Shown here one piece after another: positions 1 to 50,600 of a DNA stretch of 50,600 bases. The notes beneath the pieces are model-generated. The model saw nothing but the letters and a program-made list of their open reading frames with translations, ran no database searches and was not told the DNA's origin. Source of the DNA: Candidatus Pacearchaeota archaeon. Its GTDB lineage: Archaea; Nanobdellota; Nanobdellia; Pacearchaeales; UBA284. The stretch covers positions 1-50,600 of the forward strand of contig JAPLYB010000036.1 in assembly GCA_026395795.1 (NCBI GenBank). Reading direction: 5' to 3'. The translations under genes and the position numbers were made by a program. Positions within the stretch are counted from its first letter, which is position 1. Each line of letters starts with the position of its first letter.

Positions 1-315
1 AGTTGCAAATTTATCTTTTGGTGTTCCAATCGCGTGCAAGAAGTATAAATTGGAACACAACAACAATCCGATTGAAAGATATAACGGAAAACTAAAGGAT
101 AGACTAAATGGAATTAGAAAAGGATTTGGCAGTTTTGAAGGGGCAGAGGACTTTATGAATTTACAATGTGTAATTCATAATTTTGTAAATCCCCATCAAG
201 AATTGAAAGATAAAACTCCAGCAGAAATGGCAGGTATCTTTCTGCCATTGGGTAGAAACAAAATCTTAGGATTGGCGAGATATTTGGCTAATATCCCGAC
301 AATCTGACAGTGTCC
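1..315 (+). mobile_element. 3' part of an IS6-family-like insertion sequence (DDE transposase C-terminus, frame open 2..307, plus probable right terminal repeat)
   Basis: NNPIERYNGKLKDR...GF.SFEGA...HNFVNPHQEL..KTPAEMAG resembles archaeal IS6/IS240-type DDE C-termini; CTGACAGTGTCC (304-315) reads GGACACTGTCAG on the minus strand, like IS6-family GG-starting ends; truncated by window edge. Confidence 0.7.
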
Positions 316-427
316 TTTTTTAGGTTTATTATGACAAATAAGAAATCCGAGATTACAACCGCAATCTTCTAAATATCTATTTAATTGTCTTATCTGTGAA
401 ATAGAAATATGCCCCGGTCTCCATGAT

Positions 428-823
428 TTACTTCAACGTAAAATACGGGGGAGTTGTAACTCCGTGAAACAATTGCAAAGTTGCTTGATAATTGGTTTCA
501 TTCAATAAAAAATCATAAAGATTTTGCCATCTTGCAACACCAGGGATTCTTATAATTGGTATCTCTTCAGCTCTTCTCCCAGTAGCGATATCTAGATCGG
601 TATGGCTCGCATGTTGATAAAAAAGAATTAAGACGCCAATATTTCTAGACTTAGAATACAAAGTTTTTCTTCCAGCTCTACGGTTAGACACATGATGATA
701 GCCCGACTTCGCCCCAAAATGGCCCTTTAATAAATCATCAAGTTCGTTTATTGTCCTGTAACCCCCAAGTACGAGAACACTTAATCCATCAAACAATTTC
801 GCCGTATTATCTTCTAACATCAT
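428..823 (-). CDS. hypothetical protein, DUF2325-like alpha/beta domain
   Basis: VLVLGG...VLILFYQHASH...IPIIRI pattern resembles DUF2325 (VxxVGG...xSH...IP). Confidence 0.5.
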   Translation of the reverse strand: MMLEDNTAKLFDGLSVLVLGGYRTINELDDLLKGHFGAKSGYHHVSNRRAGRKTLYSKSRNIGVLILFYQHASHTDLDIATGRRAEEIPIIRIPGVARWQNLYDFLLNETNYQATLQLFHGVTTPPYFTLK

Positions 824-884
824 TTAGGGTAAAGGATCTTCTTTAAAAACATTATCAAAAAAAATAAAAAAATAAAAAGTTAAA

Positions 885-1703
885 TTAGTTATCTGTTTCC
901 GCAAAAGGTTGTCCTTGAGTTTGTTGTCCAGCTACTTTCTTATGCAATCCCGGATTTGGCCACCAGAGCGATTTAGCAGACATTAAATCCATATTCCAAT
1001 CTCCTTTATAACTTCCAGACTCAAGATTCATATCTCCTTTCCATAGTGTTATTGAATCAAACTTTATTCTGTCTAAACTCAATTCTCCAACAACATCCAA
1101 ATTGCTTGTATCTGTAGATGTAATAACCTTTGGTGTTTTGATGATTCCTAGTTTTCTACCTAAACCAACAAAAAACCCTTTCTTCTCATTTGCAGTAGAA
1201 TTATCTGCAAGATTTTGCGGTAGGATGTAAAAAGATATACTGCCGTTGTTTACATCATTCTCATTTTTTTCTAAAAGTCTGTAAGTAACATGTTCTTTTC
1301 CTCTTCCTATAACCAAAATCCCTTGATAAGAGTCAATCTCAGCACTTTTTGGCTTGTAATTCTGCAAAAGTTCTTTTAACTTTTGTCTTAATACTGCAGG
1401 ATCACCCTTATACTGTTCTTTCAAATTCTTTGCTTCTTCAAGAATGCTTGCATTGAATGTAGTTGTTCTTACTTTTCCAATCCACATTCTTATATGCCTT
1501 GCATCACTTCCATCTGTCTTCTCAGCATACCCTATTAAAGCGCCAACAGGCCCTATAACACTAAGACTTTGCTCTATCTCTGCCTGATTTAAATCAGAAT
1601 TATCCACTGCTAGATCGGTTACATCTTCTGCAAGAACGAATGCTCCTGCGAAAATTGAAACAATCATCAAAGTCAACAAGCTTACCATTAAAATAGTCTT
1701 CAT
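885..1703 (-). CDS. secreted/surface hypothetical protein with signal peptide
   Basis: MKTILMVSLLTLMIVSIFAGAFVLA signal peptide; second ATG (1703) has a G-rich SD-like run upstream. Confidence 0.65.
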   Translation of the reverse strand: MKTILMVSLLTLMIVSIFAGAFVLAEDVTDLAVDNSDLNQAEIEQSLSVIGPVGALIGYAEKTDGSDARHIRMWIGKVRTTTFNASILEEAKNLKEQYKGDPAVLRQKLKELLQNYKPKSAEIDSYQGILVIGRGKEHVTYRLLEKNENDVNNGSISFYILPQNLADNSTANEKKGFFVGLGRKLGIIKTPKVITSTDTSNLDVVGELSLDRIKFDSITLWKGDMNLESGSYKGDWNMDLMSAKSLWWPNPGLHKKVAGQQTQGQPFAETDN

Positions 1704-1768
1704 TCTATTCAAACCCCCTTTCAAATTGTTTTTCATGTTTTAAATTAAAGTTGTTTTTTATGCTTGAT

Positions 1769-1858
1769 TTACATGTTCTTCTTAATCTGTACAAACAAAA
1801 AATACATCGATATGATGCTGAAAAATTCTTTGATTTTTTCTTGTATTTTTTTAACCAT
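1769..1858 (-). CDS. putative 29-aa microprotein MVKKIQEKIKEFFSIISMYFLFVQIKKNM
   Basis: manually translated; GGAGG SD about 10 nt upstream of ATG; co-oriented with neighbours. Confidence 0.45.
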   Translation of the reverse strand: MVKKIQEKIKEFFSIISMYFLFVQIKKNM

Positions 1859-1915
1859 TTTATTCTATCCTCCAATCATAGAAAATCAGAAAGAAAGAAT
1901 CTATTTAGTTTCTGG

Positions 1916-1935
1916 GTGGAACAAAAGTGGAACAA
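1916..1935. promoter_or_regulatory. candidate operator: direct repeat GTGGAACAA x2 with 11-bp period just downstream of a minus-strand TATA box (TTTAAA 1948-1953)
   Basis: exact 9-nt repeats at 1916-1924 and 1927-1935; adjacent to a wHTH regulator gene. Confidence 0.4.
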
Positions 1936-1957
1936 TAATAAGACAAACTTTAAATTT

Positions 1958-2740
1958 TTATCTCACAATAAGTTTAACAACATTCAATTTTCCGCTTCCT
2001 TCCTTAATTATAATTCCTTTTTTAGCAAGATTGCTCAAATGTCTTGAAAAAGAAGCTTTTGGGATCTCACTCAACTTCTGCAATCTTCCTTGAGTACTTC
2101 TTCTGCCTTCTTTAATCAAGATATCAATTATTAAATTTTCTCTTTGATTAAGTATCCTACGAATGCTAGCTAATTTACTTTCCTTTTTTTTAATAACTCT
2201 TTTCACAAGAACTTCTTTCTTTCCTTTCCTAGTTCTTAAAAATAAGATAATTACTGCAGCAATCAACAGAATAAGAATCACAATGACAATCACATTCATC
2301 CAATTAACTTGTACTGGAATATCTTCCAGCGTATAAACTAAATTCACATTCAACCCGTCTTTTCCTGAAAATTCTAAAACAAGCAATCCCTGATCAGAGC
2401 TTATTACAGGAGTTCCAGAATAGGAAAGAAGTTTTGCAGTAACAGGAAGGCTTATCCTGACATAATAGTCATCATAAAGCTGGCTAGAATTTAAGTTAAA
2501 AATCCAATTTGCTCCTTGTTTTATTGTTAAATCCTGAGTAAATCCAGAGAGAGATTTGTTTTCAAAATCAATTCCTGCAATATCCGGATTTGCATCAGCA
2601 ATCCCTAGAACAATTGCCCCACCTTGATTATCTAAAACCACGTTAAGAGAAAGTTCTTGTGCGTTTATACAAGAACTAAAAAAGATGATTCCAATCAATA
2701 CTATACCAAACAACCCTAAAGATTTATTCCAACCCACCAT
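1958..2740 (-). CDS. membrane-anchored transcriptional regulator (signal peptide, extracellular domain, TM helix, C-terminal winged HTH; COG2512-like)
   Basis: TM WMNVIVIVILILLIAAVIILFL; C-term TQGRLQKLSEIPKASFSRHLSNLAKKGIIIKEGSGKLNVV. Confidence 0.8.
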   Translation of the reverse strand: MVGWNKSLGLFGIVLIGIIFFSSCINAQELSLNVVLDNQGGAIVLGIADANPDIAGIDFENKSLSGFTQDLTIKQGANWIFNLNSSQLYDDYYVRISLPVTAKLLSYSGTPVISSDQGLLVLEFSGKDGLNVNLVYTLEDIPVQVNWMNVIVIVILILLIAAVIILFLRTRKGKKEVLVKRVIKKKESKLASIRRILNQRENLIIDILIKEGRRSTQGRLQKLSEIPKASFSRHLSNLAKKGIIIKEGSGKLNVVKLIVR

Positions 2741-2751
2741 TTTACCTCTTT

Positions 2752-3126
2752 TTAAATTATTCTCAAATTAAGCTCTTTTGCCTTCTCTATACTAATTGCA
2801 AAATTCTTTCCAGTATCTTCAAGGTGCTCTGGTTTGACAAAAAGCCATTCTGTTCTTAAAAACTTAAACGCAAGTATTGGTTGAACACCAAATTTTTTAG
2901 CAAAATGTACAAAATCAGTCATTTGCTCTTTGGTTATGTATCTCCTTTTATCTCTTGATGTTTTAACTTCAATAGCATAAGACTGTTCTCCATTTCCAGC
3001 TAATAAATCACATGAAGGTTCTGGCATGCATCCAGAGCCAGCAACTCGAACAACAGCAAATTCTCTATCCCAAAGTAAATGAAACAATTCCCTTTCAGCT
3101 GCAATCCCCTTTTTTTTGTTTCCCAT
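2752..3126 (-). CDS. hjc: archaeal Holliday junction resolvase
   Basis: KGIAAEREL...RVAGSG...DLLAG...AIEVK motifs. Confidence 0.93.
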   Translation of the reverse strand: MGNKKKGIAAERELFHLLWDREFAVVRVAGSGCMPEPSCDLLAGNGEQSYAIEVKTSRDKRRYITKEQMTDFVHFAKKFGVQPILAFKFLRTEWLFVKPEHLEDTGKNFAISIEKAKELNLRII

Positions 3127-3181
3127 TTTTATGTATATTACAAAACAGTAATGTATTTAAAACTTTTTTCATGTAAATAAA

Positions 3182-3416
3182 ATGGATAAAACTGAACTAG
3201 CTACAATCTATTTTGGTTCACGCCTGGGATAACCTCGATTCAAATCCACAATTTTCTTTAGCTTGCACAGATAATATAATTGCGTATTATGCTGAGGCAG
3301 AAAGAAAGGGTAATTTTGAAGAACTAGAAGCAATAAAACCATTGTATGAGGAAGCGCTAACTCTTAGAGATATTGTTCAAATCCCAAAAACGTGCTTAGA
3401 ATTGTTGCTCGCCTAG
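3182..3416 (+). pseudogene. small hypothetical gene probably split by a 1-nt frameshift
   Basis: TATA at ~3156 and ATG 3182 (MDKTELATIY) join the 3213..3416 frame if one T of TTTT 3211-3214 is removed. Confidence 0.4.
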
Positions 3417-3577
3417 ACATCCTGCGGCAGAATCGTGGTCCTATGATTTGCTTTTGCTCTTTCCTCTGCTTTCTTTAGAATTTCTTCAATTTTCTTATTA
3501 AGTGCTTCTGGCAGATCAACAGAAACTCTCAGTTTCACAACTTCTTTTATCTTATTTTTAACAATTAAGTCTGCCAT
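3413..3577 (-). CDS. minimal histone-fold protein, 54 aa, truncated alpha3 (DUF1931-like)
   Basis: manual translation MADLIVKNKIKEVVKLRVSVDLPEALNKKIEEILKKAEERAKANHRTTILPQDV; RVS loop 1 and RxTxxxxD loop 2 signatures. Confidence 0.88.
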   Translation of the reverse strand: MADLIVKNKIKEVVKLRVSVDLPEALNKKIEEILKKAEERAKANHRTTILPQDV

Positions 3578-3660
3578 CTTCTTCCTTTTCAAATTAAGCG
3601 AATATATTAAAAAATAAAATGCCCGAAAATCTCCTGATTTTCGAGGGAATTAAATTAAAA

Positions 3661-3825
3661 TTAACATTGGGGTTTGTTTTTTCCAACAATCTTGAACATG
3701 TTGGTTCCACATTCCACGCATTTTCCTGTTACAGCCCAAGTTCCTGGCTTGATCTCTCTTGGAGCAGGGTCTTTCATTTTTCTTTTGTCCTTGCACTTCA
3801 TGCATCTTCCTTCAAATTCTACCAT
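3661..3825 (-). CDS. DUF5679-like small Zn-ribbon protein, 54 aa
   Basis: manual translation MVEFEGRCMKCKDKRKMKDPAPREIKPGTWAVTGKCVECGTNMFKIVGKNKPQC; two CxxC knuckles; AGGAGG SD. Confidence 0.82.
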   Translation of the reverse strand: MVEFEGRCMKCKDKRKMKDPAPREIKPGTWAVTGKCVECGTNMFKIVGKNKPQC

Positions 3826-3985
3826 TTTTTGTTTTTCCTCCTTTGAGTTTAGTAAATCAATGATTATCAGCTAAATCTTTTAGCGACGATGGAATTAGAA
3901 TGTCTTAGTTTATAAAGCTTGCTAAAGCACATTTATAGAAAATAAAAATCTCAATATAATGGACATATGATTAACCATAACTAAC

Positions 3986-4825
3986 TTACTTCGTTTTTGT
4001 TACCTTACTAAGTATTTTTCCATGGTCCATAACATTATCCAACTTAACTTCTACCAAGCAACCGAAATCTCCTTGTCCCCCCACCCAATGCGTTTTTGCA
4101 AAAGAATAATCACAGTGATGACAAACAGAAGAACATATTCTATCAGTTTCATCAAAGCGATTAAGGTGTCTTCTGCCTTCCAAATCCGATTCACAACGGC
4201 CAATATTCACATAAACCGAGGCAGTTGAAATCCCCACTCTCTTTCCTTTAAAATGAAAATCAGCAGGGTCTATCACTAAATTTTTTTCTTGCAGTTCTCG
4301 TCCAGACATGTCCTTTAATGACAAAACCAAGCCATATTCTGAATCTCCTGGAACTAACTTCAAAGCCTTCAAGTAAATTAACTTTCCTCCACAAATGCTA
4401 ATCCCTCTTAACCCAAGCTCTCTACACAATTCTTCTGGAATTCGACCATTACCCCTATAAGCATCAGGAGTAGGGTTTAGAACAACCCCAAATCTAAATG
4501 TAAACGCTCCATTAAAGTCCGTCCCTCTATACATTTCATCTATTAATACATCTAAATTATTATTTCCTTTCATATTTTCTGGAGCAACTTTTGCAGGAAC
4601 TAATTTCGGGAAAGCCATATAAAAGCAAACATTGGACAGTAAAGAAGTTTTACCGAAATCACCATCAACGCTTCTTGGCTCTCTCAATATCTGTAGCGCT
4701 TTTTTTGAAAAACCCTGTCCAGATAGAGAATTAACATAGGCCTTATAATCCGGCAGTCTGTCAGCATTTTCCATAACGAGTGTTCCGATCTGCTTTTTTT
4801 CATAAAGAGGCATTTGCTTTGGCAT
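3986..4825 (-). CDS. hypothetical protein
   Basis: 279-aa ORF with TATA ~25 nt upstream; no recognised motif. Confidence 0.55.
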   Translation of the reverse strand: MPKQMPLYEKKQIGTLVMENADRLPDYKAYVNSLSGQGFSKKALQILREPRSVDGDFGKTSLLSNVCFYMAFPKLVPAKVAPENMKGNNNLDVLIDEMYRGTDFNGAFTFRFGVVLNPTPDAYRGNGRIPEELCRELGLRGISICGGKLIYLKALKLVPGDSEYGLVLSLKDMSGRELQEKNLVIDPADFHFKGKRVGISTASVYVNIGRCESDLEGRRHLNRFDETDRICSSVCHHCDYSFAKTHWVGGQGDFGCLVEVKLDNVMDHGKILSKVTKTK

Positions 4826-4888
4826 GATTTCTAAATACCTAGAAACTTTTTAAACCTTTCGTCAATGTCATTCTAGAATTAATATTAA

Positions 4889-6373
4889 TTAAGATTTCTC
4901 TTCACCAATCTTTTTCTCTTCTAAATTTTTCATGAATGGAAAGAAGATAACATCTCTTATTGATGGGGAATTTGTTAATAACATAACAATCCTGTCCACC
5001 CCAATCCCGATTCCTCCTGTTGGGGGCATGCCGTGTTCCATGGCATTCAAAAAATCATTATCAACATCGCTAGTCCAAGGCTCTTCTTCATTCTTTCTTT
5101 CTCTAACTTGCTCTTCAAGTAATTTTCTTTGTAAAAGAGGATCGTTTAATTCAGAATAAGCATTTCCGAGTTCCATACCACAGCAAGTTGGTTCAAATCT
5201 TTCAATTAAAGCAGGATTCTCTCTATGAATCTTGCATAAAGGACAGGTTTCTTTAGGATAATCTATAACAATTGTTGGTTCAACTATCTTTTTGGCAAAT
5301 GTTTCAAATAATTCATTGATTAACTCTCCTCTTGGAGATTTTTTACTCACTTTATCTGGAGCGTATTTTTCAGCTATTTTGAATAATTCATCATCAGACA
5401 TTTTTTCCACATTTATATCAAAATTTTCATTGATAGCATCATGCATAGTTACTCTTCTCCACTTTCCGAAATCAATTTTATTTCCCTGATATTCAAACTT
5501 GGTTGTTCCAAGAATCTTTTTAGCAACAAAAGCCATCATTTCTTCAAATAAGTCTGCAACTCCATCCCGGTCAATATACGCTTCATAAGATTCAAGCATA
5601 GTAAACTCAGGATTATGCTGCATGTCAACTGATTCGTTTCTAAAGTTCTTGCATATAGTATAAACTTTTTCAAATCCACCGACTAATAATCTCTTTAAAT
5701 AAAGTTCAGGAGAAACTCCCAAGTATATATCCATATCCAAATCATTGAGGTGTGTTTCAAATGGTTTTGCAGCTGCTCCGCCATAAATGGGCTGCAAGAT
5801 CGGGGTTTCAACTTCAAGGTAACCTTTAGAATTTAAAAATTCCTTAATCGCTTGGATTATCTTTGTTCTTGTAATAAAAACTTCTTTAACTTTCGGATTT
5901 GCAATTAGATCAAGATATCTTTTTCTGTATCTCTCTTCCACATCTTGCAATCCATGAAATTTTTCAGGTAAAGGCAAGATTGCTTTTGTTAAGATGGTGG
6001 ATTTTGTAACAAAAACAGAAAGCTCTCCTCTTTTTGTCCTGAAGATAGTCCCTTCAACACCAATAAAATCTCCTGCATCAATATTTTTTATTTCACTTGA
6101 GATTTTATCTTTAAACACAAGCTGGATTTTTCCAGATCCATCTTGTAAAGAAATAAAATTAATCCGGCCCATATCTCTCACAGACATGACTCTTCCGCAA
6201 ACACTGACTTTTGTTTTATCCTCTCCCTCATTTTTAAGATCTTTGAATTTTTCTTGCAATTCCTGAGCGAGATGAGTTCTGTTATAACTATAAGGATAAG
6301 GATTAATTCCCTTTTTTCTAAGCTCCTCGATTTTCTTGAGTCTTTCTTTTACAATCTCATCTTCACGTGTCAT
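4889..6373 (-). CDS. lysS: lysyl-tRNA synthetase, class II
   Basis: OB-fold N-term, RYRKRYLDL, FRNE motif 2, HNPEFTMLE, GMPPTGGIGIGVDR motif 3. Confidence 0.97.
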   Translation of the reverse strand: MTREDEIVKERLKKIEELRKKGINPYPYSYNRTHLAQELQEKFKDLKNEGEDKTKVSVCGRVMSVRDMGRINFISLQDGSGKIQLVFKDKISSEIKNIDAGDFIGVEGTIFRTKRGELSVFVTKSTILTKAILPLPEKFHGLQDVEERYRKRYLDLIANPKVKEVFITRTKIIQAIKEFLNSKGYLEVETPILQPIYGGAAAKPFETHLNDLDMDIYLGVSPELYLKRLLVGGFEKVYTICKNFRNESVDMQHNPEFTMLESYEAYIDRDGVADLFEEMMAFVAKKILGTTKFEYQGNKIDFGKWRRVTMHDAINENFDINVEKMSDDELFKIAEKYAPDKVSKKSPRGELINELFETFAKKIVEPTIVIDYPKETCPLCKIHRENPALIERFEPTCCGMELGNAYSELNDPLLQRKLLEEQVRERKNEEEPWTSDVDNDFLNAMEHGMPPTGGIGIGVDRIVMLLTNSPSIRDVIFFPFMKNLEEKKIGEEKS

Positions 6374-6411
6374 AAAAACCTAAAATAGACTTGATTTAAA
6401 TATGTTTTGAA

Positions 6412-6996
6412 TTAATTTGCTCTTAGATCCAATTCATTCTGCAAAATCGTCAAGCTCTGACTTGCAAAATACATAACTTTTCCTAAAGAAATCATCTTAG
6501 CAATTTTTTCAATCTCTTTCTTCTCTTGCTTGGGGATTCCTTCATGATCTCCTAAAACAAAAACAGCTTCTTTTAAATCTGATTTAACATTTCTTAAACT
6601 CTCTCCCTTCAAATCCAACAAATAAATCTCTTTGCCTTCTTTTTTTAAATCATTCACAACCTCAAGAAAGTTTTTTCTTTCAATAAAACAAGAATCAAAT
6701 ACTTCTGTTCTCTGCCCTCTCTTATATTTGTACAACATTTTCTTAATCAAACCAGCAACATCCTTCTTAGAAACAAACTCTTTGTTCTTTTCATTTATTT
6801 CAAGAATAATATGTCTTGGAGGATCAGGTTGTCCATAAAATATCAAATGAAGTCTAACTTCTGGTCTGATGGCATTTGAAACAAAAAAACTATTAATAAC
6901 AAAATGGCATACAATATCCATTCTCCCAGCATCTTTCAAATCTTTAAAGTTTCCTGTTGTGCTTGCTTTAGATGAAAAATAAATAAATTCCCTCAT
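6412..6996 (-). CDS. trmY: tRNA (pseudouridine54-N1)-methyltransferase (SPOUT)
   Basis: GRMDIVC...S.AIR, FVLGDHEG, ISLG..Y.ASQ.....NELD. Confidence 0.9.
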   Translation of the reverse strand: MREFIYFSSKASTTGNFKDLKDAGRMDIVCHFVINSFFVSNAIRPEVRLHLIFYGQPDPPRHIILEINEKNKEFVSKKDVAGLIKKMLYKYKRGQRTEVFDSCFIERKNFLEVVNDLKKEGKEIYLLDLKGESLRNVKSDLKEAVFVLGDHEGIPKQEKKEIEKIAKMISLGKVMYFASQSLTILQNELDLRAN

Positions 6997-7037
6997 AATT
7001 AAGAATATCGAATAAGATATTTAAATGTTAATAAAAT

Positions 7038-7907
7038 TCAATTGCAAGATTCACATGTGCTACATTTCCCCTTGAAACCAACTTCTTTCAACATTTTACA
7101 AGCTTTGCATATTTCATTCCTTGAAGGCTCGCCACATAATTTGCAATATTTCAAATCCTTTCCAACAGTCTTCCTAAGATCTTTTTGTATAATCAAGAAG
7201 TTTTTAACAAGATTCTCCTTCACACAAGAACTAATTTTTTCAAGTTCATCAAGTTTTCTTCTAATTTCATGCCTAAACGCTCCAACAACGCAAGGACACC
7301 TTTGATAAAGTACTGGAAATTTTTTCTCTCTTGAATAAATTTCAACATCTTTCTCTTTCATAAAATACAATGGCTTGATTCTCGCAACAAATTTTCTATC
7401 TTGTATTGACCCGGTTAATGGACCGAGATTAACTCCAATCATCGGATTTCCTTTCATTAAATTCATAAGAACATTTTGAGCTTCATCATCAAGATTATGC
7501 CCCGTTACAAGTTTGTTTGCTCCAATTTCTCGAGCTTTTTTGTTTAAAATCCATCTTCTTATTATCCCGCACACAGTACATTGCTTAAGTTTTTGTTTAT
7601 TCTGTAAAACACTCTTGACATAACACATTGCATATCCTATTTCATCTCTTATACTATAAACATACAAAGGGATTTTATATTGTGAACAAAATTTTCGTAC
7701 ATCTTCTTCATTCTCATCACTCCATTTTCCCATAAGGAGATTAATATGTATCGCATGAACATTATATCCGAATTTTTTAAGCAAAAAAGCAACAACTGTC
7801 GAATCTTTTCCTCCAGACATAGCCACAAAGATCTTATCTTTCTTTTTACAAAGACCATACTTTTTGATAGTCTGCCTTATTTTTGACTCAAATTGCTTTT
7901 GATTCAT
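7038..7907 (-). CDS. ncsA: tRNA 2-thiolation protein (TtuA/Ncs6 family, TIGR00269-like)
   Basis: PP-loop SGGKDS, CxxC, TGHNLDDEAQ, CP, C-terminal Zn finger. Confidence 0.88.
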   Translation of the reverse strand: MNQKQFESKIRQTIKKYGLCKKKDKIFVAMSGGKDSTVVAFLLKKFGYNVHAIHINLLMGKWSDENEEDVRKFCSQYKIPLYVYSIRDEIGYAMCYVKSVLQNKQKLKQCTVCGIIRRWILNKKAREIGANKLVTGHNLDDEAQNVLMNLMKGNPMIGVNLGPLTGSIQDRKFVARIKPLYFMKEKDVEIYSREKKFPVLYQRCPCVVGAFRHEIRRKLDELEKISSCVKENLVKNFLIIQKDLRKTVGKDLKYCKLCGEPSRNEICKACKMLKEVGFKGKCSTCESCN

Positions 7908-8316
7908 TTTTAAAAGTTTTTATGATTTCTTTAGTCGTAAAAATTCTAACAGCTTTCTGCTTTTTAAAATGTTTATCATCACTCCAGACAGGACAATTAA
8001 AAGCAAGAGCTGTTGCTATGAACTGAACATCATTTGGATCTATTTTACTGATTATCTGTATAGCTTTTTCTTTATATGCTCTAGAAAAATATGCAGGGAT
8101 TATCTTCACATATTTTACTAATCTCAGGAATAACACATCAAACTCCCTTTCAGTCAAACCAGTTTTTCTGATTATCTCCTCTTTATGATTTTTTATCTCC
8201 TCGAATTCAAATTCTGGAAAAAGAAAATTCATTTTAAAATTAGTTAGAATCTCTCTGCAGATACCCTCTTTTATTAAAGCAGAAATAAATATGTTGGTAT
8301 CAATTACTATATTCAT
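7888..8316 (-). CDS. vapC: PIN-domain toxin (VapC-like)
   Basis: MNIVIDTNIFISAL...DPND..FIA.AL....VWSDDKHF. Confidence 0.88.
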   Translation of the reverse strand: MNIVIDTNIFISALIKEGICREILTNFKMNFLFPEFEFEEIKNHKEEIIRKTGLTEREFDVLFLRLVKYVKIIPAYFSRAYKEKAIQIISKIDPNDVQFIATALAFNCPVWSDDKHFKKQKAVRIFTTKEIIKTFKNESKAI

Positions 8317-8530
8317 TAAATCTTTTAGCTGCCGCACTTTTTATTTTTTTGCTTATCTCTTCAACATCTTTTTTTGTCAATTTGCTCTTTGAAGCCATTC
8401 TATTCATAACTTCCAGATCTTCAATTCTCTGTTCAATAGCATTTCTAGCTACTTCTGCCCATCTTATGTCTGAAAATCCTTTCATCTTTTTATGCAATTC
8501 CTCTGGAATTGCTAAGGTCATGTTTACCAT
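8300..8530 (-). CDS. ribbon-helix-helix antitoxin (VapB-like)
   Basis: MVNMTLAIPEELHKKMK...IRWAEVARNAIE RHH; overlaps the PIN gene. Confidence 0.82.
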   Translation of the reverse strand: MVNMTLAIPEELHKKMKGFSDIRWAEVARNAIEQRIEDLEVMNRMASKSKLTKKDVEEISKKIKSAAAKRFNEYSN

Positions 8531-8669
8531 TTGTCTTTGTTCCTTTATTTAAATTTATTTACTTATGTTACTTATTTAAGTATAATAAGGTATTTAAACC
8601 TTTCTGAAACATTTTTAAATTCCTTTACCCTAAACAATCATAAAAAAGAGGCAGAAAGAGGCAAAGAAA

Positions 8670-9962
8670 ATGCAATACATCGATTACGTTAATCTAAACT
8701 ATAAACCTAAAAAATCAGATCTAATTTGTGAGTTCTATATTGAACCTGCAAAAAAAGAGAATCTTAAAAGAGCAGCAGGGGCAGTTGCATCTGAATCATC
8801 TGTAGGAACATGGACAGATGTTACAACAATGACAAAGCAGTCTAAAAGACTTGCTGCAAAAGTTTATCATATTGATTTTATAAATAAAATCGCAAAAATC
8901 GCTTACCCCAATGAATTATTTGAACCAGGCAACATGCCCCAAATTCTCTCAAGTATAGCCGGAAATATTTTTGGCATGAGGATTCTTAATAATCTCAAAT
9001 TATTAGATATACATTTTCCAGATTCTATCTTAAAATCTTTCAGAGGCCCGCATTTTGGAATTTTTGGCGTAAGAAAAAAATTAGGAATAATTGAAAGACC
9101 TTTTGTCGGAACAATCGTCAAGCCTAAAGTGGGGTTAAGTCCAAAGGAACAGGCACAAGTCGCTTTTAATGCATGGATTGGCGGATGTGTGGTTTGCAAA
9201 GACGATGAAAATCTTTCAAACATGAAATTTAATAGGTTCACAGATCGAGTTGACCAAGTTCTGAAAGCAAAAGAAAAAGCAGAAAAATTGACAGGAGAGA
9301 GAAAGATGTATATGCCGAACATAACAGCAGAAACAGTAGAGGTAATCAAAAGAATGAAATATGTAAAAGATGCCGGGGGTATTTGTGTTATGATAGATAT
9401 ACTAAGTCTCGGTTGGGGAGCAGTTCAAACAGTAAGGAATTATAATGAAGATTACAAACTGATTTTACACGCACATAGAGCAGGTCATGCAGCATTAACA
9501 AGAAACAATAAACATGGAATTTCTATGTTAACAATCGCAAAATGTGCAAGGTTAGTGGGAGTTGATCAGCTACACATTGGAACTGTTATTGGAAAGATGC
9601 ACGGAAAAGCAGAAGTTCCGATAATTGACCAAGAGATAGAAGAAAGTATGATTGTTCCAAAACCGGGCATGTCCCTAATAAAAGGGGGGCATGTTTTAGA
9701 ACAAAACTGGAATAATATTAAACCAGTTTTTGCTGTTTGTTCTGGAGGACTAAATCCCCTGCACGTCCCATATCTCGTTAATCATCTTGGAAGGAATATA
9801 ATAATCCAGATGGGTGGTGGAATTCATGCACATCCGGGGGGTACAATCGCTGGTGCAAAAGCAGCAAAACAAGCAGTTGACGCAACACTTTTAGGAATTT
9901 CATTAAAAGATTATGCAAGAAGTCACAAAGAATTAAAACAAGCTATTGAAAAGTGGGGTTAA
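8670..9962 (+). CDS. rbcL: RuBisCO large subunit, archaeal form III(-b-like)
   Basis: ESSVGTW, AGNIFG, GTIVKPKVGL, KDDE, HAHRA, HIGT..GK, SGGL, GGGIHAHP. Confidence 0.95.
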   Translation: MQYIDYVNLNYKPKKSDLICEFYIEPAKKENLKRAAGAVASESSVGTWTDVTTMTKQSKRLAAKVYHIDFINKIAKIAYPNELFEPGNMPQILSSIAGNIFGMRILNNLKLLDIHFPDSILKSFRGPHFGIFGVRKKLGIIERPFVGTIVKPKVGLSPKEQAQVAFNAWIGGCVVCKDDENLSNMKFNRFTDRVDQVLKAKEKAEKLTGERKMYMPNITAETVEVIKRMKYVKDAGGICVMIDILSLGWGAVQTVRNYNEDYKLILHAHRAGHAALTRNNKHGISMLTIAKCARLVGVDQLHIGTVIGKMHGKAEVPIIDQEIEESMIVPKPGMSLIKGGHVLEQNWNNIKPVFAVCSGGLNPLHVPYLVNHLGRNIIIQMGGGIHAHPGGTIAGAKAAKQAVDATLLGISLKDYARSHKELKQAIEKWG

Positions 9963-9967
9963 AAGGA

Positions 9968-12148
9968 TTAAACTCTTGTTTTTCTTAATAAATTTGCATT
10001 AGTTACAACAGTTACAGAACTTGCAGCCATTGCAATTTCAGCAATAACCGGATGTAATAATCCCGCTATTGCCACTGGAATTGCAATTATGTTATATGCA
10101 AAAGCCCAGAATAAATTCTGTTTTATTTTTCTGAATGTTGCTTTTGATAATTTTATAGCAGAAACAACACCTCTCAAATTTCCAGTAGCAAGAACAATAT
10201 CTCCTGATTCTATTGCAATATCTGTTCCAGTTCCGATAGCAATTCCAACATTTGCTTGTTTTAAAGCAGGTGCGTCGTTTATCCCATCTCCAACAAAAGC
10301 AACAATTCCCTGTTTTTGTAATTCTTCAATTTTTTTAGCTTTGTCTTCTGGAAGAACGTTAGCAATTACTTCTCTTATCCCAACTTGGTCTGCAATTGCT
10401 CTAGCTGTTCTTTCATTATCTCCAGTAATCATAATAACTCTGAACTTCATTTTTCTCAATTCAGAGACAGCTTTAAAAGAATCATCTTTAACAGTATCTG
10501 CAACCCCTACCATTCCTAAAATCTTTTTATTCTCAGTAACAATCATGGTAGTGTACGCCTTACTTTCAAATTTGTCGATGATTTCTTCAAATTCTTTTAA
10601 GAAGATTCCTTCTTCCTTCATTAAGATCGAGTTTCCAATAATAATCTTCTTTCCATTTATCTTTCCTTCAACACCCTTTCCTCTTATAATCTTAAATTCT
10701 TTAACAGATTTAAATTTATTTAATCCAGAATAATCAACAATGGCTTTAGCAACAGGATGTTCTGACAATCTCTCCAGACTCGCTACAATTTCAACCAAAT
10801 ACTTTTCATTTTTAGAGTAGACCTCTCTGACTTCTGGTTTGCCTTTTGTAATTGTTCCAGTTTTATCAAAAACAATGATTTTAACTTCTTTCATAGTCTG
10901 GATTGCCTCACCCTTTCTGATCAATATCCCTCTTCTCGCCCCCATTCCACTCCCAACCATCAATGCGGTTGGAGTTGCTAATCCTAAAGCACATGGACAA
11001 GCGATTACAAGAACAGATATGGCAACTTCTAAGGATCTACTTATTCCATTTGATAAAAGAAGCCAACCCAAAAAAGTCAATAAAGAGATAACTAAGATGA
11101 ATGGAACAAATATACTTGTTATTTTATCAGCTAATTTTTGTATCGGAATCTTGCTTCCCTGAGCTTCTTCAACTAATTTAATAATATGTGACAAAAAAGT
11201 ATCTTTTCCTATTTTTGTCGCTTTGACATATAATATTCCATCTTGATTTATTGTTGCTCCAATAACATTGCTTCCTTTAATTTTATCAACAGGCATGCTC
11301 TCCCCAGAAATCATCGATTCATCAACACTTGATTCTCCTTTTATGACAAGACCATCAGTAGGAATCTTTTCTCCTGGCTTGACTATCATAACATCTCCTA
11401 AAACTATTTCGTCAACATTAATCTCAATTTCTTTTCCTTGTTTCAAAATCACTGCTTTTTTAGCCTTAATCTCTAGTAGTTTCTTTATCTCTTGGCCAGC
11501 TCTCCCTCTAGCTCTGGATTCAACATACTTTCCAGTTAAAAAGAAAGCCATGATCATAGCAGATATCCCAGAATAATCTTGAATTGAAAAGAACAAACTA
11601 AAAATTCCAGTTAAAAAAGCGATAACAGTCCCGAGCATTATCAAAGAGTCCATATTAAAATAGAAACTAGTAAATCCCCTTGCTCCTGATTTGATAGTTT
11701 TCCATCCAAAAATAAAAATAACTGGAAAAGCGAGAGCAAGCAAAATGCAGGTCATTATTATATCGGAAAAAATCATTAAACCGAAAATTCTAGAGCTAAG
11801 CATGATGATTGCAGCCGGAATAGTGAATATCCATGCCCAAATCATCCTGGTTTTCCAAGATCTAGCCTCATCCGGTTCTATCTTCCCATGTTCATGTCCA
11901 GCTTTTTTATCTTTTTTTTTAGTTTCTCCTGCTGGAATAGCATTGTATCCTAATTTTTCAACAATCTTCAAAATCTCTAAGTCAGCAACATTTGACTCAA
12001 CATAAAGTTTCCCCGCAGCAAAATTAACAAAAGCACTATTAATGCCTTTGATTTTACTAACTGCATTTTCAATGTTCTTTGCACAGCTAGCACAATGCAT
12101 CCCCTGAACTGTAAATATTTTTTTCACCATTTCATTTATACCTTCCAT
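9968..12148 (-). CDS. copA: Cu(I)-translocating P1B-type ATPase (real start possibly 12130)
   Basis: [37 protein letters not shown]. Confidence 0.95.
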
Positions 12149-12189
12149 TTAATTAAAAGATTATGTAAATTATCTAATTCACTCAATTT

Positions 12190-12342
12190 TTATAATTCTC
12201 TAATTTTTAGATGTTGCTTTTTACACTTTCTGCAACAAAAATCTTTTCCTTTGTCTTCTAAGGTCATGCCGCACATTTTACAACCCTTGCCCAATTCACT
12301 ATAGACCTTTTGATGACAGATAAAACAAGTCATATTTTTCAT
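12190..12342 (-). CDS. Cys-rich 50-aa metal-binding microprotein (TRASH/Zn-ribbon-like)
   Basis: manual translation MKNMTCFICHQKVYSELGKGCKMCGMTLEDKGKDFCCRKCKKQHLKIREL; GGAGG SD; directly upstream of copA. Confidence 0.75.
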   Translation of the reverse strand: MKNMTCFICHQKVYSELGKGCKMCGMTLEDKGKDFCCRKCKKQHLKIREL

Positions 12343-12537
12343 TTTTTAACCTCCTGATTTATTTTTCAAATTTTTTTCAAACAATTCTTTCCCATTAAAA
12401 ATAAAAAAATAAATTAAAAATTAAGTTTTTACACCACATCCACAACTTCCTCCAGAGCTTCCACAACCTCCGCTTGCGCCACAGCAGTCACCGGCATTTC
12501 CCGCAATTCCGGTATTGTTAGCTACCGCAGCCGTAGG

Positions 12538-13191
12538 CTATTCTTCTTCATTCACAACAGTTGCCTTATATTCTTTAAAGATATCCAAACCTAAGATTTC
12601 TTCTTTGTTTGTTTTGCTTGCATCATAGTACACCTTAAACGTTGAGCTTGGGATGTATTCAACGTTTGTAACTCCCTGCAGTTTCTTCAATTCACCAACT
12701 ATTAAAATCGCGTGCCCTTCACAAGGAATTGCAACTTTTATAGTGATTGCTTGCATTCCATCCAGATTAGTTGAGTTATTCACAACAGCTCCTGTCGCTC
12801 CTGCTAAAGTAGCTGAAGCAACTAACGGGAACACAACAAAATAAAGCAAAACACTTATTCCGATTGTACTTCCATACAAGATTGATAGGTATCCTTTGTG
12901 ATTTTTTGCTGTTTTTATTCCTCCTTGTTTTCTTAAGTAAAGAAAAGCTGAAAAACTAGCAAAAACCAAAGACAAGACAATCATCCCATAGAAGAAATAA
13001 CTCTTCATCAAAAGGGGCTTGAATATTGAAGCAGCTACAGTCAATCCTAGAACACTCGTTAAAACAAAAGCGATACATCCAGCATGGGGAATCAATCCAA
13101 AAAGTATTCCCTGCTTTATACCCTTTGCCTTATCATTGTTCTTAGGTTGACAACAGCTTGGAACTTCTTTTGTCTCTTTTATTTCATCCAT
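12538..13191 (-). CDS. membrane protein with C-terminal HMA-like domain (CxxH); frame continues past TAG to 12421
   Basis: three TM segments, N-term SCC, PHAGC, IPCEGHA...LKKLQGVTNV...KVYYDASKT. Confidence 0.8.
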   Translation of the reverse strand: MDEIKETKEVPSCCQPKNNDKAKGIKQGILFGLIPHAGCIAFVLTSVLGLTVAASIFKPLLMKSYFFYGMIVLSLVFASFSAFLYLRKQGGIKTAKNHKGYLSILYGSTIGISVLLYFVVFPLVASATLAGATGAVVNNSTNLDGMQAITIKVAIPCEGHAILIVGELKKLQGVTNVEYIPSSTFKVYYDASKTNKEEILGLDIFKEYKATVVNEEE

Positions 13192-13284
13192 TTTTTATTT
13201 TTTCATCAATTTATTTTATTTAATTTTGCTTTATGTTTCAAAAGCATAAAAGGCAAAGAAAGAAACTCCTTTTAAGTCATTGTT

Positions 13285-13298
13285 TGAAACTAGTTTCA
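13285..13298. promoter_or_regulatory. perfect palindrome TGAAACTAGTTTCA, candidate operator of the copper cluster
   Basis: 14-bp palindrome just upstream of a minus-strand TATA-like box (~13269-13276) preceding the HMA gene. Confidence 0.45.
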
Positions 13299-13432
13299 CA
13301 AGTTATTCGCTTCACTCATAGCTTATTAATATCTGATGCTTCCTTCTCCTCATTGGTTGTGTTGAACGAAACAACGTCGAACTTCATATTTATTTATCAA
13401 TGCAATTTTTAATATAATTTATATACAAAAAC

Positions 13433-13795
13433 CTACTGCACAATGATTGTCGCTTCCATAAAAGAAAAATAAGGGCAATGATAAGTATATGTTCCAGGCA
13501 TATTGAAAACATGGGAGAATGATGCCCCTGACAAAATCTCTTGAGAAGCTATCTCTGTTCCATTATCAGAAATGGCTGCGTGAGTTTTCTCTCCAACATT
13601 TACCCATGTAACAGTATCTCCTGTTTTTATGACAAGTTGATCTGGTTTAAATGCATAATCTCTTACTTCAATAGTAAATTCTGATCCTTGGGTATTGCCC
13701 AGAGGGCTGACCACACTTTTACAACCAACCCCACTAATCAAGATTAAGACGATCATAAACAACAACCCTATTAATAAAAGACCATTATTTTTCAT
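13433..13795 (-). CDS. cupredoxin/plastocyanin-like lipoprotein
   Basis: FKPDQLVIKTGDTVTWVN...H...GTYTYHC....M; lipobox-like GVGC. Confidence 0.85.
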   Translation of the reverse strand: MKNNGLLLIGLLFMIVLILISGVGCKSVVSPLGNTQGSEFTIEVRDYAFKPDQLVIKTGDTVTWVNVGEKTHAAISDNGTEIASQEILSGASFSHVFNMPGTYTYHCPYFSFMEATIIVQ

Positions 13796-13843
13796 TTTAT
13801 TTTATAATTTGCTTATTTTTTGTATTTATTTAATCTATTTAAT

Positions 13844-13897
13844 CATCGCAAAAAATAGCTGATTTTTTGGGATGCCAAAAATTTTAATTTTTGAGCA
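13844..13897. repeat. 54-nt double-hairpin dispersed repeat (overlaps stop codon of 13884..14384)
   Basis: CATCGCAAAAAAT/ATTTTTTGGGATG and TGCCAAAAATT/AATTTTTG-A-GCA. Confidence 0.7.
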
Positions 13898-14384
13898 GAA
13901 CTACATTAGTCATCCCCCTTCTTCTTCTCTCAATGAGCTGTCTTCCTTCTAATCTATCCAATATTCTTGTAACCTTCACCTTATCAAATCCAGTTTTATC
14001 AACAACGTCTGACTGAAAGATTATTCCTTGAGCATCAATAATTGATTGATAGATCTTCTTTTCATCCGCATCAAGCAATTTCAAGTTATTTTCTTTATCT
14101 TTTAGCTTCTGCTCATTAATTTCAGATTTTTCTTTGATTCTTTTCACAACAATTTGTTTCTCTTCTTTGCTGAATATTAATGTTATCCCGATAACAACAA
14201 TTATGGCAATCAAAGCGAGAGAGATATAAGTCTGTATTTGTATTGTACCATACATCGGACAAGTGGTTCCGTGACTGCATGAAGTATTCACAATTGTTGT
14301 TAATGCATTGTTAAACAAAAAAACAATTGCCCCTATCAAAAGGGCTATCCCAATTATCAATAGTCCAACATGTTTATTTTTCAT
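13884..14384 (-). CDS. two-TM membrane protein with CSHGTTC loop and C-terminal winged HTH (putative metal-responsive regulator)
   Basis: TM-CxHxxxC-TM; IFQSDVVDKTGFDKVKVTRILDRLEGRQLIERRRRGMTN. Confidence 0.8.
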   Translation of the reverse strand: MKNKHVGLLIIGIALLIGAIVFLFNNALTTIVNTSCSHGTTCPMYGTIQIQTYISLALIAIIVVIGITLIFSKEEKQIVVKRIKEKSEINEQKLKDKENNLKLLDADEKKIYQSIIDAQGIIFQSDVVDKTGFDKVKVTRILDRLEGRQLIERRRRGMTNVVLLKN

Positions 14385-14854
14385 TTTTCACATTTAAATT
14401 TATCATGAAAATTCTTTTCATGTTCTTGATTTCTTTTATGTTTTTCTTCAAGTTCTTTAGGAACTTTTTTTCCTTTTTTTATCATATAATCATAAATTGC
14501 CTCAGATAAAGCTTGTTCAGCTAATAAAGAACAATGAACCTTAATAGCAGGCAACCCTCCCAATTCTCGAACAACATCTTGGTTAGTTATTTTCAAAGCA
14601 TCTTGAATTGTTTTTCCTTTAGCTAAATCAATAACAACATCTGATGTTGCAACAGCAGCAGCACATCCAAGTGTTTGGAATTTTATTTGATAAATTGTAT
14701 CTTTTCCTTTAATTTCTTTAACTTTAATAAAAACATGCATGATATCACCACAGACTAAATTGCCAACTTTTCCAACTCCATCTGGATTTTTTATTTCTCC
14801 AACATTTTTTGGTTTTAAAAAATGTTGCATAACTTTCTTATTGTACTGTTCCAT
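14381..14854 (-). CDS. iscU: Fe-S cluster scaffold IscU/NifU-N
   Basis: HF..PKNVG, CGD, GC, KVHCS. Confidence 0.93.
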   Translation of the reverse strand: MEQYNKKVMQHFLKPKNVGEIKNPDGVGKVGNLVCGDIMHVFIKVKEIKGKDTIYQIKFQTLGCAAAVATSDVVIDLAKGKTIQDALKITNQDVVRELGGLPAIKVHCSLLAEQALSEAIYDYMIKKGKKVPKELEEKHKRNQEHEKNFHDKFKCEK

Positions 14855-14975
14855 ATTTTTATTTTATTTAATTTTAAGTTAAATTATCCTAAGTTTTTGT
14901 ACACTTTGGTTTCATCTTGTGCTTAGTTCTTGAACAATTTTTAAATTTAATTTTACCCCTAACTCTATCTTGCAT

Positions 14976-15608
14976 TTAATCAAACTTTTTAACTCGCTTG
15001 ATTATATTTTTAATAGCATAGTAACCGGCTCCAAAAATGATAACTCCTGGAATCAAAGCAACTCCCAAAGCAGGTGCTAGAGCCACTACTCCAATTGTTC
15101 CCACAACTCCCGCGCCTAAAGATTCTAAGATTGATGTAATTTTAGGGATATCTTTTTCAACATTTTTCTGTAGTCCATCAATTTGCATGATTAATTTTCC
15201 GTTCTTGAATATCTTGACCTTATGCTCTTCTTCAGAACATAAGATAGAAGTATTTCCCTTCATTGAAGCAGTAAATGCAGCAGCATGTCTTGTTCCATAT
15301 CCAACAAAAGGTCTCGTTTTTTTAACCATCGCCCCATAAGCCAAAACATTTCCTTTTCTATCAATGATCACACAACCGTCCATACTAGCTATGCTTTTCA
15401 AAAGTTTATCTGCTCCTAAATCAAATAAATTAAATTTTTCAATTCTTTGCTTAACCAAAAGAGTATAATCCACCCTATCTCCAATAATAAATAAAGCCCC
15501 TTCTCCTTTTCTTGCAAGAGCAACAGATATACTCAAGATTTTCTCTTCTATCTGCTTCATCTTTTTCTTTGAAGATATTTCTGTTGTTTTAACTTTATTA
15601 TTTTTCAT
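14976..15608 (-). CDS. diadenylate cyclase (DAC/DisA_N domain) with C-terminal hydrophobic segment
   Basis: EGALFIIGD, DGC (DGA motif), GTRHAAA (RHR motif), SEE. Confidence 0.82.
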   Translation of the reverse strand: MKNNKVKTTEISSKKKMKQIEEKILSISVALARKGEGALFIIGDRVDYTLLVKQRIEKFNLFDLGADKLLKSIASMDGCVIIDRKGNVLAYGAMVKKTRPFVGYGTRHAAAFTASMKGNTSILCSEEEHKVKIFKNGKLIMQIDGLQKNVEKDIPKITSILESLGAGVVGTIGVVALAPALGVALIPGVIIFGAGYYAIKNIIKRVKKFD

Positions 15609-15631
15609 TTTTCTACAATATTATTTAACTC

Positions 15632-15683
15632 CGCAAAAAACATCAGCTTTTTGGGGCGCCAACAGAAATAGCCCTGTTGAGCG
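15632..15683. repeat. double-hairpin dispersed repeat copy forming the 3' end of the DUF1858 gene
   Basis: CGCAAAAAAC-ATCAGCT-TTTTGGGG and CGCCAACAG/CTGTTG-A-GCG. Confidence 0.6.
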
Positions 15684-15897
15684 CTTTTATCAACTCTTTA
15701 ACATCAACCCCATGCACTTGCGCACCTTCTCTTATTGTTTCTTGTTGAGCAGCAGGACATCCCATCGCACAGAACATTTCATATTTCATGAAGACCCTAT
15801 TTGTTTCAGGAAATTTGGTGATAACATCATGAAAAGTCATCTTCTCAGTTATTTTTTGGTCTTTTTCAGATTTATCCATTTTTTTCTTTGGTTTCAT
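15643..15897 (-). CDS. DUF1858 / hybrid-cluster-associated redox disulfide domain protein
   Basis: ITEKMT..DVITKFPE...F..Y.MFCAMGCPAAQQETI..GA.VHG. Confidence 0.85.
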   Translation of the reverse strand: MKPKKKMDKSEKDQKITEKMTFHDVITKFPETNRVFMKYEMFCAMGCPAAQQETIREGAQVHGVDVKELIKALNRAISVGAPKS

Positions 15898-15916
15898 TAT
15901 TACCCTTCTTTTTAGT

Positions 15917-17101
15917 TTACCAGTTTTTTTTAAATGGGCTGATCTTCCTCAATGATCCAACTACATTCTTGATCTGTTCTGCAATATAATCAATATCTTC
16001 TTCTCTATTCTCTTTCCCAAAAGTTATTCTCAAACTTCCATGGGCTTGTTCTGGTTTTAGGCCTATTGCAGTCAAAACAGGACTTGGTTCAAGACTTTTT
16101 GAAGAACAAGCAGATCCTGTAGATACTGCAATTCCTTTCTCATCCAGCCTCAAGAGCAAAGCCTCTCCTTCAACCCCTTCAAAAGAGATGTTGATATTTA
16201 CATATATTCTTTGGTCTTTTGAACCATTTATCCTTGATCCCGGGATTTTTAATAACTCCTTTACCAGTTTGTCTTTCATCTTTCCGATCCTTTCTGCTTC
16301 AGATTTCATGTTCTTGCTTGCAAGTTCTGTCGCTTTTGCAAACCCGACAATCCCAGGGATGTTTTCAGTTCCAGATCTTAACCCAGTTTCATGCCCTCCA
16401 CCATGTGTTATAGGAACAATCTTAACATCTTGATGAACATAAAGAAAACCAATCCCCTTTGGACCGTAAATCTTATGGGCGGAAGCTGATAGAAGATCGA
16501 TATTCATTTTTTTTACATTGATTGAGATCTTTCCATAGCTCTGGACAGCATCTGTATGAAAATATACTTTATGCTTAGCGCATATCTTTCCAATCTCTTC
16601 GATTGGCTGGATTGTCCCTATTTCATTATTTACGTGCATAATCGTAACAAGAATCGTTTCTTTAGTAATCGCATTTTCAACATCTCTTGGATTGATAAGG
16701 CCTTCAGAGTTAACATCTAGCCATGTTATTTTCCAACCACGTTTCTCTAGATACTTGCAAGTTTCACGGACAGCAGGATGCTCTATCTTGCTCGTAATGA
16801 TATGATTTCTCTGATTCTTTGTCCCAAAAGCAGCATTCTCTGAAAATGCAACACCCATAATTGCGAGATTATCTGCTTCAGTTCCAACACCTGTAAAAAT
16901 AATTTCAGAAGGCCTTGCCCCTATGAAATCAGCAATTTGTTTTCTTGACTTTTCTAAAGCATCCCTTGATTCTCTTCCAAAACTATGCAAACTAGAAGGA
17001 TTTCCGAATTTTTCAGAGAAGTATGGTTCCATAGCCTCAATTACTTCTTCCGCAACAGGAGTTGTTGCTGAATGATCTAAATATATCCTTTTTGAAGACA
17101 T
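15917..17101 (-). CDS. iscS: cysteine desulfurase
   Basis: YLDHSATTP, GNPSS, IEHPAV, DAVQ, SAHKIYGPKG, STGSACSS. Confidence 0.95.
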   Translation of the reverse strand: MSSKRIYLDHSATTPVAEEVIEAMEPYFSEKFGNPSSLHSFGRESRDALEKSRKQIADFIGARPSEIIFTGVGTEADNLAIMGVAFSENAAFGTKNQRNHIITSKIEHPAVRETCKYLEKRGWKITWLDVNSEGLINPRDVENAITKETILVTIMHVNNEIGTIQPIEEIGKICAKHKVYFHTDAVQSYGKISINVKKMNIDLLSASAHKIYGPKGIGFLYVHQDVKIVPITHGGGHETGLRSGTENIPGIVGFAKATELASKNMKSEAERIGKMKDKLVKELLKIPGSRINGSKDQRIYVNINISFEGVEGEALLLRLDEKGIAVSTGSACSSKSLEPSPVLTAIGLKPEQAHGSLRITFGKENREEDIDYIAEQIKNVVGSLRKISPFKKNW

Positions 17102-17103
17102 TT

Positions 17104-17556
17104 TTATTCTTTACCTAGCAATCTATTTATTCTTGAGCTTGAATTTGACTTTGGCTCACCAACATCAAAAGCCATTTCAATGCCATATTTCCTACAAGTA
17201 GCTACTTCTGGGATATTGTCGATGGTCCTATCTCCACCTTTAGCAAACACAACATGGTCTCCTTTATTTTGTTTGACTATCATTTCCAAGGTTTCACATT
17301 GACCGAGATCAGAATCAATTGAAAGGATGACCTTATCAATATATTTTATCGCCCCAACAATTTTCATTCGTTCCCGCTCATTCATGATTATCTTTCCTTT
17401 TTTTAACATTTGCTGCCGATCATTATTAACGATGACCCAAACTTCGTCTCCTATTTTTTTAGCCGCAGCCATATAGTCTATATGCCCTCCATGCAAGGGG
17501 TTGAAATAACCAGAGATAACGATTATTCTTTTCGGTTGAGAATTTTGATATGCCAT
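17104..17556 (-). CDS. cytidylyltransferase-family nucleotidyltransferase (TagD/RibL/RfaE-like)
   Basis: SGYFNPLHGGH (HxGH), FAKGGDR, SSS. Confidence 0.85.
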   Translation of the reverse strand: MAYQNSQPKRIIVISGYFNPLHGGHIDYMAAAKKIGDEVWVIVNNDRQQMLKKGKIIMNERERMKIVGAIKYIDKVILSIDSDLGQCETLEMIVKQNKGDHVVFAKGGDRTIDNIPEVATCRKYGIEMAFDVGEPKSNSSSRINRLLGKE

Positions 17557-17594
17557 TTTCAGTTTATGTTTAATTTATCAAGCTTTTATTATAT

Positions 17595-18188
17595 TTAATT
17601 TTTTAGATATTTTGGAATTTTAAAATGATCGTATTCTTTTATCATATTCTTTCCATAAAATATTCTGGAAAAACATTCTGCAGTAAGTTTTGCATCTTCA
17701 AGAGCATTATGAAAGTTTCTTTCATCTTTCATCCCGCAAAATTTTATGATTTCTCTAAAACCGGCACTGTGGCCTTTTTTAACTAAAATCTTGCCGCTTA
17801 TTTTTAAGATTCTTGCCTGAGCGATAGAATGCAAATCAAAAGCCCTATAATGAAAAGGAAATTTCAGATTATATTTTCTAGCCTTCGTCTCTAAAAATGC
17901 GACATCAAACTGGGGGTTTTCACACATATAATTTTTTATTTTGCTTTTCTCACACCATTTAAAGAATTGTTTAAGCAGTTGTTTTTGGCTCCTTTTATTT
18001 TTTTCTCTGATCTCTTTTTCTGTTTTACCTGTAACCGTCATTGCTTCCCTGCTCACTTTGTCTTTGTTATCAATATGACCTTCTTCTAAGAAAATTCTCT
18101 TGGGATTTTCAAAATCAACAGCCCCTATCTGCCATATTCCAGAGTTTACAAGATCCGTCCCACTTGTTTCAAGGTCAATTACAATCAT
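17595..18188 (-). CDS. DEDDh 3'-5' exonuclease (DnaQ-like)
   Basis: DLETSG, N..FD, HNALEDA. Confidence 0.88.
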   Translation of the reverse strand: MIVIDLETSGTDLVNSGIWQIGAVDFENPKRIFLEEGHIDNKDKVSREAMTVTGKTEKEIREKNKRSQKQLLKQFFKWCEKSKIKNYMCENPQFDVAFLETKARKYNLKFPFHYRAFDLHSIAQARILKISGKILVKKGHSAGFREIIKFCGMKDERNFHNALEDAKLTAECFSRIFYGKNMIKEYDHFKIPKYLKN

Positions 18189-18562
18189 CTTGCTATCTCC
18201 TGTTCTGGTTTAGCAGAACATAAATGTAATACCCCTTTATTATACTTTTTGCATATATCACAGGAAACTCCCTGTCTCTTCGCAACTTCGATAAGTTTCA
18301 TCATTTCTCCAATAACTTTTTTATTATCTTTGAGGATTATTTCAGCAGATTGTTCAACATATTTTACCATCTCTTCAGAAAATTTAATGTCCTTTGCTCT
18401 TTTTCTATGCATATATTGGCTAATGGCTGCTTCCGTAGTCCCCAAGAGTTCAGCGACTTTATTCTGTTTAATTTTATACTTTTTAATAAAAGATTTGGCA
18501 AGTTCCCTTCTAATAGCTGGGATGATATACCAAACTTCTATTTCTTGGGGTAACGAATACAT
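18185..18562 (-). CDS. HTH transcriptional regulator (COG2522-like)
   Basis: PQEIEVWYIIPAIRRELA...Q..VAELLGTTEAAISQY...KRA; CxxC. Confidence 0.82.
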   Translation of the reverse strand: MYSLPQEIEVWYIIPAIRRELAKSFIKKYKIKQNKVAELLGTTEAAISQYMHRKRAKDIKFSEEMVKYVEQSAEIILKDNKKVIGEMMKLIEVAKRQGVSCDICKKYNKGVLHLCSAKPEQEIAR

Positions 18563-18698
18563 TATTTCTTAACTATCGTGAAGTTTTTAAATCTTTCCGT
18601 TTGTATGTAATTAACTCAAATAAAAAAATAAAAAAGAACAAGTTTTTCAAATTAAGATTAATATTCCACGTCTCTCTCTTTTTTTAGAGCAAAACAAA

Positions 18699-19514
18699 TT
18701 AAATTTTAATCTTGGACAAAGGAATCATCTTTTCCCAACTTGAGTTAAAGATCTCATGCATTGCGTTTCCAAAGAATGGACTATTAATCCATACACCAAC
18801 ATCATAGTTTGGATGTACTTCTTCATCATCTAGTACCATTAGTAACAGCTCTTTTGCGTCAGAGATTGCAAATCTGGATTTCACTTTTCCATTTCTAACC
18901 TCTGCGTATTTACTCAATTCTTTTGCTATTTTATAATTCTTTGGAGTTATCGGCGCAACAACCCGGACCATCACTCCTTTTTTCTTTGCTTTTTCAAAAG
19001 CCGGTCTCAAATTTTCAAATTTTCTGTTTAATCCTTCAGATGTTGTAGCTATTGTTATTGATTTGTCTGCATTTCTGATCATCATATCAAGATGATTATA
19101 CAGATTAGTTCTTCCTCGTATAGCACCAGACAAATCTGTTGGTTCAATATATTTTATTCCAGTCGTGAATAGAGTAGACAACTCATTTAAAACATCTGTT
19201 CCTTTCAATTCATCAAGTCTCTTTGACATATCGTCAGCTTCCTTTACCACATTTCTCTTGACTCTCTCAACAACTTCTGTCGGTTTAAGAGCAACAAACT
19301 TTATCGGTTTTCCAAGTTTCATTATAACAAATCCTTTTTTCTCCAAACTCTCAAGGATATCATAAGTCCTGGATCTTGGAACACCAGAAATGTCACTTAA
19401 TTCTCCAGCAGTCGAAACTCCTCTAGAAAGCAAAGCAGTCCATACTCGAACCTCATACAAATTCAAACCAAAAATTTTTCTCAATCTGCTCAAAAATTCT
19501 TCTTTAACAATCAT
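18699..19514 (-). CDS. TrmB-family regulator / chromatin protein (TrmBL2-like)
   Basis: GLNLYEVRVWTALL...SGVPRSRTYDILESLEKKGFV; C-terminal EBD-like domain. Confidence 0.9.
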   Translation of the reverse strand: MIVKEEFLSRLRKIFGLNLYEVRVWTALLSRGVSTAGELSDISGVPRSRTYDILESLEKKGFVIMKLGKPIKFVALKPTEVVERVKRNVVKEADDMSKRLDELKGTDVLNELSTLFTTGIKYIEPTDLSGAIRGRTNLYNHLDMMIRNADKSITIATTSEGLNRKFENLRPAFEKAKKKGVMVRVVAPITPKNYKIAKELSKYAEVRNGKVKSRFAISDAKELLLMVLDDEEVHPNYDVGVWINSPFFGNAMHEIFNSSWEKMIPLSKIKI

Positions 19515-19626
19515 TTTTTATGCTTTTAACTTCTTTTATAACTTCTGTATAGTAAAGCTATTGTTTTTAGTTTAAAGTAGTATTTAAATCTTTCTTTGAT
19601 AAAATGAGATTTAATCGAATAAAAAT

Positions 19627-22449
19627 TCAGCGTTGGTTAAATGCAATTTCAACTGATTTTTCTTTAATTTTTTCTTTAAAGACGTTTTTGTAAGTTTCAG
19701 TAATTTTTTCTGAAATTAGTAGTTGTTTTGCATTAACTTTTTCGCAAATTAGGCCCTTAAAACCATCCACATTTTTTTGCATCTGTTTATCCAAAACAAG
19801 CATTAAATCAATTTTTTGTTCTTTTTGCAGACCCGCCTTTTTTCTAGCATCTTGAATTTTTCTCATCAGTTCTCTAACATAACCTTCTGCTTCAAGTTCA
19901 GGAGTCATTTTCGTATCAAGTAAGATTTCGAAAACTTTGTTTGATTCGAATAAAACCTTTTTCACATTTACTTGTCTTGAGACAATCTCTTGCATGTCTT
20001 TTGAAAGTTTATTCTCTGTTTTAACAGTAATTGAAGCAAGAGGCCATCTAACCCCGATCCCTTTAGCAGATCTTATAGCAAGTGCTTTTTCAATGATTTG
20101 CATCGCAAAAGAGAAGTCTTCTTCAAGTTTTTTATCAATCAGATTCTCATCATAACCCGGCCATTTACAGAGATGGATTGACTCTTCTTTCAAAGAAAAT
20201 TTTTCTTTTAGTTTTTGATAAATGGCCTCTGTTATGAAAGGCGTAAAAGGAGCGCAAAGTTTTATCAAGTCTAAATAAACCTCTTTTAAAACAAATCTTG
20301 CACTCTCATCTCTCTGAGAGATTCTTTCTCTTATTGTTTGAATATACCCCCTGCTCAAATCATTTAACCAGAAGTCTTGTAAAGCTCTTGCAGCTAAATA
20401 GGGATGTAAATCTTCTATTTCCAAAGTTACTTCCTTAATTAAAAAATTTAATTTAGACAAAATCCACTTATCTTCTATTTCAAGTTTTTTAACTTTTCCT
20501 GATTTTTCTAGAAGATTGTGCATGTTGTAAAGAATATTGATATTGGCTAGAGGTTCTTTAAGAACATTAAAGCCAAACCTTAATTCTTGAGAAGGATCTT
20601 GTAGGCAGTACAACAGTCTGATCGGATCTGCTCCAATTTTTTCAACTGCTTCGTCAAACCAAATTGTATTCCCTTTACTCTTATGCATCTCTTCTCCTTT
20701 TTCATCTTTTAAGGTTTCATATCCAAAAAGTGCTTTAAACGGAGCTTTTCCTGTTAATGTTACGCTAGCCCAAAACAATGCATTAAACCAACCTCTAAAT
20801 TGACCCGGCATATTCTCACTAATTAAATCAGCTGGAAACCACTTCTCCCATTCTTTCTTATTAGTTAGATAAGGCCCAATAGTCGAGAATGGAACAATTC
20901 CAGCATCTAACCAAGCATCTCCCACGTCTTTAACTCTTTCTACTTCTGAACTACATTCAGAACATTTAATTTTAATTTCATCTATCCAAGGTCTATGAAT
21001 TTCGGGCAGTTGATCAACCTTCTTCTTATCAATTGCTTTTTCTTTCAATTCTTTTAAACTTCCGATAACCTCAATATGCCCGCATTTACATTCCCAAATT
21101 GGTAAAGGTAATCCCCAATATCTTTTTCTAGAAATTAACCAATCCCCCATATTCTTAAACCAGTCTTCTTGTCTAGTCTTGCCATATTCTGGGTACCACT
21201 TTATTTTTTTATTTTCTTTAATTAGTTTATCCCTTATCTCTTTGCATTTAATATACCATTCATCAACTAGTCTGAACACAAGTTCTTCACCACACCTCCA
21301 ACAATGAGGATATCTGTGTTTGTATGGTATCACTTTATATAAAAATCCTCGATTTTCTAAATCTGCTATAACCATTTTATTTACTTCAGAATATTTCTTA
21401 GAACTAAATTTATTATAATCTTCTTTGAAAGTTCCATCATCATTCAAAGGAGATATTGCTGGAAGATTATTCCTTTTTCCCAAATCATAATCCTCTGCAC
21501 CACAACCAGGAGCAATATGAACAATTCCGGTCCCCTCTTCTCCAGAAGCTAGCTCCCACAATACTACTTTATGCGGAGAATCTTTTTGAGTTTTCAGATT
21601 AGCATAGGGCATGACATATTCTACATCTTTAAGATCCTTGCCCAATTTACTTTCAAAGATTTCATAATCTCCTTCTAATTCTTCTAATCTTGATTCAGCA
21701 AGCCAATAAAATTTTCCATTATGTTGAACTTTGACATAAAGAATATTTTCATTAACTGCTATTGCAACATCAGCAGGAACTGTCCAAGGAGTTGTTGTAA
21801 AAATTAAAAAATATTCATTTAGCTTTTCTTTCAAAGGAAACTGCAAGAATAATGCTGAATGAGTTACTTCCTTATAACCCTCTGTTGCGATATCATGCTT
21901 AGAACTTGCTGTCCCACATCTCCAACACCAGGGAACAGCATCTTTTCCCTTATACAACCAGCTATTCTCAAAATATTTTTTTAATAAATACCAATTATGC
22001 AAATTGTTATCATCAGTCATTGTGTAATAAGAATTATCCCAATCCATCCAGTATCCTAATCTTATTGACTGTTGTGTTTGGATTTTAGAAAATTTTTCTA
22101 CTCTTTTTCTGCAAGATTTTACAAAATTAAGAATTCCGAATTTTTCGATATCTTGTTTATCTTTTAGTCCCAAATCTTTTTCTTCTTCTCTCTCAACCCA
22201 TAATCCTTGGCAGTCAAAACCATTTTGATATCTTTGATCAAATCCTTGCATCGCCTTAAATCTTTGAAACATATCCTTGTAAGTTCTACCCCAAGCATGA
22301 TGAACCCACATTGGATTATTTGCAGTTATAGGCCCATCTAAAAAACTCCACCTCCTTTTATCTTTGTTCTTTTTTCGAAGTTTTTCAAATATCTTGTTTT
22401 CTTGCCAAAATTTCAAAATTTCCTTCTCTATTTCTTGTGCTTGATACAT
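19627..22449 (-). CDS. ileS: isoleucyl-tRNA synthetase (type 2, non-canonical xVHH / EMHKS motifs)
   Basis: DGPITANNP, TTTPWT, GTGIVHIAPG, YPHCWRC, DWLISRKRYWG, EMHKS. Confidence 0.95.
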   Translation of the reverse strand: MYQAQEIEKEILKFWQENKIFEKLRKKNKDKRRWSFLDGPITANNPMWVHHAWGRTYKDMFQRFKAMQGFDQRYQNGFDCQGLWVEREEEKDLGLKDKQDIEKFGILNFVKSCRKRVEKFSKIQTQQSIRLGYWMDWDNSYYTMTDDNNLHNWYLLKKYFENSWLYKGKDAVPWCWRCGTASSKHDIATEGYKEVTHSALFLQFPLKEKLNEYFLIFTTTPWTVPADVAIAVNENILYVKVQHNGKFYWLAESRLEELEGDYEIFESKLGKDLKDVEYVMPYANLKTQKDSPHKVVLWELASGEEGTGIVHIAPGCGAEDYDLGKRNNLPAISPLNDDGTFKEDYNKFSSKKYSEVNKMVIADLENRGFLYKVIPYKHRYPHCWRCGEELVFRLVDEWYIKCKEIRDKLIKENKKIKWYPEYGKTRQEDWFKNMGDWLISRKRYWGLPLPIWECKCGHIEVIGSLKELKEKAIDKKKVDQLPEIHRPWIDEIKIKCSECSSEVERVKDVGDAWLDAGIVPFSTIGPYLTNKKEWEKWFPADLISENMPGQFRGWFNALFWASVTLTGKAPFKALFGYETLKDEKGEEMHKSKGNTIWFDEAVEKIGADPIRLLYCLQDPSQELRFGFNVLKEPLANINILYNMHNLLEKSGKVKKLEIEDKWILSKLNFLIKEVTLEIEDLHPYLAARALQDFWLNDLSRGYIQTIRERISQRDESARFVLKEVYLDLIKLCAPFTPFITEAIYQKLKEKFSLKEESIHLCKWPGYDENLIDKKLEEDFSFAMQIIEKALAIRSAKGIGVRWPLASITVKTENKLSKDMQEIVSRQVNVKKVLFESNKVFEILLDTKMTPELEAEGYVRELMRKIQDARKKAGLQKEQKIDLMLVLDKQMQKNVDGFKGLICEKVNAKQLLISEKITETYKNVFKEKIKEKSVEIAFNQR

Positions 22450-22450
22450 T

Positions 22451-23287
22451 TTAAAATTTTAATAGCTCCTTTATAATATCATCTTCCCATCCATTTTTAA
22501 ATTCTGTGGTTATGAATTTAAAACCAAATTTTTTCTTATAAAAATCAAGATATTTTTGTGTTGTGTGCGACCAAGATTTTTGGAATTCAATCGGCCTCGT
22601 AATAACAATCGGGATAGATTTTTTATTCCCATCAAGATAAGGCAACATTTTACTGATATCCATTAATATCTTCTGAATTGTTTTTTCTTTACTCCTACTT
22701 TTACTTTTAGCAACATGAGAAGAAATTGCAATTATCAATTCCTTTTTACTAGGACTGATTAACCCAAGATCATATTCCCTACCCTTAGAAACTTTTTCAA
22801 CTTGAAATCCCCGATTTAATGCTTCTTCCATCAAAATTTTAGATTCCTTTTCTACGATTAAAAGGAAATCTGATGGAGAAAGATGCAAATCTTTCCAATC
22901 ATTTAAACTTAATTCAAGAATTACTGGGAAAGTTATAGAATTATTGGAAGAATTATCCAATTTTTTCCATAATACTCTTGGTAAGCAGCCATTTGCGACT
23001 ATCTGGATGTAAGGATGTTTTCCAGAATACCCTTGTAAACTTATCCCTTTTTTAACAATTCTATGGACAACGACTTTAAAATCATCTTCGAATCTCATAG
23101 AAATTTGCCTATTTTCTTTTTTCGTATTGCTTATCTTATTTGCAAAAGTTCTGCAAGTAAACCGAATTGTAGCCCTTTTACAAGGTCTTTTGTAATCAGT
23201 CACCCTATTTTCAGACTTCCATGCATATCTTTGAGTTGAAAATCCTCTCTCCAATGTTATGGACGCCGGGATTCTTATTTTGTCCAT
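22451..23287 (-). CDS. hypothetical protein with probable C-terminal PD-(D/E)XK nuclease-like domain
   Basis: E...RGFQV...REYDLGLI...LIIAISS resembles a restriction-endonuclease fold with a degenerate ExK; basic N-terminal domain. Confidence 0.5.
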   Translation of the reverse strand: MDKIRIPASITLERGFSTQRYAWKSENRVTDYKRPCKRATIRFTCRTFANKISNTKKENRQISMRFEDDFKVVVHRIVKKGISLQGYSGKHPYIQIVANGCLPRVLWKKLDNSSNNSITFPVILELSLNDWKDLHLSPSDFLLIVEKESKILMEEALNRGFQVEKVSKGREYDLGLISPSKKELIIAISSHVAKSKSRSKEKTIQKILMDISKMLPYLDGNKKSIPIVITRPIEFQKSWSHTTQKYLDFYKKKFGFKFITTEFKNGWEDDIIKELLKF

Positions 23288-23372
23288 ATAATAAGAAACT
23301 TCTATCCTTTATAAATATTTACGCCTATAGAAGGAAATCTTTTTTAAATGTTTCCAATTAATAGCAGGATAA

Positions 23373-24093
23373 GTCAAGAACCACTGGTCACCGCTCGCCC
23401 TTGAAAATTGATTTGGGCTCGCTATAGACCAGTGGCATGATTAAATAATTGCTTAGAAGTTAATTGCTGGAGATTTCTGACAGCCAATATAATCGCTTAC
23501 ATGTTCTTCATCACTTCCAATGTTGTCGAGGAGATAAGCAGGATTCCAAAAACCACTTCCATAAAAATATTTTTTCTTGATTTCTGTAAATGCTCGCAAT
23601 ATTTTTCTGCCAGTTATTCCTCTCAAAATTTTAGCCGCTTCTGGTTTGCTTCTCAAACCAATGTCCACATTAAAATGTAAATGGTTTGAATCAAAACCAA
23701 CCTTTTTTATTGGCAGATGATAGTTCTCAGAAATTTCTTTGAACAAAACAGTAAGGAAGAACCTTACTTTTGCATCATCGAATATTTGATGACAATATTT
23801 AATTTTAAACATTGCGTGGCACCATGAATTTCCCACGCACGAACTTTTTCTATTTAATTGTCGAAACATTTTTTTCTCCAGAGCTCTCGCTAAGCGAAAG
23901 CAAATATTTATTTAGTTGAGAAAGCTCTAGCTAATACAATCGTTCTGTGAGCTAGAGTCAAGCTCACATTTCTTAATGCTTCTAGAAATAAATATCTTCT
24001 TAAAAAAAGAGGATTGATTTATCAAAATGAAATAAGTCCCTTGCTGGGCACTAAGAAGCACCACCAGTCCGAGACTGGTGGAAATCTCGCATT
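23373..24093 (-). mobile_element. IS200-type (tnpA-only) IS200/IS605-family element; left boundary approximate
   Basis: left-end hairpin CCACCAGTC/GACTGGTGG 24061-24081; right-end hairpin CCACTGGTC/GACCAGTGG 23381-23435 followed by TTCTTGAC on the minus strand; no tnpB. Confidence 0.75.
23453..23869 (-). CDS. tnpA: Y1 HUH transposase
   Basis: KYC...F, NHLHF (HUH), GFWNPAY, DYIGCQ (catalytic Y..Q). Confidence 0.9.
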   Translation of the reverse strand: MFRQLNRKSSCVGNSWCHAMFKIKYCHQIFDDAKVRFFLTVLFKEISENYHLPIKKVGFDSNHLHFNVDIGLRSKPEAAKILRGITGRKILRAFTEIKKKYFYGSGFWNPAYLLDNIGSDEEHVSDYIGCQKSPAINF

Positions 24094-24172
24094 ATAATAA
24101 AAAGTTTAGAAGAAAGATTGCTCTATCTTACAATAAAAAGAAAATATAAAAAAATAAAAAACAAAACATCAA

Positions 24173-24325
24173 TTACCAGTCTTCATCACCTAAATCATCA
24201 CTTGTTTCGTCTTCGTCATCCATATCGTCATCTGAATCCTCATCTTTATCAGATTTATCTTCCTCAACCTTATCGCTCTTATCTTTCTCTCCTAATTCCT
24301 TTTCCTCTTGTTTTTTTGTTTTCAT
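24173..24325 (-). CDS. 50-aa highly acidic microprotein
   Basis: manual translation MKTKKQEEKELGEKDKSDKVEEDKSDKDEDSDDDMDDEDETSDDLGDEDW; GGAGG SD; upstream TATA ~24418. Confidence 0.65.
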   Translation of the reverse strand: MKTKKQEEKELGEKDKSDKVEEDKSDKDEDSDDDMDDEDETSDDLGDEDW

Positions 24326-24378
24326 GCTAAAAAATCCTCCTAATTTTTGGCACGCTGAAAATAATTTATTTTCAAGCG
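24325..24378. repeat. 54-nt double-hairpin dispersed repeat carrying the SD of the acidic microprotein
   Basis: TGCTAAAAAAT-CCTCCT-AATTTTTGGCA and CGCTGAAAATAA/TTATTTTCA-A-GCG. Confidence 0.72.
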
Positions 24379-24489
24379 TTTTGTCTCCTTTTAGGTAAAT
24401 TTGACAAAAGGTTTTTATTTATAAACTTTGCGATACTACAGAACTACAGTCAAATTTATAAATAGAGTATAAACAATTCTCTTAAAAAA

Positions 24490-24606
24490 TTAGATAGCTG
24501 CCATTCTTTTTTGTTTTCTCTTTCTCTTCTCCCTCTTGATTCTTTTTCTTTGCCATTTCCATCTCATCTGTCCTTTCTTTTTCCATCTACGAGATGATCT
24601 TTTCAT
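24490..24606 (-). CDS. rpl41e: ribosomal protein eL41 (eS32)
   Basis: manual translation MKRSSRRWKKKGQMRWKWQRKRIKREKRKRKQKRMAAI; contains the MRWKW.RKR..R.KRKR core; GGAGG SD. Confidence 0.85.
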   Translation of the reverse strand: MKRSSRRWKKKGQMRWKWQRKRIKREKRKRKQKRMAAI

Positions 24607-24659
24607 TTCAGCAAAAACCTCCGGTTTTTGTTGTGCCAAAAATTATTAATTTTTGGGCA
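24606..24659. repeat. 54-nt double-hairpin dispersed repeat carrying the SD of rpl41e
   Basis: CAGCAAAAACC-TCC-GGTTTTTGTTG and TGCCAAAAATT/AATTTTTG-G-GCA. Confidence 0.72.
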
Positions 24660-24680
24660 TGACGGTTATTTATCATTTTT

Positions 24681-24944
24681 CTATTTGAAAGCTTTTTTAA
24701 ATTCTTTTAAGATTTCTTGATTTTTCGCTTGGATTTTTTCAATTGCATCTAACAAAACCTTTTTTGCATCCTTTCCCTTAGTTCGAATAATCAAAATAGG
24801 GTTTTTAGTAGGGTGCTCTCTTTTCCAAGCACTCACTTCTACTTCTTCATTCCAGAGCTCATTTCGTAATAGTTCTGCAATTGTCAAATTATCCAACTCT
24901 ATTTCAAGCTCTTCTTTCTCTTGTTTTAAAATTTTAATTTGCAT
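24681..24944 (-). CDS. rpoL: RNA polymerase subunit L (Rpo11)
   Basis: ELEIEL..LTIAELLRNEL....V..SAW..EHP......IIRT. Confidence 0.85.
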   Translation of the reverse strand: MQIKILKQEKEELEIELDNLTIAELLRNELWNEEVEVSAWKREHPTKNPILIIRTKGKDAKKVLLDAIEKIQAKNQEILKEFKKAFK

Positions 24945-24957
24945 TTTGATTATTTGT

Positions 24958-25533
24958 TTAAACCTTATTAATTTCTTCTAATTTTTCTTCTTGTTTTTGA
25001 GCTTCTTTTAACTCTTCTTCCTTTTTCTCTTGTTTTTTCAAAAGTTTAAAGGTTTTTTTGAACAAATCCTTAATATTTATTTTTTTATTCGCCTCAGTAT
25101 TAAATTCAGCTTTCTGTTCTTGGGTTTTTTCTGGCAGGATTTCTTTGTTTATCTCTTCTATCAGCTCTTCTTTCTCTTGTTGTTTTTTAATCTCTAAATC
25201 TTCAATAAACTTCTTCTCATCCAATATACTGCTGTTTACTTCGCTTTTTAACTTTTTCTCTTTCTCTTCTTTAACTTTTTTATATCTATCCCAAAGATCA
25301 TTTAAACTTACTGGTTTTTTAGTGTCTACTTCTGAATCCTGAATTTTTTGTTGCTTTTTAAGTTGATTTAATCGTATTCTTTCTTTTTGTTTCTGAATCT
25401 CTTCTTCCAAGACGATTGAATTATTGCCTATAGCACATCTTGAGCAAAGTCTCATAGATCTATTGTTAGTTATAGTGTTAACAAGAGGCTCATTTTCTAT
25501 CCCGCATTCTTCACAGCCATTATCAAAATCCAT
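24958..25533 (-). CDS. N-terminal Zn-ribbon (aMBF1-like CxxC...CxxC) plus charged coiled-coil protein
   Basis: CEECG...MRLCSRCA; remainder K/E-rich, no HTH seen. Confidence 0.55.
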   Translation of the reverse strand: MDFDNGCEECGIENEPLVNTITNNRSMRLCSRCAIGNNSIVLEEEIQKQKERIRLNQLKKQQKIQDSEVDTKKPVSLNDLWDRYKKVKEEKEKKLKSEVNSSILDEKKFIEDLEIKKQQEKEELIEEINKEILPEKTQEQKAEFNTEANKKINIKDLFKKTFKLLKKQEKKEEELKEAQKQEEKLEEINKV

Positions 25534-25584
25534 AAGGAAAACAAATTTTGACAATATTTAAAAGTTATGGTTTCATGATTTTCC

Positions 25585-26682
25585 ATGATTTCGATAGTTA
25601 TCCCAATAAAGAATGAAGCAAAGAACCTAGATTGCCTTGTTAAAACAATAAGCATGCTAAAATTAGGGGCATATCAGATTATATTTATTGATGATAATTC
25701 TTTAGATGGCACATTAGAATGTCTCAAAAGCCTATCTAAAAAGTATCCTATTAAGTATGTTATCAGAAAAAACCAGACAGGATATGGGTCTGCCCTTAAA
25801 TTGGGACTAGAAAAAGTAAGAAAATCAGAGATCGTTGTAACAACAGATGGGGATTTAAGCTACGATCTTAAAAAAATTCCTGAGTTGATTAAAAGAATCA
25901 ATAAAAAAGGAGAAGAAAATGACATTGTCATAGGATCCAGATACGTTCCTGGCGGGAAGATAAAAAACTGGCCGTTTTCTAGGATCTTAATAAGTAAACT
26001 GCTAAAATTGTTTGTTTCTCTTACTCTTAATACAAATGTGAAAGATAACACATCCGGATGCAGAGCATATTCTAAAAAAGCGATAAACAAGATTCTCCCA
26101 GAAATAAAATCAAATGGTTATTCAATATTAGAAGAAATCCTTTTTATCGCAAAGAAAAAAGGACTAAAGGTTGTAGAAATCCCAATAACTTTTCAAGATA
26201 GAACAAAGGGCAAATCAAAAGCAAAGATTTTGAAAGAGGGGGCTGGTTTGATAAAAACTGTTGCAGCACTAAGAAAAAGAAGTATTATTAGATTTCTTAA
26301 GTTCCTAATTGTAGGCGCAAGCGGAATAATAGTAAATGAAGGTTTATTATATATTCTAACAGAAAAAGGGCATTTACATTATCTTCTTTCAGGAATAATC
26401 TCAATTGAGATATCTATTTTATCAAACTTTTTTTTGAATGATGCTTGGACGTTTAGAGACAAAAGAGATGGATATTTTTTTAATAGACTTATGAAGTTTA
26501 ATTTCGCGAGAGCTTTAACATTGATAATAAACCTGGGAATTTCGTGGTCATTCACCCTCTTTGGATTAAACTACTTGATAGCCAACCTAATAGGGATAGC
26601 AGTTGCAACATTGCTTGCTTATTCTTTAAGTAATTCATGGGTTTGGTATCACAAAAAACAAAAAAACACTAAAACAAATTGA
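25585..26682 (+). CDS. GT2 polyprenol/dolichol-phosphate glycosyltransferase fused to GtrA-like domain
   Basis: SIVIP..NE, IDDNS.DGT, DGDLSY, IGSRYVPGG, EIPITFQDR..GKSK; C-term FLKFLIVGASG...NF.LND.WTF. Confidence 0.9.
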   Translation: MISIVIPIKNEAKNLDCLVKTISMLKLGAYQIIFIDDNSLDGTLECLKSLSKKYPIKYVIRKNQTGYGSALKLGLEKVRKSEIVVTTDGDLSYDLKKIPELIKRINKKGEENDIVIGSRYVPGGKIKNWPFSRILISKLLKLFVSLTLNTNVKDNTSGCRAYSKKAINKILPEIKSNGYSILEEILFIAKKKGLKVVEIPITFQDRTKGKSKAKILKEGAGLIKTVAALRKRSIIRFLKFLIVGASGIIVNEGLLYILTEKGHLHYLLSGIISIEISILSNFFLNDAWTFRDKRDGYFFNRLMKFNFARALTLIINLGISWSFTLFGLNYLIANLIGIAVATLLAYSLSNSWVWYHKKQKNTKTN

Positions 26683-28169
26683 AAATGCAAAAGCAGAGAG
26701 TACTGAAAATTTTCAAAAATAGAATGGAAGCAGCTTTATTTGTTCTATCCTTCTCTATTGCCTTGATTTTCTTCATTTGGCAAAAGAACTTTTTTTCATG
26801 GGATTTTTCAGTTTATATAATGAATGCAGAATGTGTCTTCAAAGGGATTTATCTCGAGCGGTTGAGAGCCCCCTTAGTGTCCTGGATCATGATTCCGTTT
26901 CTGATTTTTAGCAGACAAGTAGCAATTTACGCATTTACAATTATGACGACTATTTTTTATTTCTTAGCTTTAAAATTATTCCATGACAAATTTTTAAGTC
27001 AATACAAAAATTCGGAGATTTTTTATCTTATTGCAATAAACCCTTTTATTCTGGGTTTTGGTTTGGGGATGGGAAGTGAGCTTTTATCACTTGCTTTGAT
27101 TATTCTTTTCTTTACATTTGCCTTTTCATATTCTTCATTTATTTTTTTGGGCTTAGCAATGTTGACGAGATATTCAAACATAATTCTCTTTCCTTTGATT
27201 TTTTTTCAAAAAAGCATTAAAAAAATTCTCTTGGGCATACTAATCTTACTAATAGTCTTTTTTCCATGGTTTCTGATTAATTATCTCGGAACCGGTCATG
27301 CTTTGACAAGTCTAGGGGACTATTATGCTCTAAACTCCTTAGAACAAGCAAAACCCCAACTAGAAATAGGAAAATTTATTTCGCATTTATTCACAGTATT
27401 GAATGTTCTTATCCCATTTATTCTTGTAGGTATTTTTAGTTTAATCAAAAAATGGAAAAAACTAGAAAAGAAAGAAAAGATTTTAGTAAACTTATTAATT
27501 ATAATTTCGGTGTTAACTGTTCTAACTTACTTATTTAATCCTTTAAAGGACTCACGGTATTTATTTAATTTGATATTTCCAGCAACTTATTTTTCATTTT
27601 TAGGGTTGTCCTTTATTCTTGAAAAAATAAAGATTAAGAAAAATTTAATAATAAGACTTATTTTTATTATTTTCTTCACAGCATTAGCAATTTCTACTTT
27701 TTTTATAATGGAATCAAGAGGGAGGGGACTAGATAAAGAATTGATCCTGACAAAGCAAATAATACATGACCTACATAATAATTGCACAATTTCTTCAGAT
27801 TTATGGGTTTATTTTAACTGGCAAAATAGGGGGGCGATTCCGTCGCCATTCGCAGTACTCATTCAAAATGAGTCTCAAATATCTTTAATGACTAAAGAAG
27901 GATACAACATTATTTTATTCAAGCCGGGAGAAGCTTATCAGAAAAATATTCTTTTTATTCAGAATCTAAACACTTCAATTATAGAAGATAACAACAACTA
28001 CATCTGGATTCACAATAATGATTCATGCAAACAAACAGAGAAGGTTAACATGACTTATATGGACTCGATGAAATCCTTTGGAGAATTCTCTCAAGACTTT
28101 ACCGGTTGTGATGCTCTCTTGTTAAGATTAAAGCTGACAAAAATATGCAGAATTCTCCCATTTCTTTAA
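26679..28169 (+). CDS. multi-TM GT-C fold glycosyltransferase (PMT-like)
   Basis: WD..VY, R.PL, SELL, LTRY, DSRYL; about 11 TM helices. Confidence 0.75.
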   Translation: MKMQKQRVLKIFKNRMEAALFVLSFSIALIFFIWQKNFFSWDFSVYIMNAECVFKGIYLERLRAPLVSWIMIPFLIFSRQVAIYAFTIMTTIFYFLALKLFHDKFLSQYKNSEIFYLIAINPFILGFGLGMGSELLSLALIILFFTFAFSYSSFIFLGLAMLTRYSNIILFPLIFFQKSIKKILLGILILLIVFFPWFLINYLGTGHALTSLGDYYALNSLEQAKPQLEIGKFISHLFTVLNVLIPFILVGIFSLIKKWKKLEKKEKILVNLLIIISVLTVLTYLFNPLKDSRYLFNLIFPATYFSFLGLSFILEKIKIKKNLIIRLIFIIFFTALAISTFFIMESRGRGLDKELILTKQIIHDLHNNCTISSDLWVYFNWQNRGAIPSPFAVLIQNESQISLMTKEGYNIILFKPGEAYQKNILFIQNLNTSIIEDNNNYIWIHNNDSCKQTEKVNMTYMDSMKSFGEFSQDFTGCDALLLRLKLTKICRILPFL

Positions 28170-28187
28170 TTGAAGAGGTATCAAAGA

Positions 28188-28880
28188 TTATAATACATTC
28201 TCTAAATCTGCTTTCACAATGTAAGGGTATTTTTCTCCATTAATTATAAGAGAAGGCACTTCAGTTATCTCATACTTGGCTATCAAAGCTCTTGTAGCGG
28301 GATTTTCAGAGTTGACATCAAATGCAAAGACATGCACTTTTCTGCCCTCGCCTTCATTATTATGGGCGAACACAATCTGATCTAGTATCAATCCTTGATC
28401 TTCTGATCCTGCTGCCGACCCTTTAGGGTCATCTTTCTTGTTTGTGTAAAAGAATAGAACAATATTAAAATCTTCATGACAGTTATCTTTGATATTCTGA
28501 ACCATCATCAGAGTTTTGATTTCTATCAATTCATACATTTCTTTTTGAAGCATAACATCTGGATTTTCTTTTCCCATTCTCTTTTCAAGAGTGGTTAAAG
28601 TATCTCCAAGACTGACCTTTGTCCCCCAGATATCATCCCAATTAAGATTGCAGATGCTTTCATTCCCAATAATCTGATCTCTAACTTCTAATCCCATGAT
28701 GCTTGAAAGTAACTTCTCTTCTCCTTGCCTAAACTGTTCAATTCTAGAAGAAGCAACATAATTTCCTAGAAAGAATCCAAGTAAAAATAATGCGAGTGTG
28801 GCTATAAGTGCGGCAACAAGTAATTTGCTTGTCTGTCTTGTTTCTTTTGCAATCTCTTTCATCTTATTTTGTTTATTCAT
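28188..28880 (-). CDS. membrane-anchored protein with C-terminal thioredoxin-like fold
   Basis: N-term TM; VLFFY...QGLILD...KYEITEVPSLIING. Confidence 0.6.
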   Translation of the reverse strand: MNKQNKMKEIAKETRQTSKLLVAALIATLALFLLGFFLGNYVASSRIEQFRQGEEKLLSSIMGLEVRDQIIGNESICNLNWDDIWGTKVSLGDTLTTLEKRMGKENPDVMLQKEMYELIEIKTLMMVQNIKDNCHEDFNIVLFFYTNKKDDPKGSAAGSEDQGLILDQIVFAHNNEGEGRKVHVFAFDVNSENPATRALIAKYEITEVPSLIINGEKYPYIVKADLENVL

Positions 28881-28887
28881 TTGTTAT

Positions 28888-30183
28888 CTATACATGTTTT
28901 TTCTGCTTTTTATCAACATCTGTATGCATATGTCCCCATTGCATTTTTAGGTTGAATATATATTTTATAAAACCTTCTAATTGAGTGTATGCTAAAAACC
29001 ATATATAGGGAATAAAGAACACCAGGTAGTCTAAAAGACTTATTTTTTCTTTTCCATATCTCCTTGCAAACACAAAGAATAACACAGAGATTAATATTGA
29101 AAAAAACCCTAGCACAACCTTTGGGTCAGATGCAGCAATACTTAAATCAAACAAACTTATTCTAAAATCTAAAATAGGTCTCCATCCGATTGACCAGCTT
29201 CTTGCAGTATAAAGCAAAGCATAAATTATTGCATAAATAAGGAGTAACAAAGATAGCATTAGCAATCCTAAACCAAGAACCACTGTAATTGGAAGAAAAA
29301 ATGTTCCAACAGCACCATATTTTGGAGAAATCATGTAAGGATAATCTTTTAATAATGCTTGAAAAGTGCCATGCCCCCACCTAACTCTTTCAGTTCTAAG
29401 CTTCCCTAGTTTTTCAGGGGCAATAAAATAAACCTTATCTTTAAGATATGCTATCTTATAGAAATGCGACTTAACTCTCAATGCCATATCGAAATCTTCT
29501 GTCCATGTATGCTCATTGTAAAGTCCTGCTTCTTTGAAGAATTCAGTTTTAAACACCGTGAAAGCAGGAGTAGCGCATAAAGAGCCCACTCTCCCAAGGA
29601 GCTCTCTATAGAAATTGGACATTACATACTCAACATATTGTAAACGAAGCAAGAAATTCTTTTGTAAAGGAATCAAAGGAGCAGTAACAACCATAACAAG
29701 TTCGTCTTTTTCAAAAGCACCGATTGCATTTTTTAAAACATTTTTTGTAATGAACGTATCTGCATCAACAGGAGCAACAAAATCTGTTTTCAAATGTTTG
29801 ATTACATATTTTATCCCTTCATTGACAACTGGTGCTTTTTTTCCTTGACTTTTTTCCCTGTTAAGCAGAATTATTTCTCTAACCTTAGAATTATACTTTT
29901 TTATCAATGTTTTTACGATATGCGCAGTTTTATCTTCACTTGCATCGTTGACAACAACAATATTTAGTTTTCCTTTATAGTCCTGTTTCACGATGCTTTC
30001 AACACACCTTGTTATGCAGTTCTCTACATTTCTTGCAGGAATAACAAAAGAAACATCTGGAAATGTTTCGGTAGGATGGATTTTCTCATCTTTTTTTAAT
30101 ATAAGAATTAGAAAGAAAAAAGATATAAAAAAACCCACAAATAACAGAGGGTACACCAGCCAGCTAGGTAATGCAGGTAACAT
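28888..30183 (-). CDS. processive-type GT2 glycosyltransferase (PgaC/cellulose synthase-like)
   Basis: VNDAS.D, DAD, TED, ERVRW (QxxRW variant), C-terminal TMs. Confidence 0.88.
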   Translation of the reverse strand: MLPALPSWLVYPLLFVGFFISFFFLILILKKDEKIHPTETFPDVSFVIPARNVENCITRCVESIVKQDYKGKLNIVVVNDASEDKTAHIVKTLIKKYNSKVREIILLNREKSQGKKAPVVNEGIKYVIKHLKTDFVAPVDADTFITKNVLKNAIGAFEKDELVMVVTAPLIPLQKNFLLRLQYVEYVMSNFYRELLGRVGSLCATPAFTVFKTEFFKEAGLYNEHTWTEDFDMALRVKSHFYKIAYLKDKVYFIAPEKLGKLRTERVRWGHGTFQALLKDYPYMISPKYGAVGTFFLPITVVLGLGLLMLSLLLLIYAIIYALLYTARSWSIGWRPILDFRISLFDLSIAASDPKVVLGFFSILISVLFFVFARRYGKEKISLLDYLVFFIPYIWFLAYTQLEGFIKYIFNLKMQWGHMHTDVDKKQKKHV

Positions 30184-30242
30184 ACCTAAAAATCAAAAGT
30201 ATTGTTTATATTATTATCTATCATTTAATACAAGTATCAAGA

Positions 30243-31094
30243 TTATCCAAAGATTTTAGAGATAGCTAAAGCTAAGAAAGTTATAATTAATAGTATCACT
30301 GAATGCTTCACACCAGACTTCAAAGATCCTTCACTTAACTTTCCAACAACAAGTCCGGTGAACAAAGCTTCGATTAAAACCAGAATGAAAAAAGAATTTT
30401 TGATTATTCCAGACGAATCAGACCCAGCATAACCTCCAGTGCTTCCAAAAACAGCAGCTGTTTCAGATCCTGAGAAAGAATTAAAAATGAGGGGCATGAA
30501 CTTGATTTGCACAAAAAGCATGATAACTAAAAAAATCAAGAAAATAATATATCCCTGAACAATCATGCTATAAACTCTTGAAGCTCTTTCTTTTTTTATT
30601 TCTTCGATTTCTGAAACGCTGGTGACGACTGCATCTAAAACACATCCTATTTCTCCGCCAGAATTCTCAGCTTCTATTATTAAAGCGACAGATCTCAAGA
30701 TCACCTTATTATTTGTTTCTCTGGCAAAGGTTTGCAGTGCTTGTTTAACTGGAATTCCAAAGCTAACCTGGCTAGCAAGTTTCTTCACATGCAGCGTTAA
30801 AGATCCATAATCCTTTTCAGAAACACTTGCTATACTTTTGGATATAGGTGTTCCTGCCTTAACACTTTCTACAAGATTTCTGGCAAATTCAAGGAACATT
30901 GTTTCTTTTTCTTTTTCTTTAGATTCTCTAACTAAAAAAGAAAGTAAAAAAGGAAGAAGCGCAACAATAACTGCAATTCCAATTGTTAAAAAAAGCAACT
31001 TAGACTTTAATAAAAAAAGAAGCGAGGCTATAATAATCAATATCCCAATAATTATTGAAATTAATTTTATTTTATTTATTGTGTGTTTTATCAT
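30243..31094 (-). CDS. type IV pilus / T2SS-F (TadC/ArlJ-like) membrane platform protein
   Basis: F.R.L.ESVKAG, YGSLT, AENSGG, GLVVGKLSEGSLKSGVKH. Confidence 0.88.
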   Translation of the reverse strand: MIKHTINKIKLISIIIGILIIIASLLFLLKSKLLFLTIGIAVIVALLPFLLSFLVRESKEKEKETMFLEFARNLVESVKAGTPISKSIASVSEKDYGSLTLHVKKLASQVSFGIPVKQALQTFARETNNKVILRSVALIIEAENSGGEIGCVLDAVVTSVSEIEEIKKERASRVYSMIVQGYIIFLIFLVIMLFVQIKFMPLIFNSFSGSETAAVFGSTGGYAGSDSSGIIKNSFFILVLIEALFTGLVVGKLSEGSLKSGVKHSVILLIITFLALAISKIFG

Positions 31095-31100
31095 TTTATT

Positions 31101-32360
31101 TTAAATCTCTGGTTGTGTTATCTGTAAAAAAAGAATGAAGAGTATGTTTAAAACAACAATTGCAACAATTCCCAGATTAGCTAGGAAAGGTACGCTCAGT
31201 CCAGCAAAACTTGCACCCACACTCCCCATGAAAGATAAGACAAGCATTAATATAAGGGGGGCAACAATTAGCAAAGCAGTATAAATATCAGAATACATGC
31301 CTATGATATTAGAATATTTTTCCCTTGATAATTTATAGTCTAAAAGCACATCCTTTGATTTTTCTTTTAAATAAACCAATAGATCTCCTCCAGAAATAAT
31401 GATTGTAGAAATTCCATTAAGAAGTTCAGAGAATTTTCTGTTAACAGAAAGTTTAGACACATTCCTTAAAGCAGTGGTTAGATCATAGCCGTAGATGTCC
31501 ATCTGATTTTTTATTTTTTTCATTTGACTGCTAAACATGGGGTATTCTTTTGATTCAGCCATTATTCCAAACATCTTTGAAGGCTCAATTTTACTAGATG
31601 CAATTGCAGCCATATGAGAAAGGGCAAAGGGCATCTCTGATTCTAATTTTTTAGAATTTCCTTGAGCTTGCAGATTTGGATAAGCAAGTAAGAATACAAA
31701 TAACAACGCAGGAATTATTAAAGATATCAAGACATTCCTCGAAATTGTTAGGAATGATCCCCCCAGGGATAAAACAAGCGCGAGAATTACAGAAACGATC
31801 AAGATGGATATAGTAAGAAACAACATCAAAGAGATATAAGAAGTTAAAATGAATGGCATGCCTGCTTGTTTAAGATTCTTGTCTAAAAAAGAGAAATTTT
31901 CACTTAAATTTTTAGCTGATTTTTTAAAGACTTTGTTTGAAAAAATAACAAATTGACTAGGGTTCCTTATCTCAACTTTATCCTCCTCTGCCCTATTCAT
32001 TGCTCTAGAACTTCCAGTTTTTACACTCTTCTTTACATCAGCAATCTTCAGCTCATCGAGGTATCTTGATCTGTCTTCCTTATTAACAAAAACAGACCCT
32101 CTAGAAGTTATGATTCTTTTGTACTTTTCTTTGTTTTTCCTATCACTATTTTTACTGTCAAAAGAAATATCATTGCTCATTTCTAGTATGCTGTTGTTAA
32201 TTATCTCTAACTGCCCAAAATATGATTTAAAAGAACTCTCTAAAAATTTTCTTTCGTCTTGACTAGCAGAATGATATGCCTCAAGTAAAGCAGTTACATC
32301 ATTAGATATGCTCTCCTCTTTTTTTACGTTCTCTTTCAAATATTCCATTGATTCATTCAT
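31101..32360 (-). CDS. type IV pilus / T2SS-F (TadC-like) membrane platform protein
   Basis: EMPFALSHMAAIASS, YGYDL..AL, SGGDL..YL. Confidence 0.85.
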   Translation of the reverse strand: MNESMEYLKENVKKEESISNDVTALLEAYHSASQDERKFLESSFKSYFGQLEIINNSILEMSNDISFDSKNSDRKNKEKYKRIITSRGSVFVNKEDRSRYLDELKIADVKKSVKTGSSRAMNRAEEDKVEIRNPSQFVIFSNKVFKKSAKNLSENFSFLDKNLKQAGMPFILTSYISLMLFLTISILIVSVILALVLSLGGSFLTISRNVLISLIIPALLFVFLLAYPNLQAQGNSKKLESEMPFALSHMAAIASSKIEPSKMFGIMAESKEYPMFSSQMKKIKNQMDIYGYDLTTALRNVSKLSVNRKFSELLNGISTIIISGGDLLVYLKEKSKDVLLDYKLSREKYSNIIGMYSDIYTALLIVAPLILMLVLSFMGSVGASFAGLSVPFLANLGIVAIVVLNILFILFLQITQPEI

Positions 32361-32362
32361 AT

Positions 32363-32554
32363 TCAGTCTCCTTCTTTTGTAAAAGAACTCAAAACTTCAC
32401 TGATCTCTCCACAGAGTTTTTTTAAATTATCTTTAGTTCTTAAGAATTCTTTTTCATTTCCATTGTTTAAGTAAGATTCCAATTCAAAAATTTCTTTTTT
32501 AGCAGTAAGAATCAATTGAGTCAAAAAAAGAATCTTATCTTCGATTATAATCAT
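32363..32554 (-). CDS. small hypothetical protein in pilus operon
   Basis: 63-aa ORF tightly packed between ATPase and platform genes. Confidence 0.55.
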   Translation of the reverse strand: MIIIEDKILFLTQLILTAKKEIFELESYLNNGNEKEFLRTKDNLKKLCGEISEVLSSFTKEGD

Positions 32555-32568
32555 TTTTTGTTTAAGCT

Positions 32569-34191
32569 CTATTCCCCCGATTTTATATTATATTTCTCTA
32601 AAACCGATTTTGGATTCTTATAATAATCTTGAATTACTCTCTGTATTTGGGTGAAATCAAAGATTTTTTTATTGAATAATTCCAGTAAGATTTTGGTTCT
32701 TAGCTCAAATTCCTGCAGCAAATTCTCTTTTTCAAACCCGTATCTTTTACAGATTTTGTCAAAGACAAAACTGTCTGTCTTGAAATAGAATACGTCTTTT
32801 TTTGGATCCCAAGAAAATAGTTTGTTTGAATCTGTTTCCCCATGAGCTCCAATTTCTTTGACTTCTATAACTTCCTTCAGTTTTCTCGTTTCCTGTTTTC
32901 CCGCAACTGCATGAGTCATGACAACTAAAACATCTAAAGTGTTAAGCAAAGTTGGACTTAAATTAATTGGGGGGGTTTCTAATCTCTGGATAACACTTTC
33001 AACAGAATCTGCATGAATCGTAGACATGCTAGCATGACCAGAAGCCATCCCCTGGAATAGAACCGCTGCTTCCTTTCCTCTAACCTCTCCAACAATAACG
33101 TAGTCTGGATTTTGTCTGAAACTTTCTTTAAGCAAAGTAAACAAATCAATCTCTCCCCTCCCTCCAACACCTGTCCTAGTAACGCTTGGAAGCCAATTCT
33201 CTCTTGGAAGTTGCAATTCTCTTGTATCTTCAATAGAGACAACACGGGCCTCAGGCGGAATAAAGAAAGCGATTGCATTTAACAAAGTCGTTTTTCCAGA
33301 TCCTGTTCCGCCAGTTATTAATATATTGCATTTATACTGCATCAAAATCCAAAAGTAAGCGAGCATCTCTGGGCTTAGAGTATTCAGTTTTATCAATTGA
33401 ATTGGAGTGATGGGTACCTTTGTAAATTTTCTTATTGTAAACGTCGGACCCTTGCTGGATATGTCTGTAGTGTAAGTTGCATTAACTCTCGATCCTTCTG
33501 GCAAGGTTCCATCTAACAAGGGACTTGCATAAGAAACATATCTCCCGCATCTCTGCGCAAGTTTCTCAACAAAAGTAGCAAGTTTTTTAACATCTTCATA
33601 GATAACATTGGTTCTAAGATTTCTATAAATTCGGTGCACAATATAAACTGGAGAATTAACTCCGTTGCATTCTATGTCTTCTATAAAAAAGTCCCTCATC
33701 AAAGCTTCAATTTCATTAAAACCAACAAAATCCTTGTAAATATAATAGAATATCCTAGAATAACTTTCTTCACTTAACTTTTGCCCTAATTCGTCCAACA
33801 CAACTTTTAATAATTTATCAATGTATTCCAGAATGCCTTCTGATCCTTTGTTAGAAACAGTGCTGACATTAATCATTTCTGCAATTGCCCCCTCAACTTC
33901 ATTCAAAATTTCTTTCTCCTTTTCATTAAGCAGAGGTTCTTCGATTTCGTAGACTAATTCTCCTATCTCCCTATTCCAATATATGTGACAAGAAACATAA
34001 GGAACAATCAAAGCATAACGCACATCAATCTTTGTCTTGTCTCCCATTTTAATGAGATTTGGGGTTTCTGGATTAAGATTAACAAGATTTCCTCTAAGTT
34101 GTGGGGCTCCCCTTAAAGGGGACTCAATGCCGGAGTTCATACCAGATTTCACGTTTTTTGGAGTATTGAACACAGGAACATCTAAGCTCAT
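32569..34191 (-). CDS. type II/IV secretion ATPase (VirB11/ArlI/PilB family)
   Basis: GGTGSGKTT, SIEDTREL, RQNPDYVIVGEVRG, GHASMSTIHA. Confidence 0.93.
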   Translation of the reverse strand: MSLDVPVFNTPKNVKSGMNSGIESPLRGAPQLRGNLVNLNPETPNLIKMGDKTKIDVRYALIVPYVSCHIYWNREIGELVYEIEEPLLNEKEKEILNEVEGAIAEMINVSTVSNKGSEGILEYIDKLLKVVLDELGQKLSEESYSRIFYYIYKDFVGFNEIEALMRDFFIEDIECNGVNSPVYIVHRIYRNLRTNVIYEDVKKLATFVEKLAQRCGRYVSYASPLLDGTLPEGSRVNATYTTDISSKGPTFTIRKFTKVPITPIQLIKLNTLSPEMLAYFWILMQYKCNILITGGTGSGKTTLLNAIAFFIPPEARVVSIEDTRELQLPRENWLPSVTRTGVGGRGEIDLFTLLKESFRQNPDYVIVGEVRGKEAAVLFQGMASGHASMSTIHADSVESVIQRLETPPINLSPTLLNTLDVLVVMTHAVAGKQETRKLKEVIEVKEIGAHGETDSNKLFSWDPKKDVFYFKTDSFVFDKICKRYGFEKENLLQEFELRTKILLELFNKKIFDFTQIQRVIQDYYKNPKSVLEKYNIKSGE

Positions 34192-34269
34192 TCTTTTCTT
34201 GCCTCTTTTTATTCAATATAGAAGGAAAAATTATATTTAAATGTAACGAAAAGATAAATTTATTAGTCG

Positions 34270-34917
34270 ATGTTTAGTCAAGGTTCTATGACTCAGTCAA
34301 AAAAACTAAAAGAAAAGATTATCGGAAGGGGAGCAGAAGCTATCTTGATTCAAAAAGGCAAAATACTTATAAAAAGAAGGGTTAAAAAAAGCTACAGGCA
34401 TGAACAAATTGACTCTTTTCTTAGAACCTCAAGGACAAAACATGAATCAAAGATCCTCCAAAAAGCTTTTGGTTTGATTTCTGTTCCACAAGTTCACAAA
34501 ACAACAGAATTTGAAATAAGCATGGATTTCATTAAAGGCAAAAAATTAAGCGATTATCTAGATAATTTTTCAAAAAAAGAATCACTCAAGATATGTAAGA
34601 AAATAGGCCAAGAAGTTGCAAAGATTCATCAAGCAGACATTGTCCATGGAGATTTAACCACAAGCAATATGATATACAAGAATAAGAAGGTCTTTCTAAT
34701 AGATTTCGGCCTGGGTTTTCATAGCACACGTGCAGAAGACAAAGCAGTAGATATCCATCTTTTACGAGAAGCACTTGAATCGAAACATTTTAAAAGATGG
34801 CAAATCTACTTTCAAAAAGTGCTAGACGGCTATAAGTGGCCAAGTTCTTGTGCTGTATTAAAGCAGCTTGAAAAAGTTGAGCAGCGCGGAAGGTATAAAA
34901 ACCGAGAAAAATACTAA
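34270..34917 (+). CDS. bud32: KEOPS complex kinase Bud32
   Basis: GRGAEA, K.R..KSYR, VHGDLTTSN, IDFGL, EDKAVD, RGRY. Confidence 0.93.
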   Translation: MFSQGSMTQSKKLKEKIIGRGAEAILIQKGKILIKRRVKKSYRHEQIDSFLRTSRTKHESKILQKAFGLISVPQVHKTTEFEISMDFIKGKKLSDYLDNFSKKESLKICKKIGQEVAKIHQADIVHGDLTTSNMIYKNKKVFLIDFGLGFHSTRAEDKAVDIHLLREALESKHFKRWQIYFQKVLDGYKWPSSCAVLKQLEKVEQRGRYKNREKY

Positions 34918-34947
34918 ACTATTCACAATAAAAATAAAGAAAACAAA

Positions 34948-35145
34948 ATGGGACGAGTAAAATCTTTACCTATAAAACGAGCAACAAAGGAATTATTAGA
35001 GAAAAGCCCTACTCTATTTACCAAAGATTTTGAAGAAAACAAGAGGATGGTAAGAAAGGTTGTAGAAGCTGATAAAAAAACACAGAACAGTATTGCTGGA
35101 TATTTAACAAGATTAGTTAAAAAAGGGAACACAAAACACTTATAA
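34948..35145 (+). CDS. rps17e: 30S ribosomal protein eS17
   Basis: MGRVK...IKR...F..DFEENK...NSIAGYLTR. Confidence 0.95.
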   Translation: MGRVKSLPIKRATKELLEKSPTLFTKDFEENKRMVRKVVEADKKTQNSIAGYLTRLVKKGNTKHL

Positions 35146-35345
35146 TCCTCCTTCAAGAAAATTTTTTTATCTCTATTAATATTATCAATACTAGCTTAGT
35201 GATATCCTTTTTCCCCACCTGTTAAAGATATCGGTTAAAGAGAACGATATTATATCTTGCCTGTTTCGGGGGGTTCTAACAAAAGGTATATAAATTTAAG
35301 ACTATTCTCTAAGAAGTAACCTTATAAGAAGGAACTATAAGAAAA

Positions 35346-35639
35346 ATGATAGAAAAAACAAATGAAAATGTTGTTTTTATTGGTGGAAAGCCCTTCATGA
35401 ACTATGTGACAGGGGTAGTGATGCAGTTCACAACAAAAGGGGAAAAAGAAGTAGTAATAAAAGCAAGAGGAAAGTTTATTGCGAGAGCTGTTGATGTTGC
35501 AGAAGTTGCAACAAAAAGATTTTTGAAAGAACACGAGATTTCTGTAAAAGACATTAAGATTGACAGCGAAGAATTTGAAAACAGGGAAGGGAAGAAAGTG
35601 AATGTTTCCATAATTGAGATAACCTTGGCAAAGAAGTAA
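35346..35639 (+). CDS. albA: DNA/RNA-binding protein Alba
   Basis: VFIG.KPFMNYV, IKARGK.I.RAVDVAE, NVS.IEI. Confidence 0.95.
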   Translation: MIEKTNENVVFIGGKPFMNYVTGVVMQFTTKGEKEVVIKARGKFIARAVDVAEVATKRFLKEHEISVKDIKIDSEEFENREGKKVNVSIIEITLAKK

Positions 35640-35691
35640 TTAATTTAATTTTTTACTTTCTTTTTTATTTTTAGCCTACTTAGAAGAGACT

Positions 35692-36090
35692 CTACTTATT
35701 ATTTTTTGTGACTTCATAGTTGATGAAGTCTCTGACAAATCTCTGCACTTCCCAATCTACAAATCTTTTTGCGTTCAATTGGAATAAGTACAAAAAGGAT
35801 CCCTTTTCTCCATATTCGTACTTCTTAGAATTAGCAGTAGCAACTACCATTAAAACGTCTTGGAAGTGATCTTCCATTGAAAATTCAGATTTTTTGTTTT
35901 TAGATAACAAAACAATACAATATCTTTTCTCTTTATCAAAAAGCAGTTCTATCTTTGCAGGCAAGTTATTATACAAAATAAGTTGTTTTTGCCCTTTAGT
36001 AAAATTATTCTCAACTTCTTGCTGATATTGTACTAAGAAATTTTGAAAGAATGTTTTAATTTCTTCTGGATTAAGAGTATCTGCCGTCAT
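35692..36090 (-). CDS. hypothetical protein
   Basis: 132-aa ORF with GGTGA SD. Confidence 0.55.
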   Translation of the reverse strand: MTADTLNPEEIKTFFQNFLVQYQQEVENNFTKGQKQLILYNNLPAKIELLFDKEKRYCIVLLSKNKKSEFSMEDHFQDVLMVVATANSKKYEYGEKGSFLYLFQLNAKRFVDWEVQRFVRDFINYEVTKNNK

Positions 36091-36285
36091 TTTTCGTCAC
36101 CGTTTTTGTTTGTCTTTTTTCTGACTGTCTTTTTTTGTTCCTGTTTTATTACAGAGAATGATAGAAATGCCATTTAAAAAGTTTATTATTTTGTGCCATA
36201 TACTTTCCAACAAACTTTTTAAATAAATTCGATTAAATATCGACATCACAAAATTTTAAAATACCTCGTTTCTTGTAGTTTTCAT

Positions 36286-36357
36286 GCCAGTGTAGTTCAG
36301 CGGTAGAACACTGCTCTCATAAGGCAGACGTTGTGGGTTCGACTCCCATCACTGGCA
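36286..36357 (+). tRNA. tRNA-Met(CAT), probably elongator
   Basis: cloverleaf GCCAGTG/CACTGGC, anticodon CAT 36318-36320, GGTTCGACTCC; GCC start favours Met over Ile2. Confidence 0.9.
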
Positions 36358-36408
36358 TTTTTCTTAGAAATGCATATGAGAATTTGAATACAAACTTCTG
36401 CTAAAAAA

Positions 36409-36480
36409 CGGGCACGCCAGGATTCGAACCCGGATCAAAACCTCCGCAAGGTCTTATACTATCCGTTATACTACGCGCCC
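36409..36480 (-). tRNA. tRNA-Arg(GCG)
   Basis: minus strand GGGCGCG...AGACC-TT-GCG-GA-GGTTT...GGTTCGAATCC...CGTGCCCG. Confidence 0.92.
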
Positions 36481-36569
36481 TGTTTGACTCTGTACAAAAC
36501 AGAGATATGAATAAGAAAATTCAAAAAGGATATATAATTCTTATCATTTATACATAAAACAATGAAAAA

Positions 36570-37442
36570 ATGAAAAAAGTAAAGATCGGAAGGCTCACTC
36601 TAAAAAACCCTTATCTTCTTGCTCCTATGGAAGCAGTCAACGATATTGTGTTTAGAAAACTATGTTCTAAATGCGGAGCAGGTTTAGTTTACACTGGCAT
36701 GACCAACCCTTTAACACAGCAGAATCTCTCTCTGGAAGACAAGCCAGCAATACAATTCTTTTGCAACACAGAAAAGGGAGTTAAGGAATTCATTAAAAAA
36801 CATGAAAAAGAAACAAGACTTTTTGATTTCAATCTTGGCTGCCCCTCAAAACTTGCAAAAAAAGCAAATATCGGATGTTTTATGCTTGATGATTCTTCAA
36901 AATTAGAAATTATAGAAAAAGTTTTAAAAATTGCAAGAGAATCGACAAAGAAACCCTTGACTATAAAGATAAGAAAATCAAAAAACTCGCTTCAAGTTTT
37001 AAAAATAGCTGAAAAATATTGTGATGCTATAACAATACATCCAAGAACTTGTGCACAAGGTTATTCTGGAAAGCCAGACATAGAATTTGCAAAGCAGATT
37101 AAAAGATTGACTTCTCTCCCAATGATATATTCTGGAAATGTAAACGAAAAAAACGCAAAAGATTTGTTAAAATATTTTGATGCAGTGATGATCGGAAGAG
37201 AAGCAATTGGTAACCCAAACATATTCTCTAGATTAACAGGCAAAAAAAACCTTGTAACATTCAAAGATTATCTAAAAGAAGCGAAAAAACGCAAATTCTA
37301 TTTTAGTCAGATAAAGTTCCAGGCAATGAACTTCACAAAAGGTATGAAAAACGCTAAAAAAATGCGTTTAAGATTAATCCATGCTAAAAAATTAGAAGAC
37401 ATAGAATCAATTTTTGAACTTTCTCAGACAAAACATATATAA
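36570..37442 (+). CDS. dus: tRNA-dihydrouridine synthase (Dus family)
   Basis: LAPME, DFNLGCP, TIKIR, IHPRT..Q.YSG, MIGREAIGNP. Confidence 0.9.
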   Translation: MKKVKIGRLTLKNPYLLAPMEAVNDIVFRKLCSKCGAGLVYTGMTNPLTQQNLSLEDKPAIQFFCNTEKGVKEFIKKHEKETRLFDFNLGCPSKLAKKANIGCFMLDDSSKLEIIEKVLKIARESTKKPLTIKIRKSKNSLQVLKIAEKYCDAITIHPRTCAQGYSGKPDIEFAKQIKRLTSLPMIYSGNVNEKNAKDLLKYFDAVMIGREAIGNPNIFSRLTGKKNLVTFKDYLKEAKKRKFYFSQIKFQAMNFTKGMKNAKKMRLRLIHAKKLEDIESIFELSQTKHI

Positions 37443-37480
37443 ATTAAAAATAACTATTATTTTTAGAAAAAGAGGGCAGT

Positions 37481-37942
37481 ATGGCAAAGAAACACAGAAA
37501 GAGTCCAAGCGTTTTAAAGAAGATTCATCAAAGGAATAAACTTCCATTATTCTTAAATATTGTATTTCATATTTATTTTGCTGCAGTAATAATTTGGCTT
37601 GCATTCAGCATACTTGCTGTTGCAGGACTAATGCCCATCAAAGACCTGTTGTTTTCGTCCATAGGTTTAAACGCCCTCATGGGAAATGAAATTGTATTAG
37701 TGATAATATGCGCGATATATTTCATTGTTGCAATAGGTCTTCTCCAATTAAGAAGCTGGGCAAGGACACTGGCAATAACATTTGCCATAATTGAGACCTT
37801 ATGTTCTGTTTTTATTTTAACAAAAACATTAACTCCTATAGGAACATTTATGGGGATATTCGCTCTAATCGTTCATGGATTTATCGTGGTTTATCTTTTA
37901 TTTAGCAAGAGCGTCTTGAGAATTTTTAAGATAGCAAACTAA
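37481..37942 (+). CDS. four-TM membrane protein
   Basis: hydrophobic helices, GLLQLRSWAR motif. Confidence 0.6.
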   Translation: MAKKHRKSPSVLKKIHQRNKLPLFLNIVFHIYFAAVIIWLAFSILAVAGLMPIKDLLFSSIGLNALMGNEIVLVIICAIYFIVAIGLLQLRSWARTLAITFAIIETLCSVFILTKTLTPIGTFMGIFALIVHGFIVVYLLFSKSVLRIFKIAN

Positions 37943-39159
37943 ATCAATTTTTCCTGCTTATCACTTTCTAGAACAAGTTGCCCGTATTCTCCATCATATC
38001 CAGGCTGAACTTTTATCTTTCCTTCCCTATTCTTTAATATGTCTCGAACAAGATTCTCAGTTGTAACTTTCTTCAGATCTGATTCAGAAACATTAAGCAG
38101 GATATTGAACTCATGTTTAAACTTCTCAATTAAAGAATTATACTCCTGCCAAACCTTCTTCGTATTAACACCCATCTGAAATCTAGCAGCAATCAATTCA
38201 TGCAACGGCAGAAGTGTTCTGAATGGTTTTGCGTGGCCTGGTTTGAACCCATCTTTTCTGTCAGCAAGTTCTTCAACTCTATTAAGAACACCGATAACCA
38301 GCTTTTTTCCACATACTGGACAGATATTGTTTATCTTTCTAGACTCTTCTGGAGAGCAAGAGAATTTACAGACCCTATGCCCATCATAATGATACTTCCC
38401 ATAGCTTGGAGAAGTTTCAATTGTAAAATCAATTTTATTATTTCTTATTCCATCCAGAATTCCCTTGTAACTGAGATCTTTTAAATCAAAAATAGTTGCT
38501 TCTCTTCCTAATCTCCAAGGCCAAAAACTATGTGAGTCTGAAAAAGAAAGAATAGAAAATTTATCAAGCTTAGAAAGTCTCCAATTCATTTCAGGATCAC
38601 TAGACATCCCTGTTTCGAAAGAGTGTATATTTTTTACTTGTTCTTTAAATGCCTGTTCCATGGTATCGAACCCAGTCATGGACCCAAAAACTCCAAAGTA
38701 TGGCGTCCAAGCATGTGCTGGAATAACTTCAATTTCATTAGAAATTTTCATTATATCTTCAACAAACTTATCGCAAGAAATATTGAATATTGGTCTGCCG
38801 TCATAATCTATCCTTCCCTTGCTTAGCAAATAACTAGTAATCTGATCAACAGTTTTAAAATTAGGGGCAAGTAAAACAATGTGCACCCGCCTTCCTTTTC
38901 CATCTTGACTATACATTAAGGAAATCTCATTAGACAAAACAAAGTTAAAGCCCGATTTTGTTTTTAGAATTCCAGTTCCATCTTCTGTTAATTCCTGTTT
39001 TAATTCTTTATTCCATTCTGGATGAGAGAAATCACCCGTCCCTAGTAAGTCTATTCCTTTTACTCTTGCCCATTTGTCTAGATTAGCAATAGTCAATTCA
39101 TGGCTAGTTGCTCTAGAAAACCTACTGTGAATGTGAAAATCTGATATAATTTGTGTCAT
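37939..39159 (-). CDS. PHP-domain endonuclease Q family protein (TIGR00375-like)
   Basis: DFHIHSRFSRATS, GTGDF.HP, PAHAWTP, SDSHS, GKYHYDGHR.C, CPVCG, PGYDGEYG. Confidence 0.9.
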   Translation of the reverse strand: MTQIISDFHIHSRFSRATSHELTIANLDKWARVKGIDLLGTGDFSHPEWNKELKQELTEDGTGILKTKSGFNFVLSNEISLMYSQDGKGRRVHIVLLAPNFKTVDQITSYLLSKGRIDYDGRPIFNISCDKFVEDIMKISNEIEVIPAHAWTPYFGVFGSMTGFDTMEQAFKEQVKNIHSFETGMSSDPEMNWRLSKLDKFSILSFSDSHSFWPWRLGREATIFDLKDLSYKGILDGIRNNKIDFTIETSPSYGKYHYDGHRVCKFSCSPEESRKINNICPVCGKKLVIGVLNRVEELADRKDGFKPGHAKPFRTLLPLHELIAARFQMGVNTKKVWQEYNSLIEKFKHEFNILLNVSESDLKKVTTENLVRDILKNREGKIKVQPGYDGEYGQLVLESDKQEKLI

Positions 39160-39285
39160 CTTCTTTTTTTTACTCTTTTTAATTTTCTCTATTTTTAAGA
39201 TACCTTATTATCTCAAAGTTTATCATTTAAATATTTTTGCAGATTCATTTTTCAACCTACCATCTGCTATACATCTTTCTAAATG

Positions 39286-39344
39286 TGATAAAAACCATTT
39301 TAGAGGGTTTTTAGCATGCAGAAAAAATGAATGTTTTTCTAGCA
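39286..39344. repeat. double-hairpin dispersed repeat copy upstream of thyX
   Basis: TGATAAAAACC/GGTTTTTAGCA and TGCAGAAAAA/TTTTTCT-A-GCA. Confidence 0.6.
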
Positions 39345-39398
39345 CAAGAATATTTATAAACAAACTCATTTTACTCTAATTACTAAATCTTAATAAAA

Positions 39399-40778
39399 AT
39401 GGGTGCTCAAAGAAGAATATACACATTGAATGGTTTGCCTCCAGAAGTCATTGCTGTAGCCTTTGCAAAGACATCCAGATGTCCAGATCCTTTTGATAAG
39501 ATAGCTGCTGAACTAAATGAAGATAAATCCCGGCAATTCCATGAAAAATGGGTTATTGGATACGGGCATGGCTCTATCATGGAGCACGCAGTCCTTTCAA
39601 TAGCATTGGAAAATGTCTCTGTTCTATTAACAAAATTTTTAGAAGATAATCGACTTGCATCTTATACAGAAAAATCAACAAGATATCAAGTGTTTGATAA
39701 AGAACATTATTACAAACCAGAAAACTTAATGTCCTCAGACTTAAGAGAGATTTACGAAGAAACCTGTGATTTTTTAATTGATAAATACACTGGATTAGTT
39801 CAAAAAATGACTGCGTTCATGCAGAATAAATATCCAAAAACAGCAGATGAAACAGAGGGAGTTTACAATACAAAAATAAAAAATAAGGTGCTAGACAATC
39901 TAAGATACCTCCTCCCAGTTTCAATTCTTACAAACCTTGGAATGACTATAAACGCTAGAAACTTGCGTTGGGCGATTGTAAAATTAGTTTCAAGTGATCT
40001 AAAAGAATTTAATGAGATTGGAGCAGAATTAAAACAATGTGCGGATAAGATAACTCCTACTTTATTGAAACACACCGAAAGAAATGAGTTTATAGAAAAA
40101 AACAGCGCACTTCTAAAAGAATCATCAAACAAATTAATAACTGGAACCAAACAACCAAAAGAAAACACAGTCGACCTAGTAGAATATGATAAAAATGGGG
40201 AAGACAAAGTCATATGCTCGATTCTATATAAGAATACGGGGCTTCCATATTTAGAGATTAAACAAAAGGTGATAAATATGTCAAAAGAAGAAAAGGAAGA
40301 TGTAATAAAAAAGGCATTTGAGGGGTTGGGAAAATTTGATATTCCAATAAGGGAGACAGAAATGCCTGAATACGTATTCGATATTTTGATGGATTATGGA
40401 GCTTTTAGAGATGTCCAAAGACATAGAATTTGTACACAAATCAATCCTAATCTAGATGTGGATTATGGATATTCTATTCCAGATGAAGTAATTGAAGCTG
40501 GAATGGAAGCAGACTATAAATCCTGTATGGAAAAAGCAAAAGAAACTTTCACAAAAATAAAGGAAAACTTCCCAAAAGAAGCCCAATATGTTGTTCCCTT
40601 AGCTTACAGAAAAAGGGTTTTAATTAAAATGAATTTTAGAGAGGCGTTTCATTTTATAAGACTGAGATCTGGGAAACAAGGCCATGCATCATACAGAAAA
40701 ATCGCTCAGAACATGTATAATCTTATTAATGATATTCATCCAATGTTAGGAAAACAGCTCGTTGTTGATAAAACCTGA
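39399..40778 (+). CDS. thyX: FAD-dependent thymidylate synthase, tandem two-Thy1-domain type
   Basis: GHGSIMEH, RLASYTEKSTRY, RYLLP, QRHR, EAQYVVP, FIRLRS. Confidence 0.9.
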   Translation: MGAQRRIYTLNGLPPEVIAVAFAKTSRCPDPFDKIAAELNEDKSRQFHEKWVIGYGHGSIMEHAVLSIALENVSVLLTKFLEDNRLASYTEKSTRYQVFDKEHYYKPENLMSSDLREIYEETCDFLIDKYTGLVQKMTAFMQNKYPKTADETEGVYNTKIKNKVLDNLRYLLPVSILTNLGMTINARNLRWAIVKLVSSDLKEFNEIGAELKQCADKITPTLLKHTERNEFIEKNSALLKESSNKLITGTKQPKENTVDLVEYDKNGEDKVICSILYKNTGLPYLEIKQKVINMSKEEKEDVIKKAFEGLGKFDIPIRETEMPEYVFDILMDYGAFRDVQRHRICTQINPNLDVDYGYSIPDEVIEAGMEADYKSCMEKAKETFTKIKENFPKEAQYVVPLAYRKRVLIKMNFREAFHFIRLRSGKQGHASYRKIAQNMYNLINDIHPMLGKQLVVDKT

Positions 40779-40811
40779 TTAAAAATTATAAACCCGCCTA
40801 AATATCATAAA

Positions 40812-42050
40812 ATGTTACAAAAGATTGATCCTGAAATCTATGAAATAATAAAAAAAGAGAAAGAAAGAGAGCAAAATGTTCTAGAATTAATCCCTTCTGA
40901 AAATTTTACAAGTGTAGCAGTCTTGCAAGCCCTTGGATCAGTTCTCACAAACAAGTATTCAGAAGGTTATTCGCATAAAAGATATTACGGCGGTAACGAG
41001 TTTGTTGATGAAGCAGAAGATTTAGCAATTAAGAGAGCAAAAGAACTATTTGGGGCAGAGCATGTTAATGTCCAACCCTATTCTGGAAGTCCAGCAAACC
41101 TAGAGGTGTATTTTGCATTGTTAAAACCGGGAGATAAGGTGCTAGGCATGAATCTAGCTCATGGCGGGCACTTAACTCATGGACATCCGATAAACTTTTC
41201 AGGTAAAATTTTCAATTTTGCCCAGTATGGTGTAGAAGAAGGAACAGAGCTTCTTGACTATGACAAAATAAGACAGAAAGCGCTAGAAGAAAAGCCAAAA
41301 ATAATTGTTTCCGGAGCATCTGCTTATCCTAGAGCAATTGATTTTAAAAAATTCCAAGAGATTTCTGAAGAAGTTGGAGCAGTAAGCATGGCAGACATAG
41401 CACATATAGCAGGACTTATTGTAGCAGGGGAACACCAAAGCCCGTTTCCTTTTACAGATATAGTCACTACAACAACGCATAAAACATTGCGAGGACCAAG
41501 AGGAGCAATGATAATGTGCAAGGAAAAGTTTGCAAAAGATATTGATCGTGCTGTCTTCCCAGGAATGCAGGGCGGGCCTCACAATCATGTTAACGCTGCA
41601 AAAGCAGTCGCATTCAAGGAAGCATCAACACCAGAATTCAGGGAATACATCAGACAAGTTGTAAAAAACGCGAAGGTTCTTGCAGAAGAATTAAAAAAAT
41701 ATGGATTTAGGCTCGTTACAGGGGGAACAGACAATCACCTTATCCTTATTGATTTAACAAACAAGAACATTCCTGGAAAAGAAGCAGAAGCAATTTTAGA
41801 TAAAATTGGGATAACAGTTAATAAAAATATGATTCCTTTTGATAAAGGTTCTCCTTTTGATCCCTCAGGAATAAGGATAGGCACTCCTGCAATCACAACA
41901 AGAGGTATGAAAGAAGACGAAATGAAAGTAATCGCAGAATGGATAAATAGAACTCTTGAAAACAAGAACAACGAAACAGAATTAGAAAAAGTAAAATCTC
42001 AGATTCGAGAACTAACAAAACACTTTCCTCTTTATCCAGAATTAGATTGA
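40812..42050 (+). CDS. glyA: serine hydroxymethyltransferase (bacterial-like, THF-dependent)
   Basis: ELIPSEN, NKYSEGY...[32 protein letters not shown]. Confidence 0.97.
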
Positions 42051-42151
42051 ATACCCCAGATCATCAGTCCAGATTGCAGTTTTATCTATATTTTGATTTA
42101 TATTCTTTTAAGAATAACTTTGTTTAAATAGTATTTTTATCTATTTAGAAA

Positions 42152-42787
42152 ATGTTAAATGAAAAAAAAGGCAAATTTATTGTTTTTGAAGGCCTAGATG
42201 GTTCTGGAAAAACATTGCAGATGCTAAAAACTGCAAGTTTTCTTTTTGATAATTATAAAAAATATGAGATTCTTTGCGCAAAAGAACCAACCTACATGAC
42301 AAAGTCTGGAAAACTGATAAGAAAAAAACTCGCCCATGATAAAGATCCAAAGAAACAAGGAAAACTCTTTCGTGCACTTTATGTTAAAGATAGAGCAGAA
42401 CACAACAAAAAGATAATCTTGCCCGCATTAAAATACGGGTGCATTGTTCTATGCGACAGATACAGCCACAGCACATTTGCATATCAACAAGCTCAAGGCG
42501 ATGTTTCATTCCAAGAAGTCTTGAATGAACACAAGAAGTATAAAATAAGAAGACCGGATTTAACACTTATTTTTGACGTTCCAGCAATCGTGGCGATTCA
42601 AAGGATACAAAAAGGAAGACGAAAGAATGAACTATTTGAAAAAACTCTTTTTCTAGAAGAGGTAAGACATAATTATTTGAAATTAAAAAGATTCTTGCCA
42701 AAGGACAATATTATAGTTATAAACGGTGATGCACCAGTTGAAGAGATTTTTGCAAAAGTTCAAAAAGAAGTTGAAAAGATAATCTGA
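42152..42787 (+). CDS. tmk: thymidylate kinase
   Basis: FEGLDGSGKT, EPT, DR.EH, CDRY..ST.AYQ. Confidence 0.95.
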   Translation: MLNEKKGKFIVFEGLDGSGKTLQMLKTASFLFDNYKKYEILCAKEPTYMTKSGKLIRKKLAHDKDPKKQGKLFRALYVKDRAEHNKKIILPALKYGCIVLCDRYSHSTFAYQQAQGDVSFQEVLNEHKKYKIRRPDLTLIFDVPAIVAIQRIQKGRRKNELFEKTLFLEEVRHNYLKLKRFLPKDNIIVINGDAPVEEIFAKVQKEVEKII

Positions 42788-42847
42788 ATCTCCCAAATTC
42801 TTCCTGTTCAGCAAGTTTTTTAATCTATCTTTTATTGTTTACTTTAT

Positions 42848-42875
42848 GCCCAGATGGCCCAATGGTAAGGCGCAT
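42848..42875 (+). pseudogene. truncated 5' fragment of a tRNA gene (tRNA-Ser-like)
   Basis: GCCCAGA-TG-GCC-CAATGGTAA-GGC-G-CAT gives acceptor 5' strand, intact D arm and start of anticodon stem, then breaks; TATA-like box ~25 nt upstream. Confidence 0.75.
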
Positions 42876-42914
42876 TAATAGAAAGATTTAAATACTTCAT
42901 AGTGTTTTTATTAG

Positions 42915-43595
42915 ATGGATTTATCAAAGAGAAATAGAAAAGTTGCGATTTCTAGATGGAAAAAAGTGATAGACAAAGAAAAGAGAGAAATTTCTTCTGA
43001 TAAAAAAACAACTATCTTAAAGGCATCTATTTGCGGTTTCCTAGCTGGTGATGGAAGCGTTCAAGCCAGGGATATGGGGAATTATATCAAATATCAAATT
43101 GATTTCTTTCCAGATGATGAAATCATGCTTGAAAGATATATGAATGATATTAAAGAAGTATATGACAAAACTCCAAGTATAAAAAAGAGGGGAAAAATGT
43201 TTATTGTGAGAATTAGTTCAAAAACAATTGGAGAGGATATTCTGCAAGAAACTAAATTTGGGTTAAAAACATGGAAAGTTCCAAACAAGTTATTTATTTA
43301 TGCTGAAGCCAAAAAATCTTGGTTGAAAGCTTTTTTTTCAGCAGAAGGGTATGTTAATCAGAAATCAATTAAAATTCAAACAGTAAATAAAGAGGGGATG
43401 CTTCAAGTATCTAGGTTACTAGCACATTTTTCTATAAACCATAAGTTTTACAGTTATCTTCCCAAAAATAAGCTCCATTCTAAGGTGTATATTATAATAA
43501 TCTTTAGAAAAGAAGAAAGAAAACGATTTTATGATAAAATTGGGTTTTGGCATTCTAAGAAAATGGAAATACTTAAAAGGTCTATTTCAAATTAG
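42915..43595 (+). CDS. free-standing double-motif LAGLIDADG homing endonuclease-like protein
   Basis: ICGFLAGDGSV and WLKAFFSAEGYV motifs; terminal FYDKIGF typical of DOD domains; no intein splicing motifs; own BRE/TATA GAAAGATTTAAATA at 42881. Confidence 0.9.
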   Translation: MDLSKRNRKVAISRWKKVIDKEKREISSDKKTTILKASICGFLAGDGSVQARDMGNYIKYQIDFFPDDEIMLERYMNDIKEVYDKTPSIKKRGKMFIVRISSKTIGEDILQETKFGLKTWKVPNKLFIYAEAKKSWLKAFFSAEGYVNQKSIKIQTVNKEGMLQVSRLLAHFSINHKFYSYLPKNKLHSKVYIIIIFRKEERKRFYDKIGFWHSKKMEILKRSISN

Positions 43596-43602
43596 TAATT
43601 GT

Positions 43603-43718
43603 GCCGCGATCGCGTAATGGTATCGCAAAGGCCTGGAATAAGAATCAATGTTCTTAACAATTCCTATCCACAAAGCCTTGCCCGCAAGGGCATCGGGGTT
43701 CGATTCCCTGTCGCGGCG
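43603..43718 (+). tRNA. tRNA-Ser(GGA) with 35-nt intron at 37/38 (43639-43673)
   Basis: GCCGCGA/TCGCGGC acceptor, AAGGC-CT-GGA-A^A-GCCTT, long variable arm GCCC-GCAA-GGGC, GGTTCGATTCC, G73; relaxed BHB. Confidence 0.9.
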
Positions 43719-43755
43719 TAAGATATTTTTATAAATCCCCAATAAATAATTATTT

Positions 43756-44037
43756 ATGGCAAACAAAGCAAAAGCGAGTCACATTCTTGTGAAAACAGAA
43801 GAGCAGGCAAAAGATATCTTAGCAAAAGTTCAAAGAGGAGAATCATTCTCTAAACTTGCCCAAGAATATTCTGTCTGTCCTTCAAAGAAAAAGGGCGGAA
43901 GTTTGGGAGAGTTTGGAAGAGGACAAATGGTTAAGGAATTTGAACATGCTGTTTTCAATGCAAAAAAAGGCGACGTAGTTCTAGTAAAAACACAATTTGG
44001 CTGGCACGTTATAAAAGTAGAAGATATTTGGGGCTAG
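43756..44037 (+). CDS. ppiC: parvulin-type peptidyl-prolyl isomerase
   Basis: ASHILVK, F..LA.EYS.CPS...GG.LG.F.RGQMV.EFE, TQFGWHVI. Confidence 0.95.
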   Translation: MANKAKASHILVKTEEQAKDILAKVQRGESFSKLAQEYSVCPSKKKGGSLGEFGRGQMVKEFEHAVFNAKKGDVVLVKTQFGWHVIKVEDIWG

Positions 44038-44149
44038 AGATAACAAGAAGGATTAATGCGGTTATATTCATTATTAATAATACCCGAAGTCAATTTCAAA
44101 AACAACGTCACTTAATAGAACTAAATCCCTTTTATATTAATTATCAAAC

Positions 44150-44803
44150 TCATATAACATCGCCAATCCAAGCAACAGAAGAATCAAGACCTATTCCAGG
44201 ACAAGCAGTATTAACCCAACTTTTAATTTCAGGCCAGTTTTCCATCTGCTCTTCTTGAAATTCATCAAATAAGAATACATAGACTTTTTTATTTTTTTTC
44301 TCTGATTTTTCCTTAAATTTTAACGCTTGATCAAGATGTAACTGTCCCCATTTTGTTGAGACTAACAGGCCGATATGATCGGCACTCAAGAATCTAACTT
44401 TAAAGGCTTTCTTTCTCATCTTAAATTTTTCTACCTCATTCCAAGAGATTTCTGAAAACTCTTCTGTTAAAGGGTTATAAGTAAATATTTTTTTTTGCTC
44501 TGTTAAAGACAAGGCCATTTGGATAAGATGAAATTTTCCAGATCCAATATAAAGAAATGCTTGAACTTTAGACTCAACAGCAAGTGCTGACGCAGCATTG
44601 CATCCCAAAATCATTCCGGTCCCATTTAAAAAAACATTTTTCCCGGTTTTCTCTAGTTTTTTCTTGATTTCTTTTAAAAAATCAGAAAACTGAATCGTAG
44701 AAATAAGCCCTACCTTTTCAGGAAGCTTCTCAAAGTTTTTAAGAAGAGCTGTAGGAACAGAGTAATCGGTCTTGTAACCTGCTTTTATTAAGAGTTGTTT
44801 CAT
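44150..44803 (-). CDS. dph2: diphthamide synthesis protein Dph2 (short form)
   Basis: STIQF, ILGC, GSG.FH, STK.GQ, NTACP. Confidence 0.85.
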   Translation of the reverse strand: MKQLLIKAGYKTDYSVPTALLKNFEKLPEKVGLISTIQFSDFLKEIKKKLEKTGKNVFLNGTGMILGCNAASALAVESKVQAFLYIGSGKFHLIQMALSLTEQKKIFTYNPLTEEFSEISWNEVEKFKMRKKAFKVRFLSADHIGLLVSTKWGQLHLDQALKFKEKSEKKNKKVYVFLFDEFQEEQMENWPEIKSWVNTACPGIGLDSSVAWIGDVI

Positions 44804-44826
44804 CGAAACTTTAGCTATAAGCTAAT

Positions 44827-45210
44827 TTACATCATCTGCTCTGTCTTTGGTGCTTGTGGTGGTACGCTTCCGCCTCTGAATATATCAACGAACGGTGGCG
44901 TAACAATAATAACATTTTCACCAAAACCAGCTATGTTTCCTTCAAGCGCATCTACTGTCTTTTTAAGCTTTGATATAGATCTCTTCAATTCGATAACATC
45001 TTTGCTTTTCAAAGACTTAATATCAATCAAAGCGATTGTATTCCCTTCTCTTAGTATCTCAAGAATTCTTCCAACGTCCTCGAATGTCCTAAGAACAAAT
45101 GGTCTCAATACTACCTTTGACTTTTTGGGTGTATCTCTGCCTATATCAACTTCGATGTAGTCTAAACTCTCTTCTCCTTTTCCGCCGAACAATTTATTGA
45201 AAAATGCCAT
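44827..45210 (-). CDS. sepF: cell division protein SepF (archaeal DUF552)
   Basis: LR.FED...IL..LREG.TI..IDI..LK.....ELKR.I.KLK......G.IAG.....IIVTP. Confidence 0.88.
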   Translation of the reverse strand: MAFFNKLFGGKGEESLDYIEVDIGRDTPKKSKVVLRPFVLRTFEDVGRILEILREGNTIALIDIKSLKSKDVIELKRSISKLKKTVDALEGNIAGFGENVIIVTPPFVDIFRGGSVPPQAPKTEQMM

Positions 45211-45274
45211 TTTAATTTAACAAGTAAATAAGACAATCATCGCTTTATAAATTTTTTGCTGATATTTTATATAT

Positions 45275-45352
45275 GTCAAGAACCATATACTCGGGTGTAT
45301 AGTTCTTGAACATCCCAAAAATTCTATATTTTTCAGGATATTCAAGAGGGGG
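45275..45352 (-). repeat. orphan IS200-like right end / palindromic element
   Basis: GTCAAGAACCA identical to 23373-23383; hairpin followed by TTCTTGAC on the minus strand; second bulged hairpin ATCCCAAAAAT/ATTTTTCAGGAT. Confidence 0.5.
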
Positions 45353-45411
45353 CTATTACAACAAAACAGGATAAATCACATTGATTTAATAGTTAAAAAA
45401 AGAATTTCACA

Positions 45412-45732
45412 TTATTTTACGTCTTTCAAGACCTCTTCTCGAACCCTGCTAAACTTCTTATTCATTTCATCTTCTTGTTTTTCAATTGATTTAATCCTCA
45501 ATTCTAGAAGTTGTTTTTTTCTTTCAAGATCTTTTTGTAAGGTACTCTTGTCAGATTTGAACATTAGATTTCCAACAATTTTGAAAACATCTCCTTTCGC
45601 ATCTTTAAGACTTTCCAAAGCACTAATTGTTTCAGAAAGCTCTATTTGAAAAAGTTGTTTTTGCAAAGTCAAGTTCTGAGAAGCTTGTTCCATTATTTGT
45701 AAGTCTTCGATACTGTTTTTTGATTTTTCCAT
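45412..45732 (-). CDS. pfdB: prefoldin beta subunit
   Basis: QKQ....EL.E...AL..L......VFKIVGNLM....K......L......LELRIK.IEKQE. Confidence 0.9.
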   Translation of the reverse strand: MEKSKNSIEDLQIMEQASQNLTLQKQLFQIELSETISALESLKDAKGDVFKIVGNLMFKSDKSTLQKDLERKKQLLELRIKSIEKQEDEMNKKFSRVREEVLKDVK

Positions 45733-45778
45733 TTTTTATTGATTCATTCGTCATCTAGCTCTTATCCATTAAAGATAA

Positions 45779-45916
45779 TTAAATTGCTTTTATTTTTTTA
45801 ACCGCAGTTCTTGGTTTAAAGAAAACTTTCATTCCACAATTGGGACAAGAGAATCTACTTCTTAAAGACTTTTCATTTACTTGTTTACCGCAAAAAAAAC
45901 ATTTGTATTCTGCCAT
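45779..45916 (-). CDS. rpoP: RNA polymerase subunit P (Rpo12), 45 aa
   Basis: manual translation MAEYKCFFCGKQVNEKSLRSRFSCPNCGMKVFFKPRTAVKKIKAI; conserved position between rpl37ae and pfdB. Confidence 0.92.
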   Translation of the reverse strand: MAEYKCFFCGKQVNEKSLRSRFSCPNCGMKVFFKPRTAVKKIKAI

Positions 45917-45970
45917 GCTAGAAAAAACCTCCGTTGTTTTTTCGGCATGCTGAAAATTTTATTTTTATCA
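45916..45970. repeat. double-hairpin dispersed repeat copy carrying the SD of rpoP (second hairpin degenerate)
   Basis: TGCTAGAAAAAAC-CTCCGTT-GTTTTTTCGGCA then TGCTGAAAATT... Confidence 0.62.
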
Positions 45971-45983
45971 TTTTAATCCATAA

Positions 45984-46250
45984 TTATTTAGATTTTCTAG
46001 TTTTTAAATTTTGTTCAACTTCAATTGATTTTTCAAGAGCATATGCTCCACCAGTGAATCTTTTTCCACATGATTTTGATTTGCATTGCCATAATCCTTT
46101 AGCAATTCTTTTTGCAGCAAGTTTCTTACAGAAAGGACATCTCTGTCTCTCTTTTCTTTTTTTCTCCACTTCAAGCCATTTTTCCTTTACAGTACTTCCG
46201 TATCTTACTCCAAATCTCCCTGATGCTCCAACTTTCTTTGTCTTTCCCAT
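45984..46250 (-). CDS. rpl37ae: 50S ribosomal protein eL43 (L37Ae)
   Basis: GRFGVRYG, CPFC, KRIAKGLWQC..C...FTGGAY. Confidence 0.96.
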   Translation of the reverse strand: MGKTKKVGASGRFGVRYGSTVKEKWLEVEKKRKERQRCPFCKKLAAKRIAKGLWQCKSKSCGKRFTGGAYALEKSIEVEQNLKTRKSK

Positions 46251-46309
46251 TGTACTATGTTTATTTTTATGAAATTCGGTTTTTAAAACTATCTAACCGA
46301 TAGGTAATA

Positions 46310-46383
46310 TGGGACTGCTGGGATTTGAACCCAGATCACGGGTGCCCAAGACCCGAATACTAACCAAGTTATAATACAATCCC
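46310..46383 (-). tRNA. tRNA-Pro(TGG)
   Basis: minus strand GGGATTG...CGGGT-CT-TGG-GC-ACCCG...GGTTCAAATCC...CAGTCCCA. Confidence 0.9.
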
Positions 46384-46433
46384 TTGAGAAAATGATGTTT
46401 GAATGATTTATAAAAGTTGTCAAGAGAAGAACT

Positions 46434-47132
46434 TTACTTTTTCTTTTTCTCTTCTTTAGCAAGCGCAGCTTTAACTGGTGCTGATCCAGCTGCAGGCGCT
46501 GCGGTGCCTGCTACTGCAGGTGCTGTTCCAGTAGCTGCTTCACTTGCTTTTGCTTCTTTCTTAGCTTCAATTTCTTTCAAATAAGCTTCTTGAGCCTTCT
46601 TTATTTTTTCAAAGTCTTTATTTAACTGAGCTATTTTTTCAGGAGATGCTTGTTCAGCTCCTTTTGAGATTAGATCATTATGCTTCCCTTCTTTAACTTC
46701 TTGAATAACTTCAACAGGATTTTTTCCCTCAACTAGTAATCCTAAAGACATACAAGTTCCAAGAACAGAATCAACAGCTTCATTCATTCCATTAACCATC
46801 ATATCTTTTTCCTTTATTTTTGCAACCTTAATCACAATCTCAAGAGGAATGTTACCCATTTTAATTTTATTGGGTTGAGGAGATCCTTTTTCAATTCCAA
46901 CTTCTCTTTTCAAAAGTTCAGATGTTGGGGGTGTGAAAACTTGAACAGTGAATTCTTTTGTTTTTGTATTAATATCAAGAACAGCAGGAACCTTGATTCC
47001 CTTAAATCCCGCAGTTGCCTTATTGACATCTGCAATAATCTTGCCCATATTCATTCCTAATGGTCCAATCTTCTGGCTTAGAGCAGGACCTGGCTTCATT
47101 GCCCCGCCATCAACAAGTAATTTAATCTGCAT
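46434..47132 (-). CDS. rpl11: 50S ribosomal protein uL11 with long C-terminal extension
   Basis: LVDGG...PGP.L...IGPLG.N, T..FKG.KVP, PPTSELL, GTC.SLG. Confidence 0.95.
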   Translation of the reverse strand: MQIKLLVDGGAMKPGPALSQKIGPLGMNMGKIIADVNKATAGFKGIKVPAVLDINTKTKEFTVQVFTPPTSELLKREVGIEKGSPQPNKIKMGNIPLEIVIKVAKIKEKDMMVNGMNEAVDSVLGTCMSLGLLVEGKNPVEVIQEVKEGKHNDLISKGAEQASPEKIAQLNKDFEKIKKAQEAYLKEIEAKKEAKASEAATGTAPAVAGTAAPAAGSAPVKAALAKEEKKKK

Positions 47133-47149
47133 TTTTATTAGTCTCCTTA

Positions 47150-47407
47150 TTACTTTACTTCAACTGAGTCATTCAAAGATTGTCCAGGCAGCCCCTTCTC
47201 AAAGGCGACTCTGACAAGCCCTTTACTTCCATGACTGGATGTAATCTTTCCATTAATAACCTTGCCTGCAGGGCTCTTCCAAGAAACTTCCTTTCCAAAC
47301 AAAGCCTTGGCATCTTTAATAGTTTTTACACCATCGACTTCGATAATCATATGTCTAATATGAATTTTTGTCTTTCCTCTCCTAAAGCTCATTATTTTTC
47401 CCTTCAT
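47150..47407 (-). CDS. rpl35ae: 50S ribosomal protein eL33 (L35Ae)
   Basis: SFRRG, GKI...HG..G.VRV.FEKGLPGQ. Confidence 0.95.
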   Translation of the reverse strand: MKGKIMSFRRGKTKIHIRHMIIEVDGVKTIKDAKALFGKEVSWKSPAGKVINGKITSSHGSKGLVRVAFEKGLPGQSLNDSVEVK

Positions 47408-47493
47408 TTTATTTTCAAGATTTTTATTTTAGCATTATGATAATTTCACAAAGAAGGGGTGTTTTTAAAAGTTTTGCCTAAAGACATAGGGGC

Positions 47494-49362
47494 TTAGCTA
47501 AGAATAATTTCAAACTCTCCGATAACTTTTTTCACGTTTTCCAGCAATTTTCCATCAAGTCTCTTTTCAACAATAGCGTCTTTTTTCAAATGCTCTGTCA
47601 ATTCTTCCTTATTGGAATCAGTAATTTTTCCTTGAACAATTTTTTTGATTGTATCTTGAGTTATGTCTGGGATTAAAAAAGCTGCCTCTTTAAAGATAAA
47701 CAATTCTGCTCTTTTAACAACCATCTTTTCTTTAACTTTTGATTGATAAATAAAATAAATTTTCTTTTTTTCTGTTTCAAGAATTTCTTTTCTCTGAAGG
47801 TACTCTGTCAAATATCCAGTTAACTCAAATGAAGCTTTTTTCATAGAAGCAACTTCTTGTTTTGTTATATTCTCTTTTTTATGTTTTCTATTAATTTCAA
47901 TAATCTCTTGTAATAAAGCAACAACTTTGTGCGGAACGAGTCCTTTTTCAACAATATCTTTAGTCAATTTATTACATGCATTCGTTTCAGTACATTTTCC
48001 GATTACTTTTTCTAGCAAAACAAAAACAGAGCTATAAACTTCTGCAACTTCTTTCTTTGCCATCTTTTGTTCAACCTGTTTCATTAACTCCTTCAATCTT
48101 TTTATGTATTCTGTTGAATCAGCAAGCATCTCATCTATTTCCTTTCCAGAAGTAATCACTTTTGGATCGTGTTCATATTTCTTATAAGCCTTAACAATCC
48201 TTTCAAGCATATCAGCATATTTTGGTTCTAAGAGTTTTTCTTTATCAACAAAAACTCTTCTAAATTCTCCCTCTTGAATCTCTTTGGGAGTTGGGGGCGC
48301 CATCCCATATAACATTAGAACAGCTTGACTGGGGGTAACAACTCCCCAAAAAATATCTTGAGCAAGAATTTCGTTTAGTCTCATTCTTACATTCTCTGCA
48401 ACTTTCTCTCCAAGAGACATAAACATATCGATTGCTTCAGGACTTGGTTTGATCTTTCCCATTCTTAGAAGCAATTTCCAAGGCATGAATGCTCCACGAT
48501 CGTATAATGGGACCCCATCTCTAATAAACGTGAAGATAACAGGATGGGCATCTTTAACAGACTCCCAGAATTCTGTCAGAATATAAATTTGGGGGCTTAA
48601 CTTGTTCTTAACGCCCGCAAGTTCTTCAGCCTCCATTATATAACTCCAGATGATCGATCTCAACTTTTCTTTTAATTCAAATCGAGACATTCGTTTAACA
48701 TCTGTATCATCAATTACAACAAAAATGTCTATATCACTTGTTTCAATTGCTTTTCCCCTAACAAGACTTCCAGCGACTACATAGCTTACAACATATTTTT
48801 CAAATTTTCTCAAAACAAGATTTTTATGAATTGTTGTAACCCTTAGCGCACCCAACATCCCCCTATCATGCAACGGGAAAGACATGGCGATTGATTCAAT
48901 TAATGCGTACTTCCCATCAAAACACATTTCCCAAATTTCCGCAGCACTTTTGACATGCAACCAGACTCTTGGCTTAAGATCTTTAATAATTTTAATCGCT
49001 TCCATTTTGATCTTCGGAATCTCTTTGAATTTATCATCTGGAACAATCATCATTAGATGCACAAGCTTTTCATCTTGCTTATCTTTTTGTACTTCTTCCT
49101 CTTCTTCAATTAATTGTGTTGCTTGAGGAGGCAGAATCCCAATGGCTTCGATGTAAGGAAATTTTTTCACAACAACTTTCTTGAATTCTTTAAGTTTCTC
49201 CCTTAATTTATCAATTTCTTTTTTGACATCTTCTGGAATTTCTTTAGAAATATCTTTTAACTTATTATAAGTGTCCTGGTCACTATCTTGTTGAACATCC
49301 AACTCATCCTTTGAATCTTTCTTTTTGGATTTATCGTCTGCTACCATCTCGTAAAAAAGCAA
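47494..49362 (-). CDS. large nucleotidyltransferase (Pol-beta/MNT domains plus HEPN-like helical region)
   Basis: AGSLVRG.....SDIDIFVVIDD; IRDGVPLYD; upstream degenerate NTase-like repeat; real start may be 49347. Confidence 0.78.
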   Translation of the reverse strand: MLFYEMVADDKSKKKDSKDELDVQQDSDQDTYNKLKDISKEIPEDVKKEIDKLREKLKEFKKVVVKKFPYIEAIGILPPQATQLIEEEEEVQKDKQDEKLVHLMMIVPDDKFKEIPKIKMEAIKIIKDLKPRVWLHVKSAAEIWEMCFDGKYALIESIAMSFPLHDRGMLGALRVTTIHKNLVLRKFEKYVVSYVVAGSLVRGKAIETSDIDIFVVIDDTDVKRMSRFELKEKLRSIIWSYIMEAEELAGVKNKLSPQIYILTEFWESVKDAHPVIFTFIRDGVPLYDRGAFMPWKLLLRMGKIKPSPEAIDMFMSLGEKVAENVRMRLNEILAQDIFWGVVTPSQAVLMLYGMAPPTPKEIQEGEFRRVFVDKEKLLEPKYADMLERIVKAYKKYEHDPKVITSGKEIDEMLADSTEYIKRLKELMKQVEQKMAKKEVAEVYSSVFVLLEKVIGKCTETNACNKLTKDIVEKGLVPHKVVALLQEIIEINRKHKKENITKQEVASMKKASFELTGYLTEYLQRKEILETEKKKIYFIYQSKVKEKMVVKRAELFIFKEAAFLIPDITQDTIKKIVQGKITDSNKEELTEHLKKDAIVEKRLDGKLLENVKKVIGEFEIILS

Positions 49363-49485
49363 GAAACCTTTTTAAAGTTTCCTAAGACAAAACTTTGAAG
49401 AAGTTTCTGTATGGAAAATAGTTATTTCCTAAAGAACTACTCCCATTCTAAACTTTTTTAAATCCAACAAATGTATCATTTCTAT

Positions 49486-49589
49486 GGGCCCATAGTCCAG
49501 TGGTTAAGTTCTAAAGAATACTTTAGATTCCCATAAATGACGACTCCCTTACACGGAGTAGATCGCTGGTTCGATCCCAGCTGGGCCCA
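49486..49589 (+). tRNA. tRNA-Val(TAC) with 31-nt D-loop intron (49506-49536)
   Basis: GGGCCCA/TGGGCCC, ACTCC-CT-TAC-AC-GGAGT; removing the intron restores GTCCAGTGGTTATGAC; BHB helix GTGG/CCAT with 3-nt bulges. Confidence 0.9.
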
Positions 49590-49630
49590 TTTATTCTCAT
49601 AAAATTAAATTTTATCAAAAATTAAATTTC

Positions 49631-49730
49631 GCTGGGATCGAACCCTGGTTCTGCTCAGAAATGAGAACATTTCTGGCACGCCAAAAATTTCATAATTTTT
49701 GAGCGGATCCCAGCTGGGCCCATTTTTCTC
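49631..49730. repeat. inverted copy of the tRNA-Val T arm (49631-49644) plus direct copy of the tRNA-Val 3' end interrupted by a 54-nt insertion
   Basis: GCTGGGATCGAACC is the reverse complement of 49568-49581; CTGGTTC (49645-49651) + GATCCCAGCTGGGCCCATTT (from 49706) rebuilds the tRNA 3' end. Confidence 0.85.
49652..49705. mobile_element. 54-nt double-hairpin element inserted without target-site duplication
   Basis: TGCTCAGAAATG/CATTTCTGGCA + CGCCAAAAATT/AATTTTTGAGCG sits exactly between C and G of TTC^GA in a tRNA duplicate. Confidence 0.75.
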
Positions 49731-49770
49731 TTTTAAAAAGTTTTATATACTAATTTTTTTTCTAATAAGC

Positions 49771-50442
49771 ATGTTCATAAAAAAGATATTTGAAAATAAG
49801 ATTGATGATTCTGTTCATAAACAATTTGTAAGATTCGGAAAAGGAGTCTATTCTGGAAGAGCAGTTGTTAAGATAACAAGACAACCAGAGAAGATTAAAA
49901 TAGGAACGAGTTTTGATATGGCAAATGATATTGTTGAATTCTGTTCTCAAATTTCGAATAGCCTAAAATGTTCAGGGTTAATTTTTTCCAAAGAAAAACT
50001 AAATCTTCCTGAAGAAAAGAAAAAATCTGGCCTATTGCAATATGAAATAAACCAAGATCTTTCTTCAGATCAGATAAAAAAGATTCTAGAAAAATGCTAT
50101 GCAACTCTTCTAGACATAGAATCTCCAGGCATCTCTCTAAAATCCAAGAAGAAACTTCCAAAACCAGGGAAAGCAGGAGGTTCAAAAATAGATGATAAGT
50201 TCTGTCAACTTGAATTAAACACCAAATTCTGGCCTCAAGTTAAATCAGAATTTGCTTTTGACATGCCTGATTTTAAAAAGGCATTAGCAGTTCACACATA
50301 CACAATTACAGATATAATTATGCCAAAAGGGGAAAAAGACTTCGAAAAAATCAGGATTCTAGCAAAAAGGAAAGGAAAAATAACAAGAAAGATAACCCTA
50401 GACAAGCAAGAAACCATAAAAGAGAAGGATTTTGAGACCTAA
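49771..50442 (+). CDS. hypothetical protein
   Basis: ATG 49771 about 25 nt after TTTTATAT TATA; VHKQFVRFGKG...KRKGKI.R basic motifs; function not recognised. Confidence 0.7.
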   Translation: MFIKKIFENKIDDSVHKQFVRFGKGVYSGRAVVKITRQPEKIKIGTSFDMANDIVEFCSQISNSLKCSGLIFSKEKLNLPEEKKKSGLLQYEINQDLSSDQIKKILEKCYATLLDIESPGISLKSKKKLPKPGKAGGSKIDDKFCQLELNTKFWPQVKSEFAFDMPDFKKALAVHTYTITDIIMPKGEKDFEKIRILAKRKGKITRKITLDKQETIKEKDFET

Positions 50443-50539
50443 AACCCAAAATATATCTTAAACAGTATCTCCGAATGAAGTTTAATACTATAAAGTTACT
50501 CCGAAAAGTTTAAATACTTAACCTATCTATTAGATAGGT

Positions 50540-50600
50540 ATGAAAAGAGTGAAGATTATAACAAAAACAACACTTATTCTGAAAGGAATAAGATGCTTTC
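50540..50600 (+). CDS. 5' start of a gene truncated by the window end
   Basis: TATA TTTAAATA ~50509, ATG 50540, frame open to the end. Confidence 0.4.
   Translation, partial: MKRVKIITKTTLILKGIRCF

Follow-up and report, generated by a model that had tools for sequence, protein, structure and literature searches.

REP, BIME and REPIN elements of bacteria are short imperfect palindromes, present in about a hundred copies per genome, which are mostly extragenic and lineage-restricted, form inverted doublets and longer mosaics, keep their structure by compensatory change and show no target duplication. The ends of IS200/IS605 insertion sequences and their miniature derivatives (PATEs) carry two imperfect hairpins in subterminal position, lack inverted terminal repeats and target duplication, and act as single strands; HUH Y1 enzymes act on imperfect hairpins without target duplication. 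Rickettsia palindromic elements (RPEs) lie in frame in conserved protein genes, where they are translated as an extra peptide, and also occur in RNA genes. Archaeal and bacterial elements that integrate into tRNA genes leave the tRNA's 3′ end duplicated as the att site. The in-frame fusion of RPEs is described in PMC10969869, which portrays archaeal (Sulfolobus SM1–SM4) and bacterial (Correia, ERIC) MITEs as non-autonomous, mostly intergenic elements in tens to hundreds of copies.

Here, we describe a ~54-base two-hairpin DNA repeat, with seven copies in the 50,600-nucleotide stretch of DNA, from a Woesearchaeota-like archaeon of DPANN type, that was analysed (the window) and about a hundred genome-wide (~109 family loci in 957 kb). 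It works like REP/BIME or RPE elements, sharing the properties named above with the former and the in-frame, translated position with the latter. Two imperfect hairpins without target duplication recall IS200/IS605 ends and PATEs, the mostly intergenic and apparently non-autonomous copies recall MITEs, and a second T-arm-to-3′-end copy downstream of an intact tRNA recalls tRNA-gene integration. Yet the family has no single-copy, flanked RAYT and no GTAG/CGTC head, its doublet arms are two separate hairpins and not paired together, it shows no population of near-identical copies, and copies also lie inside genes and a structural RNA. The host, moreover, is an archaeon, whereas the 2018 survey, where it treats Archaea, has typical IS200 transposases (subclass 1.1) only and gives the REP-associated Y1 classes as bacterial (PMC6006769). 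An earlier sequence-only reading, which saw a REP-like family in a DPANN archaeon, is supported as to a dispersed, structure-conserving, mobile REP/REPIN-like repeat, but its proposed spread by an IS200-type TnpA is not, and the family fails the tests of membership in the REP-RAYT group. Compared with RPEs, the element is 54 nt long, with two confirmed in-frame cases among 109 loci and most copies in spacers. The hairpins of IS200/IS605 point the same way along one strand and correspond to the resident IS, whereas those described here are mirror images, alike on both strands and unlike the genome's own IS hairpins. MITEs have parent-IS terminal inverted repeats and target duplications, neither of which was seen, and the element is far smaller. 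Unlike in tRNA-gene integration, the two tRNA-end copies are separated by only 6–41 nt, the second one always has an inverted T-arm piece in front of it, and the sole 'insert' is the 54-nt element in the T-loop, with no integrase or element body between the copies.

We regard the repeat as probably, though by no means certainly, a small non-autonomous mobile DNA element. A covariance model (R1), built from 15 doublets, two of them window copies (24325 and 49652) and the remaining 13 taken from other contigs, matches all seven copies that the sequence-only reading had listed as a dispersed double-hairpin family, together with its partial copy, and the family is real:

3623–3645, unstranded: half element, a single family hairpin (R1 E 0.022, model positions 31–53; fold z −4.5)
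13847–13897, unstranded: double-hairpin element between cupredoxin-like and MarR-like genes (R1 E 4.5e-8; fold z −4.5; Pfam of neighbours)
15630–15683, unstranded: double-hairpin element, divergent copy with second stem CAACAG (R1 E 4.9e-5; fold z −3.7)
24325–24378, unstranded: double-hairpin element (R1 E 2.6e-13)
24609–24659, unstranded: double-hairpin element (R1 E 2.6e-7)
39286–39344, unstranded: double-hairpin element in the divergent spacer upstream of thyX (R1 E 5.7e-7; Pfam)
45916–45970, unstranded: double-hairpin element, second hairpin decayed (R1 E 4.3e-5)
49652–49705, unstranded: double-hairpin element in the second copy of a tRNA 3′ end, within its T-loop (R1 E 1.8e-14)

The unit is a hairpin of ~26 nt. 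It has a clamp of 3 bp (in most cases YGC/GCR), a single-base bulge, a stem of 8 bp with the pattern N-R-A-A-A-A-N-N and an AAAA/TTTT core, and a loop of 3–5 nt. A unit joined to an inverted one forms a doublet of 52–56 nt (modal length 54 nt, in 28 of 84 loci), with GCRYGC at its centre and the bulges on the outside; this doublet is the transposed form. Under a strict descriptor 37 doublets have F-R polarity and none R-F. In the first hairpin the bulge is mirrored, lying on the 5′ side and in most cases a T, and the doublet is therefore two-fold symmetric and scores on both strands. Every hairpin has a T-run on both strands. Stem sequence had been said to change completely between copies, which is incorrect: three central A:T pairs are kept in 144–146 of 147 rows, and what varies is the clamp and, in the stem, the outer two and inner two positions.

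Folded as single-stranded DNA, all seven window copies form two abutting hairpins (z −2.2 to −7.1 against shuffles). Pairing figures from the seed alignment are circular, because the source scan demanded pairing; in 150 rows fitted to the covariance model (84 loci, often both strands), 95.2% of cells pair against 76.8% in shuffles, with double changes at 21 of 22 pairs. On the sense strand of 58 co-directional loci, mismatches are G.T in 19 cases and A.C in 25, and the Watson-Crick share of pairs is 93%; conservation is therefore at the DNA rather than the sense-RNA level. Median nearest-neighbour identity among the genome's copies is 0.80. Four pairs reach at least 0.93, and at least two of these have identical flanks and are therefore duplicated segments; nothing among the genome's diverse copies points to a recent burst or to a master copy. 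Pairing of 93–95% at such divergence suggests that structure is also maintained in place, hinting at a host-level role.

The excess over shuffled DNA is large: with nhmmer the real genome gives 109 merged loci, whereas dinucleotide shuffling of whole contigs leaves 0, 1, 1, 0 and 0 and shuffling in 150-nt blocks leaves none in any of five runs. That the repeats are AT-rich palindromes arisen by chance, or an artefact of assembly, therefore deserves virtually no credence, even in a genome of only 33% G+C where a loose single-hairpin descriptor gives 577 matches against about 300 in shuffled sequence. The family recurs in dozens of independent assemblies, and contigs from other runs bridge one copy, that at 39286–39344, which is also present in a ~97%-identical strain of run X2 whose contig spans 38930–39545. 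The shuffles and the occurrence in relatives and sampled genomes refute this reading. Within the genome, 23.6% of element bases fall inside ORF calls, compared with 86.9% of the genome, and the copies are thus mostly extragenic, with 11 loci in divergent and 10 in convergent spacers.

Evidence for movement comes from four kinds of comparison, all between metagenome bins. A spacer holds a 53-nt element in G005, where G002 reads ...GATTTTGCAA up to the junction and CGTTGTG... beyond it, and the same spacer is without the element in G000, G003 and G004. A Prismane/HCP gene (PF03063, E 1e-106) contains an in-frame element of 54 nt, or 18 codons (C39 13039–13092), which is absent from all three orthologues found in congeners and aligns as a 19-column gap. 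Additionally, an RsmB/F methyltransferase has 17 extra codons (C6 18584–18631), absent in five of five congeners, and the block downstream of the window's tRNA is missing at both orthologous loci (L126 and L127). Filled and empty sites, which the earlier reading had named as a check, thus exist in a spacer and in two genes. Insertion is precise and without visible target duplication, although the AT-rich flanks of the empty sites could hide one of 1–2 nt. Targets include spacers, protein genes in frame, RNase P RNA, and positions beside or within copied tRNA ends. The element turns over between species of one genus; across 14 kb of synteny, none of four elements in G000 coincides in position with those in the corresponding stretches of G001 (L112, L113).

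The copied tRNA ends are exemplified in the window:

49486–49589, plus strand: intact tRNA gene whose D region holds an insert of 33 nt and whose 3′ end recurs downstream as a duplicate (Rfam tRNA, 53.9 bits)
49631–49644, plus strand: inverted copy of the T-loop and 3′ T-stem (GCTGGGATCGAACC)
49645–49651, plus strand: to the left of the element, the 5′ T-stem and TTC copied in direct orientation (CTGGTTC)
49706–49722, plus strand: direct copy of what remains of the T-loop, of the 3′ T-stem, of the 3′ strand of the acceptor and of the discriminator, with a T-run after it

Neither duplicate nor element follows the orthologous tRNA in L126 and L127. In two genera, 11 tRNA genes (seven in G000 and four among ten fetched G017 loci) have their own T-arm and 3′ end copied downstream, inverted and direct, with the element in the T-loop; no such duplicate was found at 15 tRNA genes without a nearby element. 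The outer edge is the mature tRNA 3′ end (discriminator) in all 11, CCA is lacking, and the inverted piece copies an uninterrupted T-loop. One case is the mirror image: here it is the 5′ end of a tRNA that is duplicated, starting from +1, and the element lies in the D region. Elements also adjoin tRNA 5′ ends at C31, C15 and C44 in G000 and at L175 in G001, and at C31 and C15 arrays of 6–8 hairpins fill the entire stretch from a TATA-like box to the tRNA 5′ end. Removing the element in silico restores a tRNA at none of 109 loci.

A structure-specific enzyme supplied in trans would recognise the element when it is folded as a single strand or extruded as a hairpin, through clamp, bulge and A/T core rather than through full sequence, and this would be why pairing is kept while the stem ends vary. 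At tRNA genes the element may enter the T-loop or D-loop; our guess is that only events with local fold-back (inverted plus direct) duplication, leaving an intact tRNA copy, survive selection. No intermediate of fold-back duplication was seen at the tRNA loci.

The family is patchy, occurring in 23 of 41 relatives, labelled Candidatus Woesearchaeota or Pacearchaeota, and in about a third of the high-quality genomes sampled from the class (51 of 150; 41 of 119 genera). G001 has 143 matches, the closed genome G049 (1.3 Mb, 100% complete) at least 16, and the congener G002 is nearly devoid of elements. Spread by the TnpA at 23453, as proposed by the sequence-only reading, can be judged against the IS that encodes it:

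23381–24081, minus strand: IS200-type insertion sequence, outside the family, with tnpA at 23453–23869 (PF01797 E 6.5e-16; NF033573)

The HLH and DY..Q motifs are readable in the translation, the gene looks intact, and on its sequence it is a bona fide Y1 transposase. A REP/RAYT-type system in which this enzyme or its two paralogues mobilise the elements would accord with the action of Y1 enzymes on imperfect hairpins and with their co-occurrence, which is positive but loose: among 150 genomes, element and Y1 gene are both present in 20, the element alone in 31, the gene alone in 18 and neither in 81 (odds ratio about 2.9, uncorrected for kinship or genome size), and a Y1 gene occurs in 6 of 12 element-rich relatives against 3 of 29 others. 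However, 31 of 51 element-bearing genomes have no PF01797 (Y1_Tnp) match, including G049 and G001. The IS is bounded by its own GC-rich hairpins at 23381–23435 and 24061–24081 (inverted repeats I7 and I9; CCACTGGTC/GACCAGTGG and CCACCAGTC/GACTGGTGG), and these bear no relation to the family. All three tnpA genes of the genome belong to divergent IS copies, and no element flanks any of them; the nearest elements lie 456 and 740 nt from the start of the window's tnpA, beyond a small ORF. The case for this TnpA is therefore weak, and we consider mobilisation by such an enzyme decidedly unlikely; the Y1 HUH transposase remains the textbook candidate, yet is not required for element presence. No enzyme was found tied to the family, RVT_1 being missing in 35 of the 51.

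A host-functional structured signal, evolving largely in place rather than by transposition, is also unlikely, though with some real chance of being right; it could act as a bidirectional terminator or insulator, block exonucleases in leaders and trailers, or serve as a module for processing or assembling stable RNAs. Pairing persists though copies differ by ~20% from their nearest relative, hairpin arrays precede tRNAs, elements adjoin tRNA 5′ ends and start codons, and the T-runs would serve both strands. Copies within RNase P RNA (G000, G003, G021 and G006) sit in its specificity domain, which docks tRNA T- and D-loops, and show compensatory differences, and element-poor genomes have their few copies at RNase P RNA or in the rRNA operon spacer. 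However, 6 of 12 RNase P RNA genes examined, including that of congener G005, have no element, the family was not found in 99 of the 150 genomes, and congeners do not share positions; the insertions in two enzymes, the lack of a G.U excess on the sense strand and the use of divergent as well as convergent spacers also speak against such a signal. Spread through RNA, in which a double-hairpin RNA module would become attached to a stable RNA (at the T- or D-loop or the 5′ end of a tRNA, or to RNase P RNA) and go back into DNA by reverse transcription and recombination with the parent gene, we think very improbable. It would fit duplicates that end at the mature 3′ end or begin at +1, the RNase P cut site that elements adjoin, the copies in the specificity domain, the three RVT_1 genes of G000 and the inverted pieces, since snap-back synthesis typically yields fold-back inverted pieces. 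Against it, reverse transcriptase shows no association (16, 35, 24 and 75 genomes in the same order; odds ratio 1.4), G049 has elements without RVT_1, and ~90% of copies are far from stable-RNA genes; the missing CCA, the failure of removal to restore a tRNA and the uninterrupted T-loop, unexpected from simple snap-back on an element-bearing template, count against it too.

Three window copies abut small minus-strand ORFs. Read on the minus strand, the element at 24325–24378, which has AGGAGG in a hairpin loop, supplies with its last A the first base of the ATG of an acidic ORF of 50 aa (24173–24325); a very basic ORF of 38 aa (24490–24606) has its ATG 2 nt from the element at 24609–24659, which has GGAGG in a loop. 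The first base of the element at 45916–45970 supplies the A of the start codon (ATG) of a zinc-ribbon ORF of 45 aa (45779–45916), and the alignment of an X3 contig ends exactly at 45916. A weak extra R1 match lies at 45274–45338 (E 0.057).

The ~54-nt double hairpins of the window (33% G+C) belong to a family of small palindromic mobile repeats, and the mobilising activity of this family is tied to none of the Y1, RVT_1 or prim-pol-like candidates that we examined. At every coordinate of the sequence-only reading, two abutting hairpins are present on the plus strand. In the genome bin G000 (957 kb, 44 contigs, with the window as contig C23), a descriptor scan brought up about twenty doublets of a single clear type, of which 15 were aligned (A2) as the seed of the covariance model R1. 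On both strands of G000, R1 gave 268 matches at E<=1, including all seven copies and the half copy at 3623-3645 that had been proposed for the window, as well as a weak extra copy at 45274-45338. The suspected enrichment was confirmed with a sequence-only profile (E<=0.01), which yielded 109 merged loci in 957 kb versus 0-1 per shuffle in ten dinucleotide-preserving genome shuffles. Clustering of these loci beyond chance was not found: 35/109 lie no more than 300 nt from another locus, compared with a null mean of 29 and a null maximum of 44, and the spacing is no tighter than long spacers predict.

The basic unit, a ~26-nt hairpin, consists of a 3-bp clamp (mostly YGC/GCR, with CC/GG, AC/GT and others also present), one bulged base, an 8-bp stem and a loop of 3-5 nt, frequently AGAA or AGGA in one orientation. 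Units usually occur as doublets in which hairpin 1 has its bulge on the 5' side (usually T) and hairpin 2 on the 3' side (usually A); with a strict descriptor, 37 doublets were F-R and 0 were R-F. Since the second unit is inverted, the shape of the doublet is identical whichever strand is read, and R1 scores both. Some sites hold arrays of 3-8 hairpins, while the modal element length is 54 nt (28/84 loci). Elements end in YGC...GCR and are preferentially flanked by A at -1 (104/150 rows) and T at +1 (98/150).

In an alignment of 150 rows fitted to R1, which includes both strands of many loci, double changes were observed in 21/22 pairs, in line with the proposed covariation. In the clamp of the model-aligned rows, covariation links the first Y to the middle R (UA 95, CG 47) and the middle Y to the last R (UA 99, CG 46), and a fold with an outer helix between 5' YGCT and 3' AGCR was therefore rejected; pairing of the flanks with each other, as in a general outer stem, is at chance level only. 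Stems had been described as changing completely in sequence while remaining paired. The pairing part of this description stands (95.2% of cells versus 76.8% after shuffling), whereas the complete change does not, as the central A:T stem pairs are nearly invariant (144-146/147 rows). Pairing statistics from the seed alignment are circular, because the seeds were picked for pairing.

Copies within G000 are diverse, with a median nearest-neighbour identity of 0.80 and a mean pairwise identity of 0.63. Four pairs reach an identity of >=0.93, and at least two of these are duplicated segments, as their flanks are identical. This diversity speaks against a purely selfish picture with fast turnover and, as the diverse copies still pair, the structure is likely maintained in place to some extent. 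Among sense-strand pairs of 58 co-directional loci, 93% are Watson-Crick and G.T mismatches (19) are not more numerous than A.C mismatches (25), which argues against selection on one transcript strand; the pattern is as expected of a palindrome that has to fold on each of the two DNA strands.

Comparison with congeners and other relatives revealed filled and empty sites: G005 carries a 53-nt element exactly where the spacer of G002 reads straight through, and the same spacer lacks an element in G000, G003 and G004 and holds an array plus extra DNA in G001. Additionally, the hybrid-cluster/Prismane gene of G000 (PF03063, E 1e-106) carries an in-frame element of 54 nt (18 codons); the orthologues found in congeners, 3/3 of which are without the insert, show a gap of 19 columns at this stretch of the alignment. 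An RsmB/F-type methyltransferase (C6 18584-18631) has 17 extra codons made up by an element, and these are absent in 5/5 congeners. In two related Woesearchaeota bins, the orthologous locus is without the block 3' of the window tRNA, and over 14 kb of synteny 0 of the four element positions of G000 coincide with those of G001 (L112, L113). At three simple filled/empty sites no target duplication is visible, with AT-rich or diverged flanks that would allow one of 1-2 nt. Among metagenome contigs (Logan), one from run X2 spans the copy at 39286, and one from run X3 aligns at 45351-45916 and diverges exactly where the element begins, continuing with 240 letters that do not resemble the window, so that a related strain is structurally different there; an empty site at 39286 or 45916 was not seen in these short contigs. 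Close strains occur in freshwater sediment and lake runs. One pattern scan for a viral source returned 15 contigs, just one of them with a partial element, at the contig end.

The family is also present in relatives. In a phylum sample, R1 matched 51/150 high-quality genomes at E<=1e-6, spanning 41/119 genera that are all listed as one class. In a sample of the order, matches at E<=1e-3 were present in 23/41 genomes, with loads ranging from 0 to over 140 matches and the congener G002 nearly empty; counts per genome are lower bounds, because only 37-150 candidates were scored in each. Relatives fetched by name carry the labels Candidatus Woesearchaeota or Pacearchaeota.

Only 23.6% of element bases fall in called ORFs versus 86.9% for the genome, and the spacers holding loci are co-directional (64), divergent (11) or convergent (10). 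The ORF caller was crude (first ATG, >=70 aa), which makes both the start distances and the figure of 19 loci inside ORFs approximate. At 8 loci the called start codon overlaps the last base (A) of the element. In the window, an element end base serves as the first base of the ATG in two ORFs, one acidic (50 aa) and one with a zinc ribbon (45 aa), the start of a 38-aa basic ORF lies 2 nt from an element, and GGAGG-type element loops sit 5' of these starts.

Elements lie within 150 nt of 8/35 predicted tRNA genes, and the footprint at tRNA ends is highly stereotyped, with the same 3'-end layout in seven cases in G000 and in four of ten fetched loci of G017, from another genus. An intact tRNA gene is followed by a 6-41 nt spacer and then by 10-14 nt that repeat the tRNA's own T-loop and 3' T-stem in inverted orientation. 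Next come the 5' T-stem with the first bases of the T-loop, in direct orientation, and the element. The T-loop is then completed and leads into the 3' T-stem, acceptor 3' strand and discriminator, in most cases with a T-run behind them. One tRNA-Pro has a mirror-image layout upstream as well, with the element in the D region. Such a duplicate was found at 0/15 tRNA genes without a nearby element. In-silico removal of the element, with offsets of +/-3 nt, restored a tRNA at 0/109 loci, and the duplicated ends are thus fragments and not interrupted genes. Elements or arrays also adjoin tRNA 5' ends (contigs C31, C15 and C44 in G000; locus L175 in G001). We infer that the layout is the surviving outcome of insertion into T- or D-loops, in which fold-back duplication would rescue the event by preserving an intact tRNA gene; an origin at the RNA level would be a bolder alternative. 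The window tRNA at 49486-49589 has a 33-nt D-arm insert with its own A/T hairpin (TCTAAAG...CTTTAGA), and the orthologous tRNAs in L126 and L127 measure 72 nt and are without it. A second window tRNA (43603-43718) is called by Rfam and missed by ARAGORN, and its called length of 116 nt implies a long non-canonical insert.

The RNase P RNA of G000 (C22 14558-15042) measures 485 nt versus a 288-position model and contains two elements, in the P12 region and just after GAUGAAACG. One internal element is present in the RNase P RNA of G003, G021 and G006, an element lies at the 3' end in G025 and an array upstream in G141. The RNase P RNA copy could be regarded as an ancient master, an idea weakened by the 6/12 examined genes, that of the congener G005 among them, that neither carry nor adjoin an element. 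In G022, one element is located in the 16S-tRNA-23S spacer. RNase P RNA lengths (G000 C22, L117, L119, L181-L184 versus L177-L180) are 379-485 nt in the family of the window (f1), compared with 292-338 nt in four further families within the class. The surplus is located around P12 and is only partly explained by elements.

As for enzymes, the sequence-only reading had proposed the TnpA at 23453 as driver. Profile matches identify the ORF at 23453-23869 as an IS200-type Y1 transposase, which lies between its own GC-rich hairpins, CCACTGGTC/GACCAGTGG and CCACCAGTC/GACTGGTGG, unlike the A/T-core hairpins of the family. None of the three divergent IS200-type tnpA genes in G000 is flanked by elements (0/3), and the proposed role is not upheld; the difference in end hairpins also led us to reject an IS200/IS605-derived miniature. 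Across 150 genomes, co-occurrence of element and tnpA was positive but loose (element+/Tnp+ 20, +/- 31, -/+ 18, -/- 81; kinship and genome size ignored). A PF01797 match is absent in 31/51 element-bearing genomes, and the closed 1.3-Mb genome G049 has at least 16 element matches without a Y1 gene or RVT_1. A reverse transcriptase was rejected as partner, since RVT_1 showed no association with the element in the 150 genomes (16/35/24/75). A prim-pol-like ORF of 271 aa (G000 C35 24642-25457; L069:4842-5657) lies between two elements, at 26 nt on its upstream side and 27 nt on its downstream side, and is placed near LigD prim-pol and small-primase clusters by a language-model atlas, with no sequence match in Pfam, NCBIfam or PDB; it occurs in 15/41 relatives, unrelated to element load, and was likewise rejected. 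The only shared part of the three tnpA loci is a ~130-bp upstream stretch (74-75% identity; window 23867-23998, C3 ~14577-14703, C43 ~1960-2085), which might represent a leader RNA or a conserved end of the IS. G000 also has three RVT_1 genes (C31 31618-32247, C25 1907-2515, C39 17200-17808), which may be diversity-generating retroelements, a type of element common in DPANN archaea.

The behaviour of the family most closely resembles that of bacterial REP/BIME/REPIN sequences and, for its in-frame insertions, to Rickettsia palindromic elements. The proposed REP-like character holds as far as the elements are abundant, short, imperfect palindromes, mainly extragenic and usually in inverted doublets, clusters or arrays. 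It fails where REP/REPIN-RAYT systems have a single-copy Y1 (RAYT) that is flanked by and co-inherited with the repeats. REPINs, moreover, form a population of many (near-)identical copies around a master sequence, whereas the median nearest-neighbour identity here indicates no such population. According to one study, REP palindromes adjoin a conserved GTAG or CGTC head (PMC3733652), and no such head accompanies the YGC...GCR ends with A at -1 and T at +1. Rickettsia palindromic elements insert in frame in genes (PMC10969869); insertion in conserved ORFs (here HCP/Prismane and RsmB/F) is shared in behaviour only, as sequence, size and host differ.

A DDE-type MITE would carry the terminal inverted repeats of a parent IS and a target-site duplication; both are absent here, flank repeats occur at tRNA loci only and flank pairing is at chance, and this origin was rejected. 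An archaeal BHB (tRNA-type) intron would have a bulge-helix-bulge at the exon-intron joints and restore a functional RNA on removal, and was rejected given chance-level flank pairing, 1-nt bulges and the 0/109 removals that gave a tRNA. An integron attC site would be one long imperfect hairpin with extrahelical bases and conserved R''/R' cores (RYYYAAC/GTTRRRY), in cassette arrays beside intI; two separate hairpins, no such cores and unclustered loci speak against this candidate. In the abstracts and passages of the literature consulted, we found no description of this family, of archaeal REP/RAYT systems or of the tRNA-end architecture.

A speculative and rather improbable reading would make the element the substrate of an undescribed, structure-directed insertion system of Woesearchaeota-type archaea that attacks folded loops and edges and leaves tRNA scars through fold-back repair. 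Its targets would be the T- and D-loops of tRNAs, their +1 edge and helices in RNase P RNA, and failed or half-finished insertions would be repaired by fold-back synthesis, producing the 11 scars in two genera that read intact tRNA, inverted T-arm, T-arm with element and 3' end. The boldest version would have the module shuttle as RNA between RNase P RNA and tRNA substrates.

REP-like "selfish hairpins" and their long coexistence with hosts have been studied almost only in bacteria. A comparably abundant and structurally defined family is now available from ultra-small archaeal genomes of about 1 Mb, in which each base is thought to be under pressure, and it spans dozens of genera while a transposase partner cannot be recognised. 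Through these elements, enzymes receive extra peptides, RNase P RNA grows longer, long leaders form in front of tRNAs, and start codons and loops of Shine-Dalgarno type are provided, which makes the family a source of structural novelty. The tRNA ends, duplicated and inverted time and again, are a concrete trace against which ideas on the chemistry of insertion can be tested. With R1 ready, the family is simple to annotate. Elements are also a likely source of broken contigs and wrongly called ORFs in DPANN bins. Translated in one frame, the element gives a recurring peptide, ...KMDNFRGA(E/K)K... (G000 C6 18584-18631, C3 ~3880, C39 ~10400). Its presence in several called ORFs indicates that, in these bins, ORF calls are probably inflated or lengthened by reading through elements. 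Further, several elements lie within a few hundred bases of contig ends (C19 225-281, C27 159-214, C40 307-358, C21 675-736; also G010 C4 28-80 and G017 C21 98-148), so the repeats may add to assembly breaks.

Follow-up and report, generated by a model that had tools for sequence, protein, structure and literature searches.

Homing endonucleases in essential genes normally hide in self-splicing introns or inteins. In the stretch of Candidatus Pacearchaeota DNA analysed in this work (50,600 nt, hereafter the window), a LAGLIDADG endonuclease gene stands free between a 28-nt 5' piece of one tRNA-Ser gene and a complete tRNA-Ser(GGA) gene, and this raises the question of how the three parts came to lie together and whether they act as a single element. 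We consider it likely that the window holds a homing-type selfish element, made up of a promoter, the free-standing LAGLIDADG gene and a complete tRNA-Ser directly behind it. Such an element would apparently solve the problem of essential genes in another way, by breaking an essential single-copy tRNA gene and supplying a putatively uncuttable spare.

The nuclease gene and its two tRNA neighbours

The anatomy of the locus can be observed directly, in the order tmk, TATA-like box, remnant, second TATA, LAGLIDADG ORF, tRNA-Ser(GGA) and ppiC, and every feature that the original prediction had listed was found in its place. The features, with the support for each, are the following:

42152-42787, + strand: tmk (thymidylate kinase), upstream flank (Pfam Thymidylate_kin, 3e-34)
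42813-42825, + strand: TATA-like box AAGTTTTTTAATC, putative promoter of the destroyed resident tRNA-Ser, its centre about 27 nt before the remnant
42848-42875, + strand: 5' remnant of a native-type tRNA-Ser, 28 nt, GCCCAGATGGCCCAATGGTAAGGCGCAT (sequence comparison, tRNA-Ser profile)
42880-42895, + strand: left end of the cassette with a putative BRE/TATA-like box of the nuclease gene, AGAAAGATTTAAATAC, about 24 nt before the ATG
42915-43595, + strand: gene of a free-standing, monomeric, double-motif LAGLIDADG endonuclease, 226 aa, intact (Pfam LAGLIDADG_3, 9.7e-15)
43050-43052, + strand: D46 of LAGLIDADG motif 1, GFLAGDG
43344-43346, + strand: E144 of LAGLIDADG motif 2, FFSAEG
43565-43580, + strand: GGAAATACTTAAAAGG, candidate promoter for the carried tRNA, within the 3'-terminal part of the ORF, its centre about 27 nt before the tRNA
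43603-43718, + strand: complete tRNA-Ser(GGA) of a divergent "alt" type (Rfam tRNA, 43 bits, cut-off 29)
about 43639-43673, + strand: canonical 37/38 intron of tRNA-Ser(GGA), about 35 nt (ARAGORN, introns allowed)
43756-44037, + strand: ppiC-type peptidyl-prolyl isomerase, downstream flank (Pfam Rotamase_3, 5.2e-27)

The insert measures about 0.85 kb, and the LAGLIDADG gene is the sole ORF between the two tRNA copies, with 7 nt from its stop codon to tRNA-Ser(GGA). The resident gene survives upstream as its promoter and first 28 nt, and the 37 nt between tRNA-Ser(GGA) and ppiC hold no 3' remnant of it. The neighbourhood of tmk and this tRNA-Ser locus is conserved throughout the genus and recurs in two further genomes, tmk lying immediately before the remnant at locus L053 and upstream at L049. 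Plain ARAGORN missed the intron-bearing tRNA-Ser(GGA), which was found both by Rfam and by ARAGORN with introns allowed (anticodon GGA, 35-nt intron). The ORF does not lie within an intron or intein: start, stop and a TATA-like box are all its own, a search for group I introns gave no match at E up to 10, and the flanking tRNA pieces cannot make one tRNA, as GCCCAGA does not pair with TCGCGGC. The arrangement also differs from that of archaeal intron-encoded endonucleases in that a complete tRNA follows the ORF and the piece before it lacks a partner, here and likewise in all relatives examined.

The AlphaFold2 model of the 226-aa protein (pLDDT 92.9, pTM 0.88) has a pseudo-dimeric alpha-beta-beta-alpha-beta-beta-alpha fold, so that, as modelled, the nuclease fold is intact. 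The top Foldseek matches were PI-PfuI, the Tli VMA intein endonuclease and I-DmoI, the endonuclease of an archaeal 23S rRNA intron (E 1.8e-11 to 1e-9, probability 1.00, TM 0.62-0.81 normalised to I-DmoI); the fold search was needed to reach them, since a search of solved structures by sequence gave weak intein matches only (E 6.5e-4). Like the window enzyme, these three proteins are single chains with two motifs and an acidic residue in each. However, the window enzyme has an extra N-terminal helix and is only 17-23% identical to them, and it is free-standing and paired with a whole tRNA gene, whereas they reside within a self-removing intron or intein.

WhiA, a LAGLIDADG-derived regulator, was matched by fold as well, though further down the ranking (E 1e-8), and we have considered that the protein might similarly be a domesticated DNA-binding factor serving tRNA-Ser expression or maintenance, the remnants being unrelated debris. 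The strict linkage to tRNA-Ser that is described below agrees with this idea, and so does the strong purifying selection on the nuclease (dN/dS 0.08 against its counterpart in the congener G002, dS being saturated), which would also fit a host function. Nevertheless, we regard domestication as very improbable, because all 14 aligned relatives keep both the GDG of motif 1, which does not vary, and the acidic residue of motif 2, because the gene occurs in only two of six genomes of the genus, a sample of 400 genomes from the phylum yielding no more than about 22 strong loci, and because decayed copies with stop codons exist (L058, L059, L081, L092, L096, L099 and L100) and two congeners, G003 and G005, do without it. 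Furthermore, the remnants stand at a fixed place and have matching acceptor strands, which is not what debris would look like.

The remnant runs from the acceptor strand through the D-arm and position 26 into the anticodon stem, of which it keeps the first 3 nt, and it ends at the cassette junction. It had been proposed to be the leftover of a different tRNA-Ser allele and not a target duplication, and this is borne out by its identity to other tRNA-Ser genes at 25 to 27 of 28 positions (25 for the CGA and GCU genes of its own genome, 26 for the native-type GGA gene of the congener G001 and 27 for the native-type gene of G004, whose anticodon is AGA), as against 18 identical and 10 differing positions with the adjacent intact gene. 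The D-stem difference between the two copies is compensatory, as had also been claimed (GCC/GGC versus GCG/CGC). When searched with nhmmer, a profile of tRNA-Ser 5' ends recovered the remnant with E 1.4e-5 (in 104,906 nt) and a class-wide profile only with E 0.22 (in 302,412 nt); judged by these sequence comparisons, its similarity to tRNA-Ser is more than chance. Together with the 22 nt upstream, the remnant is closest to the promoter region of tRNA-Ser(GCU) of G001 (88% over 49 nt), and for this reason it is not certain which isoacceptor was destroyed. The TATA-like box before it has the same place and form as those before nuclease-free tRNA-Ser genes. The junction, GCG-YAN|TAATAGAA, is found again in relatives, and the box at the left end is kept in G002 and appears as TAATAGAAA..TATA in many relatives.

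A 28-nt piece of this kind could in principle be the 5' half of a split tRNA, joined in trans as in Nanoarchaeum equitans, in particular as the window comes from an archaeal group in which genomes are small and disrupted tRNA genes numerous, and from an assembly that is only 87.5% complete. We find this scarcely credible. A 3' partner for trans-splicing, which the original prediction had itself raised, was sought among the 72 TCTGGGC sites of the assembly (956,882 nt, 87.5% complete), and no orphan 3' half was present: a T-arm precedes only the 3' end of the intact tRNA-Ser(CGA) on C34. Thus, in contrast to the Nanoarchaeum type, this incomplete assembly holds no matching 3' half with a complementary leader, and the piece is followed by AT-rich promoter-like sequence and not by a G+C-rich complementary leader. 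In addition, intact genes already cover all four serine anticodon families, and in relatives such pieces are found decayed or truncated.

Alleles of the locus within the genus and the carried tRNA-Ser

The synteny glyA-tmk-(geneX)-tRNA-Ser is found in the five congeners G001 to G005, and the distribution of alleles among them is directly observable. Two of the five have an undisrupted tRNA-Ser of the remnant type and no nuclease, and these are the empty alleles whose existence had been predicted, an intact GCCCGGA-type tRNA-Ser(GGA) in G001 and an intact GCCCAGA-type gene in G004; the other three have the divergent type of the window. The alt-type tRNA is accompanied by the nuclease and a native-type remnant in the window genome (G000) and in G002, whereas G003 has the alt-type tRNA with no ORF and keeps GCGCATTAAGGTAAATAAAGCAC, that is, the end of the remnant plus the left end of the cassette, and G005 has the alt-type tRNA alone. 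The nuclease is therefore absent from the locus in G001, G003, G004 and G005, and no ORF relics were detected in the intergenic spacers of these four genomes (tblastn, best E 0.48). A GCCCAGA followed by AGAAATTTAAGATA in G001 was considered as a short relic and rejected, being too short to count.

The nucleases of the window genome and G002 are 74% identical in amino acids and their glyA products 80%, and this nuclease divergence, close to that of glyA at the same locus, fits vertical descent; comparing locus and divergence between the two genomes, we saw no sign of recent movement of the element within the genus. On the sequence comparisons, the element has probably been inherited vertically since it invaded the ancestor of the window genome, G002, G003 and G005, and the nuclease has since been lost in G003 and G005. 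On the other hand, tmk of the window genome is only 30-33% identical to that of the congeners, and because of this divergence the whole block may stem from a larger recombination event and not from homing into the tRNA.

The same comparison bears on an alternative with no cargo at all, in which the LAGLIDADG gene landed in a dispensable upstream copy of an ancestral tandem tRNA-Ser and the downstream tRNA is the resident second gene. Tandem tRNA-Ser genes do occur in the order (three after the ORF in L055 and two in L056), and such an origin would agree with the missing 3' remnant after the window tRNA. However, in all four nuclease-free congeners the orthologous locus holds one gene only, native or alt, and never a tandem pair, and together with the 3' remnants of the relatives (see below) this makes the alternative distinctly improbable.

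Contigs from four DNA runs (41500-44800) joining 42872/42873 to 43682 were examined as candidate nuclease-free alleles and rejected as other tRNA-Ser isoacceptor genes, since they have other tRNA-Ser anticodon arms between the side that matches the remnant and the T-arm side. Run X3 showed no cover over the ORF and no contig joining across it.

The tRNA that we take as carried has the acceptor stem GCCGCGA/TCGCGGC, the D-arm TCGCGTAATGGTATCGCA and the variable arm GCCCGCAAGGGC, and the alt-type tRNAs at the same locus in G002, G003 and G005 are 90-94% identical over 72 nt. By its D-arm and variable arm the carried tRNA falls, in a tree on 72 nt, among tRNA-Ser genes from a different family of the order (support 0.895) and not among the other Ser isoacceptors of the genus, and in this respect it looks foreign. 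The nearest nucleases (G002 and L127 at 74%, L128 at 60% and L129 at 59%) have the same type of tRNA behind remnants of the other type.

This tRNA had been described as promoterless and dependent on read-through, so that the nuclease would be locked in place. That part of the original prediction is not supported: the TATA-like GGAAATACTTAAAAGG, which lies within the terminal part of the ORF at promoter distance from the tRNA, is similar to the boxes of nuclease-free tRNA-Ser genes in the genus and is conserved in G002. T[TA]TATAA closes the ORF in 40 of 84 relatives, with the tRNA starting 23-28 nt later, and a TATA-like box is present in 56 of the 84, a count made in AT-rich sequences and with no chance control. 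The carried tRNA thus appears to come with its own probable promoter, and G003 and G005, which kept the tRNA and lost the nuclease, also speak against lock-in by read-through. Nor is there support for the canonical 37/38 intron as the resistance device, since the native-type allele of G001 also has a canonical intron. The earlier interpretation therefore survives in part, in the remnant of a different allele, the empty alleles and the linkage to tRNA-Ser, but not in the lock-in or in resistance through the canonical intron. The window tRNA has only this canonical intron and none at the junction site, and here the divergence in sequence is the difference that could protect the carried tRNA.

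Insertion as a unit and an extra intron in relatives

Homologues of the ORF proved to be tied to tRNA-Ser with remnants around them, as had been expected, in 33/34 genome loci and in 64 plus 8 of 80 metagenome loci. All of the best 15 loci of the nuclease search adjoin a tRNA. Among the genome loci of the Ser-linked class, 22 have tRNA-Ser(GGA) and 11 tRNA-Ser(CGA), and the one remaining locus breaks off 42 nt past the ORF; the tRNA starts between 74 nt before and 28 nt after the ORF stop, and 136 nt after it in one decayed copy. As for the metagenome loci, 64 pass the linkage rule, 8 more were accepted by eye and 8 are too short to judge. The nuclease is patchy within the genus and across families. 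A profile search of genome contigs with a 3-sequence alignment gave one locus, identical with G035, and one pattern-based scan of viral contigs gave a single weak match (24% identity, L126), with no sign of a viral vector.

Among 101 deduplicated loci there were 15 orphan 5' hits, on the same strand and ending 39-50 nt before the start codon, and 7 orphan 3' hits, which begin 2-12 nt beyond the carried tRNA. The two remnants of L174, GCCCTGA upstream and TCAGGGC downstream, pair 7/7; the remnants also pair 7/7 with one G-U in L171 and 6/7 in L128, and in all three loci the carried tRNA between them has a different acceptor stem. As a 3' remnant beyond the carried tRNA that pairs with the 5' remnant (L174, L171) places both ORF and tRNA inside one old gene, these alignments directly show for the relatives that nuclease and tRNA came into a resident tRNA-Ser gene together, as a single unit. 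The 3' remnants after a complete tRNA in seven loci, pairing in these two with the 5' remnant, count against the tandem-copy alternative, and so does the fixed ORF-to-tRNA spacing of 23-28 nt in 40/84 loci, which would be unexpected for independent insertions.

As far as the alignments tell, the relatives follow one of two patterns: their carried tRNA departs from the remnant in sequence, or it is interrupted by an additional intron at the site of the junction. This extra insertion lies just 5' of the anticodon, is non-canonical and tracks the nuclease, and it occupies the same tRNA position as the cassette junction. It was found in the carried tRNAs of 15/33 genome and 45/64 metagenome loci, and within five genomes in 5/5 nuclease-linked versus 1/12 other tRNA-Ser genes. 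Its boundaries were set by eye and with ARAGORN, which called a tRNA-Ser in 15/15 cases once a block of the size of the extra insertion was removed. At its gathering threshold the Rfam tRNA model missed the tRNA-Ser genes with two introns in six relatives, and these genes were read by eye from their acceptor, D, T and variable arms and with ARAGORN after removal of the block in silico. A remnant could be recognised in 36 loci, and it shares its D-arm with the carried tRNA in 14 of the 20 that have the extra intron versus 1 of the 16 that lack it (9-mer test); these loci are related and not independent, and the test was a second attempt after a cruder one that gave only a weak trend (at least 9/12 of a carried-tRNA 12-mer in the upstream region in 12/48 loci with the site intron versus 2/33 without).

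The coincidence of this short intron with the cassette junction invites the reading of the locus as a frozen relic, in which the ORF was once inside a bulge-helix-bulge intron at tRNA-Ser 26-30, the 5' exon was duplicated behind it, and the whole is now inherited vertically and immobile as a cassette. That intron-encoded I-DmoI is among the closest solved structures, and that the window genome and G002 share the locus and a level of divergence, would both agree with it. However, in none of 33 genome plus 72 metagenome loci does the ORF lie between two exons of one functional tRNA, the carried tRNA is often strongly unlike the remnants, which a simple exon duplication would not give, and the patchy presence, the conserved catalytic residues and the low dN/dS are not those expected of a relic. 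We therefore hold this reading to be improbable for the present state of the element; it may describe its origin, and as such it is compatible with a homing-type selfish element.

A possible homing route and its relation to known systems

For the homing-type element, we propose that the nuclease would recognise the ordinary tRNA-Ser(GGA) across the D-stem/anticodon-stem region and cut it near tRNA position 29-30, as the junction after position 29 suggests. The break would then be repaired from an element-bearing copy, the flanking remnants of the earlier-destroyed tRNA gene presumably serving as homology arms, with the 28-nt remnant as the left arm, and in this way the resident anticodon arm would be replaced by the nuclease and a spare tRNA. 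The spare would keep the cell alive, and it would escape cutting through a different spelling of the D-arm and anticodon stem, in the window, or through the short extra intron at the site, in many relatives. Present-day mobility is conjectural, and the window copy, having no 3' remnant, may no longer home by the route proposed.

That these loci represent an undescribed class of archaeal selfish element, a tRNA-replacing homing cassette widespread in one class of small-genome archaea, in which remnants act as homology arms and the non-canonical intron as an immunity device, and in which an arms race between nuclease and target drives the turnover of tRNA-Ser alleles and the introns at odd positions, is a tentative proposal that we judge a little short of probable. 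No earlier description of a tRNA-carrying homing cassette was found in full-text searches of journals readable without subscription. If the proposal is confirmed, archaea would have their first free-standing LAGLIDADG homing system directed at tRNA genes, a selfish element would be seen to replace horizontally a core component of translation, and a defined nuclease family would be linked to non-canonical tRNA introns. It is an old idea that introns and splits shield archaeal tRNA genes from mobile DNA; confirmation would make it testable with one enzyme and a few synthetic substrates, and the arms race, if true, would provide a concrete, testable cause for disrupted archaeal tRNA genes. The family would then also provide compact nucleases whose natural targets lie in conserved tRNA genes.

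Several known systems share features with this element. Integrase-driven islands and proviruses insert into tRNA genes and restore them, leaving near-identical direct repeats, and their inserts are likewise flanked by an incomplete tRNA copy at one end and an intact tRNA at the other; the window, however, has no integrase, its copies are identical at only 18/28 positions and the insert is only about 0.85 kb. Free-standing endonuclease genes of fungal mitochondria (e.g., in Allomyces atp6) bring a replacement 3' end, the old end becoming a pseudogene, and thus also carry a substitute for the displaced part and leave a remnant behind; in these organelle elements the substitute is only a gene end, in frame, whereas in the window it is a whole tRNA gene with a probable promoter, on an archaeal chromosome. 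SegB of phage T4 is a free-standing GIY-YIG endonuclease in a tRNA cluster, where intronless homing goes with co-conversion of neighbouring tRNA genes. It resembles the window element as an intronless homing nuclease in a tRNA region, but it belongs to another nuclease family and host, lies between tRNA genes instead of inside a broken one, and lacks a dedicated replacement copy. The abstract of PMC13096335 refers to SegB and tRNA.

The logic of the relatives is that of collaborative homing. There, the free-standing F-CphI gene lies beside the intron-containing psbA of cyanophage S-PM2, where the intron interrupts the target of the nuclease and both spread together (PMC6083498). The relatives of the window element similarly have a short intron at the junction site of the neighbouring gene, whereas the tRNA of the window has no such site intron. 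The F-CphI system is a phage one, made up of a nuclease of the Endo VII type, a protein gene and a group I intron, and no gene is destroyed by it; the window family, in contrast, is archaeal and combines a LAGLIDADG nuclease with a tRNA gene and a presumably protein-spliced intron, and it leaves behind a broken copy of the resident gene.

The tRNA-Ser locus of the window and its nuclease

The window is contig C23 of an assembly, here called G000, of 956,882 nt in 44 contigs (33% G+C, completeness 87.5%). The genome is small and rich in tRNA genes with introns, which would fit a DPANN-like archaeon. Between tmk and a ppiC-type gene, the sequence together with Pfam, Rfam and ARAGORN run with introns bore out the order of features that the original prediction had described:

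42152-42787: tmk, upstream flank
42813-42825: first TATA-like box, before the 28-nt tRNA piece
42848-42875: 28-nt piece resembling nt 1-28 of a tRNA-Ser (the remnant)
42880-42895: second box, between remnant and ORF
42915-43595: ORF of 226 aa (Pfam LAGLIDADG_3, 9.7e-15)
43603-43718: complete tRNA-Ser(GGA) with a 35-nt canonical intron (Rfam, 43 bits; ARAGORN with introns)
43756-44037: ppiC-type isomerase gene, downstream flank

The ORF and the tRNA-Ser(GGA) are separated by 7 nt. The remnant matches the tRNA-Ser(CGA) and tRNA-Ser(GCU) of the same genome at 25 of 28 positions and the adjacent tRNA at only 18 of 28, and the 22 nt upstream of it are similar to the promoter region of tRNA-Ser(GCU) in G001, one of five congeners (G001-G005). 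We consider it likely that the window holds a homing-type selfish element composed of a promoter, a LAGLIDADG gene and a complete tRNA-Ser, and we rate this cassette as free-standing homing with a protected cargo. That the remnant is one half of a split tRNA is very unlikely, as intact genes for all four serine anticodon families are present in the assembly. Furthermore, no orphan 3' half was found among the 72 TCTGGGC sites of the assembly, of which only the one closing the intact CGA gene has a T-arm in front, and the remnant is followed by an AT-rich, promoter-like sequence with no complementary leader.

Both nuclease motifs are conserved across 14 aligned relatives, motif 1 with an invariant GDG and motif 2 with its acidic residue in every one. 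A confident AlphaFold2 model from this alignment (pLDDT 92.9) has its best structural matches in the archaeal homing endonucleases PI-PfuI, Tli VMA intein and I-DmoI (E 1.8e-11 to 1e-9), a likeness that sequence search alone barely detects. Against the 74%-identical homologue of G002, dN/dS is 0.08 with saturated synonymous sites. Other LAGLIDADG domains of G000 (C12:15518-16087, minus strand; C14:6131-6790; C29:8057-8602) lie in frames of 418, 1234 and 1059 aa, none near a tRNA call, and the long ones among these frames are probably inteins.

Occupied and empty alleles in the genus

The gene order glyA-tmk-geneX-tRNA-Ser, in which geneX encodes 133-138 aa on the opposite strand, is common to all six genomes of the genus. 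The tRNA-Ser is either native type (remnant-like) or alt type (like the divergent carried tRNA).

State of the tRNA-Ser locus in the six genomes
G001: intact native-type GGA (acceptor GCCCGGA, D-arm TGGCCCAATGGTAAGGCG, variable arm TTTCCGCAAGGAT), 26/28 to the window remnant; no nuclease, no remnant
G004: intact tRNA-Ser, anticodon AGA, acceptor GCCCAGA, 27/28 to the window remnant; no nuclease, no remnant
G000 (window): alt type; nuclease present; 28-nt native-type remnant
G002: alt type; nuclease intact, 224 aa; decayed remnant with the same junction, GCGTAT followed by TAATAGAAAGATTTAAATA
G003: alt type; no nuclease; spacer retains GCGCATTAAGGTAAATAAAGCAC, the remnant end plus the cassette left end
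G005: alt type; no nuclease, no remnant

The empty allele presupposed by the original prediction, an intact native-type tRNA-Ser without nuclease at the orthologous locus, was thus found in G001 and G004. No nuclease-free genome of the genus has a tandem tRNA-Ser pair at this locus, and the genus comparison indicates a later loss of the nuclease with retention of the tRNA (G003 and G005). There was no sign of recent movement of the element in the genus. The tmk of G000 shares only 30-33% identity with its counterparts in four congeners, although these agree with one another at 66-94%, and it shares 39% with the tmk preceding the same cassette in another genome (G302, L053); glyA, beside tmk, is 79-80% identical to those of the congeners. 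Because this tmk diverges from congeners and is closer to that of G302, a larger foreign block may have entered, and tmk may be a xenologous replacement that came with the cassette.

The anticodon AGA of G004 (L036 975-1058, G004:C3:72974-73057; loop CTAGAGA) is unusual for an archaeon, and in a lake-water sequencing run the same anticodon-arm letters lie at a joint, between its two sides. Apart from the anticodon arm, G001 has identical tRNA-Ser(GGA) and (GCU) genes (97% over 72 nt; L035 1134-1217, L037 849-946), which suggests that one isoacceptor gene recently converted the other or that an anticodon was switched. In G005, ~200 nt lying between direct repeats ATCCTTAAGTAAAT are inserted before the tRNA-Ser promoter, on the side of geneX (L034 1226-1442, G005:C5), and may be a small insertion element.

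Linkage to tRNA-Ser and insertion as one unit

When 401 genomes of the order were searched with a profile, the ORFs at the 15 top loci were free-standing, 147-257 aa long and all next to a tRNA: a same-strand tRNA-Ser in 12, and tRNA-Arg(GCG) in three that form a sister group. Proteins of ~295 aa with weaker scores are a different family with no tRNA link. A phylum-level search (401 genomes) contributed another 22 strong loci, spread over many families of the same class. A tRNA-Ser is present at 33 of the 34 Ser-linked genome loci (22 GGA, 11 CGA), the contig of the 34th ending 42 nt past the ORF, and it starts from 74 nt before to 28 nt after the ORF stop codon, with one decayed copy 136 nt after. 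Of 80 metagenome loci, 64 have a tRNA by an automatic rule and eight more by eye, the latter with additional D- or T-loop insertions, and eight end too early to judge. Full-text searches turned up no account of a LAGLIDADG-plus-tRNA cassette; in a published survey, all 39 archaeal group I introns were in rRNA genes (PMC6125680).

When tRNA-Ser 5'- and 3'-end profiles were run on 101 deduplicated loci (302,412 nt), we obtained 15 orphan 5' matches on the coding strand, ending 39-50 nt before the start codon, and seven orphan 3' matches starting 2-12 nt past the carried tRNA. GCCCTGA opens the upstream remnant of L174 and TCAGGGC closes the downstream one, L171 has the pair GCCCATG/TATGGGC, and six of seven positions pair in L128, a 60% relative of the window nuclease. 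Since these paired remnants flank an ORF and a complete tRNA with other acceptor stems, ORF and tRNA entered a resident tRNA-Ser gene together and replaced its anticodon arm. All loci have the same junction: 3 nt past the D-stem GCG, then TAATAGAA and a TATA box.

The tRNA-Arg(GCG) sister group has a longer N-terminal extension, with the tRNA on the same strand in L047 (1417-2160) and on the opposite strand in L057 (1417-2145) and L058 (669-1400). Pieces of other tRNAs surround these ORFs; in L047 a 5' piece GCCCCCA lies before the ORF, and after the tRNA come pieces that end in TGGGGGCG and TGTGGGCG. More distant LAGLIDADG ORFs, each with one in-frame stop (L061 1438-2160, L065 1513-2196), lie directly 3' of tRNA-Pro(UGG), with an overlap or a 5-nt gap.

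A probable promoter and a possible protection of the carried tRNA

The carried tRNA, originally proposed to be promoterless, probably is not, because two congeners lost the nuclease and retained the tRNA, and because a box similar to those of nuclease-free tRNA-Ser genes, GGAAATACTTAAAAGG (43565-43580), lies in the ORF end, centred ~27 nt before the tRNA. The ORF ends as T[TA]TATAA in 40 of 84 relatives, the tRNA starting 23-28 nt later.

Escape from cutting may follow two patterns. The carried tRNA of the window and of its closest relatives has a D-arm and an anticodon stem unlike those of the remnant. In many others the D-arm is the same as the remnant's and, where the junction lies, an extra 15-43 nt directly precede the anticodon. 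This insertion occurs at 15 of 33 genome loci and 45 of 64 metagenome loci, and once a block of its size is removed ARAGORN calls tRNA-Ser(GGA or CGA) in 15/15. Within five genomes it is present in 5/5 nuclease-linked tRNA-Ser versus 1/12 others. Where a remnant could be recognised (36 loci), it has the D-arm of the carried tRNA in 14/20 with the insertion versus 1/16 without (Fisher 1.3e-4); the loci compared are related, and this sharper test was the second, following one with a weak outcome. The pattern matches what a need for self-immunity would predict, and the putative insertion-based escape has a parallel in cyanophage collaborative homing (PMC6083498). The canonical intron of the window tRNA, to which protection had been ascribed, is not special, as the native allele of G001 also has one.

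By eye, three or more insertions are apparent in some nuclease-linked tRNA-Ser after the ORF (L134, L146, L163, L179 and L196), in the D-loop, anticodon stem, canonical site and T-loop. Finally, a second copy of the last 12-15 nt lies 60-110 nt past nuclease-free tRNA-Ser genes in L109, L114, L119 (G404) and L115 (G561, like G404 a genome other than the congeners); these copies are preceded by a common CCGCACG-like motif and resemble the footprint that a further small element targeting tRNA 3' ends would leave.

Follow-up and report, generated by a model that had tools for sequence, protein, structure and literature searches.

Short mobile repeats of Haloquadratum walsbyi (SMR-A and SMR-B), reported in 2011 with a mobilisation called enigmatic, are by description the closest published kind of element to the repeat analysed here (PMC3119063, accessible text). 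Both are archaeal, gene-less and present in many copies, with inverted ends and no target duplication, and both insert into palindromes and IS605-type elements, the palindromes of IS605 and PATEs being strongly preferred by SMR-A (PMC3119063); among 80 loci of our repeat retrieved in a cross-taxon search, several adjoin IS605-like end hairpins and four lie in tnpB, with the copies of our main genome (G000) mostly elsewhere. The two differ in size, SMR-A being about 110 bp and SMR-B reaching down to 80 bp against 50-57 nt here, and tRNA targeting, a long duplication and an inverted copy of the target do not appear in the accessible text of PMC3119063. Elements of the IS200/IS605 family are described as making no flanking repeats, as relying on a guide that lies at the base of subterminal hairpins, and as recognising a conserved tetranucleotide in the target (PMC3333891 and PMC6006769, accessible sections). 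Our repeat shares with them and with PATEs the absence of a direct repeat at the junction, imperfect hairpins and a likely single-stranded substrate (PMC3333891, PMC6006769), and it is carried inside one tnpB lineage. Conversely, its hairpins close on the terminal bases, with two-fold symmetry and neither guide nor linker beyond them, the ends of the TnpA copies differ, and a long duplicate with an inverted copy is not reported for IS200/IS605 insertion in the sections at hand. The repeat therefore works partly like IS200/IS605 but is not a member. REP doublets (BIME/REPIN) with TnpA-REP/RAYT, as far as the same sections describe them, are also two inverted bulged hairpins at around a hundred loci, with nesting and tandem growth (PMC3333891, PMC6006769), whereas our repeat has no foot tetranucleotide (its flanks vary freely), no linker between units and no Y1 gene flanked by repeats; for Archaea, those sections of PMC6006769 show the IS200 subclass only. 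Mitochondrial GC clusters and double-hairpin elements, in the accessible part of PMC4478555, are likewise very small, palindromic and mobile, undergo merging and shuffling, and have an uncertain enzyme, but they are organellar, G+C-rich and make 2-3 nt target duplications. For the scar set out below, in which a duplicate and an inversion of the target accompany the insertion, our search of the published literature, which left most subscription papers outside, found no account.

The window, the 50,600-nt stretch of DNA analysed here, is contig C23 of a Candidatus Pacearchaeota genome (G000; 957 kb, 88% complete); G-, C- and L-numbers denote genomes, contigs and loci examined. It holds an intact tRNA-Val(TAC) gene at 49486..49589 on the plus strand (Rfam RF00005, 53.9 bits; ARAGORN missed or misnamed this tRNA, and Rfam settled its identity), with a 31-nt bulge-helix-bulge intron in the D-loop (49506-49536) whose central helix forms 4/4 pairs. 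An earlier note on this DNA had described a 54-nt element, running from TGCTCA to TGAGCG, that splits a duplicate of the tRNA-Val end, and both observations were borne out: deletion of 49652-49705 (54 nt) leaves a 27-nt exact copy of 49566-49592, that is, of the tRNA 3' end plus three flank bases, and each terminal base of the element closes a hairpin, so that it is part of the element. The left part of the split duplicate (49645..49651, plus strand) is an exact match to tRNA positions 50-56, and the right part (49706..49725, plus strand) carries positions 57-73 and the three flank bases. Between them, the two-hairpin repeat (49652..49705, no strand assigned; DNA fold -17.4 kcal/mol, z -7.1) consists of hairpin 1 (49652-49678, with a bulged T) and hairpin 2 (49679-49705, with a bulged A), the latter being the reverse complement of the hairpin-1 unit.

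Two features of the locus had been overlooked, namely an inverted copy of the T-arm and the likeness of the distal flank to that of another tRNA-Val gene. The inverted copy (49631..49644, minus strand; 14 nt, tRNA positions 52-65) is the exact reverse complement of 49568-49581, spans the insertion point without the element, and pairs back with 49645..49651 over a 4-nt loop. It is separated from the tRNA by a 41-nt spacer (49590..49630, plus strand), which aligns with both the spacer and the distal flank at the orthologous locus of the congener G004 and is, judging from this alignment, likely a copy of the tRNA's ancestral downstream flank. Beyond the duplicate, the distal flank (49726..49763, plus strand) resembles the flank of tRNA-Val(GAC) (G000:C5:749-810; BLAST 90%, E 1.4e-17), scoring 69 in alignment against the C5 flank and 29 against the proximal flank, and was likely acquired by later recombination between identical tRNA-Val 3' ends. 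The distance from the tRNA end to the distal fragment is 116 nt, and the fold obtained for 49625-49730 is a four-way junction (z -6.8), with two arms formed by the flanks and two by the hairpins of the element.

We propose, with a probability of roughly 0.6, that 49590-49725 is a scar: the repeat landed in a real tRNA gene, and copying repair rebuilt an intact tRNA ahead of it. The window locus is best read as such a target-copying insertion scar rather than as a plain peel-and-paste insertion. Misassembly at the duplicated tRNA-Val end, perhaps through erroneous joining to the tRNA-Val(GAC) locus, would fit the match of the distal flank to the C5 paralogue, and the exact tandem units at L193 and L228 could be assembly errors, but we consider it extremely improbable for the window: a single Logan contig spans 49563-49900 with no mismatch or gap (a second assembly rather than a second sample, as its run, X1, may be the source sample), the C5 locus lies on a separate contig, and the layout recurs across independent genomes. 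Contigs of four runs, an assembled form that drops rare variants, likewise contain no joint that skips the element. Tyrosine-integrase elements leave at their attL and attR sites an intact tRNA and, behind it, a displaced 3'-end copy, and the window locus shows the same restored tRNA and displaced 3' fragment; it differs in that the block has neither integrase nor cargo and contains an inverted T-arm copy, and in that such insertions are carried by at least eight tRNA isotypes at a variable cut point. Scars of this kind mislead the annotation of att sites and tRNAs.

The element at the locus belongs to a large family. A profile search finds 126 loci in G000, and a strict pattern finds 47 doublets of 50-57 nt (0 in the shuffled genome), each made up of a bulged hairpin and, after it, the same unit in reverse complement. 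Six types of terminal triplet occur among them, perfectly paired in 86 of 94 hairpins, so that the ends of the element are fixed independently of any empty site. Most copies in G000 are not at tRNAs, and copies nest within the stems of other copies. When circularised, the element folds as a dumbbell, a shape that any such doublet should take. Of the 401 genomes of the order, 20 contain the strict pattern, with none in the backwards control, and doublets are found in records named Woesearchaeota, Pacearchaeota, Nanoarchaeota, Aenigmarchaeota, Methanosarcinales, Methanobacterium and haloarchaea, with two further matches in bacterial bins among the matches listed. This cross-taxon search gave at least 117 stretches, of which the 80 retrieved may include some loci also examined under L-numbers. 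The named records sharing the repeat, together with the bulge-helix-bulge introns of the tRNAs, suggest a DPANN archaeon of the Woese-/Pacearchaeota kind as the source of the window. Viral contigs matched neither the doublet nor the empty tnpB junction (0 each), and Rfam holds no family for repeat or scar, recognising only tRNAs in 20 loci from outside G000.

A further full copy in the window (24325..24378, minus strand) lies flush, with a ribosome-binding-like motif on one side and a short ORF's start codon on the other, and has neither duplicate nor inverted copy. Its last hairpin carries a ribosome-binding-like motif, and A-ending doublets flush at start codons, where they recreate ATG, are also seen at G000:C38:41591, C38:36712 and L002, only 2 of these start-codon doublets satisfying the strict criteria.

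The layout of the window locus, in which a tRNA is followed by copied flank, inverted T-arm and split duplicate, is found at 7 of the 42 tRNA loci of G000 (Val, Ala, Ile, Pro, Ser and two Lys) under a criterion of at least 8 nt antisense to the locus's own tRNA and a 3'-end copy of at least 11 nt; a cross-pairing control was positive in 2 of 1722 cases, both same-isotype paralogues. An eighth block, on C27, lies behind a bare Lys 3' fragment. All seven tRNA-end duplicates contain a doublet, intact or worn, and the presence of 7 of the 126 loci within about 190 nt of duplicates has P ~1e-15, or 2e-9 when non-coding DNA only is counted. Seven relatives in three families (G001, G003, G005, G010, G017, G019 and G038) share the layout. 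An inverted copy or duplicate, in some cases weak, was flagged at 8/26 T-arms in G001, 5/29 in G017 and 8/30 in G038, counts that refer to fetched regions covering most but not all tRNAs and including pattern-picked loci. The copies track their own tRNA, to the extent that a T-loop variant at L074 is present in all three copies. Tandem arrays with a different doublet in each unit occur at L061, L063 and L074, and many scar copies are worn or truncated. Same-isotype events may be partly inherited, so that events are fewer than loci. A pattern search across the order returned 30 loci, most of them chance matches or tRNA-Glu introns, which were discarded on inspection.

Parsing of 16 tRNA events gives a consistent picture of the junctions. 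With the element ends set by the pattern, 14 are flush; the other two reflect an extra terminal base pair in one case and a substitution in the copy in the other. The view that insertion leaves no target duplication therefore stands for the junction, where no short duplication is found, but not for the event as a whole, in which 30-60 nt of target are duplicated. In 14 of the 16, the exact inverted match extends across the cut, one exception being L088, where it stops short. Cuts fall after position 56 (n=6), 57 (n=4) and 61 (n=4; in the stem), with 59|60 as a further position (L193, L194), and the acceptor stem contains none of the 14 flush events, a clustering at 56-61 that rescue of the tRNA does not explain by itself. 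L073 has a plain duplicate without an inverted copy, and at L003, L070 and L091 the split copy and the tRNA beside it are not identical, a discrepancy that needs later change or transfer between paralogues.

Since the inverted copy spans the cut and the layout recurs, the duplicate was likely made by the insertion rather than being a bystander target, as the earlier note had taken it to be. A bystander role could be kept if the scar arose in two steps, a fold-back duplicate of the tRNA end forming first, as an att remnant or template-switch mutation, and a flush insertion into the resulting hairpin following, with stems favoured. Nesting of repeat copies in the stems of other copies fits such a preference, as does the palindrome targeting described for the published short mobile repeats (PMC3119063, accessible text), and plain tRNA-end duplicates without the repeat exist at L038 and L071. 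However, a search of 61 genomes for an inverted copy next to an intact T-loop, covering canonical T-loops with loops of up to 22 nt, found no element-free fold-back precursor beside a tRNA: the pattern matched 6 places in 5 genomes, as many as in its backwards control, 4 of them being scars cut at 61|62 and then followed by a doublet and 2 lacking a doublet and any tie to an intact tRNA. Moreover, 7/7 duplicates in G000 are filled, the inverted copy spans the cut in most events despite varying cut positions, and L194, discussed below, is a direct hit on a whole tRNA, so that we consider the two-step origin unlikely.

Scars are not confined to T-arms. Split direct repeats flank the repeat at 8 G000 loci, compared with 0, 0, 0 and 1 in four shifted controls, and the cut sites elsewhere include a D-arm, a terminator-like tract, start codons and a tnpB gene. 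A mirror-image scar lies at the 5' end of a tRNA-Pro (C43:20432-20487), with opposite polarity and upstream DNA, although its inverted copy falls short of spanning the cut, and another lies in a T-rich, terminator-like tract behind a gene on C24 (C24:7772-7821). The proposal that the repeat targets the T-loop, or looped DNA generally, thus survives in part: structured targets are common, but a T-loop-only rule fails with cuts in the stem and outside T-arms. Nor did other clean insertions yield a target motif, as exact junctions follow differing tetramers and a conserved 4-5 nt word is absent, leaving only an A|T bias (16/47 and 53/80) that stems partly from the search pattern. Together with the failure to find subterminal hairpins or a cognate TnpA, this lack of a fixed target word speaks against the suggested HUH/Y1 peel-and-paste transposition of the IS200/IS605 kind, whereas movement of the repeat as a unit with defined ends is upheld by recurrent flush junctions and by the haloarchaeal filled and empty sites described below. 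An IS91-like target word fits just the 56|57 class and was rejected.

We suggest a route to these scars that seems to lie beyond any known transposon family. The repeat would leave its donor as a single-stranded circle, folding into a closed dumbbell with the bulges on one strand. A trans-acting enzyme, most likely a single-strand nicking-joining HUH protein or similar, would then open the bulged strand and join it into one target strand, which would leave no short duplication and would set the filled strand against its empty partner in a four-way junction. Synthesis on the empty allele could pass the cut by 25-60 nt, fold back on a match of 1-3 nt and copy across the cut again, before its product is linked to the filled strand a few bases ahead of the element. 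This third step rests on the relatives, because G000 spacers share just 0-3 exact bases with their distal flanks; in L063, L069 and L137, 13-19 nt of the distal flank reappear in the spacer, against 0-4 nt in the remaining events, and the L068 spacer terminates in a 3-nt match to the T-stem. The end state, of intact gene, copied flank, inverted copy and split copy, is the layout that we observe. Such scars would be expected to persist mainly at the ends of needed genes, with deletion between direct repeats elsewhere returning a plain flush copy, and the later fates seen among our loci are decay, nesting of further copies and tandem expansion. Folded single-strand substrates in integron and CTX-phage recombination, as well as template-switch mutations, resemble the proposed mechanism. 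Neither a circle, an empty allele nor a half-finished product was seen in the assembled contigs. By preserving the filled strand alongside a copy of the empty one, the scars resemble frozen intermediates, and a search for the enzyme can start from the exact ends, the cut sites and the defined substrate, dumbbell plus T-arm, that they supply.

The same products might be written through RNA, with a reverse transcriptase copying the end of the tRNA precursor, jumping to a repeat RNA and folding back before the cDNA recombines into the locus. The genomes carry up to three reverse transcriptases, and the enzyme is found in 7/9 genomes with at least 5 doublets against 164/392 others (Fisher P 0.04), but kin are not independent, and the corresponding test for any doublet (12/20 against 159/381) gives P 0.16. 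At L064 (G001:C11), a tRNA-Pro with two introns has one of 39 nt in the T-loop at 59/60 that is missing from the downstream duplicate and inverted copy, as an RNA intermediate would predict, although the intron may postdate the scar. The scars at the tRNA-Pro 5' end and in the terminator-like tract point to a process at the level of DNA, and we regard the RNA route as quite improbable. Reverse transcriptase domains occur in 171 of the 401 genomes of the order.

For the scar route preferred here, the mobilising enzyme was sought in several ways. Y1 TnpA is present in 2/7 repeat-rich and 4/24 other genomes, the drafts being incomplete. The window itself carries a tnpA of IS200/IS605 type (23453-23869, minus strand; NCBIfam), but the end hairpins of the three G000 tnpA loci differ from those of the repeat, the C43 locus showing two loose matches to the unit pattern that are not doublets. 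Nine ORFs in G000 are flanked by the repeat on both sides, and none is a Y1 locus. Tyrosine recombinases occur in 4/5 genomes, including the repeat-free G002, with none in the repeat-rich G038, and single out no mobiliser; GIY-YIG domains occur in 0/5. A motif scan combined with two-sided neighbours over 1033 G000 ORFs again singled out none, and Pfam revealed no recurring nuclease in 74 of the 127 ORFs neighbouring 80 of the 117 listed loci. The mobiliser may well be another nicking-joining enzyme, described or not, and could plausibly be an HUH-like enzyme acting in trans; a reverse transcriptase is a doubtful candidate. The window tnpA and the tnpA loci on C3, on C43 and in G004 have in common a conserved leader, about 150 nt long and rich in hairpins, and carry a different double-hairpin insert in the hairpins of their right ends.

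One copy is placed like a tRNA intron. At L194:1501-1552, a doublet occupies 59|60 of a lone full-length tRNA-Gly, and 3 kb of sequence contain no further copy of the 3' end; in both L193 and L194 the 59|60 site can form 4/4 central-helix pairs, with wobble pairs, in a relaxed bulge-helix-bulge. From this placement, the L194 doublet could be a newborn tRNA intron, and if spliced it would offer a concrete route of origin for non-canonical tRNA introns in DPANN archaea. At L165 and L198, doublets lie within T-loop introns. The doublets in whole tRNA-Gly and in T-loop introns indicate that real tRNA genes are hit; such genes survive by duplication or, possibly, by splicing. The element of the window locus was considered as a spliced bulge-helix-bulge intron and rejected, its central helix forming only 1/4 pairs, as it does at four other G000 sites, compared with 4/4 for two true introns. 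tRNA introns of the genus hold other recurrent hairpin motifs (G000:C12:49373-49495, C2:481-603, C37:13781-13928; L070, L072), which occur outside tRNAs as well, a distribution that suggests further repeat families sheltered in introns.

These pairing counts also bear on whether the block is a functional RNA module, in which the trailer's antisense T-arm and the split copy would serve as a folding switch, a processing signal or a spliceable half. The number of isotypes involved, copies that follow each tRNA's sequence, and hairpin feet that are compensated across the six triplet types would fit such a role. The poor central helices at five G000 sites do not, and the block is patchy among congeners, with no strict doublet in G002 and differing Val loci; many copies are worn or truncated, and most lie away from tRNAs. 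We therefore hold a functional module to be very unlikely and retain the scar as the better account.

The most direct view of a filled and an empty site comes from haloarchaea, where a doublet lies in frame near the 3' end of tnpB (NCBIfam guided_TnpB, E 1.4e-48). One genome contains a filled tnpB copy (L276) together with two empty ones (L281, L284), which differ by 54 nt, flush and with no scar; this pair is the cleanest support for the flush-junction claim. Among 251 haloarchaeal genomes, 8 yield 9 matches, with one or two copies each and no high-copy genome, a further difference from the short mobile repeats, and all of these lie at one tnpB site, so that the repeat there is a passenger. 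Within this tnpB lineage (L173, L159, L178, L182, L289-L297), the pair beside the bulge appears in several compensated forms. The haloarchaeal filled and empty pair and the one copy placed like a tRNA intron are what is new here. More tentatively, and with a likelihood well short of even, the 54-nt DNA dumbbells could represent a pan-archaeal family moved by an undescribed single-strand exchange that writes direct and inverted target copies, spares essential genes, spreads between phyla inside IS200/IS605 and seeds tRNA introns at 59|60.

Comparison with a congener suggests that the window event is an old one. At the orthologous locus of G004, the spacer and inverted copy are shared with the window, and the place of the element is taken by about 550 nt of other sequence that includes an open frame. 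Because spacer and inverted copy are common to G004, the event seems to predate the G000/G004 split; the locus, which had been presented as direct evidence of mobility, is therefore a record of mobility, but of a past and seemingly old event rather than a current one. In G004, the tRNA-Val(TAC) locus (L071, G004:C3:83000-84200, extending to L002) contains about 9 kb of additional sequence ahead of the conserved downstream gene and is an integration hotspot. At L004 (G005:C30), the tRNA-Val(TAC) lies in reversed orientation with respect to its conserved neighbours and has an intron in the variable region. Finally, positions 50456-50600 of the window are nearly identical to sequence downstream of the C13 tRNA-Leu and of a C41 tRNA, a repeated element that lies at contig breaks.
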